Positions 1-64,000 of a stretch of DNA of 64,000 nt are shown here, in pieces. A program made the translations under genes and the position numbers. The stretch spans positions 1,184,001-1,248,000 of the forward strand of contig CAWJDT010000001.1 in the NCBI GenBank assembly GCA_963841735.1, written 5' to 3'. Numbering within the stretch: the stretch's first letter is position 1; each line of letters opens with the position of its first letter. Source of the DNA: an uncultured Actinomycetes bacterium (GTDB lineage: Bacteria > Actinomycetota > Thermoleophilia > RBG-16-64-13). The notes under the pieces were generated by a model. That model had not been told where the DNA came from. It saw nothing but the letters and a program-made list of their open reading frames with translations, and ran no database searches.

Positions 1-2661
1 GGCCTGGGTTGGGAAGTCTGGATCGACGGCATGGAATGCACGCAGTTCACCTACTTTCAGCAGGTGGGCGGCATCGATCTCGATCCCCCCAGTGTGGAGC
101 TGACCTACGGCACCGAGCGCCTGGCCATGTATCTGCAGGGCAAGGACAGCCTCTTTGACCTGGAGTGGGTGCCGGGCGTTACCTACGGGGACGTCTACAA
201 GGCCAACGAGGCCCAGTGGTCGGTGTACAACTTCGAGTTGGCCGACATCCCGCTGCTGCAGCGGTCGTTCGTAGACTACGAGCGGGAGTGCGAGCGCTGC
301 CTGGAGCGGGGGTTGTCCCGGCCGGCGTACGACTTCGTGCTTAAGACCTCACATATGTTCAACCTTCTCGACGCCCGGGGCGCCATCAGCGTGACCGAGC
401 GCACCGGCTATATCGCCCGGGTGCGCAATCTGGCCCGCAAGGTGGCCGAGACCTACGTGGCCGAGCTGGGGAGCGCCGCGGCCGAGCCGGCGGCCGCTAC
501 AAGCGCGGCTATGGTCTCCGGTGCCGAGAACGTCTGGATGTCGCCTGGCGATACGAGCGCCCAAGACTTTATGCTCGAGATCGGCGTGGAAGAGATACCG
601 GCGTCGGCGTGTCGCGCTGCCATCGATCTGCTGCCCGAACGGGTGGCGGGGCTGTTCGCCGCCGAGGGGGTAGAGGTCTCACCCGAGGATGTCGACGTGA
701 TGGTGTCGCCGCGGCGCATCGCCGTCTTGATAAAGAACGTGCCCGGGGAGCAGGCTCCGCGAGAGATAGTCCAGCGTGGGCCCGCGCTGGAGGCGGCCTT
801 TGACGCCGAGGGCGTTCCCACCAAGGCCTGCGAGGGGTTTGCCCGGGCCAAAGGGGCCTCGGCCAAAGACCTAGTGGTGCGGGAAGAAGCGGGGCGTAGT
901 TTCGTGTACTACGTGACCCGCAGTGAAAGCCGGCCCACGGCTGGACTGCTGTCCGAGATCTGTCTGAAGATCGTCCGCGACATGTACTTCCCCAAGAACA
1001 TGCGTTGGGGATACCGCGACGTGCGCTTCTCCCGGCCGGTGCGCTGGTTGGTCGCACTATGGGGCGACACTGTCATCCCCTTCGGGTATGCCGGCCTGAC
1101 CTCCGGCAGGACGAGTCAGGGGCATCGTTGGCTGGGCGGCCCCGCGGACATAGCCCGTTCCGCCGACTACGTCGAGGCCATGCGGAGCGTGGGCGTGGTG
1201 GTGGACCATAGTGAGCGGGAGCACCTCATCTGGTCGGAGCTGGAGAGGATGGCGGCCGAGCAGGGGCTGAAGGTCATCGACCCCAAGGGCAAGATGGAAG
1301 AAGTGCTCTTCTTGGTGGAGAAGCCTACGGTGGCTCTAGGCCGGTTCGACGCGCGGCACTTGACGCTTCCGGCAGAGGTGCTGGAGACGGCCATGCAGTC
1401 TCACCAGCGCTATTTCCCGCTTCTTGAAAAGGACGGGGCCCTCTCCAACATGTTCTTGTGCGTGTCCAACGGCGATCCTGCCTGGATGGACCAGATCACA
1501 GCCGGCAACGAGCGGGTGTTGCAGGGACGCATAGAGGACGCGGAGTTTTCCTTTGACAAAGACAAGGCCACCGGCCTGGAAGCGATGGCCGCTCAATTGG
1601 GCAAGATCGTCTTTCACGTCAAGGCCGGCACCATGAAGGACAAGACCGACCGCCTGGTGGCGCTTACCGGTTATTTGGCAGAGGTGACAGGGGTCGTCGG
1701 CGACGCCCGTGAGCACGCTCTCGAGGCCGCTCGGTTGGCCAAGGCCGACCAGGTGTCGGTGATGGTGCGGGAGTTCGCCGACCTGGAAGGCGTCATGGGC
1801 GAGACCTACGCGCTCATGGAGGGACGCGATGCCGAGGTGGCTCAGGCCATCCGCGAGCAATTTCTGCCCGACGCAGCCGGCGGAGCGGTGCCGGAGACCT
1901 TGCCCGGGGCTCTGTTGGCCACAGCTGAGAAGGTGGACAACATCGCGGCCGCCTTTGCCTGCGGGGAACCGCCCTCAGGCTCCAAAGACCCTTACGGCCT
2001 GCGCCGGGCTGCCGCCGGTATGGTGGCTATCGCCACGCACCACGGACTGCGCTATGACGTGGAGAAGCTACTGGGAAGGGCCTATGGGCAGTTGGAGCGC
2101 TTCCCAGGACTGGTGGAGCGCGGCAAAGTGCTCACCGAGGGCACCGCCTTTGTACTTGAGCGTCTGGCCAAGACCCTCACCGATGACGGCGTGGCTCGCG
2201 ATACCGTGGACGCGGTCTTGCCCACGTCACGCGACTTCTTGGATCTGCGGGCCCGGGCCTTCGCACTGCATGAGTTCCGTTCGGGCGACAAGTGGGACGA
2301 TTTGGTAACGCTGTTCAGCCGGCCCTCCAACTTGGCCAAGAAGCTCCCGGTCGACGCGGCCGTTCATGCTTCGGAGGTCACGGGCGGGGTGTCGCCCGCG
2401 CAGTTCCAGGTGGACGCTGAGCCGGCGCTGTTCGCCGCTTGGCAGGAGGCCGCCGCGCAGAGCGCGGCGGCTGTGCAGGCGGGCCTCTACGGTGAGGCTC
2501 TAGCTGCCCTGGCGGGGCTGCGGCCGGCCGTGGACCGCTACTTCACCGACGTGCTGGTGATGGCCCAGGACGAGGCTGTGCGTATCAACCGGTTGCGCCA
2601 ACTGGCTGCCATCGCGGCCACGGTGCGCAGCGTGGCCTGGCTGGAGCTGGTCCAGGGCTGA
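1..2661 (+). CDS. glyQS: Glycine--tRNA ligase, fused alpha+beta subunits (5' partial)
   Basis: Frame open from base 1 with GlyQ motifs ([44 protein letters not shown]), then an Ala-rich linker and GlyS motifs ([44 protein letters not shown]). Confidence 0.95.
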
Positions 2662-2744
2662 CGCAGGCCGGCGGCCGAGTGCCGCCGGTGCGCCGGTGTT
2701 CTTACATCAACGGTGCCCGGTGAGGGAGCGTGGGGACGCGCGCA

Positions 2745-4775
2745 TCAGGGCGATCCCCATACGCGTATGGTGCCGTCGGACGAGGCAGTCACCAACAGCC
2801 GGCTGTCGGGCGAGAAGGCGAAATCGCTGGCGCTGCAATCGAGCTTGAAGAGGAGCTCGCCGCTCCGCGGGTCTAGGAACAGTAAACCGTCCTCGTACGC
2901 GCTGGCCACCAGCATGCTGCCGTCGGGGCTGAAGGCTAGGTGCTGGAAGTTCTGCCCCATGGGGTAGTCCCAGCGCTGGTCACCTGTGCCGACGTCGTAT
3001 GCGCGCACCGAGTACGTATCCTGATGGAAGAAACTTACAGCCAGAAGCGAACCATCTGGGCTGAGGGCGACTCGCCCGGCTTCGTCATCGGCGAAGTACA
3101 TCAAGTCCTGTTGGGCGACTGCATCCCAGACCACGACCAAGCTGCCATCCTCTGCCGCGACCCGGCTACCGTCCGCGCTGAGCGCAACGGAACTGACGGA
3201 CCAATCCATCATCAAAGAGCTCGTGGCGCTTTCGCCATTCAAGGGCCATAACTCGACGAGACTGCCCTGGACGGCTGCTAGGCGGTTGCCATCTCCGCTG
3301 AGCGCCGCGCCACGGACCGGTTGCCCAAAAGCCATCGTTCCTGCTGGCGCCCCCGTCAACGGATTCCAGAACTTGACTTGGTCTTCGGACTCAGCTCGCG
3401 AGATCAGGGTAGTCTCATCGGGGGATAAGAACAGATCTTGGATCGTTTCTTTGAGATCCGGCGCCCCCACCGTGGTGATCAGTTCCATGGTATCCAGGTC
3501 CCAGAGCATCAACCTGGTGTCGCTCGTCCAGGAAGAGCCCTTAGCCGCCGCCAGGATGTTGTTTTGGGCACCGACCGCCACCTGCAAGGCGCGCTCATCG
3601 TATCCCTCCTGGATGCCCAGGGAGGCACCCGTGCCCAGGTCGAACAGGTCGACCTGGCTGTCGCCAGGCACTGAGAGTCGCGCAAGGTCGGGGCTGATAC
3701 GGGAACCGCTACCCACATTCTGGGTGAAGGGTACGGTCGTTTCCTGTTGCAGGCTGGCCAGACCATAGACCGAGTAGCCCTTGTTGGCGTGGACCAGCAA
3801 CTTCTCGCCCGAGGAGTCCACATCCAGATCAAACACTATGCCGGCCGGGGATATCTCGCCAACCACGGCGCCGGAGCTCATGTTGACGACTTGAACGCGT
3901 GTGGGGTTCATCAGATTGACGATGGCCGCTACAGTGCCATTGGTCTCTGCGATGGAGCTCATCGGTTGAGCAAGGGGGGCCTTGTACAGCAACCGACCCG
4001 TGGTGCCGTCCCATATGCAGAGTTCCTTAAGGCCCGCTCCGACAACGGCTTTGCCCCGGTTGGACAAGCTGATCCTCATCAACTGCTTGTCGTTAGCCTG
4101 GAAGCTCACGCTGCCCTGACGAGCGCCGTCAGCTAGGCCGTAAGTATCCAGGAAGGTGCTATAGGCAGGCACGCCGAAGTCGCCGATGCCGACGCTCTCT
4201 TGGCCAAGAGCCAGCAGGGCATCATTTTCGCCATCGATCCAGAGGTCTTCCAGGGTGCGTTCCTGTTGAATGGTGCGCAGCTTCTGGCGGCCGGCCACGT
4301 CCCAGATCTGGATCTCATCGTTTGACTCCAACGCCAGAAGCGCACTGTCTTTGTCCCATGCCACCAAGCGCGTGTATCCGCTCGGCAGTAGGTCGATTGT
4401 CTCCAGGGTATGGCCGTCCAACAAGTACAGGCCTACTCCGGTGGCCAGGGCGATCATCTCACCGTCCGGCGACCAGGCAGAAGCGACCATCTCACCCTTG
4501 CCGATTTGGGCCAATTGCACCAGGCCGGACACTGTCTGGGCTGAAAGCGCCTGGCCCGCCTGTACCAGCGGCGCAGCGGTTGTGGTGGTAGACAGGGATG
4601 TGGCCGTCGCCGGCAGGGTTGTTTGTGTCGATTCGCCGACCGCCGAGGTGGCGGTGCCCGTCGCTGAGGTGTTGTTCCCTTCGCCGCCGCAGGCGATTAG
4701 GGAGACCCCCATTCCGAAGGCGCACAGCGCAAGGGCACAACAGAGAGGGGGTCGGCGGTGGGGGGTTGGTCTCAT
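2745..4775 (-). CDS. WD40/beta-propeller repeat lipoprotein
   Basis: AAGGAG SD before ATG 4775; lipobox LIAC; Thr-rich linker; repeated AWSPDG/LSPDG/AFSPD and ASSDGTIRVW motifs. Confidence 0.85.
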   Translation of the reverse strand: MRPTPHRRPPLCCALALCAFGMGVSLIACGGEGNNTSATGTATSAVGESTQTTLPATATSLSTTTTAAPLVQAGQALSAQTVSGLVQLAQIGKGEMVASAWSPDGEMIALATGVGLYLLDGHTLETIDLLPSGYTRLVAWDKDSALLALESNDEIQIWDVAGRQKLRTIQQERTLEDLWIDGENDALLALGQESVGIGDFGVPAYSTFLDTYGLADGARQGSVSFQANDKQLMRISLSNRGKAVVGAGLKELCIWDGTTGRLLYKAPLAQPMSSIAETNGTVAAIVNLMNPTRVQVVNMSSGAVVGEISPAGIVFDLDVDSSGEKLLVHANKGYSVYGLASLQQETTVPFTQNVGSGSRISPDLARLSVPGDSQVDLFDLGTGASLGIQEGYDERALQVAVGAQNNILAAAKGSSWTSDTRLMLWDLDTMELITTVGAPDLKETIQDLFLSPDETTLISRAESEDQVKFWNPLTGAPAGTMAFGQPVRGAALSGDGNRLAAVQGSLVELWPLNGESATSSLMMDWSVSSVALSADGSRVAAEDGSLVVVWDAVAQQDLMYFADDEAGRVALSPDGSLLAVSFFHQDTYSVRAYDVGTGDQRWDYPMGQNFQHLAFSPDGSMLVASAYEDGLLFLDPRSGELLFKLDCSASDFAFSPDSRLLVTASSDGTIRVWGSP

Positions 4776-4896
4776 CGGACGTAACTCCTTTCGGTCCGAC
4801 GCCGGACGGCAGGGGATGGAGCGCCCGGTGTCGTTGGAGGCTTGCCTAGACAATGATATGGCTCGGGGGCAAAAAGGCCAAGCCGCCATCGCTATC

Positions 4897-5619
4897 TTAG
4901 AAGCGGCCGCGGCGTGTGAGCCGCAGCAGGAACTCCAGCAGGAAGTACGCGGCCGCCCCGCCACCTGCGGCGCTGGCGACGAACACCGGCCAATTCACCC
5001 CAAGTCGACGGGAACGGAGCAGGGGCAGCAAGGCCAGGATCAACGTGGGCAGGCAGAGGGCCAGGACGGACTGCCATCCCGATACGGTTCTCATCAAATA
5101 GCCTTCCTGCATTTCCCGCACGTGCGCCACGCTGCGAATCACTTCGGGCAGTGACCAGACGAATGGTGCGGCCAGGAACGCGCTGCCAATCCGGCCGGGC
5201 TGCAGTGACTGCGCGGCGATGAAGCCAATGATGGCGCCGGCGGGGACCGCCGCCATTTCGAAAAGCCGCTCGTCTTTCCACAGCACCATAAAGCCGGCCG
5301 AATCGCATAGCCCGAATACCACGCAGTAGGCAAGCAGCCAGGCGAGTAGGTAGATGGCCGCTGTGGCCCCAGCCCAGATGGTCCCGCTGCCAAGAGAGCG
5401 GGTCCTGGCCGCTCGCTGTGCGAAGAGGAATCCTATGGACACCCATGGGGCCGTTGCCCAACCCAGAAACGAAAATGGGTTGAGCATCTGCCCCAACAGC
5501 TGTGCAACAGAGCCGGCTGCCAAGCCGCCGATCAGTGCGTAGGCGAATATTGGCCAGCCGAGCGGCCGGCTCGGGTCGGCTCTGAGGAATCGGAGTGCGT
5601 TGCGAAGGTCAAGTGACAT
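4897..5619 (-). CDS. Integral membrane protein, function unknown
   Basis: 240 aa ORF with about 7 hydrophobic segments. Confidence 0.65.
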   Translation of the reverse strand: MSLDLRNALRFLRADPSRPLGWPIFAYALIGGLAAGSVAQLLGQMLNPFSFLGWATAPWVSIGFLFAQRAARTRSLGSGTIWAGATAAIYLLAWLLAYCVVFGLCDSAGFMVLWKDERLFEMAAVPAGAIIGFIAAQSLQPGRIGSAFLAAPFVWSLPEVIRSVAHVREMQEGYLMRTVSGWQSVLALCLPTLILALLPLLRSRRLGVNWPVFVASAAGGGAAAYFLLEFLLRLTRRGRF

Positions 5620-5755
5620 CGGCCCCCCCTGCGGTCGGTGCTTCCCCCGGACACGGGGAAACCTATCACGGGGGGCCGGAGGCGGTCAATCGGTTGGGCG
5701 TTTCGCGGTGAGGGGTGCCTTCAGCGCCCCAACGGGAGCTGCACCAGGATTTGAG

Positions 5756-5786
5756 AAAAGAAAAGGGCCGGGGATATCCCGGCCCT
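5756..5786 (-). terminator. Rho-independent terminator after radical SAM gene
   Basis: AGGGCCGGG...CCCGGCCCT stem followed on the minus strand by TTTCTTTT. Confidence 0.75.
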
Positions 5787-5831
5787 CTCGTTGGACGTCT
5801 CGGCGCGTCGGCGCCTTCGGTAGGGTGCCGC

Positions 5832-7310
5832 TCAGGAGCAGGCGCCCACTTCGTCGGCCTCCAGAGCACCAGCTTCGTCGGGCAACTCGTCGGCGTCGCC
5901 GGGGAGGGCTATCCGCCGCTGGTAGTCGGGGTCGCTCTCCAGCCAGGTGTGGATCCAGGTCTCCTTCTCCCACACCGGGTCGAGGATCCTGGAAACCTCA
6001 GCCGCGTACTCGTTGAGTCCGGCATGCAGGTCGGTGAAGAGGCTCTCGGCGCCTTCGTGAGTGGGATAGGCGTTGTTGCGCGCCACAGCCGTCTTCAGCA
6101 CCGAAGGATGGTCGATGATGGGGCAGGGCATCAGCAAGTTCTTGCCGTAGGGGGCCATGCGGCGCAGATCGCGGAAGAAGTCGGACCCGAGGATCTCGAT
6201 GAGCGACTTGTCTTTGATGTTGTCCACAGCGAAGTGCGCGAAGATGCAGGGCTCCACGTCGCCCTTGTTGTTGATGTGGATGTACTTGCGCCCACCGGAC
6301 AGGCAACCGCCGGTGAGTGGACCGTCGCCCCAGAAGTCCGCTGCCATGAGCGGGTGTTTGGAGCGCATCCGTGTGACACCTTCGCGGAGTTCGAGCCGCT
6401 GCTCGGCGCTAGGCATCAGGCTGAGGTCTGGGTCGCGGCCCACGGGCATGTACAGGAAGTACCAGCCGTAGAAGGCGCCCTTTTCGACCAGCATCGATGC
6501 GAACTCATCGGAAGTGATCTCGGCGATGTTCTTGCTGGTGGCCGTGCATGAGTAGGCGAAGATGGCCTTGCGCTGGCGCAGCCTGTCCATGGCCGCCATG
6601 ATGCGGTCGTAGGTGCCTGCGCCGCGGCGGGCGTCGGTGGATTCCTTGGAGCCCTCTATGCTGATGGTCGGGCAGACGTTACCCAGTTCGACGATGCGGT
6701 CGGCTACCCGGTCGTTGATCATGGTTGCGTTGGTGAACACCATGAAGATTGAGTGCGGATGGCGCTCGGCGACGTCGAGCAGGGGCCTCCATACAAAGGG
6801 CTCGCCGCCCAGGATGATGTACACGCGGGTGCCGATGGCTTCGCCTTGGTCGATAATGCTCTCGAACTCCTCTTCGGTGAGGTCCTCTTCATTATCGTAG
6901 TTGGCCGCATAGCAGCCCACGCATCTCAGGTTGCAGCGCATACTGGGACTGATCAGGATCGTTGTGGGTGAATTGATGCCGTGGTCTCTCAGGAGCGAGT
7001 CGTTGAATTCCGGATCCCTCAGGAAGAAGTTGGCCAACAGGCCGGCAACGTAACGTTTACGAACATTAGGATGAAGATGACTGATGTTACGGAAGAGGGT
7101 GTTGCCGGGGCTGCCGGGGGCCGTGTAATTCTTGACGAACTCGGCCGTCATGTTCTGCTGAGGGGTCTTGGCCGCGCGCTTCACGGCCGCGGCCAGGCCA
7201 CGCATGGCCAGGTCGGAACTGCCGACTAGAGCCAAAGCCGCCGAAATCATCGACGAGGTCCGCTCGTAGTCGCGACGCTCCCGAGCTTGCTTCAGCGAAG
7301 GCTCGGGCAT
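5832..7310 (-). CDS. Radical SAM protein with SPASM/twitch domain
   Basis: CNLRCVGC motif, GGEP, GCLSGG..YIHINNKGDVEPC; AAGGAG SD before ATG 7310. Confidence 0.9.
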   Translation of the reverse strand: MPEPSLKQARERRDYERTSSMISAALALVGSSDLAMRGLAAAVKRAAKTPQQNMTAEFVKNYTAPGSPGNTLFRNISHLHPNVRKRYVAGLLANFFLRDPEFNDSLLRDHGINSPTTILISPSMRCNLRCVGCYAANYDNEEDLTEEEFESIIDQGEAIGTRVYIILGGEPFVWRPLLDVAERHPHSIFMVFTNATMINDRVADRIVELGNVCPTISIEGSKESTDARRGAGTYDRIMAAMDRLRQRKAIFAYSCTATSKNIAEITSDEFASMLVEKGAFYGWYFLYMPVGRDPDLSLMPSAEQRLELREGVTRMRSKHPLMAADFWGDGPLTGGCLSGGRKYIHINNKGDVEPCIFAHFAVDNIKDKSLIEILGSDFFRDLRRMAPYGKNLLMPCPIIDHPSVLKTAVARNNAYPTHEGAESLFTDLHAGLNEYAAEVSRILDPVWEKETWIHTWLESDPDYQRRIALPGDADELPDEAGALEADEVGACS

Positions 7311-7528
7311 TGCCTGTCTCCTTTCCCTATATGGTGCGGTTTCTGGGGGTGCCAATACCATAACACAACAAAAAACGGTCGCAACCCCGCTTACAGAGAG
7401 TCGCGCCGCACCCCGGGTCCGCGGGGCGGGCAGCTTCCCAAGAGGGGCCCGCTTAGTTAGAATACGGGCTTCGAGGGGGTAGCTCGCCGGCGCGGCGTGC
7501 CGCGTGATCTTGAAGGGAGTTTGTTCTG

Positions 7529-10195
7529 ATGAGTCCGAGCAAGTATGTCTACGATTTCTCCGAGGGCAACGCCGCCATGAAACCTCTGTTGGGTGGCAAA
7601 GGGGCCAACCTGGCGGAGATGACTGGGCTGGGCATACCTGTGCCCCCCGGCTTCGTAGTGACTACGGCCGCCTGCGTCTACTATTCAGCCAACGGGAAGT
7701 ACCCCGATGGGCTCGAGAAGGAGATCGAGGAACATCTGAGGGCTCTTGAGAAGCAGACCGGCAAGACCTTGGGCGACCCGGGCAACCCGCTGCTGCTCTC
7801 CGTGCGGTCGGGCGCGGTGTTCTCGATGCCTGGGATGATGGACACCGTTCTCAACCTGGGCCTGAACGACGCGACGGTGGAGGGGTTGGCCAAGGGAACA
7901 GGGAATCCCCGCTTCGCCTATGATTCTTATCGACGCTTTATCAGCATGTTCGGCGATGTGGTCATGGGCGTGGATCCGCAGGCTTTTGAGGACGCGCTTA
8001 CCGCCAAGAAGGACGAGGCGGGCGCGGCTCTGGACACAGATCTCTCGGGCGACGACCTGCGCGACCTCACGGTGCGTTTCAAGACGATCCTGCGTGAGAA
8101 GGCGGGCGAGCAGTTCCCGGATGATGCCCTCAAGCAGCTGCACATGGCCGTGGTGGCCGTGTTCAAGAGCTGGGACAACCATCGGGCCAAGGTTTACCGC
8201 CGCACGCAAGGCATCCCTGACGATCTGGGCACGGCCGTCAATCTGCAGACCATGGTGTTTGGCAACCTGGGCGAGACCTCCGGCACCGGCGTGGCCTTCA
8301 CACGCGATCCCTCGACCGGCGAGAACTTCTTCTACGGCGAGTTCCTCATGAACGCTCAGGGTGAGGACGTGGTGGCTGGAGTGCGCCATCCCCGTCCCTT
8401 GGAAGAGCTGCGCGAGGTCATGCCCGAGGCGCTCGACCAGTTGTACACCATCCGAGCCACACTCGAAGCTCACTACCGCGACATGCAGGACGTGGAGTTC
8501 ACCATCGAGGACACCAAGCTCTACATGCTGCAGACCCGTAACGGGAAGCGCACCGCCCCGGCGGCTCTCAAGAACGCCGTGGACATGGTGGCCGAAGGGC
8601 TCATCACCAAAGAAGAGGCGCTGATGCGGGTGGATGCCGGTCAGCTGGACCAGTTGCTGCATCCCCGACTTGATCCCAAGGCCAAGGTGCGGGTTCTGGC
8701 CACCGGCCTGGGGGCGTCCCCCGGCGCGGCGGTGGGTAAGGCCGTGTTCGACGCCGACGAGGCCGAAAAGCGTGGCTCGGCGGGCGAAGCGGTCATCCTG
8801 GTGCGTTGGGAGACCAACCCTGACGACATCCACGGGCTCATCCAGGCTCAGGGTGTCATCACCAGCCATGGCGGCATGACCTCCCACGCGGCCGTGGTGG
8901 CTCGCGGTATGGGCAAGCCCTGCATCGCCGGCGCTCAAGAACTTAAGATCGATACCGAAGCTAGGCGTTTCTCGGTGGGCGATGTCACCGTCAGCGACGG
9001 CGACTGGATATCAATGGACGGGGCCACCGGCCGGGTGATACTGGGCCAAGCCGCTCTGGTGCCGGCCGCCATCGACGAGAACGTCAACACCGTGCTCTCC
9101 TGGGCCGACGAGGTCCGCCGCCTGCGCGTGCGCACCAACGCCGACACGCCAGAAGATGCCAAGAAGGCCCGTGAGTTCGGAGCTGAAGGCATCGGGCTCT
9201 GCCGCACCGAGCACATGTTCATGCAGGAAGAGCGTCTGCCCCACGTGCGCAACATGATCATGGCCAAGGACACCGCGGAGCGCGAGGAGCATCTGGCCAA
9301 GCTGCTGCCTTTCCAGCGCGAGGACTTCGACGGCATCTTCCGGGCCATGGTCGGACTGCCGGTGACCATCAGGCTGCTCGACCCGCCGCTTCACGAGTTT
9401 CTGCCCAACTACACCGACACTATGGTGGAGTTGGAGCGCCTGCGTCTCACCGGAGCGCCGGCCGGCATGGTTGAGGCTCAGGAGAAGCTGGCGGCGACGG
9501 TCAAGTCTCTGGCCGAGGCCAATCCGATGCTGGGCACCCGTGGTTGCCGTCTGGGCATCCAGTGGCCGGAGATCTACCGCATGCAGGTGCGGGCCATCAT
9601 CGAAGCAGCCGCCGACGTGCTGGCCTCGACGGGTGAGCAGCCTCACGTGGAGATCATGATCCCGCTGGTGGGCTTTGAAGAAGAGTTGAAGCGCATGCGT
9701 GCCCTGACTGTAGAGACCGCCGACGCGGTGCTGAAGGAACGGGGCGTGGCTCTCGACTATACGGTGGGTACCATGATCGAAGTGCCTCGGGCGGCTCTGA
9801 CCGCCGACCAGATAGTCCTGCAGGCCGATTTCTTCAGCTTCGGCACCAACGATCTCACACAGATGACCTTGGGCTTCTCCCGCGACGACGCCGAGGGCAA
9901 GTTTCTCACCCACTACCTGAGCACCGACCTTCTCAAGAGCAACCCGTTCGAGAAGCTCGACCAGGTTGGAGTGGGGCAGCTGATCGCCATGGCCGTGCAG
10001 AAGGCCCGCGCGGTCAAGCCCGATTTCAAGACGGGTATCTGCGGAGAGCATGGCGGCGAGCCGACAAGCGTGAAGTTCTGCCACCGTGCCGGGCTGAACT
10101 ACGTCAGCTGTAGCCCCTACAGGGTGCCGTTGGCCCGGCTGGCGGCCGCCCAGGCGGTCCTGGAAGAGAAGGCGGTAAGCAAGGCAGGCGACTGA
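7529..10195 (+). CDS. ppdK: Pyruvate, phosphate dikinase
   Basis: [33 protein letters not shown] (phospho-His), [25 protein letters not shown]. Confidence 0.98.
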
Positions 10196-10314
10196 GGGCG
10201 CTGAGCGACGGCCCGGCGGGCGGCGCCGGGGGGCTCCGCGCCGGGCGGATAGCCCGGAGCTTGGGGAAACGTGAGTGGAGCCGGCCCGCGCGGGCCGGCG
10301 AGGCCGGAGACGCC

Positions 10315-11431
10315 GTGAAACAGGAGCGGGCGGGAAGAGTGCGTTTGTCCGCCGACCTCTACGAGGCGGGCCTGGCCGAATGGGCGCAGCGGTCCGGGGC
10401 GTCCCGCGGCCGCGAGCGTCCCGAAGAGCCGTGTACCTTGCGGACGGAGTTTCAGCGCGACCGCGACCGGGTGGTGCACTGCAAGTCGTTCCGGCGGCTC
10501 AAGCACAAGACCCAGGTCTTTATCGCCCCGGAGGGTGACCACTATCGCACCCGGCTGACGCATACCCTGGAGGTGTCGGGCATTGCGCGTACGGCCGCGC
10601 GGGCCTTGCGGCTCAACGAGGACCTGGCCGAGGCTGTCGCGCTCGGCCACGACCTAGGTCATACCCCTTTCGGCCACGCCGGCGAGAGCGTCATCGATCA
10701 GATGCTGCGCGACCTGGGCGCCGGAGGGTTTGAGCACAACGAGCAGAGCGCCCGGGTGGTGGAGGTACTGGAAGACGACGGCCGCGGCCTGAACCTCACC
10801 TGGGAGGTGCGCGACGGCATCCGCCACCACTCCGGCGAGTATCCGCCGGCGACTCTGGAGGCCAAGATAGTCCATCTGGCCGATCGCATCGCCTACGTCA
10901 ACCATGATATCGATGACGCGTTGCGGGCTGGGCTGATCACGACGGCCGACCTGCCACCGGGACCGATCACCATCTTGGGAGACTCGGGTAGCGGGCGCAT
11001 CGACGCGCTCGTTCACGACCTGGTGGACAGCAGCTGGGGGCGGGCGGCCGTCGCCCAGACACCAGAGGTGGGCAGCGCTCTGGAAGAGCTGCGCGACGTT
11101 TCTGTTTCAGACGGTCTATCCGCGGGCGCTTGAGCAGGCGGGTGGGGAGAAGGTACGGCGGTTGATCACTGAGTTGATGGATCATTTTCTGGAGCATCCC
11201 GAGGACCTGCCGGCGCCGTTCCTAGCGGCGGCCGCGGACGGGGTGGCCGGGCGCGTGGGCGCGGCAGTCGTCGGCGCGAGTGACGGCGCCGCGGGCGGCG
11301 CGGCTGGAGCCGGCGCCCGGAGTCCGGAGCTCGTGCGGGCGGTCACCGACTACGTGGCAGGGATGACCGATCGCTATGCCCAGCGTCTATACCTCGAGCT
11401 CTTCATGCCCCGCTGCTGGGGCAATCTGTGA
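10315..11431 (+). CDS. dgt: dGTP triphosphohydrolase-like HD protein (+1 frameshift near 11095-11098)
   Basis: [39 protein letters not shown]; C-terminus (FLFQTVY...[11 protein letters not shown]) continues in the +1 frame; start uncertain. Confidence 0.9.
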
Positions 11432-13327
11432 GCCCTGAGTTGAGCCCGATGATCAAAGACGGCAGCTTGCAGGCGGTGCTGTCGGCGGCGAACATCGTTG
11501 ACGTTATTTCGGGCTACACCAGCCTGCGCAAGCGGGGGGCGACTCATAGCGGCCTGTGCCCGTTTCATCAGGAGAAGACCCCGTCATTCACCGTGAGCGC
11601 CGACAAGGGCCTGTACTACTGTTTCGGATGCGGAGAAGGTGGAGACGTCGTCCGCTTTCTGGAGCGTAAGGAGAACCTTTCCTTCAGCGAGGTCATCGAG
11701 CAGTTGGGCGAGCGGTTCGGCGTGCCGGTGGAATACGAAGAGGGGGCTGGTCCCGACAGCGGTCGCAAGGAGCGCGACGCCCGCCTGCTGCAACTGCTCG
11801 ACCGGGCGTCGAAGTTTTATGAGGCGTTGCTGTGGGAATCGGAAAGTGGCCGTGCCGGGCGGGACTATCTGGAGAAGCGTGGGCTGACCACGGAAGTGTG
11901 CCGCGCGTTCCGGGTGGGTTACTCGCCCGAAGGGTGGAGAGGTCTGCACACTCGTGCGACCAAGGAAGGGTTCACCGACCGTGAGCTCGAAGACACGGGG
12001 CTTCTGGTTTGCCAGACGGGAAAGACGTACGATCGCTTCAGAGGTCGTCTTATGTTCCCGCTGGCAGATCACCGCGGAAGGGTCCTGGGCTTTGGGGGGA
12101 GGACGCTGACGGATGAGACTCCTAAGTATCTCAACTCGCCAGAGGGACCCCTATACCAGAAGGGGCGTCTGCTATACGGGCTCTACCAGGCTAGAAAGGC
12201 CGTTGCCGACCTCGATGAGGTCGTGGTGGTAGAGGGCTACACAGACGTGCTGGGGCTGGTGCAGGCCGGCGTGGGCAACGTAGTCGCCTCCATGGGGACT
12301 GCGCTCACCGACGCCCAGGTGGATCTGATGAAGCGCTTCACCGGGAACATCACCTTCATGTTCGATGCCGACCGGGCCGGCACCGAGGCCATGCTGCGTT
12401 CGGGCGAGTTGGCCCGGGGCCATTCGCTGCGGCCCATGGTGGCCGTTTTGCCGGTTGGGAAGGACCCCGCCGACGTGGCCGTGCAAGGCGGTAAGGAGGC
12501 CGTCGCCAAAGTGATGGCCGGCAAGATCTCGCTGCTGGGGTTCGAGCTGCGCCAGGCCCTCGTTCGGGGCGACACTTCCAGCGCCGACGGGCGGGTGCGG
12601 GTGTTCGAGGATGCGCAGAGGATCATGGCCGGGGCCTCCTCCTTCAAGGAACGAGAAGAGGAGATCCCGCTGTTGGCCGACAGGCTCCGGTTGACGCCCG
12701 AGAGTGTGGAACTGCTGTTGCGAGGCGAGGCACCCCCGGCTCGCGCGAGCGAGCGGGGTTCCAACCCGGCGCGGGCTTCCGGCCGAGAGCGAAGGCCTGG
12801 AGGTGTGCAGGGGCCCGCTGGTAAGGCCCAGCCTTCCATGGCCCGGCGTCTTCTCAGTGGGGAGGCGGCCGTGGAGGGGGACTTCTTGGTGGCGGCGGCC
12901 TGCAATCCGGCCCTTGCCGGCGACATGCTCCAGGCCTTGACCCCCGAGCATTTCGCCGATCCGCGTAACCGCGAAGTGTTCTTGGGTCTCCGCGAAGCGC
13001 TCGCGGCGGTGACCGGCCCTCGAGGACCACCAGGCCGCACTGGCCAAGCTCAAAGTGCACGCCCACGGCAGTTCCGATGCCGGTCCGCTTTTCGTGCGTC
13101 TGGTCATGGAGGCAGACCAAGGACAGTACGCTCCGGCAACGCTCGAGCTGATCCATCTTCGTCTTCAGGAACAGTACCTAGGTCGCGAGATCAGCGCGAA
13201 GCAGGGCGCGCTTGATCGCGGCGACGACACAGAGCAGGCGCAGCGGCGTCTTTTCAAGCTTCAGCGTCTGCACCAACAGGTGCGAGAGCGCATCAAGAGC
13301 TACGACCCGGACGAGGGGCGGGGTTGA
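11428..13327 (+). CDS. dnaG: DNA primase (+1 frameshift near 13017-13019)
   Basis: Zn finger [50 protein letters not shown]; helical C-terminus continues in the +1 frame to TGA 13327, 1 nt before rpoD. Confidence 0.95.
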
Positions 13328-13328
13328 G

Positions 13329-14414
13329 ATGGCACCGGACGACTCAGCGCTGACGGCCGATGTCCTGCAGGGAGTGCTGGAACAGGCTCAGACCCAGGGC
13401 TCTCTTACCATTGACGACGTGAGTGGGTTGGTGCAAGACGCCGACTTGGCTCCGGACGAGGTCGAGTTCCTCTACTCCCTGTTGGGCGATCTCGGAGTCG
13501 AGGTGGAAGAAGAACAGGCTGAGGAGCAGGAAGACTTCTCGGAGGAAGAGGAGTTTCTCGGCCTGCTCGACGTGACCATCGACCACACTGTCGACGATCC
13601 GGTACGCATGTACCTGCGCGAGATAGGCAAGATCCGATTGTTGTCTTCGGACGAGGAGATCGAGCTGGCCAGGCTGATCGAGAAGAAGGACGTGGAGGCC
13701 AAGCGCCGGCTGACCGAGGCCAATCTGCGCCTGGTTGTCTCCATCGCCAAGCGCTACATGGGCCGGGGGCTGCTGTTCCTTGACCTCATCCAAGAAGGGA
13801 ATTTGGGCCTGATCAGGGCGGTGGAGAAGTTCGACCACCGGCTGGGGTACAAGTTCTCCACCTATGCCACCTGGTGGATCCGCCAGGCCGTTACCCGGGC
13901 TATCGCCGATCAGGCGCGTACCATCCGGGTGCCGGTGCATGCCGTAGAGACGATGAACAAGCTCAATCGCATCCATAGGGAACTGCTGCAGACCAGCGGC
14001 CGCGAGCCCACGGTGAACGAGATGGCCGCCGTTCTGGGGGTCAGCCCTGGCAAAGTCAGGGACATCCAGAAAGCAACCCAAGAGCCCGTGTCGTTGGAGA
14101 CCCGGGTGGGGGACGATGAGGACTCGGAACTGGGAGACTTCATCGCGGATGCCGACGCCGACCAGCCGATCGAGGTGGTTTTCAGGGAGATCCGACGAGA
14201 GGAACTCTTCCGGGTTTTGGACAGCTTGCCCGAGCGTGACCGCAAGGTGCTCGAACTGCGCTTTGGCTTGAAAGGAGAGCGTCCTCGCACTCTGGAAGAG
14301 GTGGGCGAACGGTTTGGCGTGACCAGGGAGCGCATCCGCCAGGTGGAAGCCAAGACCCTGAAGCGTCTGAAGAACTATCGTAATGCTCAGGCCTTGCGCG
14401 ATATCGAGAGCTGA
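13329..14414 (+). CDS. rpoD: RpoD-family sigma-70 factor (dnaG-linked)
   Basis: [61 protein letters not shown]. Confidence 0.9.
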
Positions 14415-14453
14415 AGAGTGCTCGAGGGGTCCAAAAATCCCTTTTGCCAAGCC

Positions 14454-14482
14454 TTGACCCAGCCCTCGCCTTCAGCTAGTGT
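14454..14482 (+). promoter_or_regulatory. sigma70-type promoter of cold-shock gene
   Basis: TTGACC-N17-TAGTGT about 95 nt upstream of the csp start. Confidence 0.55.
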
Positions 14483-14576
14483 TGGCGCTGCAGGTCTGGA
14501 GAACACCGGGCCGAGTGCGTTAGAGTGGGGTGGGCCCGGCTACCGTGTCGCCCCGGAACACATGGAGGTTGTAGGG

Positions 14577-14777
14577 TTGGCTGAGGGGACTGTCAAGTGG
14601 TTTAGTCCCGAAAAGGGCTACGGATTCATTGAGCAGCCGGAGGGGGAAGATCTCTTCGTACATTTCAGTGAGATCCAAGTCGAGGGGTTTCGGACACTCA
14701 CAGAGGGACAGGCTGTCCGGTTCGACGTAGTTCAGGGTCCAAAGGGCCTTCAGGCGTCGAACGTGGTGGCCGTGTAG
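14577..14777 (+). CDS. cspA: Cold-shock protein (CspA family)
   Basis: GTVKWF, KGYGFI (RNP1), LFVHFS (RNP2), GPKGLQA; GGAGG SD before TTG. Confidence 0.95.
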
Positions 14778-14808
14778 CAGACGAAGAGTCGTCTGTTCCA
14801 GCAAACAG

Positions 14809-14836
14809 AGCCCCGCTTAGGCGGGGCTTTTTCTTT
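14809..14836 (+). terminator. Rho-independent terminator
   Basis: AGCCCCGC-TTAG-GCGGGGCT followed by a T tract. Confidence 0.85.
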
Positions 14837-14971
14837 ATCTGGGTATGCTGATCCGTCTTGAAACGGGCTAAAGGTCCTCGACCCGGTGCCGATACGGAAT
14901 GTGAGAGTCTCCCATTCAAGACTCTTCTTTCTCCTCTCGGGCGCCTGCCAAGGGCGCCCACTTATTTTGGC

Positions 14972-14977
14972 TATAAT
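14972..14977 (+). promoter_or_regulatory. -10 box of gatCAB (near-leaderless start)
   Basis: Perfect TATAAT 10 nt before gatC ATG 14988; no SD present. Confidence 0.5.
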
Positions 14978-14987
14978 CCAGCGCATC

Positions 14988-15269
14988 ATGATTTCGCGCG
15001 AAGAAGTAGAGAACGTGGCGCGCTTGGCGCGCCTTCACTTTGATGACGACGAACTGGCTCGCCTGCAACAGGAGCTGGGCCAGATCATCGATTATGTGCA
15101 GCAGTTGGCCGGACTGGACCTATCCGGCTTGGAGCCCACCTCGTACGCGGTTCCCCTCAAGAACGTATTGCGGCCGGATGAACCGGTAGCCGGTCTCTCG
15201 CAGGCCGACGCGGTGGGCAACGGTCCGGACGTGGAGCGGGGGCAGTTCGTCGTGCCCCGGATAGGGTGA
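14988..15269 (+). CDS. gatC: Asp/Glu-tRNA amidotransferase subunit C
   Basis: ISREEVENVARLARL, NVLRPDE, FVVPRI; upstream of gatA. Confidence 0.95.
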   Translation: MISREEVENVARLARLHFDDDELARLQQELGQIIDYVQQLAGLDLSGLEPTSYAVPLKNVLRPDEPVAGLSQADAVGNGPDVERGQFVVPRIG

Positions 15270-16801
15270 GCGGCATGAGTCCGACTACGAGCGGGGCCGG
15301 CCCCTCCGCCGGCGCCGGCGGAGGGGCCACCTTGGACGTCACCACCCTGACCGCCTGCCGCTGCCGGGACCTTCTGGCCGGCGGGGAGGTATCGGCGGTA
15401 GAGCTGACCAGCGCCTACCTAGACCACATCGCCGCCATCGACGGAGCAGTGCAGGCCTACCTGGCGGTGGACAAGGCTGGTGCTCTGGCCGCCGCGGCTG
15501 CGGTCGATGCCAAGCCGCGGGGCGTAAGGCAACCGTGGGAAGGCGTGCCTATCGGTCTGAAGGACATCCTGTGCGTCAAGGGCATGGAGACCACATGCGC
15601 CTCGCGCATCCTCAAGGGGTATATGCCGCCGTACGACGCCACCGTGATCGCCAAGCTGCGCGATGCCGGCCTCATCTTCTTGGGCAAGCTGAATATGGAC
15701 GAGTTTGCAATGGGCAGTTCCACTGAGAACTCTGCCTTTCAGACCACACGGAACCCCTGGGACCTCGACCGGGTACCGGGCGGCTCCAGTGGCGGCTCCG
15801 CAGCCTGCGTCGCCGCCGCCGAGGCTCCCTGGGCCCTCGGCACCGACACCGGCGGCTCCATCAGGCAGCCCGCCTCGTTGTGCGGCGTTGTGGGTCTGAA
15901 GCCCACCTACGGCGCCGTGAGCCGCTACGGGTTGATAGCGTTCGCCAGCTCGCTCGACCAGATAGGCCCCTTGACGCGCAACGTCCGCGACGCGGGAGCC
16001 CTCCTCGACCTCATCGCTGGGCGTGACCCCAGGGACTGCACCAGCATCGGCCTGGCTGAGCCGGCCGGAGAGCCGGGGCGCACCGACCTCACAGGGCTGC
16101 GCTTTGGGGTGATCAGGGAATTCACCGGCGACGCGTGCGAGCCTGGGGTGCGCGAGGTGTTCGATACCGCGGTCGATGCCGTGTCGGCGTTGGGTGGAGT
16201 GTGCGAAGAGGTGAGCCTGCCCAGCACCGAGCGGGGCATCGCCGCCTATTACCTTATCGCCCCCTCGGAGGCCAGCTCCAACCTGGCCCGGTTCGACGGG
16301 GTCCGTTACGGTCACCGCACCGCTCGGAGCGAAGACCTCTACGAGATGTACGTACGCACCCGCAGCGAGGGGTTCGGGGCGGAGGTCAAGCGCCGCATCA
16401 TGATAGGCACCTATGCGCTATCTTCGGGCTACTACGACGCCTACTACGCCCAGGCCCAGCGGACCCGCACCCTCATCATCCAAGACTTCGCGCAGGCCTT
16501 CGGGCACTTCGACTTTCTCATCTCGCCCACGTCGCCCACCGTGGCCTTCAAGATCGGGGAGCGCACGGCCGACCCTCTGGCCATGTACCTCTCCGACCTA
16601 TGCACCATCCCGGTGAACCTGGCCGGGCTGCCCGCTATCAGCATCCCGGCGGGGTTTGCGGCCGGACTGCCGGTGGGGTTGCAGATCATCGGCCCGCATT
16701 TTTGCGAGCGGGGGCTGCTGGGTGCGGCCTATGCGCTGGAGCAGAAGCTGTCCGTAGGTGTGACGCCGCCACTGGCCGCCATCGCCGGAGGAGTTCGATG
16801 A
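15266..16801 (+). CDS. gatA: Asp/Glu-tRNA amidotransferase subunit A
   Basis: NMDEFAMGSSTE, PGGSSGGSAA, TDTGGSIRQPA, EVKRRIMIGTY. Confidence 0.97.
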   Translation: MSGMSPTTSGAGPSAGAGGGATLDVTTLTACRCRDLLAGGEVSAVELTSAYLDHIAAIDGAVQAYLAVDKAGALAAAAAVDAKPRGVRQPWEGVPIGLKDILCVKGMETTCASRILKGYMPPYDATVIAKLRDAGLIFLGKLNMDEFAMGSSTENSAFQTTRNPWDLDRVPGGSSGGSAACVAAAEAPWALGTDTGGSIRQPASLCGVVGLKPTYGAVSRYGLIAFASSLDQIGPLTRNVRDAGALLDLIAGRDPRDCTSIGLAEPAGEPGRTDLTGLRFGVIREFTGDACEPGVREVFDTAVDAVSALGGVCEEVSLPSTERGIAAYYLIAPSEASSNLARFDGVRYGHRTARSEDLYEMYVRTRSEGFGAEVKRRIMIGTYALSSGYYDAYYAQAQRTRTLIIQDFAQAFGHFDFLISPTSPTVAFKIGERTADPLAMYLSDLCTIPVNLAGLPAISIPAGFAAGLPVGLQIIGPHFCERGLLGAAYALEQKLSVGVTPPLAAIAGGVR

Positions 16802-18312
16802 GCGCCGAACGGGGCAAGGGCAGCGCCGCCGCCGCGGCCGGCGGCGAGACCTGGGAGCCCGTCATCGGCCTGGAGATCCACGTGCAGCTCAACACCCGCA
16901 CCAAGATGTTCTGCGGATGCCGGGTTACCTTTGGAGAACCGCCCAACACGCATGTCTGCCCCGTCTGTCTGGGGCATCCGGGCGTGCTGCCGGTTACCAA
17001 CGAGAAGGCCGTGGAATACGCCACCCGCATCGCGTTGGCTCTCGACTGTCGCGTCGCGGAGCGCACCATCTTCCACCGCAAGAACTACTTCTATCCCGAT
17101 CTGCCCAAGGCCTATCAGATCTCTCAGTTCGACCTGCCTTTGGGCATCGGCGGCCATCTGGATGTGGAACTGGACGACGGGAGCGGCCTGCGGGTCGGCA
17201 TTACCCGCGTGCATATGGAGGAAGACGCGGGCAAGCTGGTGCACGCAGGCGGCGCCTCGGGTCGCATCGACGGGGCCGACTATTCCTTGGTGGATTTCAA
17301 CCGGGGCGGCACGCCTCTGGTGGAGATAGTGAGCGAGCCCGACATCTCCACCCCCGATCAGGCCAGGGCCTTCATGAACCAGTTGCGCAACTTGGTGCAG
17401 CAACTCGGGGTCTCCGACGTCAACATGGAGGAAGGCTCGCTACGCTGTGACGCCAACGTCTCGCTGCGCCGGCCGGGAGGGCCCCTGGGCACCAAGACCG
17501 AGCTCAAGAACATGAACTCCTTCCGCTTTCTGCAACGGGGGCTCGAAGCGGAGATCGAGCGGCAGACGGCGACCCTCGAGTCGGGCGGTCGCGTCGTGCA
17601 GGCGACGGTGCACTTCGACCCGGCCACCGGCCAGGTCTCTAGTCTGCGCAGCAAAGAGGAGGCGCACGACTACCGCTACTTCCCCGAGCCCGACCTGACC
17701 CCTATCGAGCTTGATGAGGCCTACGTGGACCGGGTGCGCGCCACCCTGCCTGAACTACCGGCGGCCCGCAAGGATAGGCTGGCCACCGAGTATGGCCTGT
17801 CCGGCAAGGACGCGGCGCTGTTGGCCACCAACAAGCCACTGGGCGACTACTTCGAGCGCCTGGCGGCCGCGTGCGGCGATGCGCGCACGGCGGCAGTGTG
17901 GGCGCTGGGCGACCTGTCTGCCTATCTGAATGCTGCTGGTCTGGAAGTGACGGAGTGTCCTGTCGGCGCCGAGGCCCTGGCCGAGCTTGTCGGGCTCGTG
18001 AGCGACGGCACTCTTTCGGGCAAAATGGCCAAGGAGGTCTTCGAGGCCATGACCGTCACCGGCAAGAGCGCCAAGGAGGTTGTCGCCGAGAAGGGTCTGG
18101 GGCAGATCTCCGATTCGGGTGAGCTGGAGGTCATCGTGGCCCGCATCGTGGCGGATAATCCTGGTCCGGCCGAGGAGTTCCGGCAGGGACGCGACCGGGT
18201 GTTGGGCTTCTTCGTCGGCCAAGTGATGAAGGAGACCCGAGGCCAGGCAAACCCGCAGATGGTCAACACATTACTGCATAAGCACCTGGGTCCTCAGGTC
18301 TCCCAAGGTTGA
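16798..18312 (+). CDS. gatB: Asp/Glu-tRNA amidotransferase subunit B
   Basis: VIGLEIHVQL, RKNYFYPDLPK, HMEEDAGK, YRYFPEPDL, FFVGQVMK; ATGA overlap with gatA. Confidence 0.97.
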   Translation: MSAERGKGSAAAAAGGETWEPVIGLEIHVQLNTRTKMFCGCRVTFGEPPNTHVCPVCLGHPGVLPVTNEKAVEYATRIALALDCRVAERTIFHRKNYFYPDLPKAYQISQFDLPLGIGGHLDVELDDGSGLRVGITRVHMEEDAGKLVHAGGASGRIDGADYSLVDFNRGGTPLVEIVSEPDISTPDQARAFMNQLRNLVQQLGVSDVNMEEGSLRCDANVSLRRPGGPLGTKTELKNMNSFRFLQRGLEAEIERQTATLESGGRVVQATVHFDPATGQVSSLRSKEEAHDYRYFPEPDLTPIELDEAYVDRVRATLPELPAARKDRLATEYGLSGKDAALLATNKPLGDYFERLAAACGDARTAAVWALGDLSAYLNAAGLEVTECPVGAEALAELVGLVSDGTLSGKMAKEVFEAMTVTGKSAKEVVAEKGLGQISDSGELEVIVARIVADNPGPAEEFRQGRDRVLGFFVGQVMKETRGQANPQMVNTLLHKHLGPQVSQG

Positions 18313-18416
18313 AAACCCGGACTATCTCTGGTACCTTGCCTTACCTTTGAGGACCGGGTCCCTCCCGGTTTCGACAGAGGATCGGGTAACGGTCAAACCA
18401 CCAGGAAGGTGTCGGC

Positions 18417-18743
18417 GTGGCGCATTCCGCAGATTTACACCCGGAACTCTGCCCCGTCCTAAGGGCTGCAGAAGTCATCTCAGGCAAATGGACTCTTCTT
18501 ATCCTGCGCGACCTTTCCAAAGGCATCAATCGTTTCAGTGGCTTGGAGCGTTCGCTGTCCGGAATCAGCCCCAAGACGCTGTCTGAGCGCCTGAAGCAGC
18601 TGGAGAAGTCCGGCGTAGTGACGCGCAAGAGCTTCGCCGAGGTGCCGCCCAGAGTTGAGTACACGCTCACTGAGATGGGCCTGGACCTGATCCCTCTTAT
18701 CGACCATTTGCGCGAATACGGCGTCAAGTGGCTCAGCGACTGA
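18417..18743 (+). CDS. HxlR-family winged-helix regulator
   Basis: CPV..ISGKWTLLIL, ISPKTLSERLKQLE, EVPPRVEYTLT. Confidence 0.92.
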   Translation: MAHSADLHPELCPVLRAAEVISGKWTLLILRDLSKGINRFSGLERSLSGISPKTLSERLKQLEKSGVVTRKSFAEVPPRVEYTLTEMGLDLIPLIDHLREYGVKWLSD

Positions 18744-18819
18744 CGCCAGCGCCTACCGAGTCTCATAAGATGACGCGCGTGGAGCGCAGGTACATGGTCC
18801 ACCTTTGGGGGGGCGGGAA

Positions 18820-19944
18820 TTGACAGGAACGCCTGCTTCAGAAGGCTGGGTTATCAACCCCGAAGAGGTTGATGCGCTTGTTGAGTTGGGCCGCGGGCGT
18901 GGGTTTGTCACGGCCGAGGACATCGCTGAGGTCCTGTCTGAGCTGGACCTCACTACCGAACAGATCGAGTCCATGTACACCACTCTGCTCGATCAGGGCA
19001 TCGAAGTGGTGGACGAGACTTCGGCGGACGCGGAAGAAGAGCTTGAGCTGGATGTTCGGGCGGAGCGGCAGGAATGGCGCCGGGGGGCGGACGAGCTCGA
19101 CCTATCCGTGGACGTTCCCACTACCGATCCGGTGCGCATGTACCTCAAGGAGATCGGCCGAGTCAAGCTGCTCACAGCCCAGCAGGAGGTCTCTCTGGCC
19201 AAGCGCATCGAGCGGGGCGATATTCGAGCCAAGCATGAGCTGACCGAAGCTAACCTCCGCCTGGTGGTCTCCATCGCCAAGCGCTACCACACCGACGGAA
19301 TGGCCTTTCTTGATTTGATCCAAGAGGGGAATCTGGGTCTCATTCGCGCGGTGGAGAAGTTTGACTACCGCAAAGGGCACAAGTTCTCCACCTACGCGAC
19401 CTGGTGGATCAGGCAGGCCATCACCCGGGCCATCGCCGACAAGGCCCGCACCATCCGCATCCCCGTGCACATGGTGGAGAAGATCAACAAGCTTATCCGG
19501 GTGCAGCGGCAGCTCTTGCAGAACATGGGGCGGGAGCCCGCTCCCGAGGAGATCGCCTCCGAGATGAGCATGAGTGACGCCGAGATCCGCGAGATCCTGC
19601 GCATCAGTCAGACCACCGTTTCGCTGGAGACTCCGATAGGCGAAGAAGAGGATTCAGAATTAGGCGATTTCATCGAAGACGAGGACGCCGTGCGCTCCTT
19701 CGACGCAGTCGCCCTGCAGCTTGACCGCGACGGGGTAAACGAAGCCCTGGCTATGCTTCCCTACCGGGAGCGCAAGGTCATCGAACTCCGCTTCGGCCTC
19801 AAGGGCGAGCACCCACGCACCCTAGAAGAGGTGGCGAAGCGGTTCGGGGTCACCCGGGAACGCATACGTCAGATCGAGGCGAAGGCCTTGGCCAAGCTGC
19901 AGGCCATCGACAAGACCCGCAACCTGCGGACCAAGGTGCAATAG
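18820..19944 (+). CDS. Second RpoD-family sigma-70 factor
   Basis: Region 1.1-like N-terminus, [44 protein letters not shown]; start uncertain (18805 or 18820). Confidence 0.9.
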
Positions 19945-20115
19945 CGCCGGCGCCTGCGGGGCGTCGCTGCTCCGCCAGCGTTCAAGGTCTCACGAGCGCT
20001 CCGCAACGACACCCCGCCGGCGCCATCGCCGTGACGGCTGGGGTTTGACCATTCTCCCGCTGGGGCACCCTTCTTGAGGAACTGAGCCGCCACCCAGCAT
20101 CTAGGGAGCCCATAC

Positions 20116-22827
20116 TTGGACCCAAGCGACAAGTTGAATCCAGCGCCTGGCGAGGATGCCTGTCCGCTTCGCCCGACCGACGACGCCGTTCTCGCACAGG
20201 GCGCGCCGTCAGCACACTCCGAGGGAGTGGTCACCACCTCCTTCCCCGTTGCGGGCATGCACTGCGCCGCCTGCGTGGCCCGGGTGGAAAAAGCTCTGGC
20301 TGCGGTTCCGGGGGTGGAACAGGCGGCGGCCAATTTCGCCACCGAGAAGGCACAGGTGCGCTTCGATCCGGCCGCGACGTCGGTGGGCGATCTGGTGGAG
20401 GCGGTGCGCTCGGCGGGATACGAAGTGGCCACCGTAACGGCCACCTACCCGCTCTTGGGCCTGCACTGCGCCGCCTGCGTGGCCCGGGTGGAGAAGATCG
20501 TTCAGGGGCTGCCGGGAGTGACGAAGGCGGCCGTGAACCTGGCTTCCGAGAAGCTCACCGTGACCTATCTGTCGCAGGTCATCGCCTTGGCCGAGATAGG
20601 CAAGGCCGTGGACGGCGCGGGCTACCAGTTGGTGGTCGGATCCGGGCCGGGCGCCGCGGGGTCTGCTGGGGCCGAAGCCGCCGATCCAACCGTCATAGCC
20701 GACGCCGCGCGGCGGAAACAGCTCCGGCTCATTCTGGCGAAGTTCATCACCGCCTTGGCGGTCGGGGCTATCCTGATGCTGATGATGCTCATCCCCGAGT
20801 CTTGGTTGAGCATGGAACGGCAGTGGCTGATCATGTTCGTGCTGGCCACACCGGTGCAGCTCTGGGCTGGGTGGCAGTTCTACCGAGGGGCGTGGGCGGC
20901 GCTGCGCCATCGGACCAGCGATATGAACACCCTGATCGCGGTGGGGACGACGGTGGCCTATCTCTATTCCGCCGCTGTGACGTTCTTCCCGAGCGCTTTC
21001 GAAGGGGCGAAGGGCGCCGGCTTCAAGGCCGCTGTCTACTACGACTCGGCCGTGATCATCATCGGGCTCATCTTGCTGGGGCGCTACCTGGAGGCGCGGG
21101 CCAAGGGGCAGACCGGGGCGGCGATGCGGCGGCTCATGGGTCTGCAGGCCAAGACGGCACGGGTGTTGCGCGAGGCGGCGCCCGCAACCGGCCATGCCGC
21201 GGCAGTCGCGGGCGATGCGGCGGCGGGCAAGGCGATCGAGATGGACATCCCCGTTGAGGAAGTGGTGGTGGGCGACGTGGTGGTCGTCCGGCCGGGTGAG
21301 AAGATCCCGGTGGACGGCGAGGTGCTCGAAGGGCGCTCGGCGGTGGACGAGTCGATGCTCACAGGCGAGTCCATCCCGGTGGAGAAGGGCCCGGGCGACG
21401 AGGTCATCGGCGCCACTCTCAACCGCACCGGGTCGTTCCGCTTTCGGGCGACAAAGGTGGGGCGTGACACCGCTCTGGCGCAGATCGTGCGCCTGGTGGA
21501 AGAAGCTCAGGGCTCCAAGGCTCCCATCCAGCGAATGGCCGACTACATCGCCAGCATCTTCGTGCCGGTGGTGTTGGCGGTGGCCGCGGCGACTTTCCTT
21601 ATCTGGTACTTCGTGGGACCGGAGCCGGCGGTCACATTGGCCCTGCTGGCCTTCGTCTCGGTAGTGGTGATCGCCTGTCCATGCGCCATGGGTCTGGCGA
21701 CGCCGACCGCTATCGTAGTGGGAACGGGCAAGGGTGCCGAGAACGGCATTCTCATCCGTTCGGGGGAGGCTCTGGAGCGGGCGCACAAGCTCGATGTCAT
21801 CGTTCTGGACAAGACCGGGACCCTCACTCTGGGCAAACCGGCTGTGACCGACGTGGTGGCGGCGGCAGGCGGCGCGGCGGGGGGTGCGGGACACGGCGCG
21901 GCGGGCGCCGGCGCCGTTGAAGCGGAGCTGCTGCTGATGGCGGCCTCGGCCGAGCGGGGTTCGGAACACCCGCTGGGGGAGGCGATCGTGGAGGCGGCCC
22001 GGGCCCAGGGATTGGAGCTGCTTGAGGTGACGGATTTCGACGCCATTCCTGGCAAGGGAGTGGAGGCAACGCTGCAGCGGCCGGGAGCGGACGCGACGTC
22101 TGGCGAGGCTACGTCGGTGAGAGTGCTTCTTGGCAACCGGCGGCTTCTGGACGAGCGCGGCTATGCCACGGGCGACCTGGAGGCCGCTGCCGAGCGCTTA
22201 GCCGAGGAGGGCAAGACCCCCATGTTCGTGGTGCTGGACGGCAGGGTGGCCGGCATGATCGGGGTGGCGGACGTTCTGAAGCCCGACTCCGTGGGCGCGG
22301 TGCGTGGTCTTCAGGAGCTGGGGCTCGAGGTCTACATGATCACCGGCGATAACCAGCGTACGGCGGATGCCATCGCTCGGCAGGTGGGCATCAAGAACGT
22401 GCTGGCTGAGGTTCTGCCCGAGCAGAAGGCGCAGGCGGTGAAGGACTTACAGGCTGCCGGCAAGGTGGTGGCCATGGTGGGCGACGGCATCAACGACGCT
22501 CCGGCGCTGGCTCAGGCCGACATAGGCATCGCCATAGGTACCGGCACCGACGTGGCCATGGAGACCTCCGACATCACACTCATCCGGGGCGACCTGACGC
22601 CTATCGGCACGGCTATCAAGCTCAGCCGGGCGACCATGCGCATCATCAAGCAGAACCTGGGCTGGGCTTTTGGCTACAACATCGCCCTCATTCCGGTGGC
22701 TGCTGGGGTGCTCTACCCGGCCTTCGGGATCCTACTCGACCCGGTATACGCGGCTGTGGCCATGGCGTTGTCGTCGGTGAGCGTGCTGTCGAATTCGCTG
22801 AGGCTGCGGCGCTTTCGGGCGGAGTAG
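20116..22827 (+). CDS. copA: Copper-exporting P1B-type ATPase
   Basis: Two HMA domains (HCAAC), [32 protein letters not shown]; true start may be GTG 20227. Confidence 0.93.
20258..20492 (+). repeat. Identical 31-nt direct repeat in the two CopA HMA domains
   Basis: TGCACTGCGCCGCCTGCGTGGCCCGGGTGGA at 20258-20288 and 20462-20492. Confidence 0.9.
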
Positions 22828-22935
22828 GCGCGGCCGGGGCGCAGCGCCCCGCGGGTCGCCGGAGCTAACGCAGAGTGGCTTGTCTTACCCTTGGCGCCCC
22901 CCGGGCCCTGCTGGTATCATCTTGACCCCTGATGC

Positions 22936-23007
22936 GGGCGATTAGCTCAGTGGGAGAGCGCTGCATTCACACTGCAGAAGTCACTGGTTCAAATCCAGTA
23001 TCGCCCA
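22936..23007 (+). tRNA. tRNA-Val(CAC), CCA not encoded
   Basis: GGGCGAT/ATCGCCC acceptor stem, AGCTCAGTGGGAGAGC D arm, CTGCA-TTCACAC-TGCAG anticodon arm, GGTTCAAATCC T arm. Confidence 0.96.
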
Positions 23008-23098
23008 TCCTCGTCGTCACGAATACAACGTTTACCCTGTAAAGAGGCACCTTCTGGTGTTCGCTCTTCTCCATGGGAACACGCTCTCAGATGGTGCC

Positions 23099-23127
23099 TT
23101 GACAGACGCTGATGGGGGAATTACTAT
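23099..23127 (+). promoter_or_regulatory. Near-consensus sigma70 promoter
   Basis: TTGACA-N17-TACTAT. Confidence 0.65.
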
Positions 23128-23826
23128 GCGGCAAACTAGTCGCTGCGAAGTCAGATAGGTTGGGACCCATCAGGGGGTGTTTACGTGCGCCCCGTCCCAT
23201 GTTCTGGCTCCAGAGCAGATGCATTGTTCGTCTGCGCAGTCGGGTCGTATCTCTTGGTGTTCTGTCCTACCCTTGGCGCTTGGCGTCCAGTCTCACGGTC
23301 CGCATTGTCGCAAAGGCATGGCGGCCTCCTTGCGCGGGGGTCTCTGCGCAATCCTAGACGAGAGAACCAGAGCGAGTGGAGTCAAAGCTGGTTCGGCGAG
23401 GGAGCGAGAAGGCGCGCACGTGTATTGATGTCGCAAGGGGTTCGCTTGATGAGCGGCCTTCATCTTGGCAGGGTTGGCGAAGATGAAGGACGTTGTCAGG
23501 GGCTCCAGCGAGACCCGCTATCACACGGGGGACGACGGAACCGGGAAGGAAAGACGATCTTCTGGAACCGCAAGGCGGGACCGAGACAGGACCGAAGGCC
23601 GGGAGGGTCTCTGAGGACGCACAGAAACGATGCGGCTCGCGGCACTTGGAAAGCATAGCGGCGCAATAGAGCTGGGTCTACGGGCCCAGCGGCCGCCCCA
23701 GCGTTCGTCGGGTTGACCGCCGGGTTCAATGCGGAGAGGAGCCACCCGCGTGGGAACAGTCTGTGTCAGGTGATCTTCGGTCTTGTCACAGGGTTCGCGA
23801 ATTGAACTGGGCGAAAGGGGTAAGGC

Positions 23827-25755
23827 ATGTTGAAGGGAGTAGGCGCTGCCGTAGTCTTGAGTCTGCTACTAACGTTCGTCATCGTCGGGCCTGCGCTTGC
23901 GGACCCGATTCCCGGTGATCCGTCCCTGCAGACCATCGATCCCGCTGATCCCAACGCCTACCTTTCACTCACACAGGGCCTTGATGTTTACTACTACGGC
24001 GACGACTTCTCGATGAAGGAGTGGCTGGCAAGCCTACCGGACTACAGCGGGGACTTGCTTTCCGCTTCCTGGGATCCCACGACGATTTCCAAGAAGGATT
24101 TCAAGAAACAGGGCAAGGAGCTGAGCCGCTCGGTCGCTGCTCTTTACAAAGACGTATTGTCGAAGGACGAGGACCCCAGGTTCAAATGCTGGAAACAGGC
24201 CGAACTCACCGTTCCCGTGACGGTCTACAACCTGGACGATACCGTCTTCGGCTACCTGTACGGCTTGGCCTACAAGGGCAAGTTGGTCGGCCAGATTGTG
24301 GCTGGAGCGTGTACCAAGGCTCCGCCCGTGCTCGAGTATTCGCTCGACGCTGGTAGATACCTTGTCTTGGCGTCCGAAGGGAAGGTCTACTTCTCCAAAG
24401 CCGCGGGGTTCGTGGTTCGCCATTCGGGCGAAGTGCAGGACGCCCTGACCGGCGCTTCAATCTGTACTGACGACGACATCGGGTTGGCTGAGGCAAGTGA
24501 GCCGACCGCGGCAGAGCAGGCAGCCGTGGATGGCGAATGGGCGAAGACCGCGACCATGGCCTCATTCGGAGAGCCTGACCTCGACGGAATGGGCACCACC
24601 GTGGTCGGCGCCGTCGCGGGCCCAGGTCCCTTTGACGCTCCGAACGCGGAAACGGCAAGTGGGCTGGGAACCAAGGTCTATCTCAGTATGGACACCAGCG
24701 ACATCGGGACCCGCAACATCTGCTGGTCCACGTCGGCAACCATGTTCATTGACGCCTTGGCTCGGAGAATTGAACCAGGCTTATTCTCCCCCAGCCAATA
24801 TTCCCTCATTCATCCCCACTCCATAGTAATAAACGACTGGTACTTCGGGCACTACAACAACGTGGACTGGGACGGGGACGGGCAGGTCACCAACAAAGAC
24901 ATCAGCTGGTATCTAAGTGACTATCTCAATAGCAGTAGTCACAAGCTCCAGTCCAACATGAGCTTTTCCAGGTTCTACTACGACCCAGCCGATGGCTATT
25001 CCGCTGCAACCGTGTTCGCCCAGCATAGAAGCAAGATAGATTCTGGCTGGCCTGACCAGGTGGCATATGCAATATCATCCGGTTCCCACGCGATGTGCGG
25101 CGTTGGGTACACCACCGGTGGATACTACATCGTGAGAGACACCTTCGTCCTCGAGGGAAGGCCATTCGCGGCTTTTCTGTATACCTGGTCGGGTTACACC
25201 TACTTGATCTACGGCGCTACCTACTCCAGCTCGTCGGCCTCCTCGACCTGGGGGACGGTCACCCTGCAGTTGGGCAGCAACAACATCGAGGTCAAGAGGC
25301 TGGAGTGCTTCCTAAAGGCGCTCTACTACTTTTCGGGAACTCCCGATAAATATTTCGACTCGACGACTAAAGCGGCGGTTCAGGCTTTCCAGAGCGACAA
25401 CGGTCTGACTGTGGACGGCATCGTTGGTTCGAACACCTATGCGAAGATGAAGGTGGCCCACATCATGCGCTTTGACAATCGGACCGCCAACTGGAGAACC
25501 CTACAGTCGGGCAAGAAGGGTGACGACGTGGCCCAGCTGCAGTATCGGCTCGCCTGCATTAACCATCAGCCGCACTTCTACACTGGGAGCATCGACGGAG
25601 TATTTGGCTCTGGAACGCAGAGCGCCGTTCAGGCGTTTCAGCAGTACATGAACACGAACTACGGTGGCTATGGTGGCTCTCTCCTCACCGTTGACGGTAT
25701 CGCCGGTATCAATACGATGAAAGCACTTGTGTACACCCATTTCCAGGATGGATGA
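23827..25755 (+). CDS. Secreted papain-fold (C39-like) peptidase with prodomain and two peptidoglycan-binding domains
   Basis: Signal peptide ending ALA; putative triad ICWSTS / SHAMCGVGY / IVRD; two PG_binding_1-like repeats (AVQAFQ..GLTVDGIVG, AVQAFQ..LTVDGIAG). Confidence 0.7.
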   Translation: MLKGVGAAVVLSLLLTFVIVGPALADPIPGDPSLQTIDPADPNAYLSLTQGLDVYYYGDDFSMKEWLASLPDYSGDLLSASWDPTTISKKDFKKQGKELSRSVAALYKDVLSKDEDPRFKCWKQAELTVPVTVYNLDDTVFGYLYGLAYKGKLVGQIVAGACTKAPPVLEYSLDAGRYLVLASEGKVYFSKAAGFVVRHSGEVQDALTGASICTDDDIGLAEASEPTAAEQAAVDGEWAKTATMASFGEPDLDGMGTTVVGAVAGPGPFDAPNAETASGLGTKVYLSMDTSDIGTRNICWSTSATMFIDALARRIEPGLFSPSQYSLIHPHSIVINDWYFGHYNNVDWDGDGQVTNKDISWYLSDYLNSSSHKLQSNMSFSRFYYDPADGYSAATVFAQHRSKIDSGWPDQVAYAISSGSHAMCGVGYTTGGYYIVRDTFVLEGRPFAAFLYTWSGYTYLIYGATYSSSSASSTWGTVTLQLGSNNIEVKRLECFLKALYYFSGTPDKYFDSTTKAAVQAFQSDNGLTVDGIVGSNTYAKMKVAHIMRFDNRTANWRTLQSGKKGDDVAQLQYRLACINHQPHFYTGSIDGVFGSGTQSAVQAFQQYMNTNYGGYGGSLLTVDGIAGINTMKALVYTHFQDG

Positions 25756-25783
25756 ACAAGTGCGTGACTTCAAGGAGGGCGCA

Positions 25784-26380
25784 ATGGCACGGCTAGTTAT
25801 TTGCGCAACGCTGATCCTGTCTCTGGTAGCGATCATCGCGATATCCGGGTGCGCCGGGAGAACCACCACAACCACGGCCCCGGTTTCGACTACCACTACC
25901 TTAACTACCAGCAGCACTTCCGGCCAGTCCTCTTCGACCGGCTCGGGTCCTTCAACCACGATGGTCATGGGGCAGACCTGGCAAGAGGTCATCAGCCGTT
26001 TCACGACAAGCGTAACTGAGGCGAATCTGCCTGGTACTTTGCCGTACTCGATGCTCCCCGAGGACGAGGTCGCGTGGCTCCTCGGCACTGACGCTGCTAT
26101 TCACCCCGCCTCCGTCAGTGGCTTTAGGTTTGCCAACGGGGATCTGGTCATACTCTTCGGTGGGAGCATGCTGGTGGATTGGGACCCGCTCCAGGAGCCA
26201 GATTCTACTAAGGTGCTGTCGGACGCGCAAACGGCACTGCAGGGAATGGCCGAGGCCAGGTATCAGGTTTCCGGGAAGAGCGTAGAGGCGACCGTGTTTG
26301 ACCTGGCGTTCGGATTCATAGTGGTAGCGGGCAAGGACGCGGGACAACTCGGGGGCCTCGCTCTCTCTGCTCATGTGTGA
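25784..26380 (+). CDS. Lipoprotein of unknown function
   Basis: AAGGAGG SD; lipobox ISGC; Thr/Ser-rich linker. Confidence 0.7.
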   Translation: MARLVICATLILSLVAIIAISGCAGRTTTTTAPVSTTTTLTTSSTSGQSSSTGSGPSTTMVMGQTWQEVISRFTTSVTEANLPGTLPYSMLPEDEVAWLLGTDAAIHPASVSGFRFANGDLVILFGGSMLVDWDPLQEPDSTKVLSDAQTALQGMAEARYQVSGKSVEATVFDLAFGFIVVAGKDAGQLGGLALSAHV

Positions 26381-26710
26381 ATCCGCAAGGTAGCTTCGCA
26401 CTTGGCCATGACCGGCGGCAAAGAATCGAGGCATGAGAAGGGGGCGGCCCGGCAGCCGCCCGCTTCTTGCTACTTTCGAGCAGGATACGTGCAGCAAGAA
26501 TCCCGACCGCCGACCGGTCGTCTAGCTCGCGCGGGCTGGTACAAAGGCGACCAAGCTAGTCAATTAGCCGACTCACTTCGGGCCGCAGGTTCAGAAGCTG
26601 TCCAGTTGGGTCCACTATCGTTGTCGAATTGACAACAGTCCTCCTTCAAATACGCCGCTTTCGATGTCCGGTTGCCCACCCGGTCGCTCGAGGTCCCAAG
26701 AGTATCAGCA

Positions 26711-26755
26711 TGGACAATTCCCAAGTTGGGTATTACTATTCCCACAATGGGAATA
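26711..26755 (+). promoter_or_regulatory. Promoter with two palindromic operators of the MNT-HEPN operon
   Basis: TGGACA-N17-TACTAT; inverted repeats ATTCCCAAGTTGGGTAT (26717-33) and TATTCCCACAATGGGAATA (26737-55); ATG 7 nt after the -10 box. Confidence 0.7.
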
Positions 26756-27352
26756 TTAGGACAGGAACATGTTCGGATTGCTGACGCCCTTTTCACCAAG
26801 GTACAGCAGAGGGTGCTCGGCATTCTGTTCGGCCAGCCGGACAAGAGCTTCCTCTCAAAGGAAATCATCATTCTTGCAGACTCAGGTACTGGGGCGGTTC
26901 ACCGGGAACTCAAGCGTCTGACTGCGAGTGGTCTCCTTACGGTCTGCAGTGTCGGCTGGGAGAAGCACTATCAGGCCAACCGAGAATCACCCGTGTTCGA
27001 TGAGTTGCGCGGTCTCGTCGTGAAGACGGTTGGGTTCGTCGACCCCATGCGAGACGCGCTGGCTCCACTTGCCGGCAGGATCCAAGTGGCCTTCGTATAC
27101 GGCTCGCATGCCAAGGGTATGGATACAGCGTCTAGCGACGTGGATTTGATGATCGTGAGTGAGGACCTTTTGCATGCCGAGGCATACGCGGCGCTTGCCA
27201 AAGCAGAGCAGACGCTGGCGAGGCCCATCAATCCAACCATAGTCTCATTGACTGAATGGCGGCGGCGGGGAGAGGATCATAATCACTTCCTGGAGAATGT
27301 GTCGACGCATCCGAAGCTTCTCGTCCTGGGGTCGGAAGATGACCTTGCCTGA
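26747..27352 (+). CDS. HTH-fused minimal nucleotidyltransferase (MntA-like antitoxin)
   Basis: N-terminal wHTH (GTGAVHRELKRL); YGSHAKG...SDVDL (GSx10DxD). Confidence 0.85.
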   Translation: MGILGQEHVRIADALFTKVQQRVLGILFGQPDKSFLSKEIIILADSGTGAVHRELKRLTASGLLTVCSVGWEKHYQANRESPVFDELRGLVVKTVGFVDPMRDALAPLAGRIQVAFVYGSHAKGMDTASSDVDLMIVSEDLLHAEAYAALAKAEQTLARPINPTIVSLTEWRRRGEDHNHFLENVSTHPKLLVLGSEDDLA

Positions 27353-27770
27353 TCTCGAAAACCTAGTAGCCGCCGGAAGACTCAAGCGCGAGCCCCCCAA
27401 TCAGAATGAGTTTGACGATCTGACTATGCTCGGAGAGGCCAGGTTTCGAGACGCACAGGTCGCTTCACTCTCCTTGGAGAGTCGGTTTGACCTTGCATAT
27501 GGTGCCTCGCACGCGTTTGCGCTGGCGGCGCTTCGCTGGCATGGCTATCGATCGGACCTTCGGTATGTCGTGTTTCAGTCTCTGGAGCATACGCTGGGCG
27601 TGTCGCGGGATATCTGGCGCGTGCTTGACAAGGCACACGGGGCGCGAAATGCGGCCGACTACGGTGGTAACTTCCAGGTCAACGAGCGCCTGTTGCAGGA
27701 TATGCTCGCTGCCATCACAGTGGTGCGGCAGAGAGTGCTGGGTCTCGGTGCCAGCCCTTGGCAGGACTAA
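27339..27770 (+). CDS. HEPN-like protein (putative toxin partner)
   Basis: Overlaps the MNT gene; helical; RFDLAY, GYRS, RNAADY (Rx4Y variant). Confidence 0.7.
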   Translation: MTLPDLENLVAAGRLKREPPNQNEFDDLTMLGEARFRDAQVASLSLESRFDLAYGASHAFALAALRWHGYRSDLRYVVFQSLEHTLGVSRDIWRVLDKAHGARNAADYGGNFQVNERLLQDMLAAITVVRQRVLGLGASPWQD

Positions 27771-27995
27771 CAGAAGACGCTGCGGACATCAACGACGCGA
27801 CGGCGGCGAGTCTGCGGCCTCTCCCGGGGGTCCCGTCATGCGCGAGCCCCCACGAGTTCGACCCAGACGGACTGAGCAGTCGTCCGTTGGGTCGAGTAGC
27901 ATGACCTTCGTGATCCGAACCAGGCAATGACACCTATCGATTGGTCGCCGTCCCGTGTCGGGAAGTTTCTTCCGGGGAGCGGACACTACCTCAAC

Positions 27996-28577
27996 ATGAG
28001 CACCTATTCAGACCGCAGACTGTGGGAACGGGCCGTCGAGGGGCAGGCCTCAGCTTTTGGCGAGCTGTTCGAACGACATGCCACCTCGGTGTACAACTAC
28101 CTCTTCCGCCGCTGCGGCAACTGGGCGACGGCCCAGGACCTCACTTCCATCGTGTTCCTGGAGCTATGGCGCAAGCGCTCTGATATCTCACTGGAACGTG
28201 AGTCGGCGCTTCCCCTGTTGCTTGGAGTGGCCACCAACGTGCTCTGCAATCGCAGGCGCACGGAGCGCAGGCACAGGGCGGCTCTCGAACGCATGCCCCT
28301 TCCCCCAGAGGCGTGGAGCCCGCATGAGGATGTGGTGGAGAAGCTGGACGAGGAGCAGAGGATGCAGGAGCTGCTCGAAGTACTCAGCCAGCTTCCCAAA
28401 CGGGAGCAGGACCTCATAGTCCTGTGTGTCTGGATGGAGCTCAGTTATGAAGAAGCCGCGGACGCGCTGTGCATACCGGTTGGCACAGTGGGGTCCCGCC
28501 TCTCCCGCGGAAAGTGGCGGCTACGCAGGCTTCTCGAAGGATGCCCCCAGCCGGCCCCCGGCATCCTGGAACCGTAA
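27996..28577 (+). CDS. ECF sigma factor
   Basis: AFGELFERH, AQDLTSIVFLELW, LSYEEAADAL.IPVGTVGSRLSR. Confidence 0.92.
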   Translation: MSTYSDRRLWERAVEGQASAFGELFERHATSVYNYLFRRCGNWATAQDLTSIVFLELWRKRSDISLERESALPLLLGVATNVLCNRRRTERRHRAALERMPLPPEAWSPHEDVVEKLDEEQRMQELLEVLSQLPKREQDLIVLCVWMELSYEEAADALCIPVGTVGSRLSRGKWRLRRLLEGCPQPAPGILEP

Positions 28578-29531
28578 ATGAACAGGAGGTCACCCATGAT
28601 CTATTCGCAGCCTCCAGAGCAACGGGAATACCCCGACGCCCTCCTGCACGAGCAGAAGGAGTATCTGATGACCGAGATCACTAGGAGCACAGAAGACAAG
28701 CAGAGGCGCTCACGCCGCTCGCGATCGCTGGTGCTGCGCGTAGGACTCGCAGGCGCCCTGGCCGTTGTCGCCATGATCGCGGTGAGCATCACCCAGATAG
28801 AAGACAAGGGTCCGTTGGCTCCACTGGCCGTTGACGAGGCGCAGGCCGTTGAGATGGCGTTGGAGGCCATAACACCCGCCGAGGGAGAAGTGCTACATAT
28901 CAAGACCTCGGTCGACTTGAAGGCCGAGTACTATCTCCCCGGCGACAGCGGCCCGAGCGGATATGTCACCGACGGCACGCCCCGAGTGGAGGAGATATGG
29001 TCGTGCAGTGACTCACCCTGGGGGTGGCGCTGGGCGATGGGGGGAGCCGGTCTTGATCTCCAGGAGTGGGCGGCCTACTCCACCGGCCTGCGCGTGTTCT
29101 ACGACAGCAAGACCAACAGCATGTTGCAGGTACAGGACGCGGACTTGCTTAGCGGGGAGCCGAGGATACCAGGGGAGGGATATCAAACGATGATCCGCGA
29201 GCTGCTCACCTCTGGACGAGCCGTGGAGGACGGCCATGAGCAGATCGGCGGACGAGATGCGGTGCGCATCGTCGAGAAGGCCGATCCCGAGGTAGGCAGA
29301 CTCGCCGAGAACATCTATCTGGTAGACGCGGCGACAGGTGAACCGATCGAAATCCGGGAAATGACCGAAGGCCTGACGATCCATTTCGAGATCTACGAGA
29401 AGCTGCCCGGAACGCCCGAAAACCTCGCGCTGGTGGACCTGAAGGCTGCCTACCCGGACGCGACCATGTACACCGACTGGGAGGCTTATGACGCCGTGGT
29501 AGGCCCAGGGCCGGGACTGGTCGCAGACTGA
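28578..29531 (+). CDS. Putative membrane anti-sigma factor with extracytoplasmic domain
   Basis: Abuts ECF gene; basic patch, one TM helix, soluble C-terminal domain. Confidence 0.7.
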   Translation: MNRRSPMIYSQPPEQREYPDALLHEQKEYLMTEITRSTEDKQRRSRRSRSLVLRVGLAGALAVVAMIAVSITQIEDKGPLAPLAVDEAQAVEMALEAITPAEGEVLHIKTSVDLKAEYYLPGDSGPSGYVTDGTPRVEEIWSCSDSPWGWRWAMGGAGLDLQEWAAYSTGLRVFYDSKTNSMLQVQDADLLSGEPRIPGEGYQTMIRELLTSGRAVEDGHEQIGGRDAVRIVEKADPEVGRLAENIYLVDAATGEPIEIREMTEGLTIHFEIYEKLPGTPENLALVDLKAAYPDATMYTDWEAYDAVVGPGPGLVAD

Positions 29532-29571
29532 GTGACGCTATAGCGAGTCGCCGAGCATTGAACTGCTGAGC

Positions 29572-29613
29572 CTGGAGGCCCCCCGGTGGTAACACCGGGG
29601 GGCCTCCAGTTTG
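29572..29613. terminator. Strong terminator hairpin between convergent genes
   Basis: Perfect 17-bp stem CTGGAGGCCCCCCGGTG-GTAA-CACCGGGGGGCCTCCAG then TTTG. Confidence 0.8.
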
Positions 29614-29699
29614 TGCCTGGCTTCGCCGGAGGTCGATGCATTGCAGTCTCGCCCGGTGCCAAGCGCTCTGGCGGCGAAACGTCGCCTTTCAGCGGCCTG

Positions 29700-30680
29700 C
29701 TAGAAGCCGTCTGCAAGTCGGTTGTCACCGGCCAGCACGTCCTCCCGCAGGATATGCCGCATCCTCTCGGGTTCCTCGAACGCGGGACTATGGGCCGATT
29801 GCTCGAACGTGTAGAACCCCTTCACCGGCGCCCTCAGCTTCTCGCAGTAGGATCTGGCTTCGGTGTAAGACACCGTATAGTCGTGCTTGCCGTGGCAGAA
29901 GTAGGCGGGGATCCTCAGTTCCGACACCTCGGCGGTCAAATCGGTATTCAGAAACGTGTCCCACAGAAGGTCTCGGGATAAGCTCTTGCCCCGCCAGATG
30001 TTCACCTTCTCTCTCATCGTGTAGCCCTTGGTCCGCCAGACCGGCAGGAAGATGCCGGTGACCACGGACCGCATGTCGCGTGTGGTGCCGACGCCAATAC
30101 TGTGCATAGCCTTGTCGCGCAGCGCCCTGTAGGCTTTCGGCATGGGAGCGGTCATGGTGACCGGCGCCGCTTCGAGCTTCCGTACCATCTTCGTATTGCC
30201 GTTCTTCCTGAACTGCGCGAGCTCGTACTCGTAAGACAGCATCTCGGACTTGAGTTGGTATGAGACCTGGCCCATCCCGACGTACGCGTGGTAGCGGTCG
30301 GGGGCCCGCCTAGCCACCTGGATCCCCAGGAAACTCCCCCAGGAATGCCCCATGAGATAGAGCTTGTCCTTGCCGAAGCGTTGGCGGAGGAAGTCCGAAA
30401 CCGCGACTGCGTCGGAGATCAGTTGCTCCACCGCGATGGACTGTGACGGCATGCCGGATCTGAAGGATAATCCTGCACCACGCTGCTCCCACCAGCATAC
30501 GACGAAATCGTCCTCGAGACCGGTGGGGTGGGTCTGGTTGAGGAAGTACTCGGGCATGCCCGGGCCGCCATGTAGGAACAGCAACACCGGCTTGGCAGTG
30601 CTTTTGCCTCTGATGAACATCCCTTGTTCTGCACCATTGATAGGGACGCGGAGCTTCTCCGAGATGCTGTGGGCCTGCAT
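29700..30680 (-). CDS. Alpha/beta hydrolase (prolyl iminopeptidase-like), possibly 5'-truncated
   Basis: LHGGPG, WEQRGAG, GHSWG nucleophile, GKHD, SAHSP. Confidence 0.85.
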   Translation of the reverse strand: MQAHSISEKLRVPINGAEQGMFIRGKSTAKPVLLFLHGGPGMPEYFLNQTHPTGLEDDFVVCWWEQRGAGLSFRSGMPSQSIAVEQLISDAVAVSDFLRQRFGKDKLYLMGHSWGSFLGIQVARRAPDRYHAYVGMGQVSYQLKSEMLSYEYELAQFRKNGNTKMVRKLEAAPVTMTAPMPKAYRALRDKAMHSIGVGTTRDMRSVVTGIFLPVWRTKGYTMREKVNIWRGKSLSRDLLWDTFLNTDLTAEVSELRIPAYFCHGKHDYTVSYTEARSYCEKLRAPVKGFYTFEQSAHSPAFEEPERMRHILREDVLAGDNRLADGF

Positions 30681-30697
30681 GCTCAAAGGGTGAACCG

Positions 30698-31510
30698 CTA
30701 TCTCCAGTTGAGGACAATGGCCTGGCGCTGGAAGAGGCGCACGGCGACGCGGAGCACCAGGTAGTCCGCCAGCGCAAGGACCGCGCCCAGGGCCAGGGTG
30801 CCTACCAGATCGAACCACACCACCCCGGTGACCTGCAGGGCTACCAGCCCGAACACGGGCAGGATGATGAGAACTGCCAGGTTCTGGGCGTTCTTGGCAT
30901 CGCGGGCGCGGGACGAGCCGATGATGCCCAGCAGGAATGCGAGCAGTGCCACCGCTGGGGTCAGCAGGAGTAGGCATGCGATCCAGGTCGGGGTCACCAC
31001 CATGGACACCAATCCACCCCAGCCAAGCAGCGCCACCACGGCCAAGGTCAACCCTGAGGCCATCCAGGTCACCAGAACGGCCGGTATCCAGCCCGCCAGA
31101 GCTTTACCCAGTAGCAGTTCGCCTGTGCGCACCGGTGTGGCCAGGAGCGCCTCCAGGCTTCCCGACAGCTTCTCCTCCACCACGCTGAAGGTGGAGAAGC
31201 TGATGGCCACCGTGATAGGGATGAGCAAAAGGTAGAAGTTGAGTTGCGACAGCAAAAGGACGCGGATCTGATCGGCCATGTCGAGACCGGCGGCCTCGGG
31301 AAGCGCGGTGTGGAGCTTCTCCAGGGTGCCCTGGAAGAAGCCCGATTCCGCCATGGAGTCACCGGCGAAGCGTTGTACCAGCCAAATGACGACGATGGCC
31401 TGGCCCACGACGAGTAGCGGGAGCAGAGTGACAATGAAGACGTTGTTCAGGTCGCGCGAGAGCACCAGCCACTCTTTGGCGATGATGGCGCGCAGACGGC
31501 GGCGGTTCAT
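30698..31510 (-). CDS. ABC-2 type exporter permease
   Basis: IIAKEW, VEEKLSGSLEALLATPV..ELLLGK; about 6 TM segments. Confidence 0.88.
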   Translation of the reverse strand: MNRRRLRAIIAKEWLVLSRDLNNVFIVTLLPLLVVGQAIVVIWLVQRFAGDSMAESGFFQGTLEKLHTALPEAAGLDMADQIRVLLLSQLNFYLLLIPITVAISFSTFSVVEEKLSGSLEALLATPVRTGELLLGKALAGWIPAVLVTWMASGLTLAVVALLGWGGLVSMVVTPTWIACLLLLTPAVALLAFLLGIIGSSRARDAKNAQNLAVLIILPVFGLVALQVTGVVWFDLVGTLALGAVLALADYLVLRVAVRLFQRQAIVLNWR

Positions 31511-32529
31511 GACGCGTCTCCCGCGTCTGCTGGTTCTCCCGGGTCTTCGGTGTCTGTTCCCTGTCGTACCAGGCTGAGGTACACGTCCTCCAGAGAGTGC
31601 TTCTGTTCGGTCACGCTCTTGATGCGGCCGCCAGCGTCGACCACCGCCTGGACCAGTTGAGGACTACCGGTCTCGGGATCGGCCAATTCCACCAAAAGGG
31701 AGTCCCCCTCCGCTGTGGCAGAGAGAACCCAGGCATGTGCGGCGAGGGCGGCGGCCACCCCTTCGAGCGGCGCCCCGTCCGCTGCCAACTCAATCGCGCT
31801 CCTGCGGCGAAACAGCTGTGCCCGCAGGTCTTGGGGCGTGCCCACGGCCAACAGCCGTGTCCGGAAGACGGCGATGCGGTGACACAGTTCCTCAGCCTCG
31901 GACAGAAGGTGGGTACAGAGAAGGATGGTGCGACCCTCGCGGGAAAGCCCGGCGATGAGGGCCCTCACCTCGAGCGCCGCCTCGGGGTCAAGACCGGCGG
32001 TGGGCTCATCCAGAAAGAGTACGTCGGGCTCGTGGATGAGGGCTCGTACCAGCGCCAGGCGCTGCTTCATGCCCTTGGAGAAGGTGCCAACACGATCGTC
32101 ACGTCGGTCCCAGAGCCCCATGAGGCGGAGATACCTGTTCGCCTGTTGCGCCACATCGTGGCCGCCGTACATGGAAGCGAAGAAACGCAGGTTGGCCAGA
32201 GCACTCAGCCTATCGTAGAAACCAGGGGTCTCGGTCAGCAGGCCGATACGTTCGTGAAGCGCCTCCGGCTCGCGATCCGGCCGCAGGCCGGCCACCATCG
32301 CGTAGCCCTCGGTGGGCGCGATGATGCCGGCCAGCATGCGGATGGTAGTGGTCTTGCCGGCGCCGTTCGGCCCCAGCAGGCCGAGGATCTCTCCCGGCTC
32401 CACAGTGAGATCCAGGCCGTCAACGGCCGGGCGCTCCTTGAAGCGGCGGGTAAGACCGAAGGCCTGCACAGGCGGGCCGCCCGGTGCGCGGCCCGCTCCG
32501 TTGGTGACTGTCTGGTCGCCGGTTGACAC
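31507..32529 (-). CDS. ABC exporter ATP-binding protein
   Basis: GPNGAGKTT, FSKGMKQRL, LFLDEP; GTG start overlapping upstream TAG (inferred). Confidence 0.92.
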   Translation of the reverse strand: MSTGDQTVTNGAGRAPGGPPVQAFGLTRRFKERPAVDGLDLTVEPGEILGLLGPNGAGKTTTIRMLAGIIAPTEGYAMVAGLRPDREPEALHERIGLLTETPGFYDRLSALANLRFFASMYGGHDVAQQANRYLRLMGLWDRRDDRVGTFSKGMKQRLALVRALIHEPDVLFLDEPTAGLDPEAALEVRALIAGLSREGRTILLCTHLLSEAEELCHRIAVFRTRLLAVGTPQDLRAQLFRRRSAIELAADGAPLEGVAAALAAHAWVLSATAEGDSLLVELADPETGSPQLVQAVVDAGGRIKSVTEQKHSLEDVYLSLVRQGTDTEDPGEPADAGDAS

Positions 32530-33905
32530 TACTCGGACAGCGAGAACGGCGGGTACTGGTCGGTGATCAGCAAGATCGCGTAGGCATCCACCCTGAGCGT
32601 CCAACGGTTCACCCCGACCACGTAGTCGAAGAGGCCGCGGGGGTACCGGCCCGTGAACAGGATGGCGAACCAGGCGATGATGGTGCACACTGCCACTCCG
32701 ATCCACAGGAAGAACAGAACGATGTAATGCGGCACAGCCAACAGCCATTTGATGAGAGGCAGCCCTTGGCTCAGTTGCTGCGCATCGGGATAGGAGAAGT
32801 CAAGGTGGACCGCCTGCTCCTCGTCGGTGGACGGGTACTCATCTCGCAACAGTTGACCATAGACCGTGACCCGCATCAGAAAACGCGTCAAGTTGAGGTT
32901 CCAGTCGAACCACCAGCGGGGGTACTTCTGGCGGAAAAGGATCATCAGCAGGATGGGGAAGAAGAGAAGACCGCCCACCGCCCACGACCAAGAGTAGTCC
33001 GTGCCGTGCGCAGAGATGGTCCCCGACCCGATGAGGCCGGCGATGATCCCAATGGGGATGATCCATAGGCAACGGAAGAAGGTGGAAAGCCTATTGAGCC
33101 CTCTCTCGGGATAATCTACCCTGAAGGAGAGCGGGTACGTGGAGTTCGGGGAGACCTGCGTCCCAGGCTCTTGCGTGGTCTGAGACGGTGGTGTGGTCTG
33201 CGTAATCGCGGGTCCGGATGGGGATGCGGGACGGGCCCGCCGTGAGCCTAGGATGATGAGAAGGATTCCGAGACCGAGAAGGACCACGCCGCCGACGGTG
33301 ATGCCTATGGCGATGTACAGCAGAGCTCCAAACCGCGCCCCCAGGGTCACGTCGGCGGTGACGTGTGCACTCCCGTCAGCGTTCATCATCACCGCGGTCC
33401 ATTTGCCGGGCTCTACCGGCCATTCGAGCGTCTGGTTGCCCAGGCCTTCCTGCGAGGCCACCCAGAAGTCCTGGTCCCCGGGTGCTGACCCAGGTGCCCC
33501 TCCGTCAGCGTGAAGATAGTCGATCGACGAGTGCCACGGGGTGAAACCGCCCACCTGAACTACGTCATGGGCAACACCCGCTAGATAGTCAGAGACTTGA
33601 TCGGTGGGACCTATTCCGATGAAGAGCGGAGTCTCGTCGGTTGGCTCTGTGTGGATGCGCACCGCCGCCGCACCCCCCTTCGGGACCCACGTCCAAGCCC
33701 AAGGCTCTGAGCCCAGGTCCACATCGGGAGTGATCAGAGCATACGCGCTTGTGGTGATCATCCGGCTTGGCGAATCGTAGAAGCCGTCGGAGTCTCGCTG
33801 CGTACCGTGCAACCACAGCAAGAATCCCCCCGGGAGGGCGAGAGCCAGACCGATGAGGACCAGCAGAACGCCCCCTACGATCGCCGCTATCTTGGCAGGC
33901 CTCAT
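32529..33905 (-). CDS. DUF4389-like membrane protein
   Basis: AAGGAG SD; LFRQKYPRWWFD, KWLLAVPHY, LFTGRYPRGLFD, TDQYPPFSL. Confidence 0.8.
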   Translation of the reverse strand: MRPAKIAAIVGGVLLVLIGLALALPGGFLLWLHGTQRDSDGFYDSPSRMITTSAYALITPDVDLGSEPWAWTWVPKGGAAAVRIHTEPTDETPLFIGIGPTDQVSDYLAGVAHDVVQVGGFTPWHSSIDYLHADGGAPGSAPGDQDFWVASQEGLGNQTLEWPVEPGKWTAVMMNADGSAHVTADVTLGARFGALLYIAIGITVGGVVLLGLGILLIILGSRRARPASPSGPAITQTTPPSQTTQEPGTQVSPNSTYPLSFRVDYPERGLNRLSTFFRCLWIIPIGIIAGLIGSGTISAHGTDYSWSWAVGGLLFFPILLMILFRQKYPRWWFDWNLNLTRFLMRVTVYGQLLRDEYPSTDEEQAVHLDFSYPDAQQLSQGLPLIKWLLAVPHYIVLFFLWIGVAVCTIIAWFAILFTGRYPRGLFDYVVGVNRWTLRVDAYAILLITDQYPPFSLSE

Positions 33906-34277
33906 GATTCGTCTCCTTCTTGTTGGGGTCTTGTTGTTTCCAGTGTGGCGCATGGGCCATTGGGGCGAATCCGGCGACCGGACAGTCTTAAGGTGGCTGA
34001 GTGGGGGGTCTTAGACCTGGCCATCTGGAGAGGTGGCCTCCAGCAGCAGCGCCCCCTGCTGCGAAGAGCACACATGGCGGACCTCCCATACGATGTTGCT
34101 CTGACTACCATATCAGCGGCGCGGCGGCAGTTCTTAACCCATCGGGGGTGCGCGGCCAATGAGTTTCCACCCGAAGTGTGAGAGACTTTTTGACGTATTG
34201 CTTATGAGAAGCATCCCATTCTGTACGAGGCGTGCGTGAGTTTCGGGAGAACACGGGTTTCGCGAGGAGGTCGCGTT

Positions 34278-34934
34278 ATGTTGGTATTGAGGTGGCTTTG
34301 GCGAGTGATCCTGCTGCTGACGGTCGGCTGCTTCATCACAACGATCTACTACATGAGCCACAACGTCGACATGGACTCGGCTCTGCCGGCGCTGAATGTG
34401 GCGGGGGTTGCGGGTGTCGCGCTTCTGGGCGTTATCTGGGCGGCCGCCCGGCGGTACTGGTATGCACTCATCATGCTCGCGTCGTTGGGACTGCTCAGGG
34501 GACTGTTCAACGATGAGCTGCTCACCGAATTCCAGTCGGAGTGGATACTCTATTCCGCGGGTTTTGTGGTCTTCGTTCTGTTGGTGGTCTTGATGACGCG
34601 GGTGCTCAAATCGGACCACTCAAATCGTGCCGCGGCGGCGGCTTATGCGGCCGCGCACCCGGCGATGCAGAGCGGTACTGCAATGGTCGCGGCTCCGGTG
34701 GCGGCTCCGGTGGCGGCTCCGGCCGCGGCTCCGGCCTTCGTGGTGATTGAGCCGGCGTCAACCGCGGCCAAGCTGGTGCCCCCACCGGTTTGGGCGCCCA
34801 GTGATCCTGAGGCCGTGCCGGCGTCGGGAGCGGCAGCGGAAGCTGTGACCGAGGTCAAGCCTCCCAAGAAGGCCGCCACGAAAGCTGCCGCGGCCACCAA
34901 GCCGCCCGCCGCCGACAAACCCGTCAAGGAATGA
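34278..34934 (+). CDS. 4-TM membrane protein with Ala/Pro/Lys-rich tail
   Basis: GGAGG SD; hydrophobic N-half; GCGGCTCCGG repeats encoding VAAP. Confidence 0.65.
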   Translation: MLVLRWLWRVILLLTVGCFITTIYYMSHNVDMDSALPALNVAGVAGVALLGVIWAAARRYWYALIMLASLGLLRGLFNDELLTEFQSEWILYSAGFVVFVLLVVLMTRVLKSDHSNRAAAAAYAAAHPAMQSGTAMVAAPVAAPVAAPAAAPAFVVIEPASTAAKLVPPPVWAPSDPEAVPASGAAAEAVTEVKPPKKAATKAAAATKPPAADKPVKE

Positions 34935-34964
34935 CCGAGCGGACTGGGGGCGGCCCCGCAACAG

Positions 34965-34993
34965 AAAGGGCCCCGGTTTCCCAGGGCCCTCTT
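34965..34993. terminator. Terminator hairpin between convergent genes (end of hydrogenase operon)
   Basis: AGGGCCC...GGGCCCT stem flanked by AAA and CTT. Confidence 0.55.
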
Positions 34994-35042
34994 GTGTTGC
35001 GGTCTGATTGCAGCACAGCTGGGAGAGCGCAGGCTCTCTAGC

Positions 35043-36971
35043 CTACTTGATGTGTTTGCCCCGGTTCACGTAGTGGGTGTGCAGCAGCTCGTGGCTCTTG
35101 TGACCGCAGGGGCCGTCGGTGAGGAACTCCTTGTAAACCCGCAGCACCGCAGGGTTCTCGTACGACTTGCGCACGGTCATCTGCCGGTCTTCGCCGTAGA
35201 TGGCTCTGGCGCGGGCCGCCCGGATCTCCTTGTTGGTAGGCATGGGCTGACCGCCGCCGCCCAGGCAGCCGCCCGGGCAGGCCATGAACTCGATGAAGTG
35301 GCACTCGCTGAATTTGCCGCCGGCCTTGATATCTTCCATGACCTTGTGGGCGTTCGCCGTGCCGTGGGCCACGGCCACCTTGAGGGTGGCGCCCTTCAGC
35401 CAGTTCCAATTGGGCACCAGGTGCTTGAGCAGGTCGGGCACCGGGCCGACTTCGCTAACGGTGACCTCGGCGTAGCGTACGCCCTCGAAGCCCCGTACCG
35501 GCATGATGTCGCCGTGCTCGAAGATGGATTCCACCTTCTTGCCGGTCACCAGTTCGAGCACCGTTCGCAGTGCCGACTCCATGACTCCACCGGTGGCTCC
35601 GAAGATGAGTCCCGAACCGGTGGCGCCTCCGAACGGATCGTCGAAGTCGGTTCTAGGCAGTGAAGGCACGTCCAGCCCGGCCTGCCGGAACATGGCTCCG
35701 AGCTCCCGGGTGGTGAGTCCGAAGTCGACGTCCTGATAGCCGCTGGCGTTCATCTCCGGGCGGTTGCATTCGAACTTCTTGGCCGAGCAGGGCATGATGG
35801 CCACGCTGACGATGTCGGCCGGGTTCACGCCCATCTTCTCGGCGTAGAAGGTCTTGATGAGAGCCCCGAACATCTGCTGTGGGCTCTTTGCCGTGGACAG
35901 ATTGGGGATGAACTCGGGATAGAAGTGCTCACAATACTTGACCCACCCCGGCGAGCAACTGGTGAACTGCGGGAGGGCCATGGAAGCGTCGCCCTCCACC
36001 AGGGCCTTGTAGAGCCGGAGGATAAGCTCGGTGCCCTCTTCGATGATGGTGAGGTCGGCTGTGAAGTTGGTGTCGAACACGTGGTCGAAGCCCATGCGCT
36101 TGAGCGCGGTGTTCATCTGATAGGTGACGGTAGTTCCAGGCTCCAGGCCGAACATCTCGCCCATTGCCGCCCGGGGGGACGGAGCCGTCTGGACGATCAC
36201 GTGCTTGGTGGGATCGTCGAGCGCCTTCCATACCGGGGCCAGCGCCGGGTTGGCGTACAGGGCCGCGGTGGGGCAGCGGTTGATGCACTGCCCGCAGTTG
36301 ATGCAGACGGCCTCGATGAGTGGGATGTGCTCGAAGGTGGAGACCTCCACCTTGTTCGAGCGGTTGAGGACCTCCAGCACCCCCACCTCCTGCATGTCGA
36401 TGCAGGTGCGCACGCAACGCCGGCAGCGGATGCACTTGTTCATGTCGCGGACCACCGAGAAACTCGAGTCGTCCACGGGCACCGGGTTCTCCACGTGGCC
36501 GAAGCGGAACTTGTCGACCCCGTACTCCTCGGCCAGGGCCTGGAGCTCGCAGTGGCCGTTGCGGATGCACGCGTAGCAGTCGCCGCAGTGCTCGGAGAGC
36601 AGCAGGTCGAGCACGTGGCGGCGGGCGATGCGCACGGCCTTGGAATAGGTGTTGACCTTGATGGGCGCGGTGATGGGGTAGGCACACGAGGCCTGAAGGG
36701 TCCGCTGTCCTTCTACCTCTACCACGCAGATGCGGCAGATGCCGGCGACTTCGAGGTCGGGGTGATAGCACAGGGTGGGGATGCGCACTCCGATGCTCTT
36801 GGCCGCCTCGAGGATGGTGGTGCCCATGGGCACTTTGGTCTCGATGCCATCGATGGTGACATGCACTGTGGCGCCGAGGGCACCCGGAGCCGTCTGCTCC
36901 GGTTCAAGATCGGGCTGGAAAAGTTGGCTGAGTGGGGCGCGCCTGGTTGGCAGCGTGGATTTATCGGGCAT
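35043..36971 (-). CDS. hydA: [FeFe]-hydrogenase catalytic subunit, group A (copy 1)
   Basis: [2Fe-2S] (PTLC..ICRIC..SC), His-ligated cluster (HCGDC..C), 2x[4Fe-4S]; H-cluster motifs FTSCSPGW, MPCSAKKFEC, EFMACPGGCLGGGGQP; LLHT end. Confidence 0.96.
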   Translation of the reverse strand: MPDKSTLPTRRAPLSQLFQPDLEPEQTAPGALGATVHVTIDGIETKVPMGTTILEAAKSIGVRIPTLCYHPDLEVAGICRICVVEVEGQRTLQASCAYPITAPIKVNTYSKAVRIARRHVLDLLLSEHCGDCYACIRNGHCELQALAEEYGVDKFRFGHVENPVPVDDSSFSVVRDMNKCIRCRRCVRTCIDMQEVGVLEVLNRSNKVEVSTFEHIPLIEAVCINCGQCINRCPTAALYANPALAPVWKALDDPTKHVIVQTAPSPRAAMGEMFGLEPGTTVTYQMNTALKRMGFDHVFDTNFTADLTIIEEGTELILRLYKALVEGDASMALPQFTSCSPGWVKYCEHFYPEFIPNLSTAKSPQQMFGALIKTFYAEKMGVNPADIVSVAIMPCSAKKFECNRPEMNASGYQDVDFGLTTRELGAMFRQAGLDVPSLPRTDFDDPFGGATGSGLIFGATGGVMESALRTVLELVTGKKVESIFEHGDIMPVRGFEGVRYAEVTVSEVGPVPDLLKHLVPNWNWLKGATLKVAVAHGTANAHKVMEDIKAGGKFSECHFIEFMACPGGCLGGGGQPMPTNKEIRAARARAIYGEDRQMTVRKSYENPAVLRVYKEFLTDGPCGHKSHELLHTHYVNRGKHIK

Positions 36972-38151
36972 GGATCTCATCTCCGAAATGCTCGAGGATG
37001 GACATGAAGGCCACGGAGCTGGTCTGTCCCAACCCGCATTTGGAGGCGACCTGCATGGTGTTGGCGAGTCCCTTGAGTTCTTCCAGATACTCCGCGGTGC
37101 AGGTGCCCGCTTTGAGCATCTCCACGCCTTCGAGCAACTTGCCGTTGCCCACCCGGCAGGGGGTGCATTGGCCGCACGACTCATCCACAAAGAAGTCCAG
37201 CAGGTTGTGAGCCAGAGCGAGCATGTCCCTGTCGGGGCCGATGACTATGACCGAGCCTCCGGTGGGGATGTCCTCAAAGGCCAGCCTGCGCTCGAAGTCC
37301 TTCTTGGGAACGCACCTGCCCGAGGCTCCCCCTATCTGCACGGCCTTGGCCTGTTCGCCGCCCACTTCTTTCAGCAGTTCGGCCACGGTGATACCAAACG
37401 GGAACTGGTAGACCCCGGGTCGCTCGCAGTCGCCGGAGATGCTGAACAGCTTGTGGCCGGCCGAATTGTCGGTGCCGAAGCTCAGGAACCACTCGGCGCC
37501 GTTGCGGATGATGCAGGGCACCCAGGCCAGGGTCTCGACGTTGTTGACCACCGACGGGCGGTTGAGGAAGCCCGATACCACCGGGAAGGGCGGCCGGTTG
37601 CGGGGTTCACCTCGAAAGCCTTCGAGCGACTCGATGAGGGCCGTCTCCTCGCCGCAGACGTAGGCGCCTGCGCCCATGGCCACCATGATGTTGAAGTTGA
37701 AACCCTCGATACCGCCGATGTTCTGGCCCAGAAGTCCTTCGGTCTCGCGCCGTTTGATGACTTCGCTGAGATGGGGCTTCAGATAGGCGTACTCGGCGCG
37801 GAGGTAGATGAGACCCAGCGGGGCGCCGATGGCTCGGGCCCCTATGGTCATGCCCTCCATGACTAGGTCGGCATACTCGCTAAGGATGAGCCGGTCTTTG
37901 AAGGTGCCGGGCTCGCCCTCGTCGGCGTTGCACATGATGTACTTGGGACCGCGCTTCTCGGCCGCGGCGAAGTTCCATTTGATGCCTGTGGGGAAGCCGG
38001 CCCCGCCGCGCCCCTTCAGCTTGGAGTCGCGGATGGTGTCGATGATGTCGCCTCGGGACATGGCCAACGCCATCTTCAGGCCGTCGCCCGGCGGTACCTT
38101 CTCGAAGCAGAGCTCGTTGCGGGCGTTCTTCACCGCGATGTCGGCGCTCAT
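36961..38151 (-). CDS. hydB: Short NuoF/HoxF-like FMN/NADH subunit
   Basis: GRGGAGFPTG, NADEGEPGTFKDR, GAYVCGEET, ESCGQCTPCR..CGLG; no N-terminal thioredoxin or C-terminal ferredoxin domain. Confidence 0.9.
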   Translation of the reverse strand: MSADIAVKNARNELCFEKVPPGDGLKMALAMSRGDIIDTIRDSKLKGRGGAGFPTGIKWNFAAAEKRGPKYIMCNADEGEPGTFKDRLILSEYADLVMEGMTIGARAIGAPLGLIYLRAEYAYLKPHLSEVIKRRETEGLLGQNIGGIEGFNFNIMVAMGAGAYVCGEETALIESLEGFRGEPRNRPPFPVVSGFLNRPSVVNNVETLAWVPCIIRNGAEWFLSFGTDNSAGHKLFSISGDCERPGVYQFPFGITVAELLKEVGGEQAKAVQIGGASGRCVPKKDFERRLAFEDIPTGGSVIVIGPDRDMLALAHNLLDFFVDESCGQCTPCRVGNGKLLEGVEMLKAGTCTAEYLEELKGLANTMQVASKCGLGQTSSVAFMSILEHFGDEIHAR

Positions 38152-38669
38152 GAGGCACCTCCCGCGCTCGGCGCGGCGGCAGGGCCCTGCTGCCGCTTGC
38201 GGTAGTCGGCGACGACGGTGCTGACCTTGGCGGGCGTGAGCTTGGTGTAGATCTCCTCGTTCACCAGCATGGCCGGGCCCTGGTCGCACATGCCCATGCA
38301 GTTGGCCCACTCGAGGCTGAAGGCTCCGTCGCCGGTGATCTCGCCGAAGCCTATGCCGAGTTCCCGCTGCAGTCGCTCGGCCACCTCGTTCTTGCCGGCC
38401 AGCTCGCAGGAGTACGTGCGGCACAGCCGGAAGACGAACGCCCCTTGGGCATCCGGGGGGATGAAGGAATAGAAGGTCGAGACCGCGTGTACTTCCACCG
38501 GGTGGATGCTGAGCACGTCGGCGATGACCTGCATGGTGTCGCTGTCGAGTTCGCGGTACTTCTCTTTGACGCTGCGGAGAATGGGGATGAGCGAGGCGCG
38601 GCTGAAGTTGGTGCGGGCCGCGACTTCCTCTACCTCTTTGCGTAGTTGGGCCGTATCAGTGACTGCCAT
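38148..38669 (-). CDS. hydC: NuoE-like [2Fe-2S] subunit
   Basis: VSTFYSF, CRTYSC, CMGMCDQGP. Confidence 0.88.
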   Translation of the reverse strand: MAVTDTAQLRKEVEEVAARTNFSRASLIPILRSVKEKYRELDSDTMQVIADVLSIHPVEVHAVSTFYSFIPPDAQGAFVFRLCRTYSCELAGKNEVAERLQRELGIGFGEITGDGAFSLEWANCMGMCDQGPAMLVNEEIYTKLTPAKVSTVVADYRKRQQGPAAAPSAGGAS

Positions 38670-39052
38670 CAGGCGTCCTCCGACCTTGCCAGGAGCATCC
38701 TGACCTTCTGGATCAGGGTGGCGGGGTCTACCGGCTTTTCCAGGAACTCGTCCACCGGCACCATCTCGTCGTCTTTGCCGATCTGAATGCCCATGGCCCG
38801 GTTGACGCTGGTGAGCATGAGTATGGGGAGGGTCTTGCCCTCGCGCCGTGCTCTGCGGGCGAAGCGCAGGCCGTCATCGGCCTCCTCCATCATGACGTCA
38901 AGGATAAGCAGGTCGGGCCCGATCTCGTCCAGTTTGGCCAGCCCGCTCTCATAGTTGGGGGCGCTCTCCACCGAATACCCCTCGCGTTCGAGGACGATCC
39001 GGCCGGCCTCGACCATATCCGGATCGTCGTCCACTATCAGGATCTTAGACAC
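38669..39052 (-). CDS. Single-domain response regulator
   Basis: ILIVDDD, LLILDVMM, MLTS, KPVD. Confidence 0.92.
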   Translation of the reverse strand: MSKILIVDDDPDMVEAGRIVLEREGYSVESAPNYESGLAKLDEIGPDLLILDVMMEEADDGLRFARRARREGKTLPILMLTSVNRAMGIQIGKDDEMVPVDEFLEKPVDPATLIQKVRMLLARSEDA

Positions 39053-39143
39053 CGCTGCACTCCCTCTCTAGCTCTTCGACTCTCCGCCGGCGGGGCAGCG
39101 CGCCTTGGCTGCCCGCCCCAATAGAAGCAATTCGCATAGTATT

Positions 39144-40355
39144 TCAGCCCCCAGCCCGTCGCGCGCCCACAGGCGTGGACGCCGGCGTTTCGGTGAGCGC
39201 CACCGTGTCGGGGGCCGCCGGGGCATCGGGAGCGGCGTCGCGCAGGGTGACCGTGAAAATACTGCCCGAGCCCCTCTCGCTATTGACCGAGGCGTCGCCG
39301 CCGTACATCTGTGCCAACTTGCGCACCGTCGAGAGCCCCAGTCCGCTGCCGAGGACCTTGATGGTGTCCTCGTTCTTGATGCGGACGAACTCGTTGAAAA
39401 GCTTCGCGCTCTCTTCGGGGGTCATGCCGATGCCGGTGTCGGCCACCTCGAGTCTCACCGCGTCGTCTTCCCGCTTCAGGGACACGGTGACGCTGCCGCC
39501 GTCGCGGTTGTATTTGACCGCGTTGGAGACCAGGTTGTCGAGCACTATCTCCACTTCGCTGGGATCGGCCGCCATTTCCACGGGTCGCGGAGCGCGCATT
39601 GTGATCTTGATGCCGCGTTCGGTCGCTTCGCCGGCGAAGAGATCGATGGTCCGCCGGGCGATGGCCCGCACATCCACTTGAGCGAACTGGCGGGCCTTCT
39701 GCCCCGACTCGATGCGTGTGAGGTCCAGAAGGTCGAATATGAGCTTGCGCATGCCGTCAAGGCGCAGCAGGCTGCGGTCGATCATCTGCCGGCGCTCGGG
39801 GGACTCGTCGCTCTGCAGTATCTTCAGGTATCCCTCGATGGCGTTGAGTGGGGCCTTGAGTTCGTGTGACAACACCGAGATGAAGTTGAAGCGTACCTGA
39901 CGCTGCTCCTCGGCCAGCCTGCGGGCCTCCCGGCTGGTGATGATCTGCTCGGTGGCCTTGCGTGCGCTGTAGCGGAGCTCCTCGGGCGAGAAGGGCTTGG
40001 CCAGAAAGTCGAAGGCCCCCAGTTTGGTGGACTGCACGGCCGTGTCGAAGGTGGCGTAGGCGGTGATCATGATGGTGGTGATCGTGCTCCCCTGACGGCT
40101 CAACTCAGCAAGGATATCCATGCCGCTCATGCCGGGAAGCTTGAGATCAAGCAGCAGTAGGTCGTACTCGTTGCCGGCGGCCGTGCTATCGAGAAATTCC
40201 TCTCCGTTGGCGAAATGGGAGTAGGAGTAGGTGACGTCCACGTCGACCGCGTCCACACGTACGCGGTACTTGGTCAGGATGCGGCGGACCGCCATGCTGA
40301 GCTGCACCTCGTCATCTACCATGGCCACTCTGAGTGTTTGGGCGGAGCCGGGCAT
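39144..40355 (-). CDS. Hybrid REC-HisKA-HATPase histidine kinase
   Basis: REC (VDDE, LLDLKLPG, KPF); SHELKAPL; NLVSNAVKY, DTGIGM, GSGLGL. Confidence 0.93.
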   Translation of the reverse strand: MPGSAQTLRVAMVDDEVQLSMAVRRILTKYRVRVDAVDVDVTYSYSHFANGEEFLDSTAAGNEYDLLLLDLKLPGMSGMDILAELSRQGSTITTIMITAYATFDTAVQSTKLGAFDFLAKPFSPEELRYSARKATEQIITSREARRLAEEQRQVRFNFISVLSHELKAPLNAIEGYLKILQSDESPERRQMIDRSLLRLDGMRKLIFDLLDLTRIESGQKARQFAQVDVRAIARRTIDLFAGEATERGIKITMRAPRPVEMAADPSEVEIVLDNLVSNAVKYNRDGGSVTVSLKREDDAVRLEVADTGIGMTPEESAKLFNEFVRIKNEDTIKVLGSGLGLSTVRKLAQMYGGDASVNSERGSGSIFTVTLRDAAPDAPAAPDTVALTETPASTPVGARRAGG

Positions 40356-42377
40356 CTATCGTCCCCCGTTCTCTTCGTGTCGCGGTAGGCTCACAGTCAA
40401 TGAAGTCCAGGTGGGACCGGTCGACCGATCGGCGTTGGATTCCGCCCCGACGTGTCCCTTGTGCATCTTGACGATGCCGTGGGTGACGGCCAGGCCCAGG
40501 CCGGTGCCCATGCCCAGCGGCTTGGTGCTGAAGAACGGGTCGAACAGATTGGGCATGTTCTCTGGGAGGATGCCCTGTCCGGTGTCGGTGACCTTGACGG
40601 TGACGGTATCCGGATCGTCGCTCAGAGCGATGGTGAGCGTGCCGCCCTCCGGCATGGCGTGCAGGGAGTTCGAGAAGAGGTTGGCGAACACCTGCACCAT
40701 CTGGTCCGGGTCGATGTCGGCTATGGGAGCGGAGAGGTGGTTCTGAAGCTTCACCTCCACGTTGTCGGCCCATGGCATGGTGCGGATAGTCCTCTCCACC
40801 AACTCAGCTATGTCGGTGGGTTGGCGGAGCAGCCGGCTCTGGCGGGAGAAGTTGAGCAGGCCCGAGATGATGCGCTTGCAGCGGTTGGCCTGGTCGACAA
40901 TTATCGCCAGGTCTTCCTTGATCTCGGAGTCGGCCTCGCACTCCTCCAGCAGAAGATTGGCGTGCAGTAGCAGTGTGCCAAGGGGGTTGTTGACCTCGTG
41001 GGCGATGCCGGCCGCAAGCTGGCCCATGCTGGCCAACTTGCCGGACCTCTCCAGGGCTTCTTTTGCCTCCTCGAGCGTGCGGTGCGACACCTCGAGCTCG
41101 TCGTAGGCAACACGCAACTGCTCGATGGTGTGCGGCAGGCACATCTCTGAATCGGCCAGTCCGGCGTAGACCGCCCGGGCGTGCTCAAGACAGCCGTCGT
41201 AGCCGCAGGCGCCGCAGTTGAGCAGATCCTCGGCCCCGTGCTTGCCCATACGTTGAAGGATGTCTTCTAGTTCCTCTTGCGTGGCCGAATCGCCCAGCGT
41301 CTGCTCGTCGGCGAGGTGCTCCCGAGAAAGGTCGATATAACTGTACTTCTGTACGTTCCCTTCGAACTCCGCCAGTTCTTCGGGTGTGAAGCCGGTCAGG
41401 CGATTCCGGGCGTAGGCGCTTACCAGGGTGCGGCGCTGAAGCATCGAGATGTCGCTGGTCATGCCCGCCCCCATGTAGCAGCCCTTGCAGGCCAGCACGT
41501 CGAGCAGCCGGGTGCCGGCGTGGGACTGGTCGAACTCGCTGATGGTGGCGACGAATTCTTCTTGTCCGTCGGCGATAATGACGTCACCGCTGAGGAGGTC
41601 CTCTTTGATGTGGGCGGTCTGAAGGAGGCCGCCCGGCAGGGGAAAGACCATTCCCACTCCACCGTTGGGGGGGTCGAAGCGGTGGTTCTCTGCGAACGAT
41701 GGCGGCTCGATGCCGCGTTTAGCGAACATAGTTCGCAGTTCGGCGAAGGTGAGCACAGCTTCGATTTCGTGGTGAATGAAGTCCACCGATGCCCTCTTCT
41801 TGGCAATGCAGGGGCCAATGAAGACTACTTTGAGGTCATCGCCCATCTCATGGCGCAGCACCCGGGCGATTGCGACCATGGGCGAGACCAAGGGGGCAAG
41901 ATTGGGTATCAGCCTGGGGTGGTACTTGCGTGCGTACGAAACCACCGCGGGACATGGCGTGGTGATGTAGCGCCCGTTGGGGTTGTCTTCGAGCAGACGT
42001 GTGTAGGCAGCGGCGACTAGGTCGGCGCCCAGCGCCACCTCGTGCACCGAATCGAAGCCTAGCGCCCGAATCATCCCTACCAGGGAGCCGGTAGGTATAT
42101 CCACAAACTCGGCCGGGAAGCTTGGGGCTACGATAGCCGCGACCCGGGAGTCGGACTCTAGTAGGTCGAAGGTGTGTTTGGTGTCATCGCGCACCTGCTT
42201 GGCATTTTGGCTGCATACGCGCAGACAGTTGCCACAGCCGATGCAGCGCGGCTGGATGACTCGGGCTTGGCCATCGACCACTTGGATGGCCTTTGCCGGG
42301 CACTCGCGTACGCAGGCATAACACATGCGGCACTTGTCGGTGACGATGGTGATAAGGGGGTTGTCCCAGGTAGGCAT
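40356..42377 (-). CDS. Sensory [FeFe]-hydrogenase-like (HydS/group C-type) protein fused to histidine kinase
   Basis: 2x[4Fe-4S] N-terminus; VAPSF; degenerate H-motifs ITTPCPA, GPCIAKK, LACKGC; FeS domain NCGACGYDGC..MCLP; AHEVNNPL, DTGQGI, GTGLGL; no TM segments. Confidence 0.88.
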   Translation of the reverse strand: MPTWDNPLITIVTDKCRMCYACVRECPAKAIQVVDGQARVIQPRCIGCGNCLRVCSQNAKQVRDDTKHTFDLLESDSRVAAIVAPSFPAEFVDIPTGSLVGMIRALGFDSVHEVALGADLVAAAYTRLLEDNPNGRYITTPCPAVVSYARKYHPRLIPNLAPLVSPMVAIARVLRHEMGDDLKVVFIGPCIAKKRASVDFIHHEIEAVLTFAELRTMFAKRGIEPPSFAENHRFDPPNGGVGMVFPLPGGLLQTAHIKEDLLSGDVIIADGQEEFVATISEFDQSHAGTRLLDVLACKGCYMGAGMTSDISMLQRRTLVSAYARNRLTGFTPEELAEFEGNVQKYSYIDLSREHLADEQTLGDSATQEELEDILQRMGKHGAEDLLNCGACGYDGCLEHARAVYAGLADSEMCLPHTIEQLRVAYDELEVSHRTLEEAKEALERSGKLASMGQLAAGIAHEVNNPLGTLLLHANLLLEECEADSEIKEDLAIIVDQANRCKRIISGLLNFSRQSRLLRQPTDIAELVERTIRTMPWADNVEVKLQNHLSAPIADIDPDQMVQVFANLFSNSLHAMPEGGTLTIALSDDPDTVTVKVTDTGQGILPENMPNLFDPFFSTKPLGMGTGLGLAVTHGIVKMHKGHVGAESNADRSTGPTWTSLTVSLPRHEENGGR

Positions 42378-42853
42378 CAGGTCTCCGGGGGAGCCTTGGG
42401 TGCGTCGGCCTCAGGCACGGCCGCGAGGCCGGCCGTCGCCCTAGGCGCACCGGCGGCCAGTAACTCGCCGATGGTCGCGATGAGCTGGGTTTGGTCGAGC
42501 GGTTTATCGAAGTAGGCGTCCACGCGCATCTGGGCGCGGTCTTCGTCGGTGCGGGGCCTGAAGTCGAGGCCCAGCGCGCTCGAAACCGACGTGGCGATAA
42601 TGACGGGTATGTCCGCGTAGCGCGGATCTTCTTTGATGGTGCGGGCGAAGAAGAAGCCGGAGTCGAGACTGGTCATCATGAGGTCGGTGATGACCAGGTC
42701 GGGCTTCTCTTCGGCCATGCGCATGAGGGCCTGCATCGGTTCGGCCGCCGTCACCACCCGATAGCCCGCCCGCTCCAGGATGTGGCGATTGATCTCAAGA
42801 AAGTCGTAGTCGTCATCGACGACCAAGATCAATGCAGACTCACGTGTGGTCAT
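42377..42853 (-). CDS. Single-domain response regulator
   Basis: ILVVDDD, VITDLMM, ATS, DKPLD. Confidence 0.92.
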   Translation of the reverse strand: MTTRESALILVVDDDYDFLEINRHILERAGYRVVTAAEPMQALMRMAEEKPDLVITDLMMTSLDSGFFFARTIKEDPRYADIPVIIATSVSSALGLDFRPRTDEDRAQMRVDAYFDKPLDQTQLIATIGELLAAGAPRATAGLAAVPEADAPKAPPET

Positions 42854-42854
42854 G

Positions 42855-42911
42855 GCGTCCTCACAGCGTCCTCACAATAACACTCGCGTCACCGCCCCGG
42901 GGCGGTGACGC
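42855..42911. repeat. Intra-operon perfect 26-bp palindrome plus tandem 11-nt duplication of the RBS
   Basis: GCGTCACCGCCCCGGGGCGGTGACGC (42886-42911); GCGTCCTCACA x2 (42855-42876). Confidence 0.85.
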
Positions 42912-42939
42912 CCCGGGGCTTCTCGACACTACTCGGTTC

Positions 42940-44713
42940 TTAGACTCTGTCCTTCCCCGTGTACTCGGTGTGCAGCAACTCGTGCGACTTGTGTCCCAGG
43001 GGTTCGCCCAGGAACTCCTCATAGAGGGCCTGCACATCGGGGTTCTCGTGCGACTTGCGCAGCTCGCGGCCCTCGTCTTCGGCGTAGATGGCGCGGATGC
43101 GGGCTTCTCGCACCGCATCGGAGGTCAGGCGGGGCTGGCCGCCGCCGCCGATGCAGCCACCGGGGCAGGTCATCACTTCGACGAAGTGGTAGTCGGCCTC
43201 ACCACTGCGGATGCGGTCGACCACCTTCTGGGCGTTGGACAGCCCGTGGGCGACGGCCACCTTGAGGGTGGCTCCCTTGAGGAACGACCACGCGGGCACT
43301 GTCTCCTCGATGGTCACCGAGGCTTCCTTGACGCCTTCGAGCCCGGCGATGGGGGCCACGTGGAGGTTGGCGAAGGGGAACGGCTTGCCGGTGACAATCT
43401 CATAAGCGGTGCGGAGGGCGGCTTCCATGACTCCACCGGTGACGGCGAAGATATCGGCTGCGCCTGTGGACATGCCGAGCGGGCGGTCCATCTTCTGTTC
43501 GGGCAGATTGGGGAAGTCGATGCCGGCCATCTTGATCATGCGGGCGAGTTCGCGGGTAGTGAGCACCATGTCGACGTCTGGGACGCCGTCACGGCTCATC
43601 TCCGGACGGGCGCACTCGAACTTCTTGGCGGTGCAGGGCATCACCGACACCACCACGATGTCCTCAGGAGCCATGCCCAGCTTCTCGGCGTAGTAGGTCT
43701 TGGCCAGCGCGCCGAACATCTGCTGGGGCGACTTGCAGGTGGAGAGGTTGGCCAGCATGTCGGGGTTGTAGTGCTCCATGTAGTTGATCCAACCGGGGGA
43801 GCAACTGGTGAACATGGGCAGGGCCACGTCCTCACCGTCTACCAGGGCCTTCTTGAGCCGGGTGAGCAGCTCGGTGCCCTCTTCCATGATGGTGAGGTCG
43901 GCGGTGAAGTTGGTGTCGAACACCGCGTCGAATCCGAGCCGTCGGAGGGCCGTGACCATCTTGCCGGTGACGACGGTGCCGGGCTCGAAGCCGAACTCCT
44001 CGCCTAGGGCGCCGCGGATGGCCGGCGCGGTCTGTACGATCACGTGCTTGCTGGGATCGTCAAGGGCCGCCCACGCACGGTCGACAGCTGCAGTTCTCGC
44101 TGATGGCCCCCACCGGGCACACGGCGGCGCACTGGCCGCACTGCACGCAGACCACGTCGCTGAGGTCGCTTGCGAACGCCGGTCCGATGAGGGTGGTGAA
44201 CCCGCGGCCCTGAGCGAAGAGCGCGCCGACACCCTGGATGTCGTTGCAGGCAGTAACGCAGCGCCGACATCCCACGCACTTGCCGGTGTCGCGCACCAGC
44301 GCGGGGGTGGAGGTGTCGATGAGCTTGCGGGTGCGCTCGCCTTGGTAGGCGATATCTACCACGTGTAGGTCGAGCGCCAGCTTGCGCAACTCGCAGTCAC
44401 CGCTGCGGACACAGGCGTAACAGTCGCCGTCATGCTCCGACAGGATCAGCTGGAGCACGGCGTGTCGCGCGCGCCGGGCACGGGGGGTGTTGGTGTGTAC
44501 CACCATGCCTTCGGTGGCGGGCTGGGTGCACGAGGCCACCAGAGTGCGGGCCCCCTCTATCTCCACCAGGCAGATGCGGCAGGCGCCTATGGCCTGCACG
44601 CCTTTCAGGTAGCACAGGGTGGGGACCTTGGCACCGACCTGCTGGCAGGCGTCCAGAACGGTAGTGCCTTCGGGCACCTGGGTCTTGATTCCGTCTACAG
44701 TCAGGGTTGGCAT
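42940..44713 (-). CDS. hydA: [FeFe]-hydrogenase catalytic subunit, group A (copy 2; frameshift near 44090)
   Basis: N-terminal FeS domains in ORF 44060-44713; H-domain (FTSCSPGW, MPCTAKKFEC, EVMTCPGGCIGGGGQP) in ORF 42940-44232; joined by removing one base. Confidence 0.93.
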
Positions 44714-47700
44714 TACTCCACGTCTCCTTGCGCATCAGCAGTGGCCGGCGCCGCTGTGGCGGCGGCCCCAGCGGGGATCTTGCCGTAGTCGCAGCGCAGG
44801 CAGCGCTTGGCCTCGGCACAGGCGGTTTCGAGGTCCCAGGAGAGCTCTACCTCGTCGAAGGTGCAGGCTCGGGCCTGGGCGTCCAGGCACACGACGGCCG
44901 CCCGCGGTGTGGCCACCGGGTCGGCGTCGGGGTCGAAGAACACGTCCACGGCGACGTCCTGGCGCCAGAAGGCGTGGTCGGAACCGGTGAGGTACCTGTC
45001 GATGGCCACGGCGGCACGCTCACCCGCGGCTATTGCCTCTACCACGGAGGCCGGGCCGGTCACCACGTCGCCTCCGGCGAACACCCAATCGAGATTGGTG
45101 GCCCCAGTCTGGGCGGCGGCCTTGATCCAGCCGTTGTCCATCTCGATAGGAAGATCACCGGTGAGCGTCCGTGGCTCGGGTGCCTGGCCGACAGCACCGA
45201 TGACCTGGTCGCAAGGCACGATGAAGCTGGGTTCCCGTCCTGCCACCGGACGGCGACGGCCGCTGCTGTCGTAGTCGCCCAGAACCATCTTGCGGCAGAG
45301 CACGCCAGTTACTTTGCCCTCCGCGTCATGTCTTATGGTCTCGGGGGCCGTCAGGGGCAACAGAGTGATGCCCTCTTCGTCGGCGGCAAGGATCTCCTCG
45401 GCCCAGGCGGGCATCTGCTCGCGCTGGCGCCGGTACAGGATGTTCACGTGCTTGGCACCCAGGCGGAGTGCGGTGCGGGCGGCGTCGATGGCGGAGTTGC
45501 CTCCTCCGACCACTGCCACTTCGGTGCCCACTTTCGCGGCACCGTTGACGTTGTACTCACGCAGGAAGGCAAGCGCGTCGGTGACTCCCTCGCCGGTTCC
45601 CTCTCCCTCTTCTCTGGAGAGGCCCAGGCCGAGACCGTTCGGGGCGCCTATGCCCAAGAAGGCTGCGTCGTATCCCTGGTTACGGAGGGCGGCCAGGGTG
45701 AAGTCGCGACCAAGCGCCTTGCCTGTCTCGATGGTCACGCCCATGGCTTGGATCATGCTGATTTCGCGTCCCAATTCCTCACGAGGCAGCCTGTAGGCCG
45801 GGATGGCCTGCACAAGCATGCCTCCCGCGCTGGCTTCCTTCTCGAAGATGGTGGGCGCGTATCCCAACCGGGCCAGGAAGTAGGCGCAGGAGAGGCCGGC
45901 CGGGCCGCCGCCGATGATGGCGATCTTCTTGGCGGCGTTCACGGCGCTCTTCTCTACCCGAGGAAGCTGCGCTTTGGTCTCCTGCTCGGTCATGAAGCGC
46001 TTGAGGCCGCGGATGGCCACCGGGTCGTCGAGCGAGCCGCGTTGGCACTTGCTCTCGCAGGGGTGGAAGCAGACCCGGCCGCAGATGCTGGCCAGCGGGT
46101 TGCGTTCCCTGTGCAGTCTCAGGGCTTCGTCGAAGCGCTCTTCACCGATCAGGCTCACGAATCCGGGCACGTTAACGGAGGCAGGGCAGGCGTTGGTGCA
46201 CTTGGCGGTGAACATGCTGGAGCAGACGCCGGCTTCGCAACGGTGGTTGCGGATGTGGGCCTCGAACTCCTTGCGGAAGTAGCGGATGTTGGCAAGCACC
46301 GGGTTGGGGGCGGTCTGACCGAGGCCGCAGAGGGCGGTGTCCTTGATCACCTTGCCCAGCTCCTCCAGCTTCTCGATGTCGCCCTCTTCGCCCCGGCCGT
46401 TGCAGATGCGGGTAACGATCTCGAGCATCCGCTTGGTTCCCACCCGGCACGGCACGCACTTGCCGCAGCTCTCCTCTTGGGTGAACTCCAGGAAGAAGCG
46501 GGACATGTCGACCATGCAGCTGTCTTCGTCCATGACGATGAGGCCGCCGGAGCCCATGATGGCCCCCAGCTCCTGCACTGATTCATAGTCTACCGGCACG
46601 TTGAGGTGCTGGCGGGGGATGGAGCCGCCCGACGGACCGCCCAGTTGGACGGCCTTGAACTGCTTGCCGCCCGGGATGCCGCCCGCTATCTCGTAGATGA
46701 TGTCGCCCAGGGGGATGCCCATGTCGACTTCCACCAGACCCACGTTGTTGACCTTGCCCGAGAGGGCGAAGATCTTGGTGCCGGGACTCTTCTCGGTGCC
46801 GGCCGTGCGGAACCAGCCGGCGCCCAGTCGGATGATGCCGGGCACGGTGGCCAGAGTCTCGACGTTGTTGAGCACCGAAGGCTTGCCCCACAGCCCTTTC
46901 TGGGCCGGGAACGGCGGGCGCGGCCGAGGCTCGCCCCGCTTCCCCTCTATGGAGGTCATGAGGGCCGTCTCTTCGCCGCAGACGAAAGCGCCCGAACCTT
47001 GGGCGATCTTGATATCGAAGTCGAAGTCGCTGCCGAGGATGTTCTTGCCGAGCAGACCGTAATCGCGCAGGGCTTCGATGGCCACCCCGAGACGCTCCAG
47101 GGCCAGAGGGTACTCGGCCCGGCAGTATATGTAGCCTTCGTGGGCGCCTATCGCCCGTGCGCCGATCATCATGCCCTCGAGCACCGCGTGAGGGTCGCTC
47201 TCCAGGATGCTGCGGTCCATGAACGCGCCGGGGTCACCCTCGTCCGCGTTACAGAGGATGTACTTCTGGTCGCCGGGGGCCTTGGCGCAGAACTGCCACT
47301 TGAGACCGGTGGGGAAGCCGGCGCCACCGCGGCCGCGCAGTCCGCTGCTCATGATCTCCTCGGCGATGCCCTGGGGCGTCATCTCTGTGAGGGCTTTGGC
47401 CAGAGCCGCATAACCATCGTTGGCGATGTACTCGTCGATCTTCTCGGCGGCGATGCGTCCCTTGTTGCGGAGCACGCGCAGGTTCTGCCGGGCGAAGAAG
47501 GGGATGTCCTTGAACAGAGGGATGCGCGCCTGGGTAGTGGGGTGCTCGTACATGAGCCGTTCGACGGGGCGGCCTTTGACGATGTGCTCAGCTACGATCT
47601 CGGCCGTGTCTTCGGGGGTGACCTTGTTGTAGAACACGCCGCCAGGGTAGATGACCATCAGCGGGCCGCCGGCGCAGAAGCCGTTGCAGCCGGTCTCTAT

Positions 47701-47841
47701 GACACTCACTTCGTCGGCGACGTTCTGGAGCGCCAGTTGCTCCAAGAGGGTAACCTTGACACGTTCGGCTCCTGAGGAGAGGCAGGCGGTGCCGAAGCAC
47801 ATCATGATGTGAATGTGAGGGGTCTTCGTAGCGCCCTTCAT
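44713..47841 (-). CDS. HydB/HndC-like subunit fused to GltD/NfnB-like FAD/NADP(H) oxidoreductase
   Basis: Thioredoxin-like [2Fe-2S] N-terminus, NADEGDPGAFMDR, GAFVCGEET, GGPSGG, ESCGKCVPCR; then CTNACP..CGRVCFHPCE, GGGPAG, GGGNSAID, YRR, GDVVTGP, EAKRCLRC. Confidence 0.9.
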   Translation of the reverse strand: MKGATKTPHIHIMMCFGTACLSSGAERVKVTLLEQLALQNVADEVSVIETGCNGFCAGGPLMVIYPGGVFYNKVTPEDTAEIVAEHIVKGRPVERLMYEHPTTQARIPLFKDIPFFARQNLRVLRNKGRIAAEKIDEYIANDGYAALAKALTEMTPQGIAEEIMSSGLRGRGGAGFPTGLKWQFCAKAPGDQKYILCNADEGDPGAFMDRSILESDPHAVLEGMMIGARAIGAHEGYIYCRAEYPLALERLGVAIEALRDYGLLGKNILGSDFDFDIKIAQGSGAFVCGEETALMTSIEGKRGEPRPRPPFPAQKGLWGKPSVLNNVETLATVPGIIRLGAGWFRTAGTEKSPGTKIFALSGKVNNVGLVEVDMGIPLGDIIYEIAGGIPGGKQFKAVQLGGPSGGSIPRQHLNVPVDYESVQELGAIMGSGGLIVMDEDSCMVDMSRFFLEFTQEESCGKCVPCRVGTKRMLEIVTRICNGRGEEGDIEKLEELGKVIKDTALCGLGQTAPNPVLANIRYFRKEFEAHIRNHRCEAGVCSSMFTAKCTNACPASVNVPGFVSLIGEERFDEALRLHRERNPLASICGRVCFHPCESKCQRGSLDDPVAIRGLKRFMTEQETKAQLPRVEKSAVNAAKKIAIIGGGPAGLSCAYFLARLGYAPTIFEKEASAGGMLVQAIPAYRLPREELGREISMIQAMGVTIETGKALGRDFTLAALRNQGYDAAFLGIGAPNGLGLGLSREEGEGTGEGVTDALAFLREYNVNGAAKVGTEVAVVGGGNSAIDAARTALRLGAKHVNILYRRQREQMPAWAEEILAADEEGITLLPLTAPETIRHDAEGKVTGVLCRKMVLGDYDSSGRRRPVAGREPSFIVPCDQVIGAVGQAPEPRTLTGDLPIEMDNGWIKAAAQTGATNLDWVFAGGDVVTGPASVVEAIAAGERAAVAIDRYLTGSDHAFWRQDVAVDVFFDPDADPVATPRAAVVCLDAQARACTFDEVELSWDLETACAEAKRCLRCDYGKIPAGAAATAAPATADAQGDVE

Positions 47842-48246
47842 CAGTGCTCACTCCCGAAGCTGAGCACGTATTGGGGAACGAGCTTCCCTTCGATGATGTT
47901 CTTCTGCCAGATCTCTCGGGCCTTGTCGGCGCTCGAGAGCGCCGTAGATGACTTTGGGTTGGTCGAGTACCTCGACTGTCATCACGGGCTCGTGCTCGCA
48001 GGCGCCGATGCACCCGGAAGTGGTCACTCGGATGTCGAGACGCTCCGAGGCCGCAAGCTCTGTAATCAGGGCCGACAGGACCTCGCGGGAACCGCTCGCT
48101 ATGCCACAGGTGCCCATGTGTACGGTGACCAGCGCGTGGTAACCGTCTTCGCGGAGCGCGTTCTCCCTCTGCGTCTTCTCCTTGATCGCAAGAAGATCGG
48201 CCAGTCCTTTGATCTTGTGGGAGCCGGCATCGTCAACTGGCGACAT
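47841..48246 (-). CDS. Thioredoxin-like [2Fe-2S] ferredoxin (HndB/HydD-like; frameshift near 47934)
   Basis: VHMGTCGIASG, SGCIGACEHEP; removing one base gives ..ADKAREIWQKNIIEGK..* with TGATG coupling to the next gene. Confidence 0.85.
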
Positions 48247-48784
48247 TCTCGATCACCTCTTCCTGCTCGTAGTAGGGGGCGAGCATCTGGCCGACACGAG
48301 AGGCCCGCACCCGCCGGTGTACGTCTTCGTCGATGGAGACCGCCGGCGCCAAGCCGCAGGCTCCGAAGCAGCGCGCCACTTCAAGGGAGAACATCCGATC
48401 CTCGGTGGTCTCGCCTACGTCGATGCCAAGTTTGTCTCTAACAGCGTCCAGAACCTGGAGACCACCGCGGACGTAGCAGGCCGTACCCAGGCAGACTCTG
48501 ATGATGTGCTTGCCTCGAGGAGTGGTGGAGAAGAACGAGTAGAAGCTCACTACCCCGGCTACCTCGCTGTAGGGCTTCTTCATCTGCCGGGCGATGTGCT
48601 TGAGGGCGAACTCGGGGAGATAGCCGCAGATGCCCTGGGCCTGTTGGAGCACGGGGATGAGTGCTCCGGGCTTGTCCTTGTATCGCCCTATGACTTCGTC
48701 GAGCCTGGCCACCAACTCCTCTTCGGAGACCTCGTCGCAGCAGCCCTCGCAACTGCTTCCGTTTGTCTTGCTCTCGTCGGGCAT
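48233..48784 (-). CDS. hydC: NuoE-like [2Fe-2S] subunit (HndA/HydC)
   Basis: Own SD (AAGGGAG) and ATG 48784; ALIPVLQQAQ, VVSFYSFF, CLGTAC, CFGACGLAP. Confidence 0.9.
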   Translation of the reverse strand: MPDESKTNGSSCEGCCDEVSEEELVARLDEVIGRYKDKPGALIPVLQQAQGICGYLPEFALKHIARQMKKPYSEVAGVVSFYSFFSTTPRGKHIIRVCLGTACYVRGGLQVLDAVRDKLGIDVGETTEDRMFSLEVARCFGACGLAPAVSIDEDVHRRVRASRVGQMLAPYYEQEEVIENVAS

Positions 48785-48786
48785 AT

Positions 48787-49324
48787 TTACGACTCCCTTG
48801 TCGGTTGGTTCATTGATCGGAGGCCCGGCCGCTCGCTCGGCGGGGCGGTGTGAAGCAAGCCTTGCGGCTGCCTCTTTGGGCGGTGCGTGGTCGAGGGGCG
48901 GCGTGAACTGGTCGCCCGCTAGGGATATGGTGAACTCGATCTGCGGATTGGTCGCGGCAGTGACGATCATGGTGGTGGCCACATCTCCCAGCGGGGGACG
49001 GTCCACATGGTTCAGGCGCATGAAGGTCTCCACTCGCACGCCCCCCAAGGACGGTGAAGGTTGGACGGTCAGGTCACCGCCGGCCGCCTGAGCTTCGGCC
49101 CTAAGGAGGCTGAGGCCCAGCCCGGTCTTCTTGCCGGGCTTGGTGGTGTAGAACGGGTCGAGGGTCTGTTCTGGGGTGGCGGCGAGACCGCTGCCGTCGT
49201 CGTCGACGGTGAGCCGAAGCGTGTCGGATCTCTGGTCCATGAACAGGCCTATGTCCATATGTGTCGCACCCGCGCGCGCCGAGTTCTCGAGCACCTCGAG
49301 TAGATAGAGGGATAGGTCATGCAC
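48787..49324 (-). CDS. HATPase_c kinase-like ATP-binding protein (reads in frame into hydC as assembled)
   Basis: MHDLSLYLLEVLENS, DDGSG, DPFYTT, GLGLSLL, HVDRPPLGD. Confidence 0.8.
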
Positions 49325-50111
49325 GGGCCACGCTCCGGTCTTGAGCTCCGGCGAAGGCCAGTAGCAGCTCGGCGAAGGTGGGCTCGGCCAGGCGCAGCGC
49401 GGTGGCCGCCGCGCCGATGTCGACCGGGTAGTGCGCGTCGGAGGCGCCGGTTACCGGCAGGCCTCGGAGGGCGGGAGTGTCGAGCAGCGTTGAGGTCGGC
49501 GCGAAGTGGCGTGAGACCTCGATGCCGTCGAAGCCTGCATCTTCGGGGAAGAACCCCAGTTGGGAGAATACGCTGAAGGCCTTGCGGTCCACATGCGCGG
49601 CGATGGCCAGTCCGCCCCGACTGTGGATAAGCTCCACCGCTTCGCTTAGGTCGAGGGAGGTGGCGCTCGCCAGTTCTACAGTCTCTTGGCCGGTGACGTA
49701 GCCGTCGGCGGTGAGCAATTGCTGTTCCCCGAAGAACGCGTAGTACTTTTCATCGGCCCGGGGCAGCATGCCGCTCAGTGTGGCGGCGACGCTCTCGACT
49801 GCCGAAAGGTCAGGGAACAAGGCAAGAACATGCACCTCTTCCAGGGAGGCGATCTCCATTCCTGGTATTACGGTAAGACCACCACCGGCAGCTTCGGCCG
49901 CTTGTTGGACGGCCGCCACGTTGCCCGCCGAGTTGTGGTCGCAGACGGCAATCATGTCAAGCCCCGCCTCCAGAGCGCTCCGCACGATGGTGGGCGGAGT
50001 CATTTGCTCCGACCCGCAGGGCGAGAGCGCCGAGTGGATGTGCAGATCGGCCCGGAACGTGCGCAGACGTGCGTCCAAGGGTGAGGACCCGGCTGTGGAC
50101 CCGGCACTCAA
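49317..50111 (-). CDS. PHP-domain phosphoesterase
   Basis: DLHIHSALSPC, CDHN, GMEI..EEVH, AHVDR, SDAH; start uncertain. Confidence 0.88.
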   Translation of the reverse strand: MSAGSTAGSSPLDARLRTFRADLHIHSALSPCGSEQMTPPTIVRSALEAGLDMIAVCDHNSAGNVAAVQQAAEAAGGGLTVIPGMEIASLEEVHVLALFPDLSAVESVAATLSGMLPRADEKYYAFFGEQQLLTADGYVTGQETVELASATSLDLSEAVELIHSRGGLAIAAHVDRKAFSVFSQLGFFPEDAGFDGIEVSRHFAPTSTLLDTPALRGLPVTGASDAHYPVDIGAAATALRLAEPTFAELLLAFAGAQDRSVARA

Positions 50112-50154
50112 GCATGGCATCCTTCCGTAAGGGACTTGGCTGTGGGGGCGCCGG

Positions 50155-50532
50155 TCATGCGCCGCCGCCCCTGATGCCCAACTCGTAGAGGCGGCCTGCC
50201 AGGTCGAACGTATCGGCGCGAGAGACGTAGAGCGCAAGGCCCTCCTCGGTCGCCCTCGCGATGACATCGGGCTCGGGAGTCCGCCCGCACGAGAAGATCA
50301 CCCCGTGAAGCCCTGCGTGGCTGGCCACGGCGATGACGTTGAGGTGCACCTGTAGAGTGATCAGGATCCCGCCGGTGGGAGCGTTGGCCAGCACGTCGCT
50401 CAGTAGGTCGGAGGCGTAGGCCCGGGTGATGTCGGCGTCGACCGCGGGGTTGTCCCCTTCTCCGGCCGGTCGCTCTAGGCCGGGAGTCAGCGCTTGAAGA
50501 TCAAGGACTTGAGCCAGCTCTTGCAGTCTCAT
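50155..50532 (-). CDS. DRTGG-domain protein
   Basis: YASDLLSDVLA, ITLQVHLNVIAVA, TFDLAGRLY. Confidence 0.85.
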   Translation of the reverse strand: MRLQELAQVLDLQALTPGLERPAGEGDNPAVDADITRAYASDLLSDVLANAPTGGILITLQVHLNVIAVASHAGLHGVIFSCGRTPEPDVIARATEEGLALYVSRADTFDLAGRLYELGIRGGGA

Positions 50533-52376
50533 CGGTCGCGGTCCTCCTTCTCACCGTTCACACGGGCGGTGTAGGGGCACAGTTCGACACCGGCCCGTTG
50601 CATGACGACGTCTTCGGCCAGGGCTGCGCAGGTGGGGGCGCCACAGGTGCCGCAGTCCTTGCCCGGCAGGGAGTGGGTGACCTGCTGCAGGTGACCCAGC
50701 TTCTGGATGGCTTTGCCCATGTCGGCATCGAGCCGGATGCCCGGCCGGGGGGCATAAGGCCGCCGGCGCGGCTGCGGGGCGGGCGCGGGCACCGAGGCCG
50801 CGCCGGCGGTGCCGACGGGTCCCGCGGAGTCGCCGCCCCCGGCCGCAGCGCCGGGCTTGGCGCCTCCCAGGGCGCCGGCCGCCTCGGCGACTTCGACCGC
50901 CTCCCGGCCACGTTGCCAGCGGCGGGCGGCTACATGGTGGTCTTCAGATAGCAGCGGGGAGCCGAAGCACCCGCCTTCGCAGGCATATGGGTCGATGGCG
51001 GCCACGTCGCCAAGCAGGCCGTCCTCGATCTGCTCCAGCAGCTTGATCACGTGGGTGATGCCGGTGACCGTCAGCAGTGCATCGGTGTTGTGGTCGGTCT
51101 CCGTCACGGTTGCCTGGGGGTGCGTGGTGATCGGCGCCAGGGCCTCGCTGCGCGGCTCCAGGCTTGAACCGGCTCCACCTGTGAGCTTCATCATGACGGC
51201 TTGGCGGAAGGGCCCGGGTGCCAAGTATTCGGCGGCTGCACCCACGGCTGCGGGTGGTCCGTCGGCACTCGCGTCGCTCCCGTCTTGGCCTGGTGTTTCT
51301 GGCACATGTAGGAGTAGGGCGGAGCGCTGGCTGGGGCACGAGACCACATAGGCGACCGGCCTGCCGCCGTGCGCGGCCTGCACCGCTTCCCAGGGCGAAT
51401 CGAACGGGGCCAGGTGAGGCACCAGCGAGGGGAAGCGGAGCTCGACCAGATTGGTAATCGCTGGGCACGAGGATGTGATCAGCGGCCGGGGACGGGCCGC
51501 GGAGTCGGTCGCGCTTTCGGCTGGGGCCGCGCCTATGGCCGCGGCGTCGTCGCAGGATGTCGCCTCGGCCATCGCCAGCACCGCCGCGCGCAGCGCCTGT
51601 TCGTACGGCGCCGAAGTGATCACCTCGGCAAAGCCCAGGCCTTGGAGAGCGGCCATTACCTGTGCCGGCGGATAGTCGGCGCCACACCCGGCCAGCAGAG
51701 CCGGCGGTACTACCAGCAGCATGTCCTCTTTGCCGGGCAGCGCCTCCAGATTGGAGAGTTCGTCGCGCATGGTCAGAGCGCCACTGCTACAGGCGGCGAT
51801 GCAGGCCGTGCAGTCTACGCAGAGGTGTTCGAGCACGCTCGGGCGCCCGTCACGCACCCGCAGCGCCTGCGTGGGGCAGGCGGTCAGGCAGGCCCGGCAG
51901 TCACGGCAGCGATCGGCCGAGGCGTAGAGCGAGATGGGCCGCGCTCCGTCGCTGCTGCCTGGCTGCAGATCGACGGTGAAGCTTACCCGGGTGCCTTTTC
52001 CCATGCGGGAGGTCACCCGCAGGCGATCACTGTTGCGCTTAATGTTGGGCAGTCCCATGCCCGCCCCGAAGCCGAGCGCCCGGGCCTCGGCACCGGCTGT
52101 GGAGAAACCCTCTACCATGGCCTGCTCCACATCGGGAATGCCCGGACCTCCGTCCACCACGTTCACGTCTATCTGGGACGCCGAGAGGCAAGCCTCCAGG
52201 CGGCCGCCGACGGAGTGTATGACCACGTTCATCTCGGCTTCGTAGGCGGCGATCATGGTGCGGCGGATGGCTTCAGCCTCGGCCCCGATGCGTTTGAGGT
52301 GTTCCTTGATGGCGCGCGAGGCGGCGCCCGCCCGGCGGAAGTCGTTGCTCTCTATGTCGTATGACAAGAATTCCAT
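50529..52376 (-). CDS. RsbW/RsbT-like kinase fused to degenerate [FeFe]-hydrogenase-like FeS domain
   Basis: YEAEMNVVIH, DGGPGIPD, GFST, GFGAGMGLPN; then 2x[4Fe-4S], ITSSCPA, VSCPSQ, ACEGGCFG, LPGKDCGTCGAPTC. Confidence 0.85.
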   Translation of the reverse strand: MEFLSYDIESNDFRRAGAASRAIKEHLKRIGAEAEAIRRTMIAAYEAEMNVVIHSVGGRLEACLSASQIDVNVVDGGPGIPDVEQAMVEGFSTAGAEARALGFGAGMGLPNIKRNSDRLRVTSRMGKGTRVSFTVDLQPGSSDGARPISLYASADRCRDCRACLTACPTQALRVRDGRPSVLEHLCVDCTACIAACSSGALTMRDELSNLEALPGKEDMLLVVPPALLAGCGADYPPAQVMAALQGLGFAEVITSAPYEQALRAAVLAMAEATSCDDAAAIGAAPAESATDSAARPRPLITSSCPAITNLVELRFPSLVPHLAPFDSPWEAVQAAHGGRPVAYVVSCPSQRSALLLHVPETPGQDGSDASADGPPAAVGAAAEYLAPGPFRQAVMMKLTGGAGSSLEPRSEALAPITTHPQATVTETDHNTDALLTVTGITHVIKLLEQIEDGLLGDVAAIDPYACEGGCFGSPLLSEDHHVAARRWQRGREAVEVAEAAGALGGAKPGAAAGGGDSAGPVGTAGAASVPAPAPQPRRRPYAPRPGIRLDADMGKAIQKLGHLQQVTHSLPGKDCGTCGAPTCAALAEDVVMQRAGVELCPYTARVNGEKEDRDR

Positions 52377-52389
52377 GAGGGTCGTAGGG

Positions 52390-53535
52390 TCAGCCTCTGT
52401 CTTCCTGCGTCTCGGGGGGAGGAGTCCCGAGGAAAGGCGCTTCGGGGGTGATAGCTTCGGGCGAGAGCAGTCGGTAGATCAGGCCGCAGGTCTCAAAGAC
52501 GCCCAAGGGCGAGACCATGAGCAGGGTGCCGTCTTCCGCGGCCAGATCGACGATCTCCGGTCCCGGATCTACCCCATCGACGAAACAGATGCCGGGGACC
52601 TCCATCAACTCGGCCACTTTCACCATCTGCAGATTGGCTAGGTTGGTGACCAACAGGGTCTTGTCGGAGGCCTCGCTCAGGAGGTCGCTCACTCGGTCGC
52701 CTGCATAGATGCGGGTGACCTCGCCTGCGTCTTCGGGGTGTGGTGTGAGTACCCGTGCGCCGATCTTGCCGGCGAGCTCTTGAAGCCCCATGTGCGCCTC
52801 CGACAGCAGGGTGTCATGCGTGTGGATGATGGGCTCCATCTCCACATCGGCACCGGTCTCCACCCCTTCCTCGGTGACGCAGGCCGCGCTGCCGGACATC
52901 TGTTCTTCGCGGGCGAAGAACGCGGCCGACTCCAGAGCCGACGTGATGTCCATGTGGTCCACGAATACGTTCTCGGGCACCTGCAGGGGGATGGCCGTGA
53001 AGTCCACGATGCTCCGTACGCCCGCGCGCACCAAAGCTTCGGCGGTGGTCTGCGCGGTCTCGGGCGGCACAGCCAGGATGGCGATGCGGATGCGCTTGGC
53101 TCTGACGATGGGTTCCAGGTCGCGAAGATGGTGCACCGGACAGCCCTCGATGGAGGTCCCGACTGAAGCCGGGTTTGTGTCGAAGCCCGCCGCGATGCGC
53201 AGCAGCGGGCGGCGGCCGGCGAAGTGGGCCAGTACCGACTGGCCCAGCCGGCCCAGGCCCACAAGAGCCACATCTTGGCGCGTGGAACCGTCGAGCAGGC
53301 TCGAGATGGCTTCCAGGCAGGTTTCCACCTGATAGCCACGGTTGGGGCTGCCCGAGTAGCCGATGACCATGAAGTCGCGCCGGACTTGGGTGGCGCTGAC
53401 CCCCGCCAGATGGGCCAGTTGGTGAGAGAAGATGCTGGTGGTGCCGGAGTCCCTGAGGTTGTCGAGCAGCCGACGGTAGAGGCTGAGCCTGCCCACCGTC
53501 TTGCGGGATACTCCCGGCTTTGCTGGCGCTCCCAC
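52390..53535 (-). CDS. rex: Redox-sensing repressor Rex with C-terminal DRTGG domain
   Basis: RLSLYRR, SHQLA, QVRRDF..GY; Rossmann VGLGRLG, GFD, ILAVP; then YAGDRVSDLL, LLVTNL, FETCGLIY. Confidence 0.88.
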   Translation of the reverse strand: MGAPAKPGVSRKTVGRLSLYRRLLDNLRDSGTTSIFSHQLAHLAGVSATQVRRDFMVIGYSGSPNRGYQVETCLEAISSLLDGSTRQDVALVGLGRLGQSVLAHFAGRRPLLRIAAGFDTNPASVGTSIEGCPVHHLRDLEPIVRAKRIRIAILAVPPETAQTTAEALVRAGVRSIVDFTAIPLQVPENVFVDHMDITSALESAAFFAREEQMSGSAACVTEEGVETGADVEMEPIIHTHDTLLSEAHMGLQELAGKIGARVLTPHPEDAGEVTRIYAGDRVSDLLSEASDKTLLVTNLANLQMVKVAELMEVPGICFVDGVDPGPEIVDLAAEDGTLLMVSPLGVFETCGLIYRLLSPEAITPEAPFLGTPPPETQEDRG

Positions 53536-53563
53536 GTTCGCCGCTCCGTCCCTTTCGCAGCAA

Positions 53564-53598
53564 TCGTTACAGAGATAACACCGTTACGTGTTTCACAA
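53564..53598. promoter_or_regulatory. Two tandem Rex-like operator sites
   Basis: TCGTTACAGAGATAACAC and CCGTTACGTGTTTCACAA resemble TTGT(G/T)AA-N4-TT(C/A)ACAA; lie in the divergent promoter region. Confidence 0.55.
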
Positions 53599-53666
53599 GT
53601 TACTCCTCCGGGGTAGCAAAGGTCAATGTACAATGACGGTGTTTCGTAGTCGAATGAGGAGGAGAC

Positions 53667-53915
53667 ATGAAGCACACGATCTTCGGCATCCACATCACCA
53701 ACCGGGTCGAGAATGTTCCCGCGTTGCAGGCCACCCTAACCAAGTACGGCTGCAACATCCGCACCCGGCTGGGCGTCCACGATGCCGACGCCACCAGTTG
53801 CTCCCCCAGCGGCTTGGTGCTGGTGGATGTCTTCGGCGTCGAAGTCGAGGATTTCTACCGCGAACTCCAAGGGCTCAAGGGCGTGGGTCTGCAAAGAATG
53901 GACTTTGAAGAATAG
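53667..53915 (+). CDS. Small ACT-like iron-only hydrogenase system regulator-like protein (TM1266-related)
   Basis: GAGGAG SD; LTKYGCNIRTRLGVH..CSPSGLVL. Confidence 0.75.
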   Translation: MKHTIFGIHITNRVENVPALQATLTKYGCNIRTRLGVHDADATSCSPSGLVLVDVFGVEVEDFYRELQGLKGVGLQRMDFEE

Positions 53916-53988
53916 GCGGCACCGCGGCTTGGCGGACGCCCCAGCGATCCCCGGCCTTGCGCCAGTGAAACGGAAAGGTTAGAAAGCG

Positions 53989-55101
53989 ATGTATCAAGTG
54001 AGAAGGCGATCGGTGCGGGCGTTCGAGCATGCTTGCGCTGATCTTGGCTCTGTTGCTGGCCTCCGGGCTCCTGCTGGTGGCCGGTTGTGGTCCGAGCGCT
54101 CCGGACACCCCGATCACTACTGTGACGCCGACCACGGCGCCCCAGGTGACTACCAGCACCGGCGACGCGGCGACCACCACCACGCTCTCGAAGCTCGACA
54201 AGCTCACCCTGGTGGCCCCACCCGGGCCCATGGCCATCCCCATGGCCTACCTGAAGGTCAACGACAAGCTGGCCGACGTGGCCGCCGAGACCGAACTGCT
54301 GATCTGGGAGAACCCCGACCAGCTCAAGGCCATCGTGGCCGGCAAGCAGGGCGACTTCGTCACCGTGCCCTCCAACACGGCCGCCATCTTCTACAACAAG
54401 GGCCTCCAGCTGCAGCTGCTGGACATCTCGGTGTGGAACATCACCTATCTGGTGACCCGTGATGCCGACGCCGCCGGCTTCGCCGACATCAAGGGCAGTC
54501 GTTGGTGGTGCCGTTCCAGGGCAGCGTGCCCGACGTGACCTTCCAGTACATCGTCACCAAGGAGGGCCTCGACCCGGCCCAGGACTTCGACCTGCGCTAC
54601 GCCGCCGATCCCACCCAGGCAGCCCAACTGCTGTTGTCGGGCCAGGTGGACAACGCGGTGCTGAGCGAGGCCTTGGCTACGGCCGTGCTGCTGCAGACCA
54701 AGGATGCCGAGAAGCCGCTCCGCAAAGCCCTCGCTTTCGACAAGGCCTGGGAGACAGCGGCCGGCGCCGGCGCGCTGAGCCCCATCGCGGGCACGGTGGC
54801 CACTCCCAACGTCATGGGCAGGCCCGATGTGGTCGCGGCCTTCCAGCGCGAATATGCAGCCGCCGTCGACTGGATGCTGGCCAACCCGGAGGCCGCCGGG
54901 CAACTGGTCGAGACCGAACTGCCCGATCTGGGCCTCAAGGCCCCGGTCATGACCGCCGCGCTCAAGGGCATCACTTGGAAGTTCACACCAGCTCTTGAGG
55001 CCAAATCCGGCCTGGCCGCCTTCTACACGGCGCTTATGGAGTTGTCACCAGAGGTCATCGGCGGGAAACTGCCCGATGATGGTTTCTACTACGTCCCCTA
55101 G
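53989..55101 (+). CDS. ABC transporter substrate-binding lipoprotein, NitT/TauT-like (frameshifts near 54025 and 54497)
   Basis: Lipobox VAGC, Thr-rich linker, PSNTAAIFYNKG; C-half ending IGGKLPDDGFYY in another frame. Confidence 0.8.
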
Positions 55102-56011
55102 CGACTCATCGGATCCGGCGGGGTCGAAAGACCCCGCCGGGCCGCGCAGCGCCGCTTCGCGGCGCCCCGCGGCGTCCGGCCCCGCGCCGCCGCGGGGCGG
55201 GGCCGCGCCGGGCCTGACGCCCCTCGGCCTGCAGTCCGCGCCCCCCGCCTCCGTGTCGCGCCGCGCCCGCGTCCTTTATGCCGCCCTGGGAGTGGCCGCC
55301 CTCCTGCTGGGCTGGGAGTTGCTCTCCCTCTGGGTGAGCCCGGTGTACATAGCGTCTCCGGTCGAGACCGCCAAGGCTCTGGGAAGTCTGGCCGCCGACG
55401 GTACGTTGTGGATCCAGCTGCTCATCACGCTCAAGCGCCTGGTCATCGGCCTGGCCGTCGGGGTCGGGCTGGGCTGGGTGTTCGGCCTGCTGGCCGGCCT
55501 GTCGCCCCGGCTGCGGTCGTTCCTCGAGCCTCTGCGCTGGGTGGGCATGACTATCCCGGCCATCATCATCGCGGGGTTGGCCATGGTGTGGTTCGGGCTG
55601 GGCGACTTCACGGTGATGTTCGTGGTGGCGCTCATCGTGGTGCCCACCATGTACGTCAACACCATGGCCGGTGTGCTCAACCTCGACCCCCGGTTGGTGG
55701 AGATGGGCCGCGTCTATCACTACCCCCGGCGGCTGATGCTCACCGAGGTCTACCTGCCGGGCACCGCGTCGCCCGCGCTGGCCGGGTTGACCCTGGCCAC
55801 GGGCATCGGGGTGAGGGCCGTGGTCTTGGCGGAGGTCCTCGCGGCCATGACCGGCATCGGACATTCTTTTTCGCGCGCTATGAGCAATCTGGATACCGCT
55901 GGGCTCTTCGCCTGGATCGTGGTGCTCTTGGCGCTGATGGCTCTGCTCGAGTTCGGCGTGCTGCGCCCGCTCAAGCGGCGGGTGATGCGCTGGCGCAAGG
56001 GGGCCGGATGA
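55076..56011 (+). CDS. ABC transporter permease, NitT/TauT-like
   Basis: ITLKRLVIG, LVEMGRVY (EAA-loop equivalent), AVVLAEVL..GIG; start uncertain. Confidence 0.88.
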   Translation: MMVSTTSPSDSSDPAGSKDPAGPRSAASRRPAASGPAPPRGGAAPGLTPLGLQSAPPASVSRRARVLYAALGVAALLLGWELLSLWVSPVYIASPVETAKALGSLAADGTLWIQLLITLKRLVIGLAVGVGLGWVFGLLAGLSPRLRSFLEPLRWVGMTIPAIIIAGLAMVWFGLGDFTVMFVVALIVVPTMYVNTMAGVLNLDPRLVEMGRVYHYPRRLMLTEVYLPGTASPALAGLTLATGIGVRAVVLAEVLAAMTGIGHSFSRAMSNLDTAGLFAWIVVLLALMALLEFGVLRPLKRRVMRWRKGAG

Positions 56012-56674
56012 TCACCTTCCAGAACGTGAGCAAGGCTTATGGGGATCTTAAAGTCTTGTCGGGTGTCTCTCTGCATGTAGGCGCGGGAGAGATCGTGGGC
56101 ATAGTGGGACCTTCCGGCTCGGGCAAGAGCACCATCCTGAAGCTCATCACCGGCATCCTGGCTCCCGGACGAGGGCACTGTGACCGTCGCCGCGGGGGCG
56201 GTGGGCTACGTGTTCCAAGAGCCGCGGTTGCTGCCTTGGAGGACGGCGCTGGACAATGTGGCCGGGCCGCTGCGGGCCGGGGGCATGAGTAAGGCCGAGG
56301 CCTGGCCGATCGCGGAGCGCTGGCTGGACCGGGTGGAGCTGGCGGGCTTCGAGCGCTACCATCCGGCGGAGCTGAGCGGGGGCATGGCCCAGCGGGTGTC
56401 GCTGGCCCGGGCCTTCGCCGTGGAACCGCGGGTGCTGCTCCTGGACGAGCCCTTCTCCAGCGTGGATGTGACCCTCAAGGGGTCGCTCATGGGCATCCTG
56501 GAGAGCATCATCAAGGAGCGTAAGACGGCGGTGGTGTACGTCACCCACGAGTTGACGGAGGCGCTCCGTCTGGCCGACCGCATCCTGGAACTGACTCCAG
56601 AACATGGCCTGCGCGAACTGGACCTGAGCGACCGCGGGGCTGTGGCGCGCGAGTGGGTGGCGCGAAGCGAGTAA
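56008..56674 (+). CDS. ABC transporter ATP-binding protein (frameshift near 56165)
   Basis: GPSGSGKST, then VFQEPRLLPW, LSGGMAQRV, LLDEPF, VTH in the +1 frame. Confidence 0.88.
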
Positions 56675-56797
56675 GTGCCCGGTCGGACTCGGCCCCGCCA
56701 AGATGGGACCGACGTTGTAGAGACCTCTCGTCCCACCGCCCCTACCATCGACCCGTACACAACAAGGTGACCGGTCGAGTGACGGTGAGGAGGGACC

Positions 56798-57265
56798 ATG
56801 TTCGAGAAGCAGACTTGGATGCAGCGCGCCGGCGAATTCCCGCAGTCCGACGAGGAATACTTCGGGCTTCTGGCGCGGGCGGTGTTCTCGGCGGGGCTTG
56901 GGCCAAAGGTGGTGGAGTCGCGCTGGAAAAGCATGGGCGACGCGTTTCACGGGTTCGATCCCAGCAAGGTGGCGCAGATGGGGGAGGCCGATGTTTCACA
57001 GCTGCTCAGCGACCCGGCGGTCATACGCAACCGGCGCAAGATCGAGGCGGTCATTCACAACGCAGCGGTCTTTATGGAGAAGACGAGTGTCCAGACGGGG
57101 GCCGATCCCTTGTTTCACGCCTGCCTCACCGAGTGGGGAGCGGGCGAGGATCTTGACGCCGCGGCTGAGGAGCTGACGCACTGCTTCACCCACCTGGGAC
57201 GGACGTCGGCACTGTTCTTCCTGTTCAGCGCCGGCTGGCGGCCGCGCGAGGCCGACGCCGCCTGA
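56798..57265 (+). CDS. DNA-3-methyladenine glycosylase I-like protein
   Basis: VFSAGL, AFHGFDP.KVA, IRNRRKIEAVIHNA. Confidence 0.75.
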   Translation: MFEKQTWMQRAGEFPQSDEEYFGLLARAVFSAGLGPKVVESRWKSMGDAFHGFDPSKVAQMGEADVSQLLSDPAVIRNRRKIEAVIHNAAVFMEKTSVQTGADPLFHACLTEWGAGEDLDAAAEELTHCFTHLGRTSALFFLFSAGWRPREADAA

Positions 57266-57454
57266 GCCATGACGCTGATCGTCTGCATGAAGGCTTCTGT
57301 GCCCCCACTGCTCTCGCAATAGACGCGGCCCCCGGGGGGTTTGTGGGTCCGGAAGAAGCGGTAACTACCACTGTGCACGGCTGCCGGCTCGGCCGGGCGT
57401 CGAGGAAGGAGCCGTGCGCAGCCACGCGGGAAGACCGGAAGCGAAAGGGGACCT

Positions 57455-57724
57455 ATGGATCCGTTCATTCTCCGCGAATACGAGGCGAAACTGGACGACT
57501 GGTTGGCGCAGGGCTATCAAGTCATGGCCGACGATATCGACGGCGAGTTGCGTCTCACCGTGCACTACGTCTCCCCTGAGGGTGGAGAAGGCAGTGAGCG
57601 GGCCCAGGAGTTCTGGCCCATGACCTCCGACATCGTGAGCCTGCTCGCCGACAACGGCATCGAGATATCGCACGCGCTGGCGGGTCCGCGACCGTGGGCG
57701 GGGGCGCATCCCGAGCAGAGGTAG
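57455..57724 (+). CDS. Small acidic hypothetical protein
   Basis: Purine-rich SD, plausible codon usage, 89 aa. Confidence 0.6.
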   Translation: MDPFILREYEAKLDDWLAQGYQVMADDIDGELRLTVHYVSPEGGEGSERAQEFWPMTSDIVSLLADNGIEISHALAGPRPWAGAHPEQR

Positions 57725-57888
57725 CCCGCGGCGGCCGCGCCGTGGGGCCGGGGCTCACCTGGCGGCAGGGGCGGCGTGTGCACCCCTGGGGTCAGTGGAG
57801 CCCGACGGCCCGGGGCGGCGAGGGGTGGTATCTTCTCCCAGTACATTTCGTGCGGATATGCACGTATGAATAGGAAAGGAGATCCCCC

Positions 57889-59070
57889 TTGTCTCGAGAC
57901 GTAGTGATTCTAAGCGCCGCCCGCACACCGGTCGGACGCTACCTGGGTACCCTGGCCGACATCCCGGCATGGAAGCTCGGTGCCATCGCCATCGCTGAGG
58001 CCGTCAAACGGGCCGGTATCGACCCTGCCGACGTTCAAGAAGTAATGATGGGCAACGTGCTGACGGCCGGCCAGGGCCAGAACCCCGCCCGCAAGGCCAT
58101 GTTGGAGGCCGGTCTGCCCCAAGAGATCCCTGCCTTTACGCTCAACATCGTGTGTGGCTCGGGCATGAAGACCGTGCATGAGGCCGCCAACGCCATCAAG
58201 GCCGGCGACGCTGAGGTCATCGTGGCGGGCGGCATGGAGAACATGAGCATGGCCCCCTACCTGGTGCCCAATGCCCGCAAGGGCTATCGCATGGGTGACG
58301 GCGTGCTGGTGGACGAAATGATCGTGGACGGTCTGCAGTGCGCCATGGGCAACATCCACATGGGCATCACCGCCGAGAACGTGGCCGAGAAGTACTGCGT
58401 CTCTCGCGAGACGCAAGACCAGATCGGCTACGACAGCCAGCGCAAAGCGGGCGAGGCCATCAAAAACGGCAAGTTCAAGGCCGAGATCGTTCCGGTGGTC
58501 ATCCCGCAGCGCAAGGGTGATCCCGTGGTGTTCGATACCGATGAGCACGTGCGCGCCGAGACCACGCTCGAGGGCTTGGGCAAGCTGAAGCCGGCCTTCA
58601 AGAAGGATGGCACTGTTACCGCCGGCAACGCGTCGGGCATCAACGACGCCGCCGCCGCGTTCGTGGTGGCTTCGGCCGAATGGGCCGAGAAGAGGGGCCT
58701 CAAGCCTCTGGCAACCATCGTGGGCTATGCCACAGCTGCTCTCGATCCTGCGTTGATGGGCATGGGCCCCTTCTACGCCACCAAGAAGGTTCTTGAGAAG
58801 ACCGGCATGAAGCTCGAGCAGATGGACGTCATAGAGTCAAACGAGGCGTTTGCCGCTCAGGCCGGCGCTGTGGCTCAGGAGCTGGGTCTGGACATGAGCA
58901 AGGTCAACCTCTACGGAGGGGCCATCGCTCTGGGACATCCCATCGGAGCTTCAGGCGCCCGTATTCTCACCACGCTCATCCACGCGCTCAAGCAGGAGGG
59001 CGGCACCTACGGCCTGGCCACCATGTGCATCGGTGGCGGTCAGGGCATCGCCACTATCGTCAAGGTCTGA
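57889..59070 (+). CDS. atoB: Acetyl-CoA C-acetyltransferase (thiolase)
   Basis: [27 protein letters not shown]; AAGGAG SD before TTG. Confidence 0.95.
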
Positions 59071-59102
59071 GCCCAAAGGGTCTAGGCAGCAAGGAGAGAC
59101 TC

Positions 59103-59327
59103 GTGAAAGAACGTGTAGAAAAGGCACTTGACCTCATCCGTCCTGCGCTGCAGAACGACGGCGGCAACGTCGAGCTCGTCGATGTCGACGAAGCCACGGG
59201 CGTCGTCAAGGTCAAGCTGGTCGGCGCCTGCGGCAGCTGCCCGATGTCGCAGATGACTCTGCGCATGGGTGTCGAGCGGGTTCTGAAAGAGCAGATTCCT
59301 GAGATCACCGAGGTCGTGTCCGCCTAA
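59103..59327 (+). CDS. NifU/Nfu-like FeS carrier
   Basis: IRPALQNDGGNVELV, GACGSCPMSQMTL. Confidence 0.92.
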   Translation: MKERVEKALDLIRPALQNDGGNVELVDVDEATGVVKVKLVGACGSCPMSQMTLRMGVERVLKEQIPEITEVVSA

Positions 59328-59365
59328 AGAAGACCGGCGGCCCCGGGGCGCGGCCCCGCGGGCCT

Positions 59366-59683
59366 CTAGGACTTCAGTCCGGACAGGTGGCCGGTAGCGC
59401 GGTCGATCTCGTCTTTGAGTGAGCTGAACTCGTTGGTCGTGGCCGAAACGCTCTTGAGCGTTTCGGCCACAACTTGTTGTTTGGTGGCAAGTTGCCGCGC
59501 CTTGGGCACGATGGCCTGACTGCGGCGGATGACCTCCTGCACGTGGTCCATGGAGGAGATGCCGGAACGGCGGGCTGCCTTGATGAGACCGATGGCTTTG
59601 ATGACCAAGACCACCGACCCGGTGAGGAAGAGCGCACAACCGAGGCAGATGGAGACGATCATGATGATCGTATTAGGCGACAT
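59366..59683 (-). CDS. Membrane-anchored coiled-coil hypothetical protein
   Basis: N-terminal TM helix and heptad-like C-terminus. Confidence 0.6.
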   Translation of the reverse strand: MSPNTIIMIVSICLGCALFLTGSVVLVIKAIGLIKAARRSGISSMDHVQEVIRRSQAIVPKARQLATKQQVVAETLKSVSATTNEFSSLKDEIDRATGHLSGLKS

Positions 59684-59734
59684 AAGTCTATTCTACCCCG
59701 AGAGCGTTGCCCGGGGCCGGGCTTGGAGCCGGCG

Positions 59735-60958
59735 CTAGTAGATCGCGGGTGCTCCGTCTCGAGGCTGGATGTCGAAACGGCGGATGGCCGCCAGATTGGT
59801 GCGCTCGCTGAGCCGCGAGATCTTAATGACGTCGCCGGTCTTGGGAGCGTGGATGAAGAGGTCTTCGCCGATGTAGATGCCCACGTGGTGCACCGGGAAG
59901 CCGAAGGCCAGCAAGTCGCCGGGCTGGATGTCGGCATAGTCGACGGGGATGCCCATCTCGGCTTGATAGCCGGAGAAGTGTGGCAGGTTGACTCCATGTT
60001 GCATGAACACGAAGCGGGTGAACCCTGAGCAGTCCATGCCGGTGGAGGGCCGGTCGCCGGCCCACACGTAGGGGATGCCGATGTAGGTGGCCGCGGTCTC
60101 GAGGAACTGGTTGAGCACCTCGCTGTCGGTCTGCGGGAGCGGACCGCTGTAGACCTGGCCTCCGTTGATGATGGCCTGCAGGGCCGCCTGAAGTCTGGTC
60201 TGCTCCTCTGCCTGTCGTGCTCTCTCCTGCTCGATGATGGTGGAGATCTGGGAGTCGAGATCGCCCAGGGTAGCCTGGCGCTCCTCGAGTGCAGCCTGAA
60301 TGTCTTCCTGGCGGCTGGTCATCTGCCGACGGATATCGAGTTCCTGGAGCTTGGCCTCGTCCATATTGGCGAGGATGGTGTTCATCTTCTTCGTGCTGTC
60401 TGCGAGCTTCTGCACAAGGCGGTGGTCTTCGTCGGCCTGAGCGGCAGCCAGCCTGACTCGGGACAAGAAGTCCGGCCCGCCCTCGGCCGAGAGGAGCAGA
60501 TCCAAGAACTGGTTGGTCCCCCCAGACTTGTAGAGGTCGCAGACGCGGTCTTCGTATTTCTCCAGCCGGTAGGCGCGGTCTTTCTGGGCGGCTGCCAGGT
60601 CCCTGCGCATGGCGCTCATGGAGACGTTCAACTCGTCCAGTTGCACCTGCAGTTGGTTGTATGCCTCAGAAGCCTGCTCTAGCTCGTCGTCCAGGGCATC
60701 GATGTCGGCCTGGGCCAACTGCGCTTGGAGGGTGAGATCGTCTACCTGGGTCTTGACTTCGCCGGAGAGGCGGAGGGAGCCGGGATCCTGGGGAACGGCC
60801 TCAACCGGAGCGGGAATGGAGCAGAACACAAGGACTCCGGCAAAGAGCAGCACTCCGCCGATCCACAGCCAGCCACGCTCAATGTCCCGCGCGCGTCCTT
60901 TGGCGGCGGTGCAGGAACGTTCTCTGCTTGACCGGATTCGATGCATCAACGCTCTCAC
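59735..60958 (-). CDS. Coiled-coil NlpC/P60 (C40) peptidoglycan endopeptidase
   Basis: Signal/TM, long coiled coil, GIPYVWAG, DCSGF, HHVGIYIG, IHAP; start uncertain. Confidence 0.92.
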   Translation of the reverse strand: MRALMHRIRSSRERSCTAAKGRARDIERGWLWIGGVLLFAGVLVFCSIPAPVEAVPQDPGSLRLSGEVKTQVDDLTLQAQLAQADIDALDDELEQASEAYNQLQVQLDELNVSMSAMRRDLAAAQKDRAYRLEKYEDRVCDLYKSGGTNQFLDLLLSAEGGPDFLSRVRLAAAQADEDHRLVQKLADSTKKMNTILANMDEAKLQELDIRRQMTSRQEDIQAALEERQATLGDLDSQISTIIEQERARQAEEQTRLQAALQAIINGGQVYSGPLPQTDSEVLNQFLETAATYIGIPYVWAGDRPSTGMDCSGFTRFVFMQHGVNLPHFSGYQAEMGIPVDYADIQPGDLLAFGFPVHHVGIYIGEDLFIHAPKTGDVIKISRLSERTNLAAIRRFDIQPRDGAPAIY

Positions 60959-61158
60959 GTCTCTTCGCTTTGTCCTCTCGGTGGAATTATCGGCAGGAAA
61001 AGCGAATCACTTGCGTGCTTCGCCAGTGCGCCTGCATATACGCTGGTTTTCTGGGCCGCGCGATTCTAGCGCGTCAGTCCCGCGGTTGCGATAAAACCAA
61101 GGGAGGAAGTTGGCGGTTGGCCCCAGAGAGGGGCCGGTTCAGCCGTGCGGGGAGGGGG

Positions 61159-61968
61159 TCACTCAGTATCGGCGGCGACTACGAAGTACGGAGCGAACGA
61201 GCCCAGACTCTCCTTGTTCTCGTCGTTGGTCCGATCGCCCCCGCCCCACGTCCAATGTTCCGTCAGGGTCTTCTCTCCCCTTGTGCTGATGAGCCTCACG
61301 CTGGTACCTGGTGCGGGTGTGACATAGTTCTGCGCGAATTGGTCCGAACACAAGGTGGAACCGACGTATCGATAATCGAACTCGATATTGTAGTCGTCTA
61401 CGGGCGACAAGTCGCTCATGGGGTACTGGTTGGTCTTGTAGCCGTCGGCGAAGATTTCTATCTGTCCTTCAACGATGGCACCCTTGGCCCAATCGTATCT
61501 GCCGATTATGGTCATCTTCGTGTGGTCGACGAAATGCCAGAGTTCGCCTTCGAATTGGGTGGCGTCCTCATCAAAGTCGAGTTCTGTTTTGGCGCCGAAG
61601 AAATAGGTGTCTTCACCGGGTGTATCAGGAAGTCCGATGTGGATGACGAGCCCTTGGAGGGCCTTATCAAACTGCGACGGGGCGCACCCGAAATCGTCAC
61701 CGAGTATCCCCTGGTCTTTGGTCATATCGCATACCAGCACAAATGGCTTTGCGTCCTGATACTTCGCGGATGTTGCCTGGTCCTGCGCCCCGCCTGCTTG
61801 CCCACCAGTTGTCTTGGAGCCTGACCCGCAACCCCAACCCTCAGGTTGATTCACATCGCAGCCGCCTTGAGTTCCCACCAAGAGAGAAAGCAGCGCGATC
61901 ACGGTAAGCGCCGGTAAAAAGCGGGGGGAACGAGTCTTCCGGAAGACTCGGTTGGACATTTTCCCCAC
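61159..61968 (-). CDS. Secreted/lipoprotein hypothetical protein
   Basis: AGGAG SD; basic N-terminus, hydrophobic stretch, GGC. Confidence 0.6.
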   Translation of the reverse strand: MGKMSNRVFRKTRSPRFLPALTVIALLSLLVGTQGGCDVNQPEGWGCGSGSKTTGGQAGGAQDQATSAKYQDAKPFVLVCDMTKDQGILGDDFGCAPSQFDKALQGLVIHIGLPDTPGEDTYFFGAKTELDFDEDATQFEGELWHFVDHTKMTIIGRYDWAKGAIVEGQIEIFADGYKTNQYPMSDLSPVDDYNIEFDYRYVGSTLCSDQFAQNYVTPAPGTSVRLISTRGEKTLTEHWTWGGGDRTNDENKESLGSFAPYFVVAADTE

Positions 61969-62200
61969 TGCCTATCTCCTTGTGGTCAGAAGTACAGGAT
62001 GGTTTTGGCGTTCGTGGTTGTCGCGCGCTCCGGTGAGGCCGATTTGAGGCTATCAGACGCGAACGTTCGCTTCAACGCCGCACTTTGCCGTTGCGCGGTG
62101 CTCCGTGAGCCGGCCATTCTGCCGCAGGCCGGTGGCAGCACCTCTTCGCCCCTAGGGGATAGGGAGATACTCGCTGTGCTATACTCCCGTCTCTCAACGG

Positions 62201-62277
<77 letters not shown>

Positions 62278-62281
62278 TATG

Positions 62282-62312
62282 AAAGGCCCGGAAATCCGGG
62301 CCTTTTTCTTTT
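62282..62312 (+). terminator. Rho-independent terminator after tRNA-fMet
   Basis: AAAGGCCCGG-AAAT-CCGGGCCTTT followed by TTCTTTT. Confidence 0.88.
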
Positions 62313-62349
62313 GGCGGGATTGTCGCCCAGGCCGCTTTGACACGCTTGA

Positions 62350-62855
62350 TGTCATCGCCGGTTGAATACTGTGCACATATCGCCGGTTGAAACCTGAGCA
62401 CCCATAAGGGTTTGCCGGTTTCAATCGAACCTGTCGCTAGAGATCAAGCGGCGGCAGGAGGAAAGGTGTGTACAGAGTGAAGGATTGGGCCGAGGTCAAG
62501 AGACTTCATGAGCGAGAGGGTCTCTCCAAGAAAGCAATCGCCGAGAAGCTGGGCATGAGCAGAAACACGGTGGCGAGGTTGATGTGTCTTTCCGAGCCGC
62601 CAGCCTATGAGCGAGAACCCTCTTCCTCGCTCCTCGATCCCTTCCGGGAGGAGATCCTCGCGCTTCCGGCTGAGGACCCCCGGGCACCGGCCACGGTGAT
62701 CAGGGAGCGACTGCAGGCCGGCGGGTATGCCGGGGGCATCACCATCCTCAAGGACTACCTGACCCAGGTGAGACCGCAGTTCCTGGCCGCAAGGACCTAC
62801 CAGCGGACCACCTATCTTCCGGGCGAGATCGGACAGATCGACTGGTGGCACCTGC
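62350..62855 (+). mobile_element. istA: IS21-family remnant: left end and truncated istA
   Basis: TGT start with repeated ATCGCCGGTTGAA (62354, 62379); IstA N-terminus (SKKAIAEKLGMSRNTV, SLLDPF, GYAGG.TIL, PGEIGQIDW) ends before the rest of the DDE core; no istB. Confidence 0.85.
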
Positions 62856-63021
62856 CGGAAACGGCGCTACTCGAGGGTTCGACTGCCGGGTGCTTCGTCT
62901 CCATCGCCTTCAGCCTCGGCTCCCTAATGCTTGACACGATGAATGGCCTCGGCATGACGTATTCTGATCGAGACTTTGCCGGTCGACCAGACAACAGATG
63001 GAGCGAGGTGGGAACAGCCCC

Positions 63022-63663
63022 GTGAGCGGCTTCTTGGACCTGCGTCCCGCGGAGCCGGACGACGCCGAGTTTCTTGCGTGGGGCCTCGACGAGGCCGCCG
63101 GCGGACTGTTCGCGACGATGCTCGGTCGTCGCAGCGGCGCGATCCTGGCTGCCGTGATGACCCAGGCAGGGCATCAACTATCCTACGAGCACGCCGTGGT
63201 CGCCACGATCGATGGCCAGGTGAACGGGTTCTGCCAGGGCTGGCCCCACGGCACCACACCTGCCGATGCCGAACTCATGCGCGCGGCCGGCCTGAGGGCC
63301 CTGAGGGCGATGGCGATCGAACTCCTCGGCCGGCAGGTCTTCCGCGCGCTTGCTCAGCATTCCCCCGGGGAGTGGTATCTGCAGGCGATCGCGGTACTGC
63401 CGCGGGCTCGCGGGGCGGGTGTGGGCCGCCGCCTCATGTCCGACGCGTTTGCCCGGGCCGCCGCGGCGGGCTGCGATGCCGTTTGCCTGGACGTTGATGC
63501 CGCCAACGCGCGTGCGCAGGCGCTCTATGCGCGGCTGGGGCTTCGAGTGGTGTCGACTTCCCCGGCGGCGACCATGCTTGGCGGTGTGCAGGTTTGCCGG
63601 ATGGCCACGTCCCTTCATCCTCGCGCGGCATACGTCGTGGGCCAGTCGATCACCCCGGAGTAG
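63022..63663 (+). CDS. GNAT-family acetyltransferase
   Basis: WYLQAIAV.PRARGAGVG, LDVDAANARAQALYARLG. Confidence 0.88.
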   Translation: MSGFLDLRPAEPDDAEFLAWGLDEAAGGLFATMLGRRSGAILAAVMTQAGHQLSYEHAVVATIDGQVNGFCQGWPHGTTPADAELMRAAGLRALRAMAIELLGRQVFRALAQHSPGEWYLQAIAVLPRARGAGVGRRLMSDAFARAAAAGCDAVCLDVDAANARAQALYARLGLRVVSTSPAATMLGGVQVCRMATSLHPRAAYVVGQSITPE

Positions 63664-63746
63664 CTGGCCGGCAACCCGCACCTAAAGTACGCTACCGGCC
63701 CTGACGACACCGGCGTCATCGTCGAGCACTACCTCGCCGGCAAGAG

Positions 63747-64000
63747 CTATTTCAGTTCGAAGTCCTTCTCCACCAAGTTCGGATAGATGTCTTTGAGGGG
63801 GGAGAAGTCTGTGATCGCGGTTTCCGCCAGCATCAGCCTCTTGAGCTTTGTGAGGCCCGCCAGCGGAGTCACGTCTGTGATCTTGTTGGCCGTGAGTTCG
63901 AGGGTCTCGAGATCCGTCAGGCCGGCGAGAACGCTCAGGTCAGTAATCGTCGAGTGCGCCATGTACAGAACCCTGAGATGCGTGAAGATCTCTAGGGTAC
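63747..64000 (-). CDS. Internalin-like leucine-rich repeat protein (C-terminal part only)
   Basis: 22-aa repeats ITDLSVLAGLTDLETLEL, ITDVTPLAGLTKLKRLML; frame runs off the window. Confidence 0.85.
   Translation of the reverse strand, partial: TLEIFTHLRVLYMAHSTITDLSVLAGLTDLETLELTANKITDVTPLAGLTKLKRLMLAETAITDFSPLKDIYPNLVEKDFELK

Follow-up and report, generated by a model that had tools for sequence, protein, structure and literature searches.

A modular [FeFe]-hydrogenase cluster without maturases, linked to a divergent ABC importer, suggests that many bacteria may acquire the cofactor from neighbours

A 64,000-nucleotide stretch of a Thermoleophilia genome (the window; the source genome is labelled G000) carries a conserved, modular hydrogen-metabolism cluster, probably of two or three transcription units, in which two [FeFe] hydrogenases stand beside a divergent ABC importer (Table 1). 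The lineage has lost hydEFG repeatedly while keeping intact active-site motifs. The combination of a maturase-free hydrogenase cluster with this importer suggests that many bacteria may acquire their hydrogenase cofactor from neighbours.

Repeated loss of hydEFG

The source genome contains six H-domain genes. Searches of its assembly, which is 89.7% complete, found no HydG by profile and no HydE, HydF or HydG by tblastn with two query sets, that is, no canonical HydEFG system; NifH, a NiFe large subunit, HypC and HypD were likewise not found there, and NifH occurred in one of five genomes tested. Across the source order, hydG and hydF were both missing from 32 of 44 hydA-bearing genomes and from 15 of the 24 high-quality ones (incompleteness predicts about one), with two independent profiles agreeing on the absence, and 12 of the 44 had a maturase match. 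As a control, hydG was present in all 27 high-quality hydA-bearing genomes of the sister order. The syntenic maturase site was empty in G046, G054, G072 and G050 and filled in G021, G019, G042 and G016, and genomes of 98–100% completeness were among those without maturases (G024, G054, G055 and G072). H-cluster and proton-path motifs were identical with or without maturases, revealing no relaxed selection on hydA at the motif level in maturase-free genomes.

A divergent importer linked to hydA

Transcribed divergently from rex, a small CPF_0552-family gene heads a single operon that encodes the binding protein, permease and ATPase of a NitT/TauT-type importer. A homologue of the small gene lies inside the sister-order maturase operon (hydG–small gene–aspA–hydF–hydE), and in four genomes the importer sits directly 3' of hydA2, at the position that this operon occupies in the sister order. 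The importer was present in 42 of 44 hydA-bearing and 0 of 17 hydA-free genomes of the source order, and in 0 of 61 of the sister order. Among 401 Actinomycetota, a homologue was found in 23 of 24 genomes with hydA and no hydG, 2 of 6 with both and 3 of 371 without hydA; Fisher values for importer, hydA and maturase counts are overstated because related genomes are not independent. Within the order the importer was kept in 11 of 12 maturase-bearing genomes, and it also occurs in maturase-bearing G228, G472 and Acetoanaerobium noterae, where no hydA was within 8 kb; G169 and G215 carry it without an H-domain, and G515 has hydA with no hydG, hydF or importer match.

Outside the order, 16 of 25 importer matches lay no more than about 2 kb from a hydA, and the importer-bearing genomes tested there yielded HydF in 0 of 20 and HydE in 0 of 4. 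In Collinsella aerofaciens hydA abuts the importer, and the link recurs in several families, for group A hydA as well as for lower-scoring hydA that is probably group B. A TM1266 gene stands directly 5' of the importer in G494, G242 and Vescimonas; in three lineages altogether, a gene of the maturase operon precedes the importer.

The wider importer family is not hydrogenase-specific. Among 80 metagenome loci, hydA was nearby in none and NnrS in 47, a scan whose query represents the proteobacterial-like branch and which says nothing on the two hydA-linked clades outside Actinomycetota; importer records of Paraclostridium, Haliovirga and Parabacteroides had no hydrogenase within 6 kb, and related binding proteins adjoin NnrS, Crp/Fnr, hcp and hemerythrin. 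Two hydA-linked clades, at 23–29% identity, lie apart on the tree, that of the source order beside an NnrS-linked one. The nearest folds of the putative binding protein include thiamine-precursor binders and, with a TM of about 0.6–0.7 on the query but just 13–25% identity, BDI_1369 (3HN0), the PQQ-binding PqqT (9B1U), TauA and SsuA. Searches of the literature available without subscription turned up no importer described in connection with hydrogenases that have no maturases. Neither the maturase absence nor the linked importer appears in an earlier, sequence-only reading of this DNA.

Routes of cofactor supply

We give an even chance to the proposal that the importer brings in the ready-made di-iron [2Fe] cofactor, or a close precursor, in place of HydEFG. 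Maturase-bearing neighbours would release the [2Fe] subsite or a close precursor, the divergent importer, whose leading gene once belonged to the maturase operon, would take it up, and apo-HydA carrying a [4Fe-4S] cluster would accept it without HydF; the sensor kinase would depend on the same cofactor. That the ligand is a [2Fe] complex we infer from gene distribution only, and we know of no demonstration to date of free [2Fe] subsite in the environment. Added [2Fe] mimics activate apo-HydA inside E. coli cells without HydEFG (PMC8163306, PMC9400101). The broader proposal, in which many anaerobic bacteria would be H-cluster auxotrophs that take in the finished di-iron subsite through a dedicated ABC importer, drawn on at least two occasions from a single family, stands in our judgement a little short of even.

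Maturases that exist but were missed, in unbinned DNA, incomplete assemblies or divergent sequences, are a very improbable explanation: all genomes are assemblies, the source genome itself is incomplete and a minority of the order does have a maturase match, but the empty syntenic sites, the sister-order control, the concurrence of two profiles and the absence from nearly complete genomes argue against it. What the importer feeds into a HydEFG-independent maturation route might instead be simpler: a sulfur compound, an iron chelate or a one-iron synthon. We consider this rather unlikely. Full maturases occur in just 5 of 130 archaeal [FeFe] genomes, for which an alternative pathway has been proposed (PMC11216029), and the TauA/SsuA and thiamine-precursor-binding neighbours in structure, as well as retention of the importer beside maturases, which fits a general supply role, point the same way; however, no candidate CO/CN-forming enzyme was found in the source genome among those sought (HydG/HydE, NifH, HypC/D), and the sister order has this same FeS-rich cluster without the importer.

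The importer could also serve general iron or sulfur supply or protection from nitrosative stress, the maturase-free hydA genes being recent relics or cofactor-free electron wires. This reading, which we hold to be unlikely, would agree with the NnrS, Crp/Fnr, hcp and hemerythrin neighbours and with gene loss: five genomes of the order lack hydA2, four of these also lack hydA1 at the locus and a formate dehydrogenase cassette is inserted, and in G054 the catalytic genes are gone from locus 2. Olsenella umbonata, likened here without regard to maturase status, expresses a hydrogenase with no detectable H2 (bioRxiv 10.1101/2024.08.15.608110). Against it stand the invariance of the di-iron pocket and proton-path motifs across maturase-free genera, the recurrence of the hydA link in several families with both hydA types, and the importer's place 3' of a maturase-operon gene in three lineages.

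For archaea and some protists without HydEFG, an unknown maturation pathway has been suggested in outline (PMC11216029). As that source describes, archaea, Giardia and Entamoeba likewise carry hydA without hydEFG; in the present lineage, by contrast, the control from the sister order, the empty maturase sites and the importer linked to the cluster give a concrete candidate route. The locus names a specific, testable candidate for HydEFG-free activation, homologues of which occur in culturable gut bacteria, C. aerofaciens among them. If cofactor import holds, it would be a natural uptake route for an iron-carbonyl-cyanide cofactor and would make the [FeFe]-hydrogenase cofactor a shared community good, like vitamin B12; it would account for strains that carry a hydrogenase yet form no H2 in pure culture, genome-based prediction of H2 production would have to change, and the transporter could be used for whole-cell artificial maturation. 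The operon layout by itself is of moderate interest.

Anatomy and modularity of the cluster

Read along the minus strand (53535 down to 35043), genes for Rex-DRTGG, an RsbW-like kinase/H-domain-like/FeS protein, DRTGG, PHP, HATPase plus HydC, HydD, HydB-GltD and HydA1 are followed by REC, an H-domain histidine kinase, REC-HK, REC, HydC', HydB' and HydA' (HydA2). ORF and domain reading confirmed this order as proposed from the sequence, together with the mostly overlapping junctions (10 of 14 overlap or abut, counting hydD and hydA1 as continuous through their breaks and taking an uncertain start for hydA'). The actinobacterial host is supported by related records, which are Actinomycetota, Thermoleophilia. 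The count of 17 co-oriented genes, of which that reading itself named 16, falls to 15 ORFs rather than 16 because HATPase and HydC share one reading frame; the gene ending at 53915, counted as co-oriented, lies on the plus strand, divergent from rex. HydC probably has an additional start of its own within the shared frame, which is kept in just 7 of 33 loci of the order.

Table 1. Features of the cluster and the adjoining importer in window coordinates; named functions are predicted.
Feature	Position	Strand	Basis or remark
HydA2, group A catalytic subunit, intact H-cluster motifs	35043..36971	-	NF040763 above cut-off
Short HydB', 396 aa, non-bifurcating type	36961..38151	-	Pfam, alignment
HydC'	38148..38669	-	Homologue comparison
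Single-domain receiver REC2	38669..39052	-	Pfam
REC-histidine kinase hybrid	39144..40355	-	Pfam
Group C-type H-domain with HisKA/HATPase, putative H2 sensor kinase	40356..42377	-	Pfam
Single-domain receiver REC1	42377..42853	-	Pfam
GC-rich hairpin, 11 pairs, between hydA1 and REC	42886..42911	-	Candidate terminator or processing site
HydA1, group A catalytic subunit, frameshift near 44090	42940..44713	-	Profile/motif matches
HydB fused to GltD/NfnB-like DPD-II and FAD module	44713..47841	-	Domain/profile matches, alignment
HydD, one-base frameshift near 47930	47840..48246	-	Domain and relative comparison
HATPase and HydC, one frame	48233..49324	-	Pfam
PHP phosphoesterase	49317..50120	-	Pfam, homologue coverage; start uncertain, 50078-50120
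DRTGG-domain protein	50155..50532	-	Pfam PF07085, below cut-off
RsbW-like Ser/Thr kinase, ferredoxin, degenerate H-domain, FeS domain	50529..52376	-	Pfam
Rex fused to DRTGG domain	52390..53535	-	NCBIfam Rex subfamily above cut-off
Small CPF_0552-family protein, distantly TM1266-like	53667..53915	+	80.6 bits, cut-off 85
NitT/TauT-type ABC substrate-binding protein, candidate cofactor binder, frameshift near 54500	54029..55101	+	
ABC permease	55076..56011	+	PF00528; start inferred from G004
ABC ATPase, frameshift near 56160	56008..56674	+	Homologue comparison

Two gaps, of 86 bp 3' of hydA1 (with the hairpin) and 91 bp 5' of the last REC, are likely transcription-unit boundaries, judging from the sequence. 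A promoter scan gave 0 sigma-70 sites against 2.3 expected and, in the same scan, 14 terminator-like sites against 9.8, figures that, the long hairpin aside, carry no information on unit borders. Upstream of rex, a stretch picked out by eye resembles a Rex-operator half-site. The window holds four PF02906 matches, and an Rfam search of it and five loci returned tRNAs only.

The full order was found in 17 of 40 fetched genomes of the source order, besides the source genome, and in 11 of 12 sister-order genomes, which were picked for the same hydA spacing. Misassembly of two hydA loci was ruled out because many independent assemblies share the identical order. The REC-C'-B'-A' module is inverted in seven genomes of the source order and lies about 25 kb away in one, REC2 moving together with it across relatives; five genomes carry a formate dehydrogenase cassette inserted between hydA1 and REC. 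Every module has a counterpart in the published accounts (PMC11406978, PMC7311640, PMC5037454, PMC8163306). The proposal of one novel unit is weak because the layout is conserved in two Thermoleophilia-level orders, consists of modules already described and is often split or inverted, with gaps and a hairpin at the module borders. Transcription of all 19 kb as a single message, with its phosphorelay switching between the two enzymes by H2 pressure, is a separate proposal, compatible with the other explanations, and we think it improbable: the tight junctions and the order kept in two orders favour a single transcript, but the hairpin and gaps, the inverted or displaced last module and insertions at both borders do not, the relay has no DNA-binding output domain detectable by Pfam, and no receiver-HydC fusion occurred among the best 120 of 184 longer homologues or in 47 loci.

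Two hydrogenases and a putative sensor

Domain and residue reading upheld two hydrogenases with different diaphorase subunits, plus Rex. The three H-cluster motifs beside a NuoF-like subunit, which define group A3 (HydDB), are present in HydA2 and both HydA1 halves. The first module appears to be an NAD(P)H-linked HydABCD with a GltD-like flavin module on HydB. HydB-GltD has the residues described for bifurcating-type beta subunits (PMC7311640), namely Ala/Glu and Met at the NADH site, Phe at the FMN site and the five-residue SLBB signature, as read by eye from alignments with bifurcating chains rather than by direct alignment to T. maritima numbering; it carries the DPD-II/FAD module and no C-terminal B3/B4 ferredoxin domain, and so departs from the bifurcating Bfu core, described as the full HydB cluster set including that domain (PMC9304861, PMC11406978). 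The last module is predicted to be a non-bifurcating NADH-linked enzyme. HydB' stops after the NADH 4Fe-4S domain, short of the Bfu core, and shows Thr/Ser and Lys/Ser/Ala at the NADH site, no SLBB signature and fewer FeS domains, as in the non-bifurcating type; its FMN-site residue is Phe, whereas Tyr is given for the non-bifurcating NADH-dependent type (PMC7311640). HydC' and HydB' are fused as one HoxF-like protein in 14 of 38 loci of the order.

Motif statements for the HydB proteins, sensor and receivers rest on the window's own translation. A phosphorelay with a kinase-fused H-domain was identified from Pfam domains (H-domain kinase, two receivers, hybrid kinase). The sensor kinase, with matches in 41 of 61 genomes of the source order, combines PF02906 (138 bits) with HisKA and HATPase, the group C sensory architecture, and by eye retains the cluster cysteines and second-motif lysine and lacks the proton-transfer cysteine. 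Two H-domain sensors had been proposed; this kinase-fused H-domain is present, but the one in the RsbW-like protein is degenerate, Pfam covering profile positions 14–105 of 245 and the second H-cluster motif, by eye, having no conserved lysine, which leaves it short of a complete H-domain sensor. The kinase/H-domain fusion recurs in 31 of 32 source-order and 11 of 11 sister-order loci, and the Rex-DRTGG fusion in 28 of 30 and 12 of 12.

Relation to known systems

Among the closest known systems is BfuABC, with its sub-types I, II and V (Zheng and Huang 2024, PMC11406978). Sub-type I has B3/B4 of HydB replaced by a DPD-II and FAD module, as in HydB-GltD; sub-type II, without B3–B5, noted in Actinomycetota and co-occurring with other sub-types, resembles HydB'. 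There, as here, a His-kinase-bearing group C protein adjoins bfuA, and HATPase-bearing group C1 proteins without clear H-cluster motifs are a further likeness, whereas the available passages of that paper mention no contiguous block with Rex and receivers, no maturase loss and no importer. HydAB of Syntrophus aciditrophicus and Hyd1ABC of Syntrophomonas wolfei (PMC7311640) resemble short HydB' in having no extra FeS domains, in non-bifurcating NADH-site residues, in the missing SLBB signature and in fused and split C/B forms, but differ at the FMN site, where HydB' has the phenylalanine of the bifurcating type. HydDB groups C1/C3 (PMC5037454), TmHydS and TamHydS (PMC8163306) have the same ferredoxin, H-domain and C-terminal FeS domain and also adjoin a group A enzyme and a HATPase gene; here, by contrast, the fusion is directly to HisKA/HATPase or an RsbW-like kinase, with no PAS domain found. 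The sensory role is putative for the whole class. Melioribacter roseus Mros2480-2488 (PMC3534657), alike by its published description, comprises two multimeric [FeFe] hydrogenases whose locus tags are neighbours, the accessory subunits of one of them being fused, and the available part of that paper names no sensor.

Frameshifts in the assembly

One-base frameshifts interrupt hydA1 and hydD, each a single extra base relative to the close relative G004, and were absent from the sequence-only reading; the genes for the importer's binding protein and ATPase are also frameshifted in the source assembly. A genome-wide scan gave 24 sites in 102 kb, a rate confounded by broken query sequences; the breaks are judged by direct comparison with G004 instead. 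hydA1 is continuous at the break junction in 27 of 30 genomes scored in the order (G000 included), and its frameshift is probably an assembly error.

Most hydrogenase-bearing genomes of the order lack maturases

The source assembly, G000 (2.82 Mb in 8 contigs, 89.7% complete), yielded no HydG, and tblastn with the HydE, HydF and HydG of relatives returned generic GTPase and weak radical-SAM matches only. Across 61 genomes of its Thermoleophilia order (the own order), hydA was present in 44, hydG in 12 (10 above the cut-off, and one of the 12, G066, with a partial match in a genome without hydA) and hydF in 11; neither hydG nor hydF was detected in 32 of the 44 hydA-bearing genomes. In the sister order, our maturase-bearing control, hydG was recovered from 48 of 53 hydA-bearing genomes, including all 27 of high quality. 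A maturase cassette adjoins the second hydrogenase locus in own-order genomes G016, G019, G021 and G042, and the same flanking genes lie adjacent without it in G046, G050, G054 and G072; this region is rearranged in G000, so no empty site can be demonstrated there. A second cassette type, with TM1266 first and a HydG about 52% identical, occurs at other positions in six genomes and may be a re-acquisition. Most maturase cassettes of both orders also hold an aspartate ammonia-lyase-like gene between hydG and hydF (L103, L045 and L080), and four genomes encode a HydG with an added N-terminal domain (Table).

A transporter gene set accompanies maturase-free hydrogenases

Downstream of hydA, the sister order carries hydG, a small gene, usually aspA, hydF and hydE (seen in 10 of the 11 loci whose flanks were long enough); hydG is absent from this site in G101, and in the long clusters a GAF kinase gene separates hydA2 from hydG. 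In the own order, the small gene heads genes for the binding protein, permease and ATPase of a NitT/TauT-type importer. The binding-protein gene, which is divergent from rex in 27 own-order genomes and immediately follows hydA2 in four, was found in 42 of 44 hydA-bearing and 0 of 17 hydA-less genomes of the order, and in none of 61 sister-order genomes.

The association was also scored in 401 genomes drawn across Actinomycetota, with a broader binding-protein profile, hydA accepted at E 1e-60 or better and HydG above the cut-off; the profile matched 28 genomes, hydA 30 and HydG 6. An importer homologue occurred in 23 of 24 genomes with hydA and without hydG, 2 of 6 with both, and 3 of 371 scored as hydA-negative (a class that includes 15 genomes whose best H-domain match was weaker than 1e-60); in one of these three the importer lies at the edge of its contig, next to a fragment of hydA. 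Outside the own order, 16 of the 25 importer matches lay within about 2 kb of hydA and two within 10 kb; HydF was absent from all 20 hydG-less importer genomes tested there (controls positive) and HydE from all four tested. A Vescimonas record has TM1266 followed by the importer, and a 0.9 Mb Collinsella aerofaciens record has hydA followed by the importer. The record L227 (NZ_CP128848.1), labelled a Streptomyces plasmid, gives the impression of clostridial-style genes and is possibly contamination.

What the importer may carry

The finished [2Fe] subsite would be the simplest candidate cargo; HydF is also absent, which makes a route via known HydG or HydE products unlikely. PMC8163306 and PMC9400101 describe maturase-free activation of apo-enzyme by [2Fe] mimics within E. 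coli cells. We give roughly even chances to import of the [2Fe] subsite or a close precursor. Against it stands the retention of the importer in 11 of the 12 maturase-bearing own-order genomes, as does the breadth of the family: in a midpoint-rooted FastTree phylogeny (126 sequences) the hydA-linked binding proteins fall into two separate groups, of which that of the own order adjoins an NnrS-linked proteobacterial branch with NnrS in 47 of 80 metagenome loci and hydA in none. Among eight further plasmid-collection records, five have no hydA or TM1266 neighbour to the importer (two of these are unannotated and were searched by tblastn), and a sixth has neither among its annotated genes. Acetoanaerobium noterae, with both hydA and hydG, has its importer unlinked.

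A general or stress role for the importer, with the hydrogenases as relics, is improbable in our estimation; in HydA1 and HydA2, seven motif blocks do not differ between genomes with and without maturases, frameshift artefacts aside. Slightly easier to credit, though still unlikely, is a HydEFG-independent maturation route supplied by the importer. The nearest structures to the binding-protein model (BDI_1369, PqqT, Thi5, TauA and SsuA) show a predicted small-molecule binder, the ligand of which the fold does not specify. It is very hard to believe that maturase genes are present but were missed: among hydA-bearing own-order genomes of at least 90% completeness, 15 of 24 have neither hydG nor hydF, where incompleteness predicts about one. 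No published link between this importer and maturase-free hydrogenases was found in the open-access literature; the pairing of maturase loss and importer linkage opens a standing question to direct testing. Members of a large branch of the family have TonB receptor, NnrS and Crp/Fnr genes as neighbours (L136-L139, L140-L219), and iron with diatomic ligands (NO; CO and CN) is, speculatively, common to both importer contexts.

Architecture of the hydrogenase cluster

The domain order of the sequence-only reading was borne out on the minus strand of the window, G000:C1:1184001-1248000, by ORF listing and profile scans. Against its 17 co-oriented genes stand 15 co-oriented ORFs: HATPase and HydC lie in a single reading frame, and the gene ending at 53915 falls outside the set, on the plus strand. 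Compared with G004, a relative, hydD and hydA1 of G000 each contain one extra base; among the 30 own-order genomes scored at the frameshift junction, 27 have an unbroken hydA1, and few-contig relatives have frameshifts scattered at other positions, so that both breaks are likely assembly errors.

By the criteria of PMC7311640, the residues of HydB-GltD, which has no C-terminal ferredoxin domain, are of the bifurcating type, and HydB' agrees with the non-bifurcating type except at the FMN site; the two proteins match sub-types I and II of PMC11406978, respectively. From the GltD module we infer a possible NADPH linkage. A group C-type H-domain is fused to a kinase in the 673-aa protein; that of the 615-aa kinase fusion is degenerate, and a full H-cluster there is unlikely. 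Profile scans of the relay detected three receivers and no DNA-binding domain, and our guess is that its output targets proteins, not DNA.

Six H-domain genes were counted in G000, including those of a second locus, the enzyme of which is probably the genome's true bifurcating hydrogenase. In G054, this locus keeps its sensor genes and has its catalytic genes deleted.

Locations of features in the window, the source assembly and related loci
Feature	Location	Description
Small gene	window 53667-53915 (+)	CPF_0552 family, distantly TM1266-like
Importer	window ~54029-56674 (+)	NitT/TauT-type ABC genes
155-aa gene	window 56798-57265 (+)	3' of importer in many own-order genomes
tRNA	window 62201-62274	
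Transposase-like ORF	window 62468-63025 (+)	truncated, adjoins the tRNA (by eye)
Second locus (L049)	G000:C1 866-875 kb	Rex, REC, HydC, HydB with C-terminal ferredoxin domain, HydA, kinase-fused H-domain, REC, REC-kinase
Formate dehydrogenase cassette, hydA1 position	L005:4432-9473; also L006, L003, L038	formate transporter, rubrerythrin-like protein, formate dehydrogenase, cNMP-binding protein
Tandem homocitrate synthase (NifV-like) genes	L038:712-3226	two, directly after importer in G024
HydG with DtxR/MntR-like metalloregulator domain	L080:16673-18628; also L076, L079, L082	N-terminal domain, one open frame
Tandem duplication	L001:13934-16788	part of relay and HydC'

Conservation and modularity

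Loci were taken from 40 of 60 other own-order genomes, and the complete order from Rex to hydA2 was present in 17 of the 40, others being cut at contig ends or rearranged; it also occurred in 11 of 12 sister-order genomes, which were chosen by hydA spacing and thus give no frequency. The last module is inverted in seven own-order genomes (G016, G023, G043, G045, G054, G057 and G074) and about 25 kb distant in G012. G008, G011, G003 and G007 lack both hydA genes at the cluster locus and carry a selenocysteine-type formate dehydrogenase cassette at the hydA1-REC1 border; the cassette is also present in G010, where hydA1 is retained. These rearrangements and insertions, with a hairpin downstream of hydA1, argue against the single unit proposed earlier, and the cluster behaves as two or three units. 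The operon is a conserved assembly made of known parts. The Rex-DRTGG and kinase-H-like fusions are near-universal, and those of HATPase-HydC (7 of 33 loci) and HydC'-HydB' (14 of 38) are variable. The cassette formate dehydrogenase has an in-frame TGA at the active-site position; elsewhere, G000 encodes tRNA-Sec and a related formate dehydrogenase. The tandem duplication, seen in one relative, is either real or an assembly artefact.
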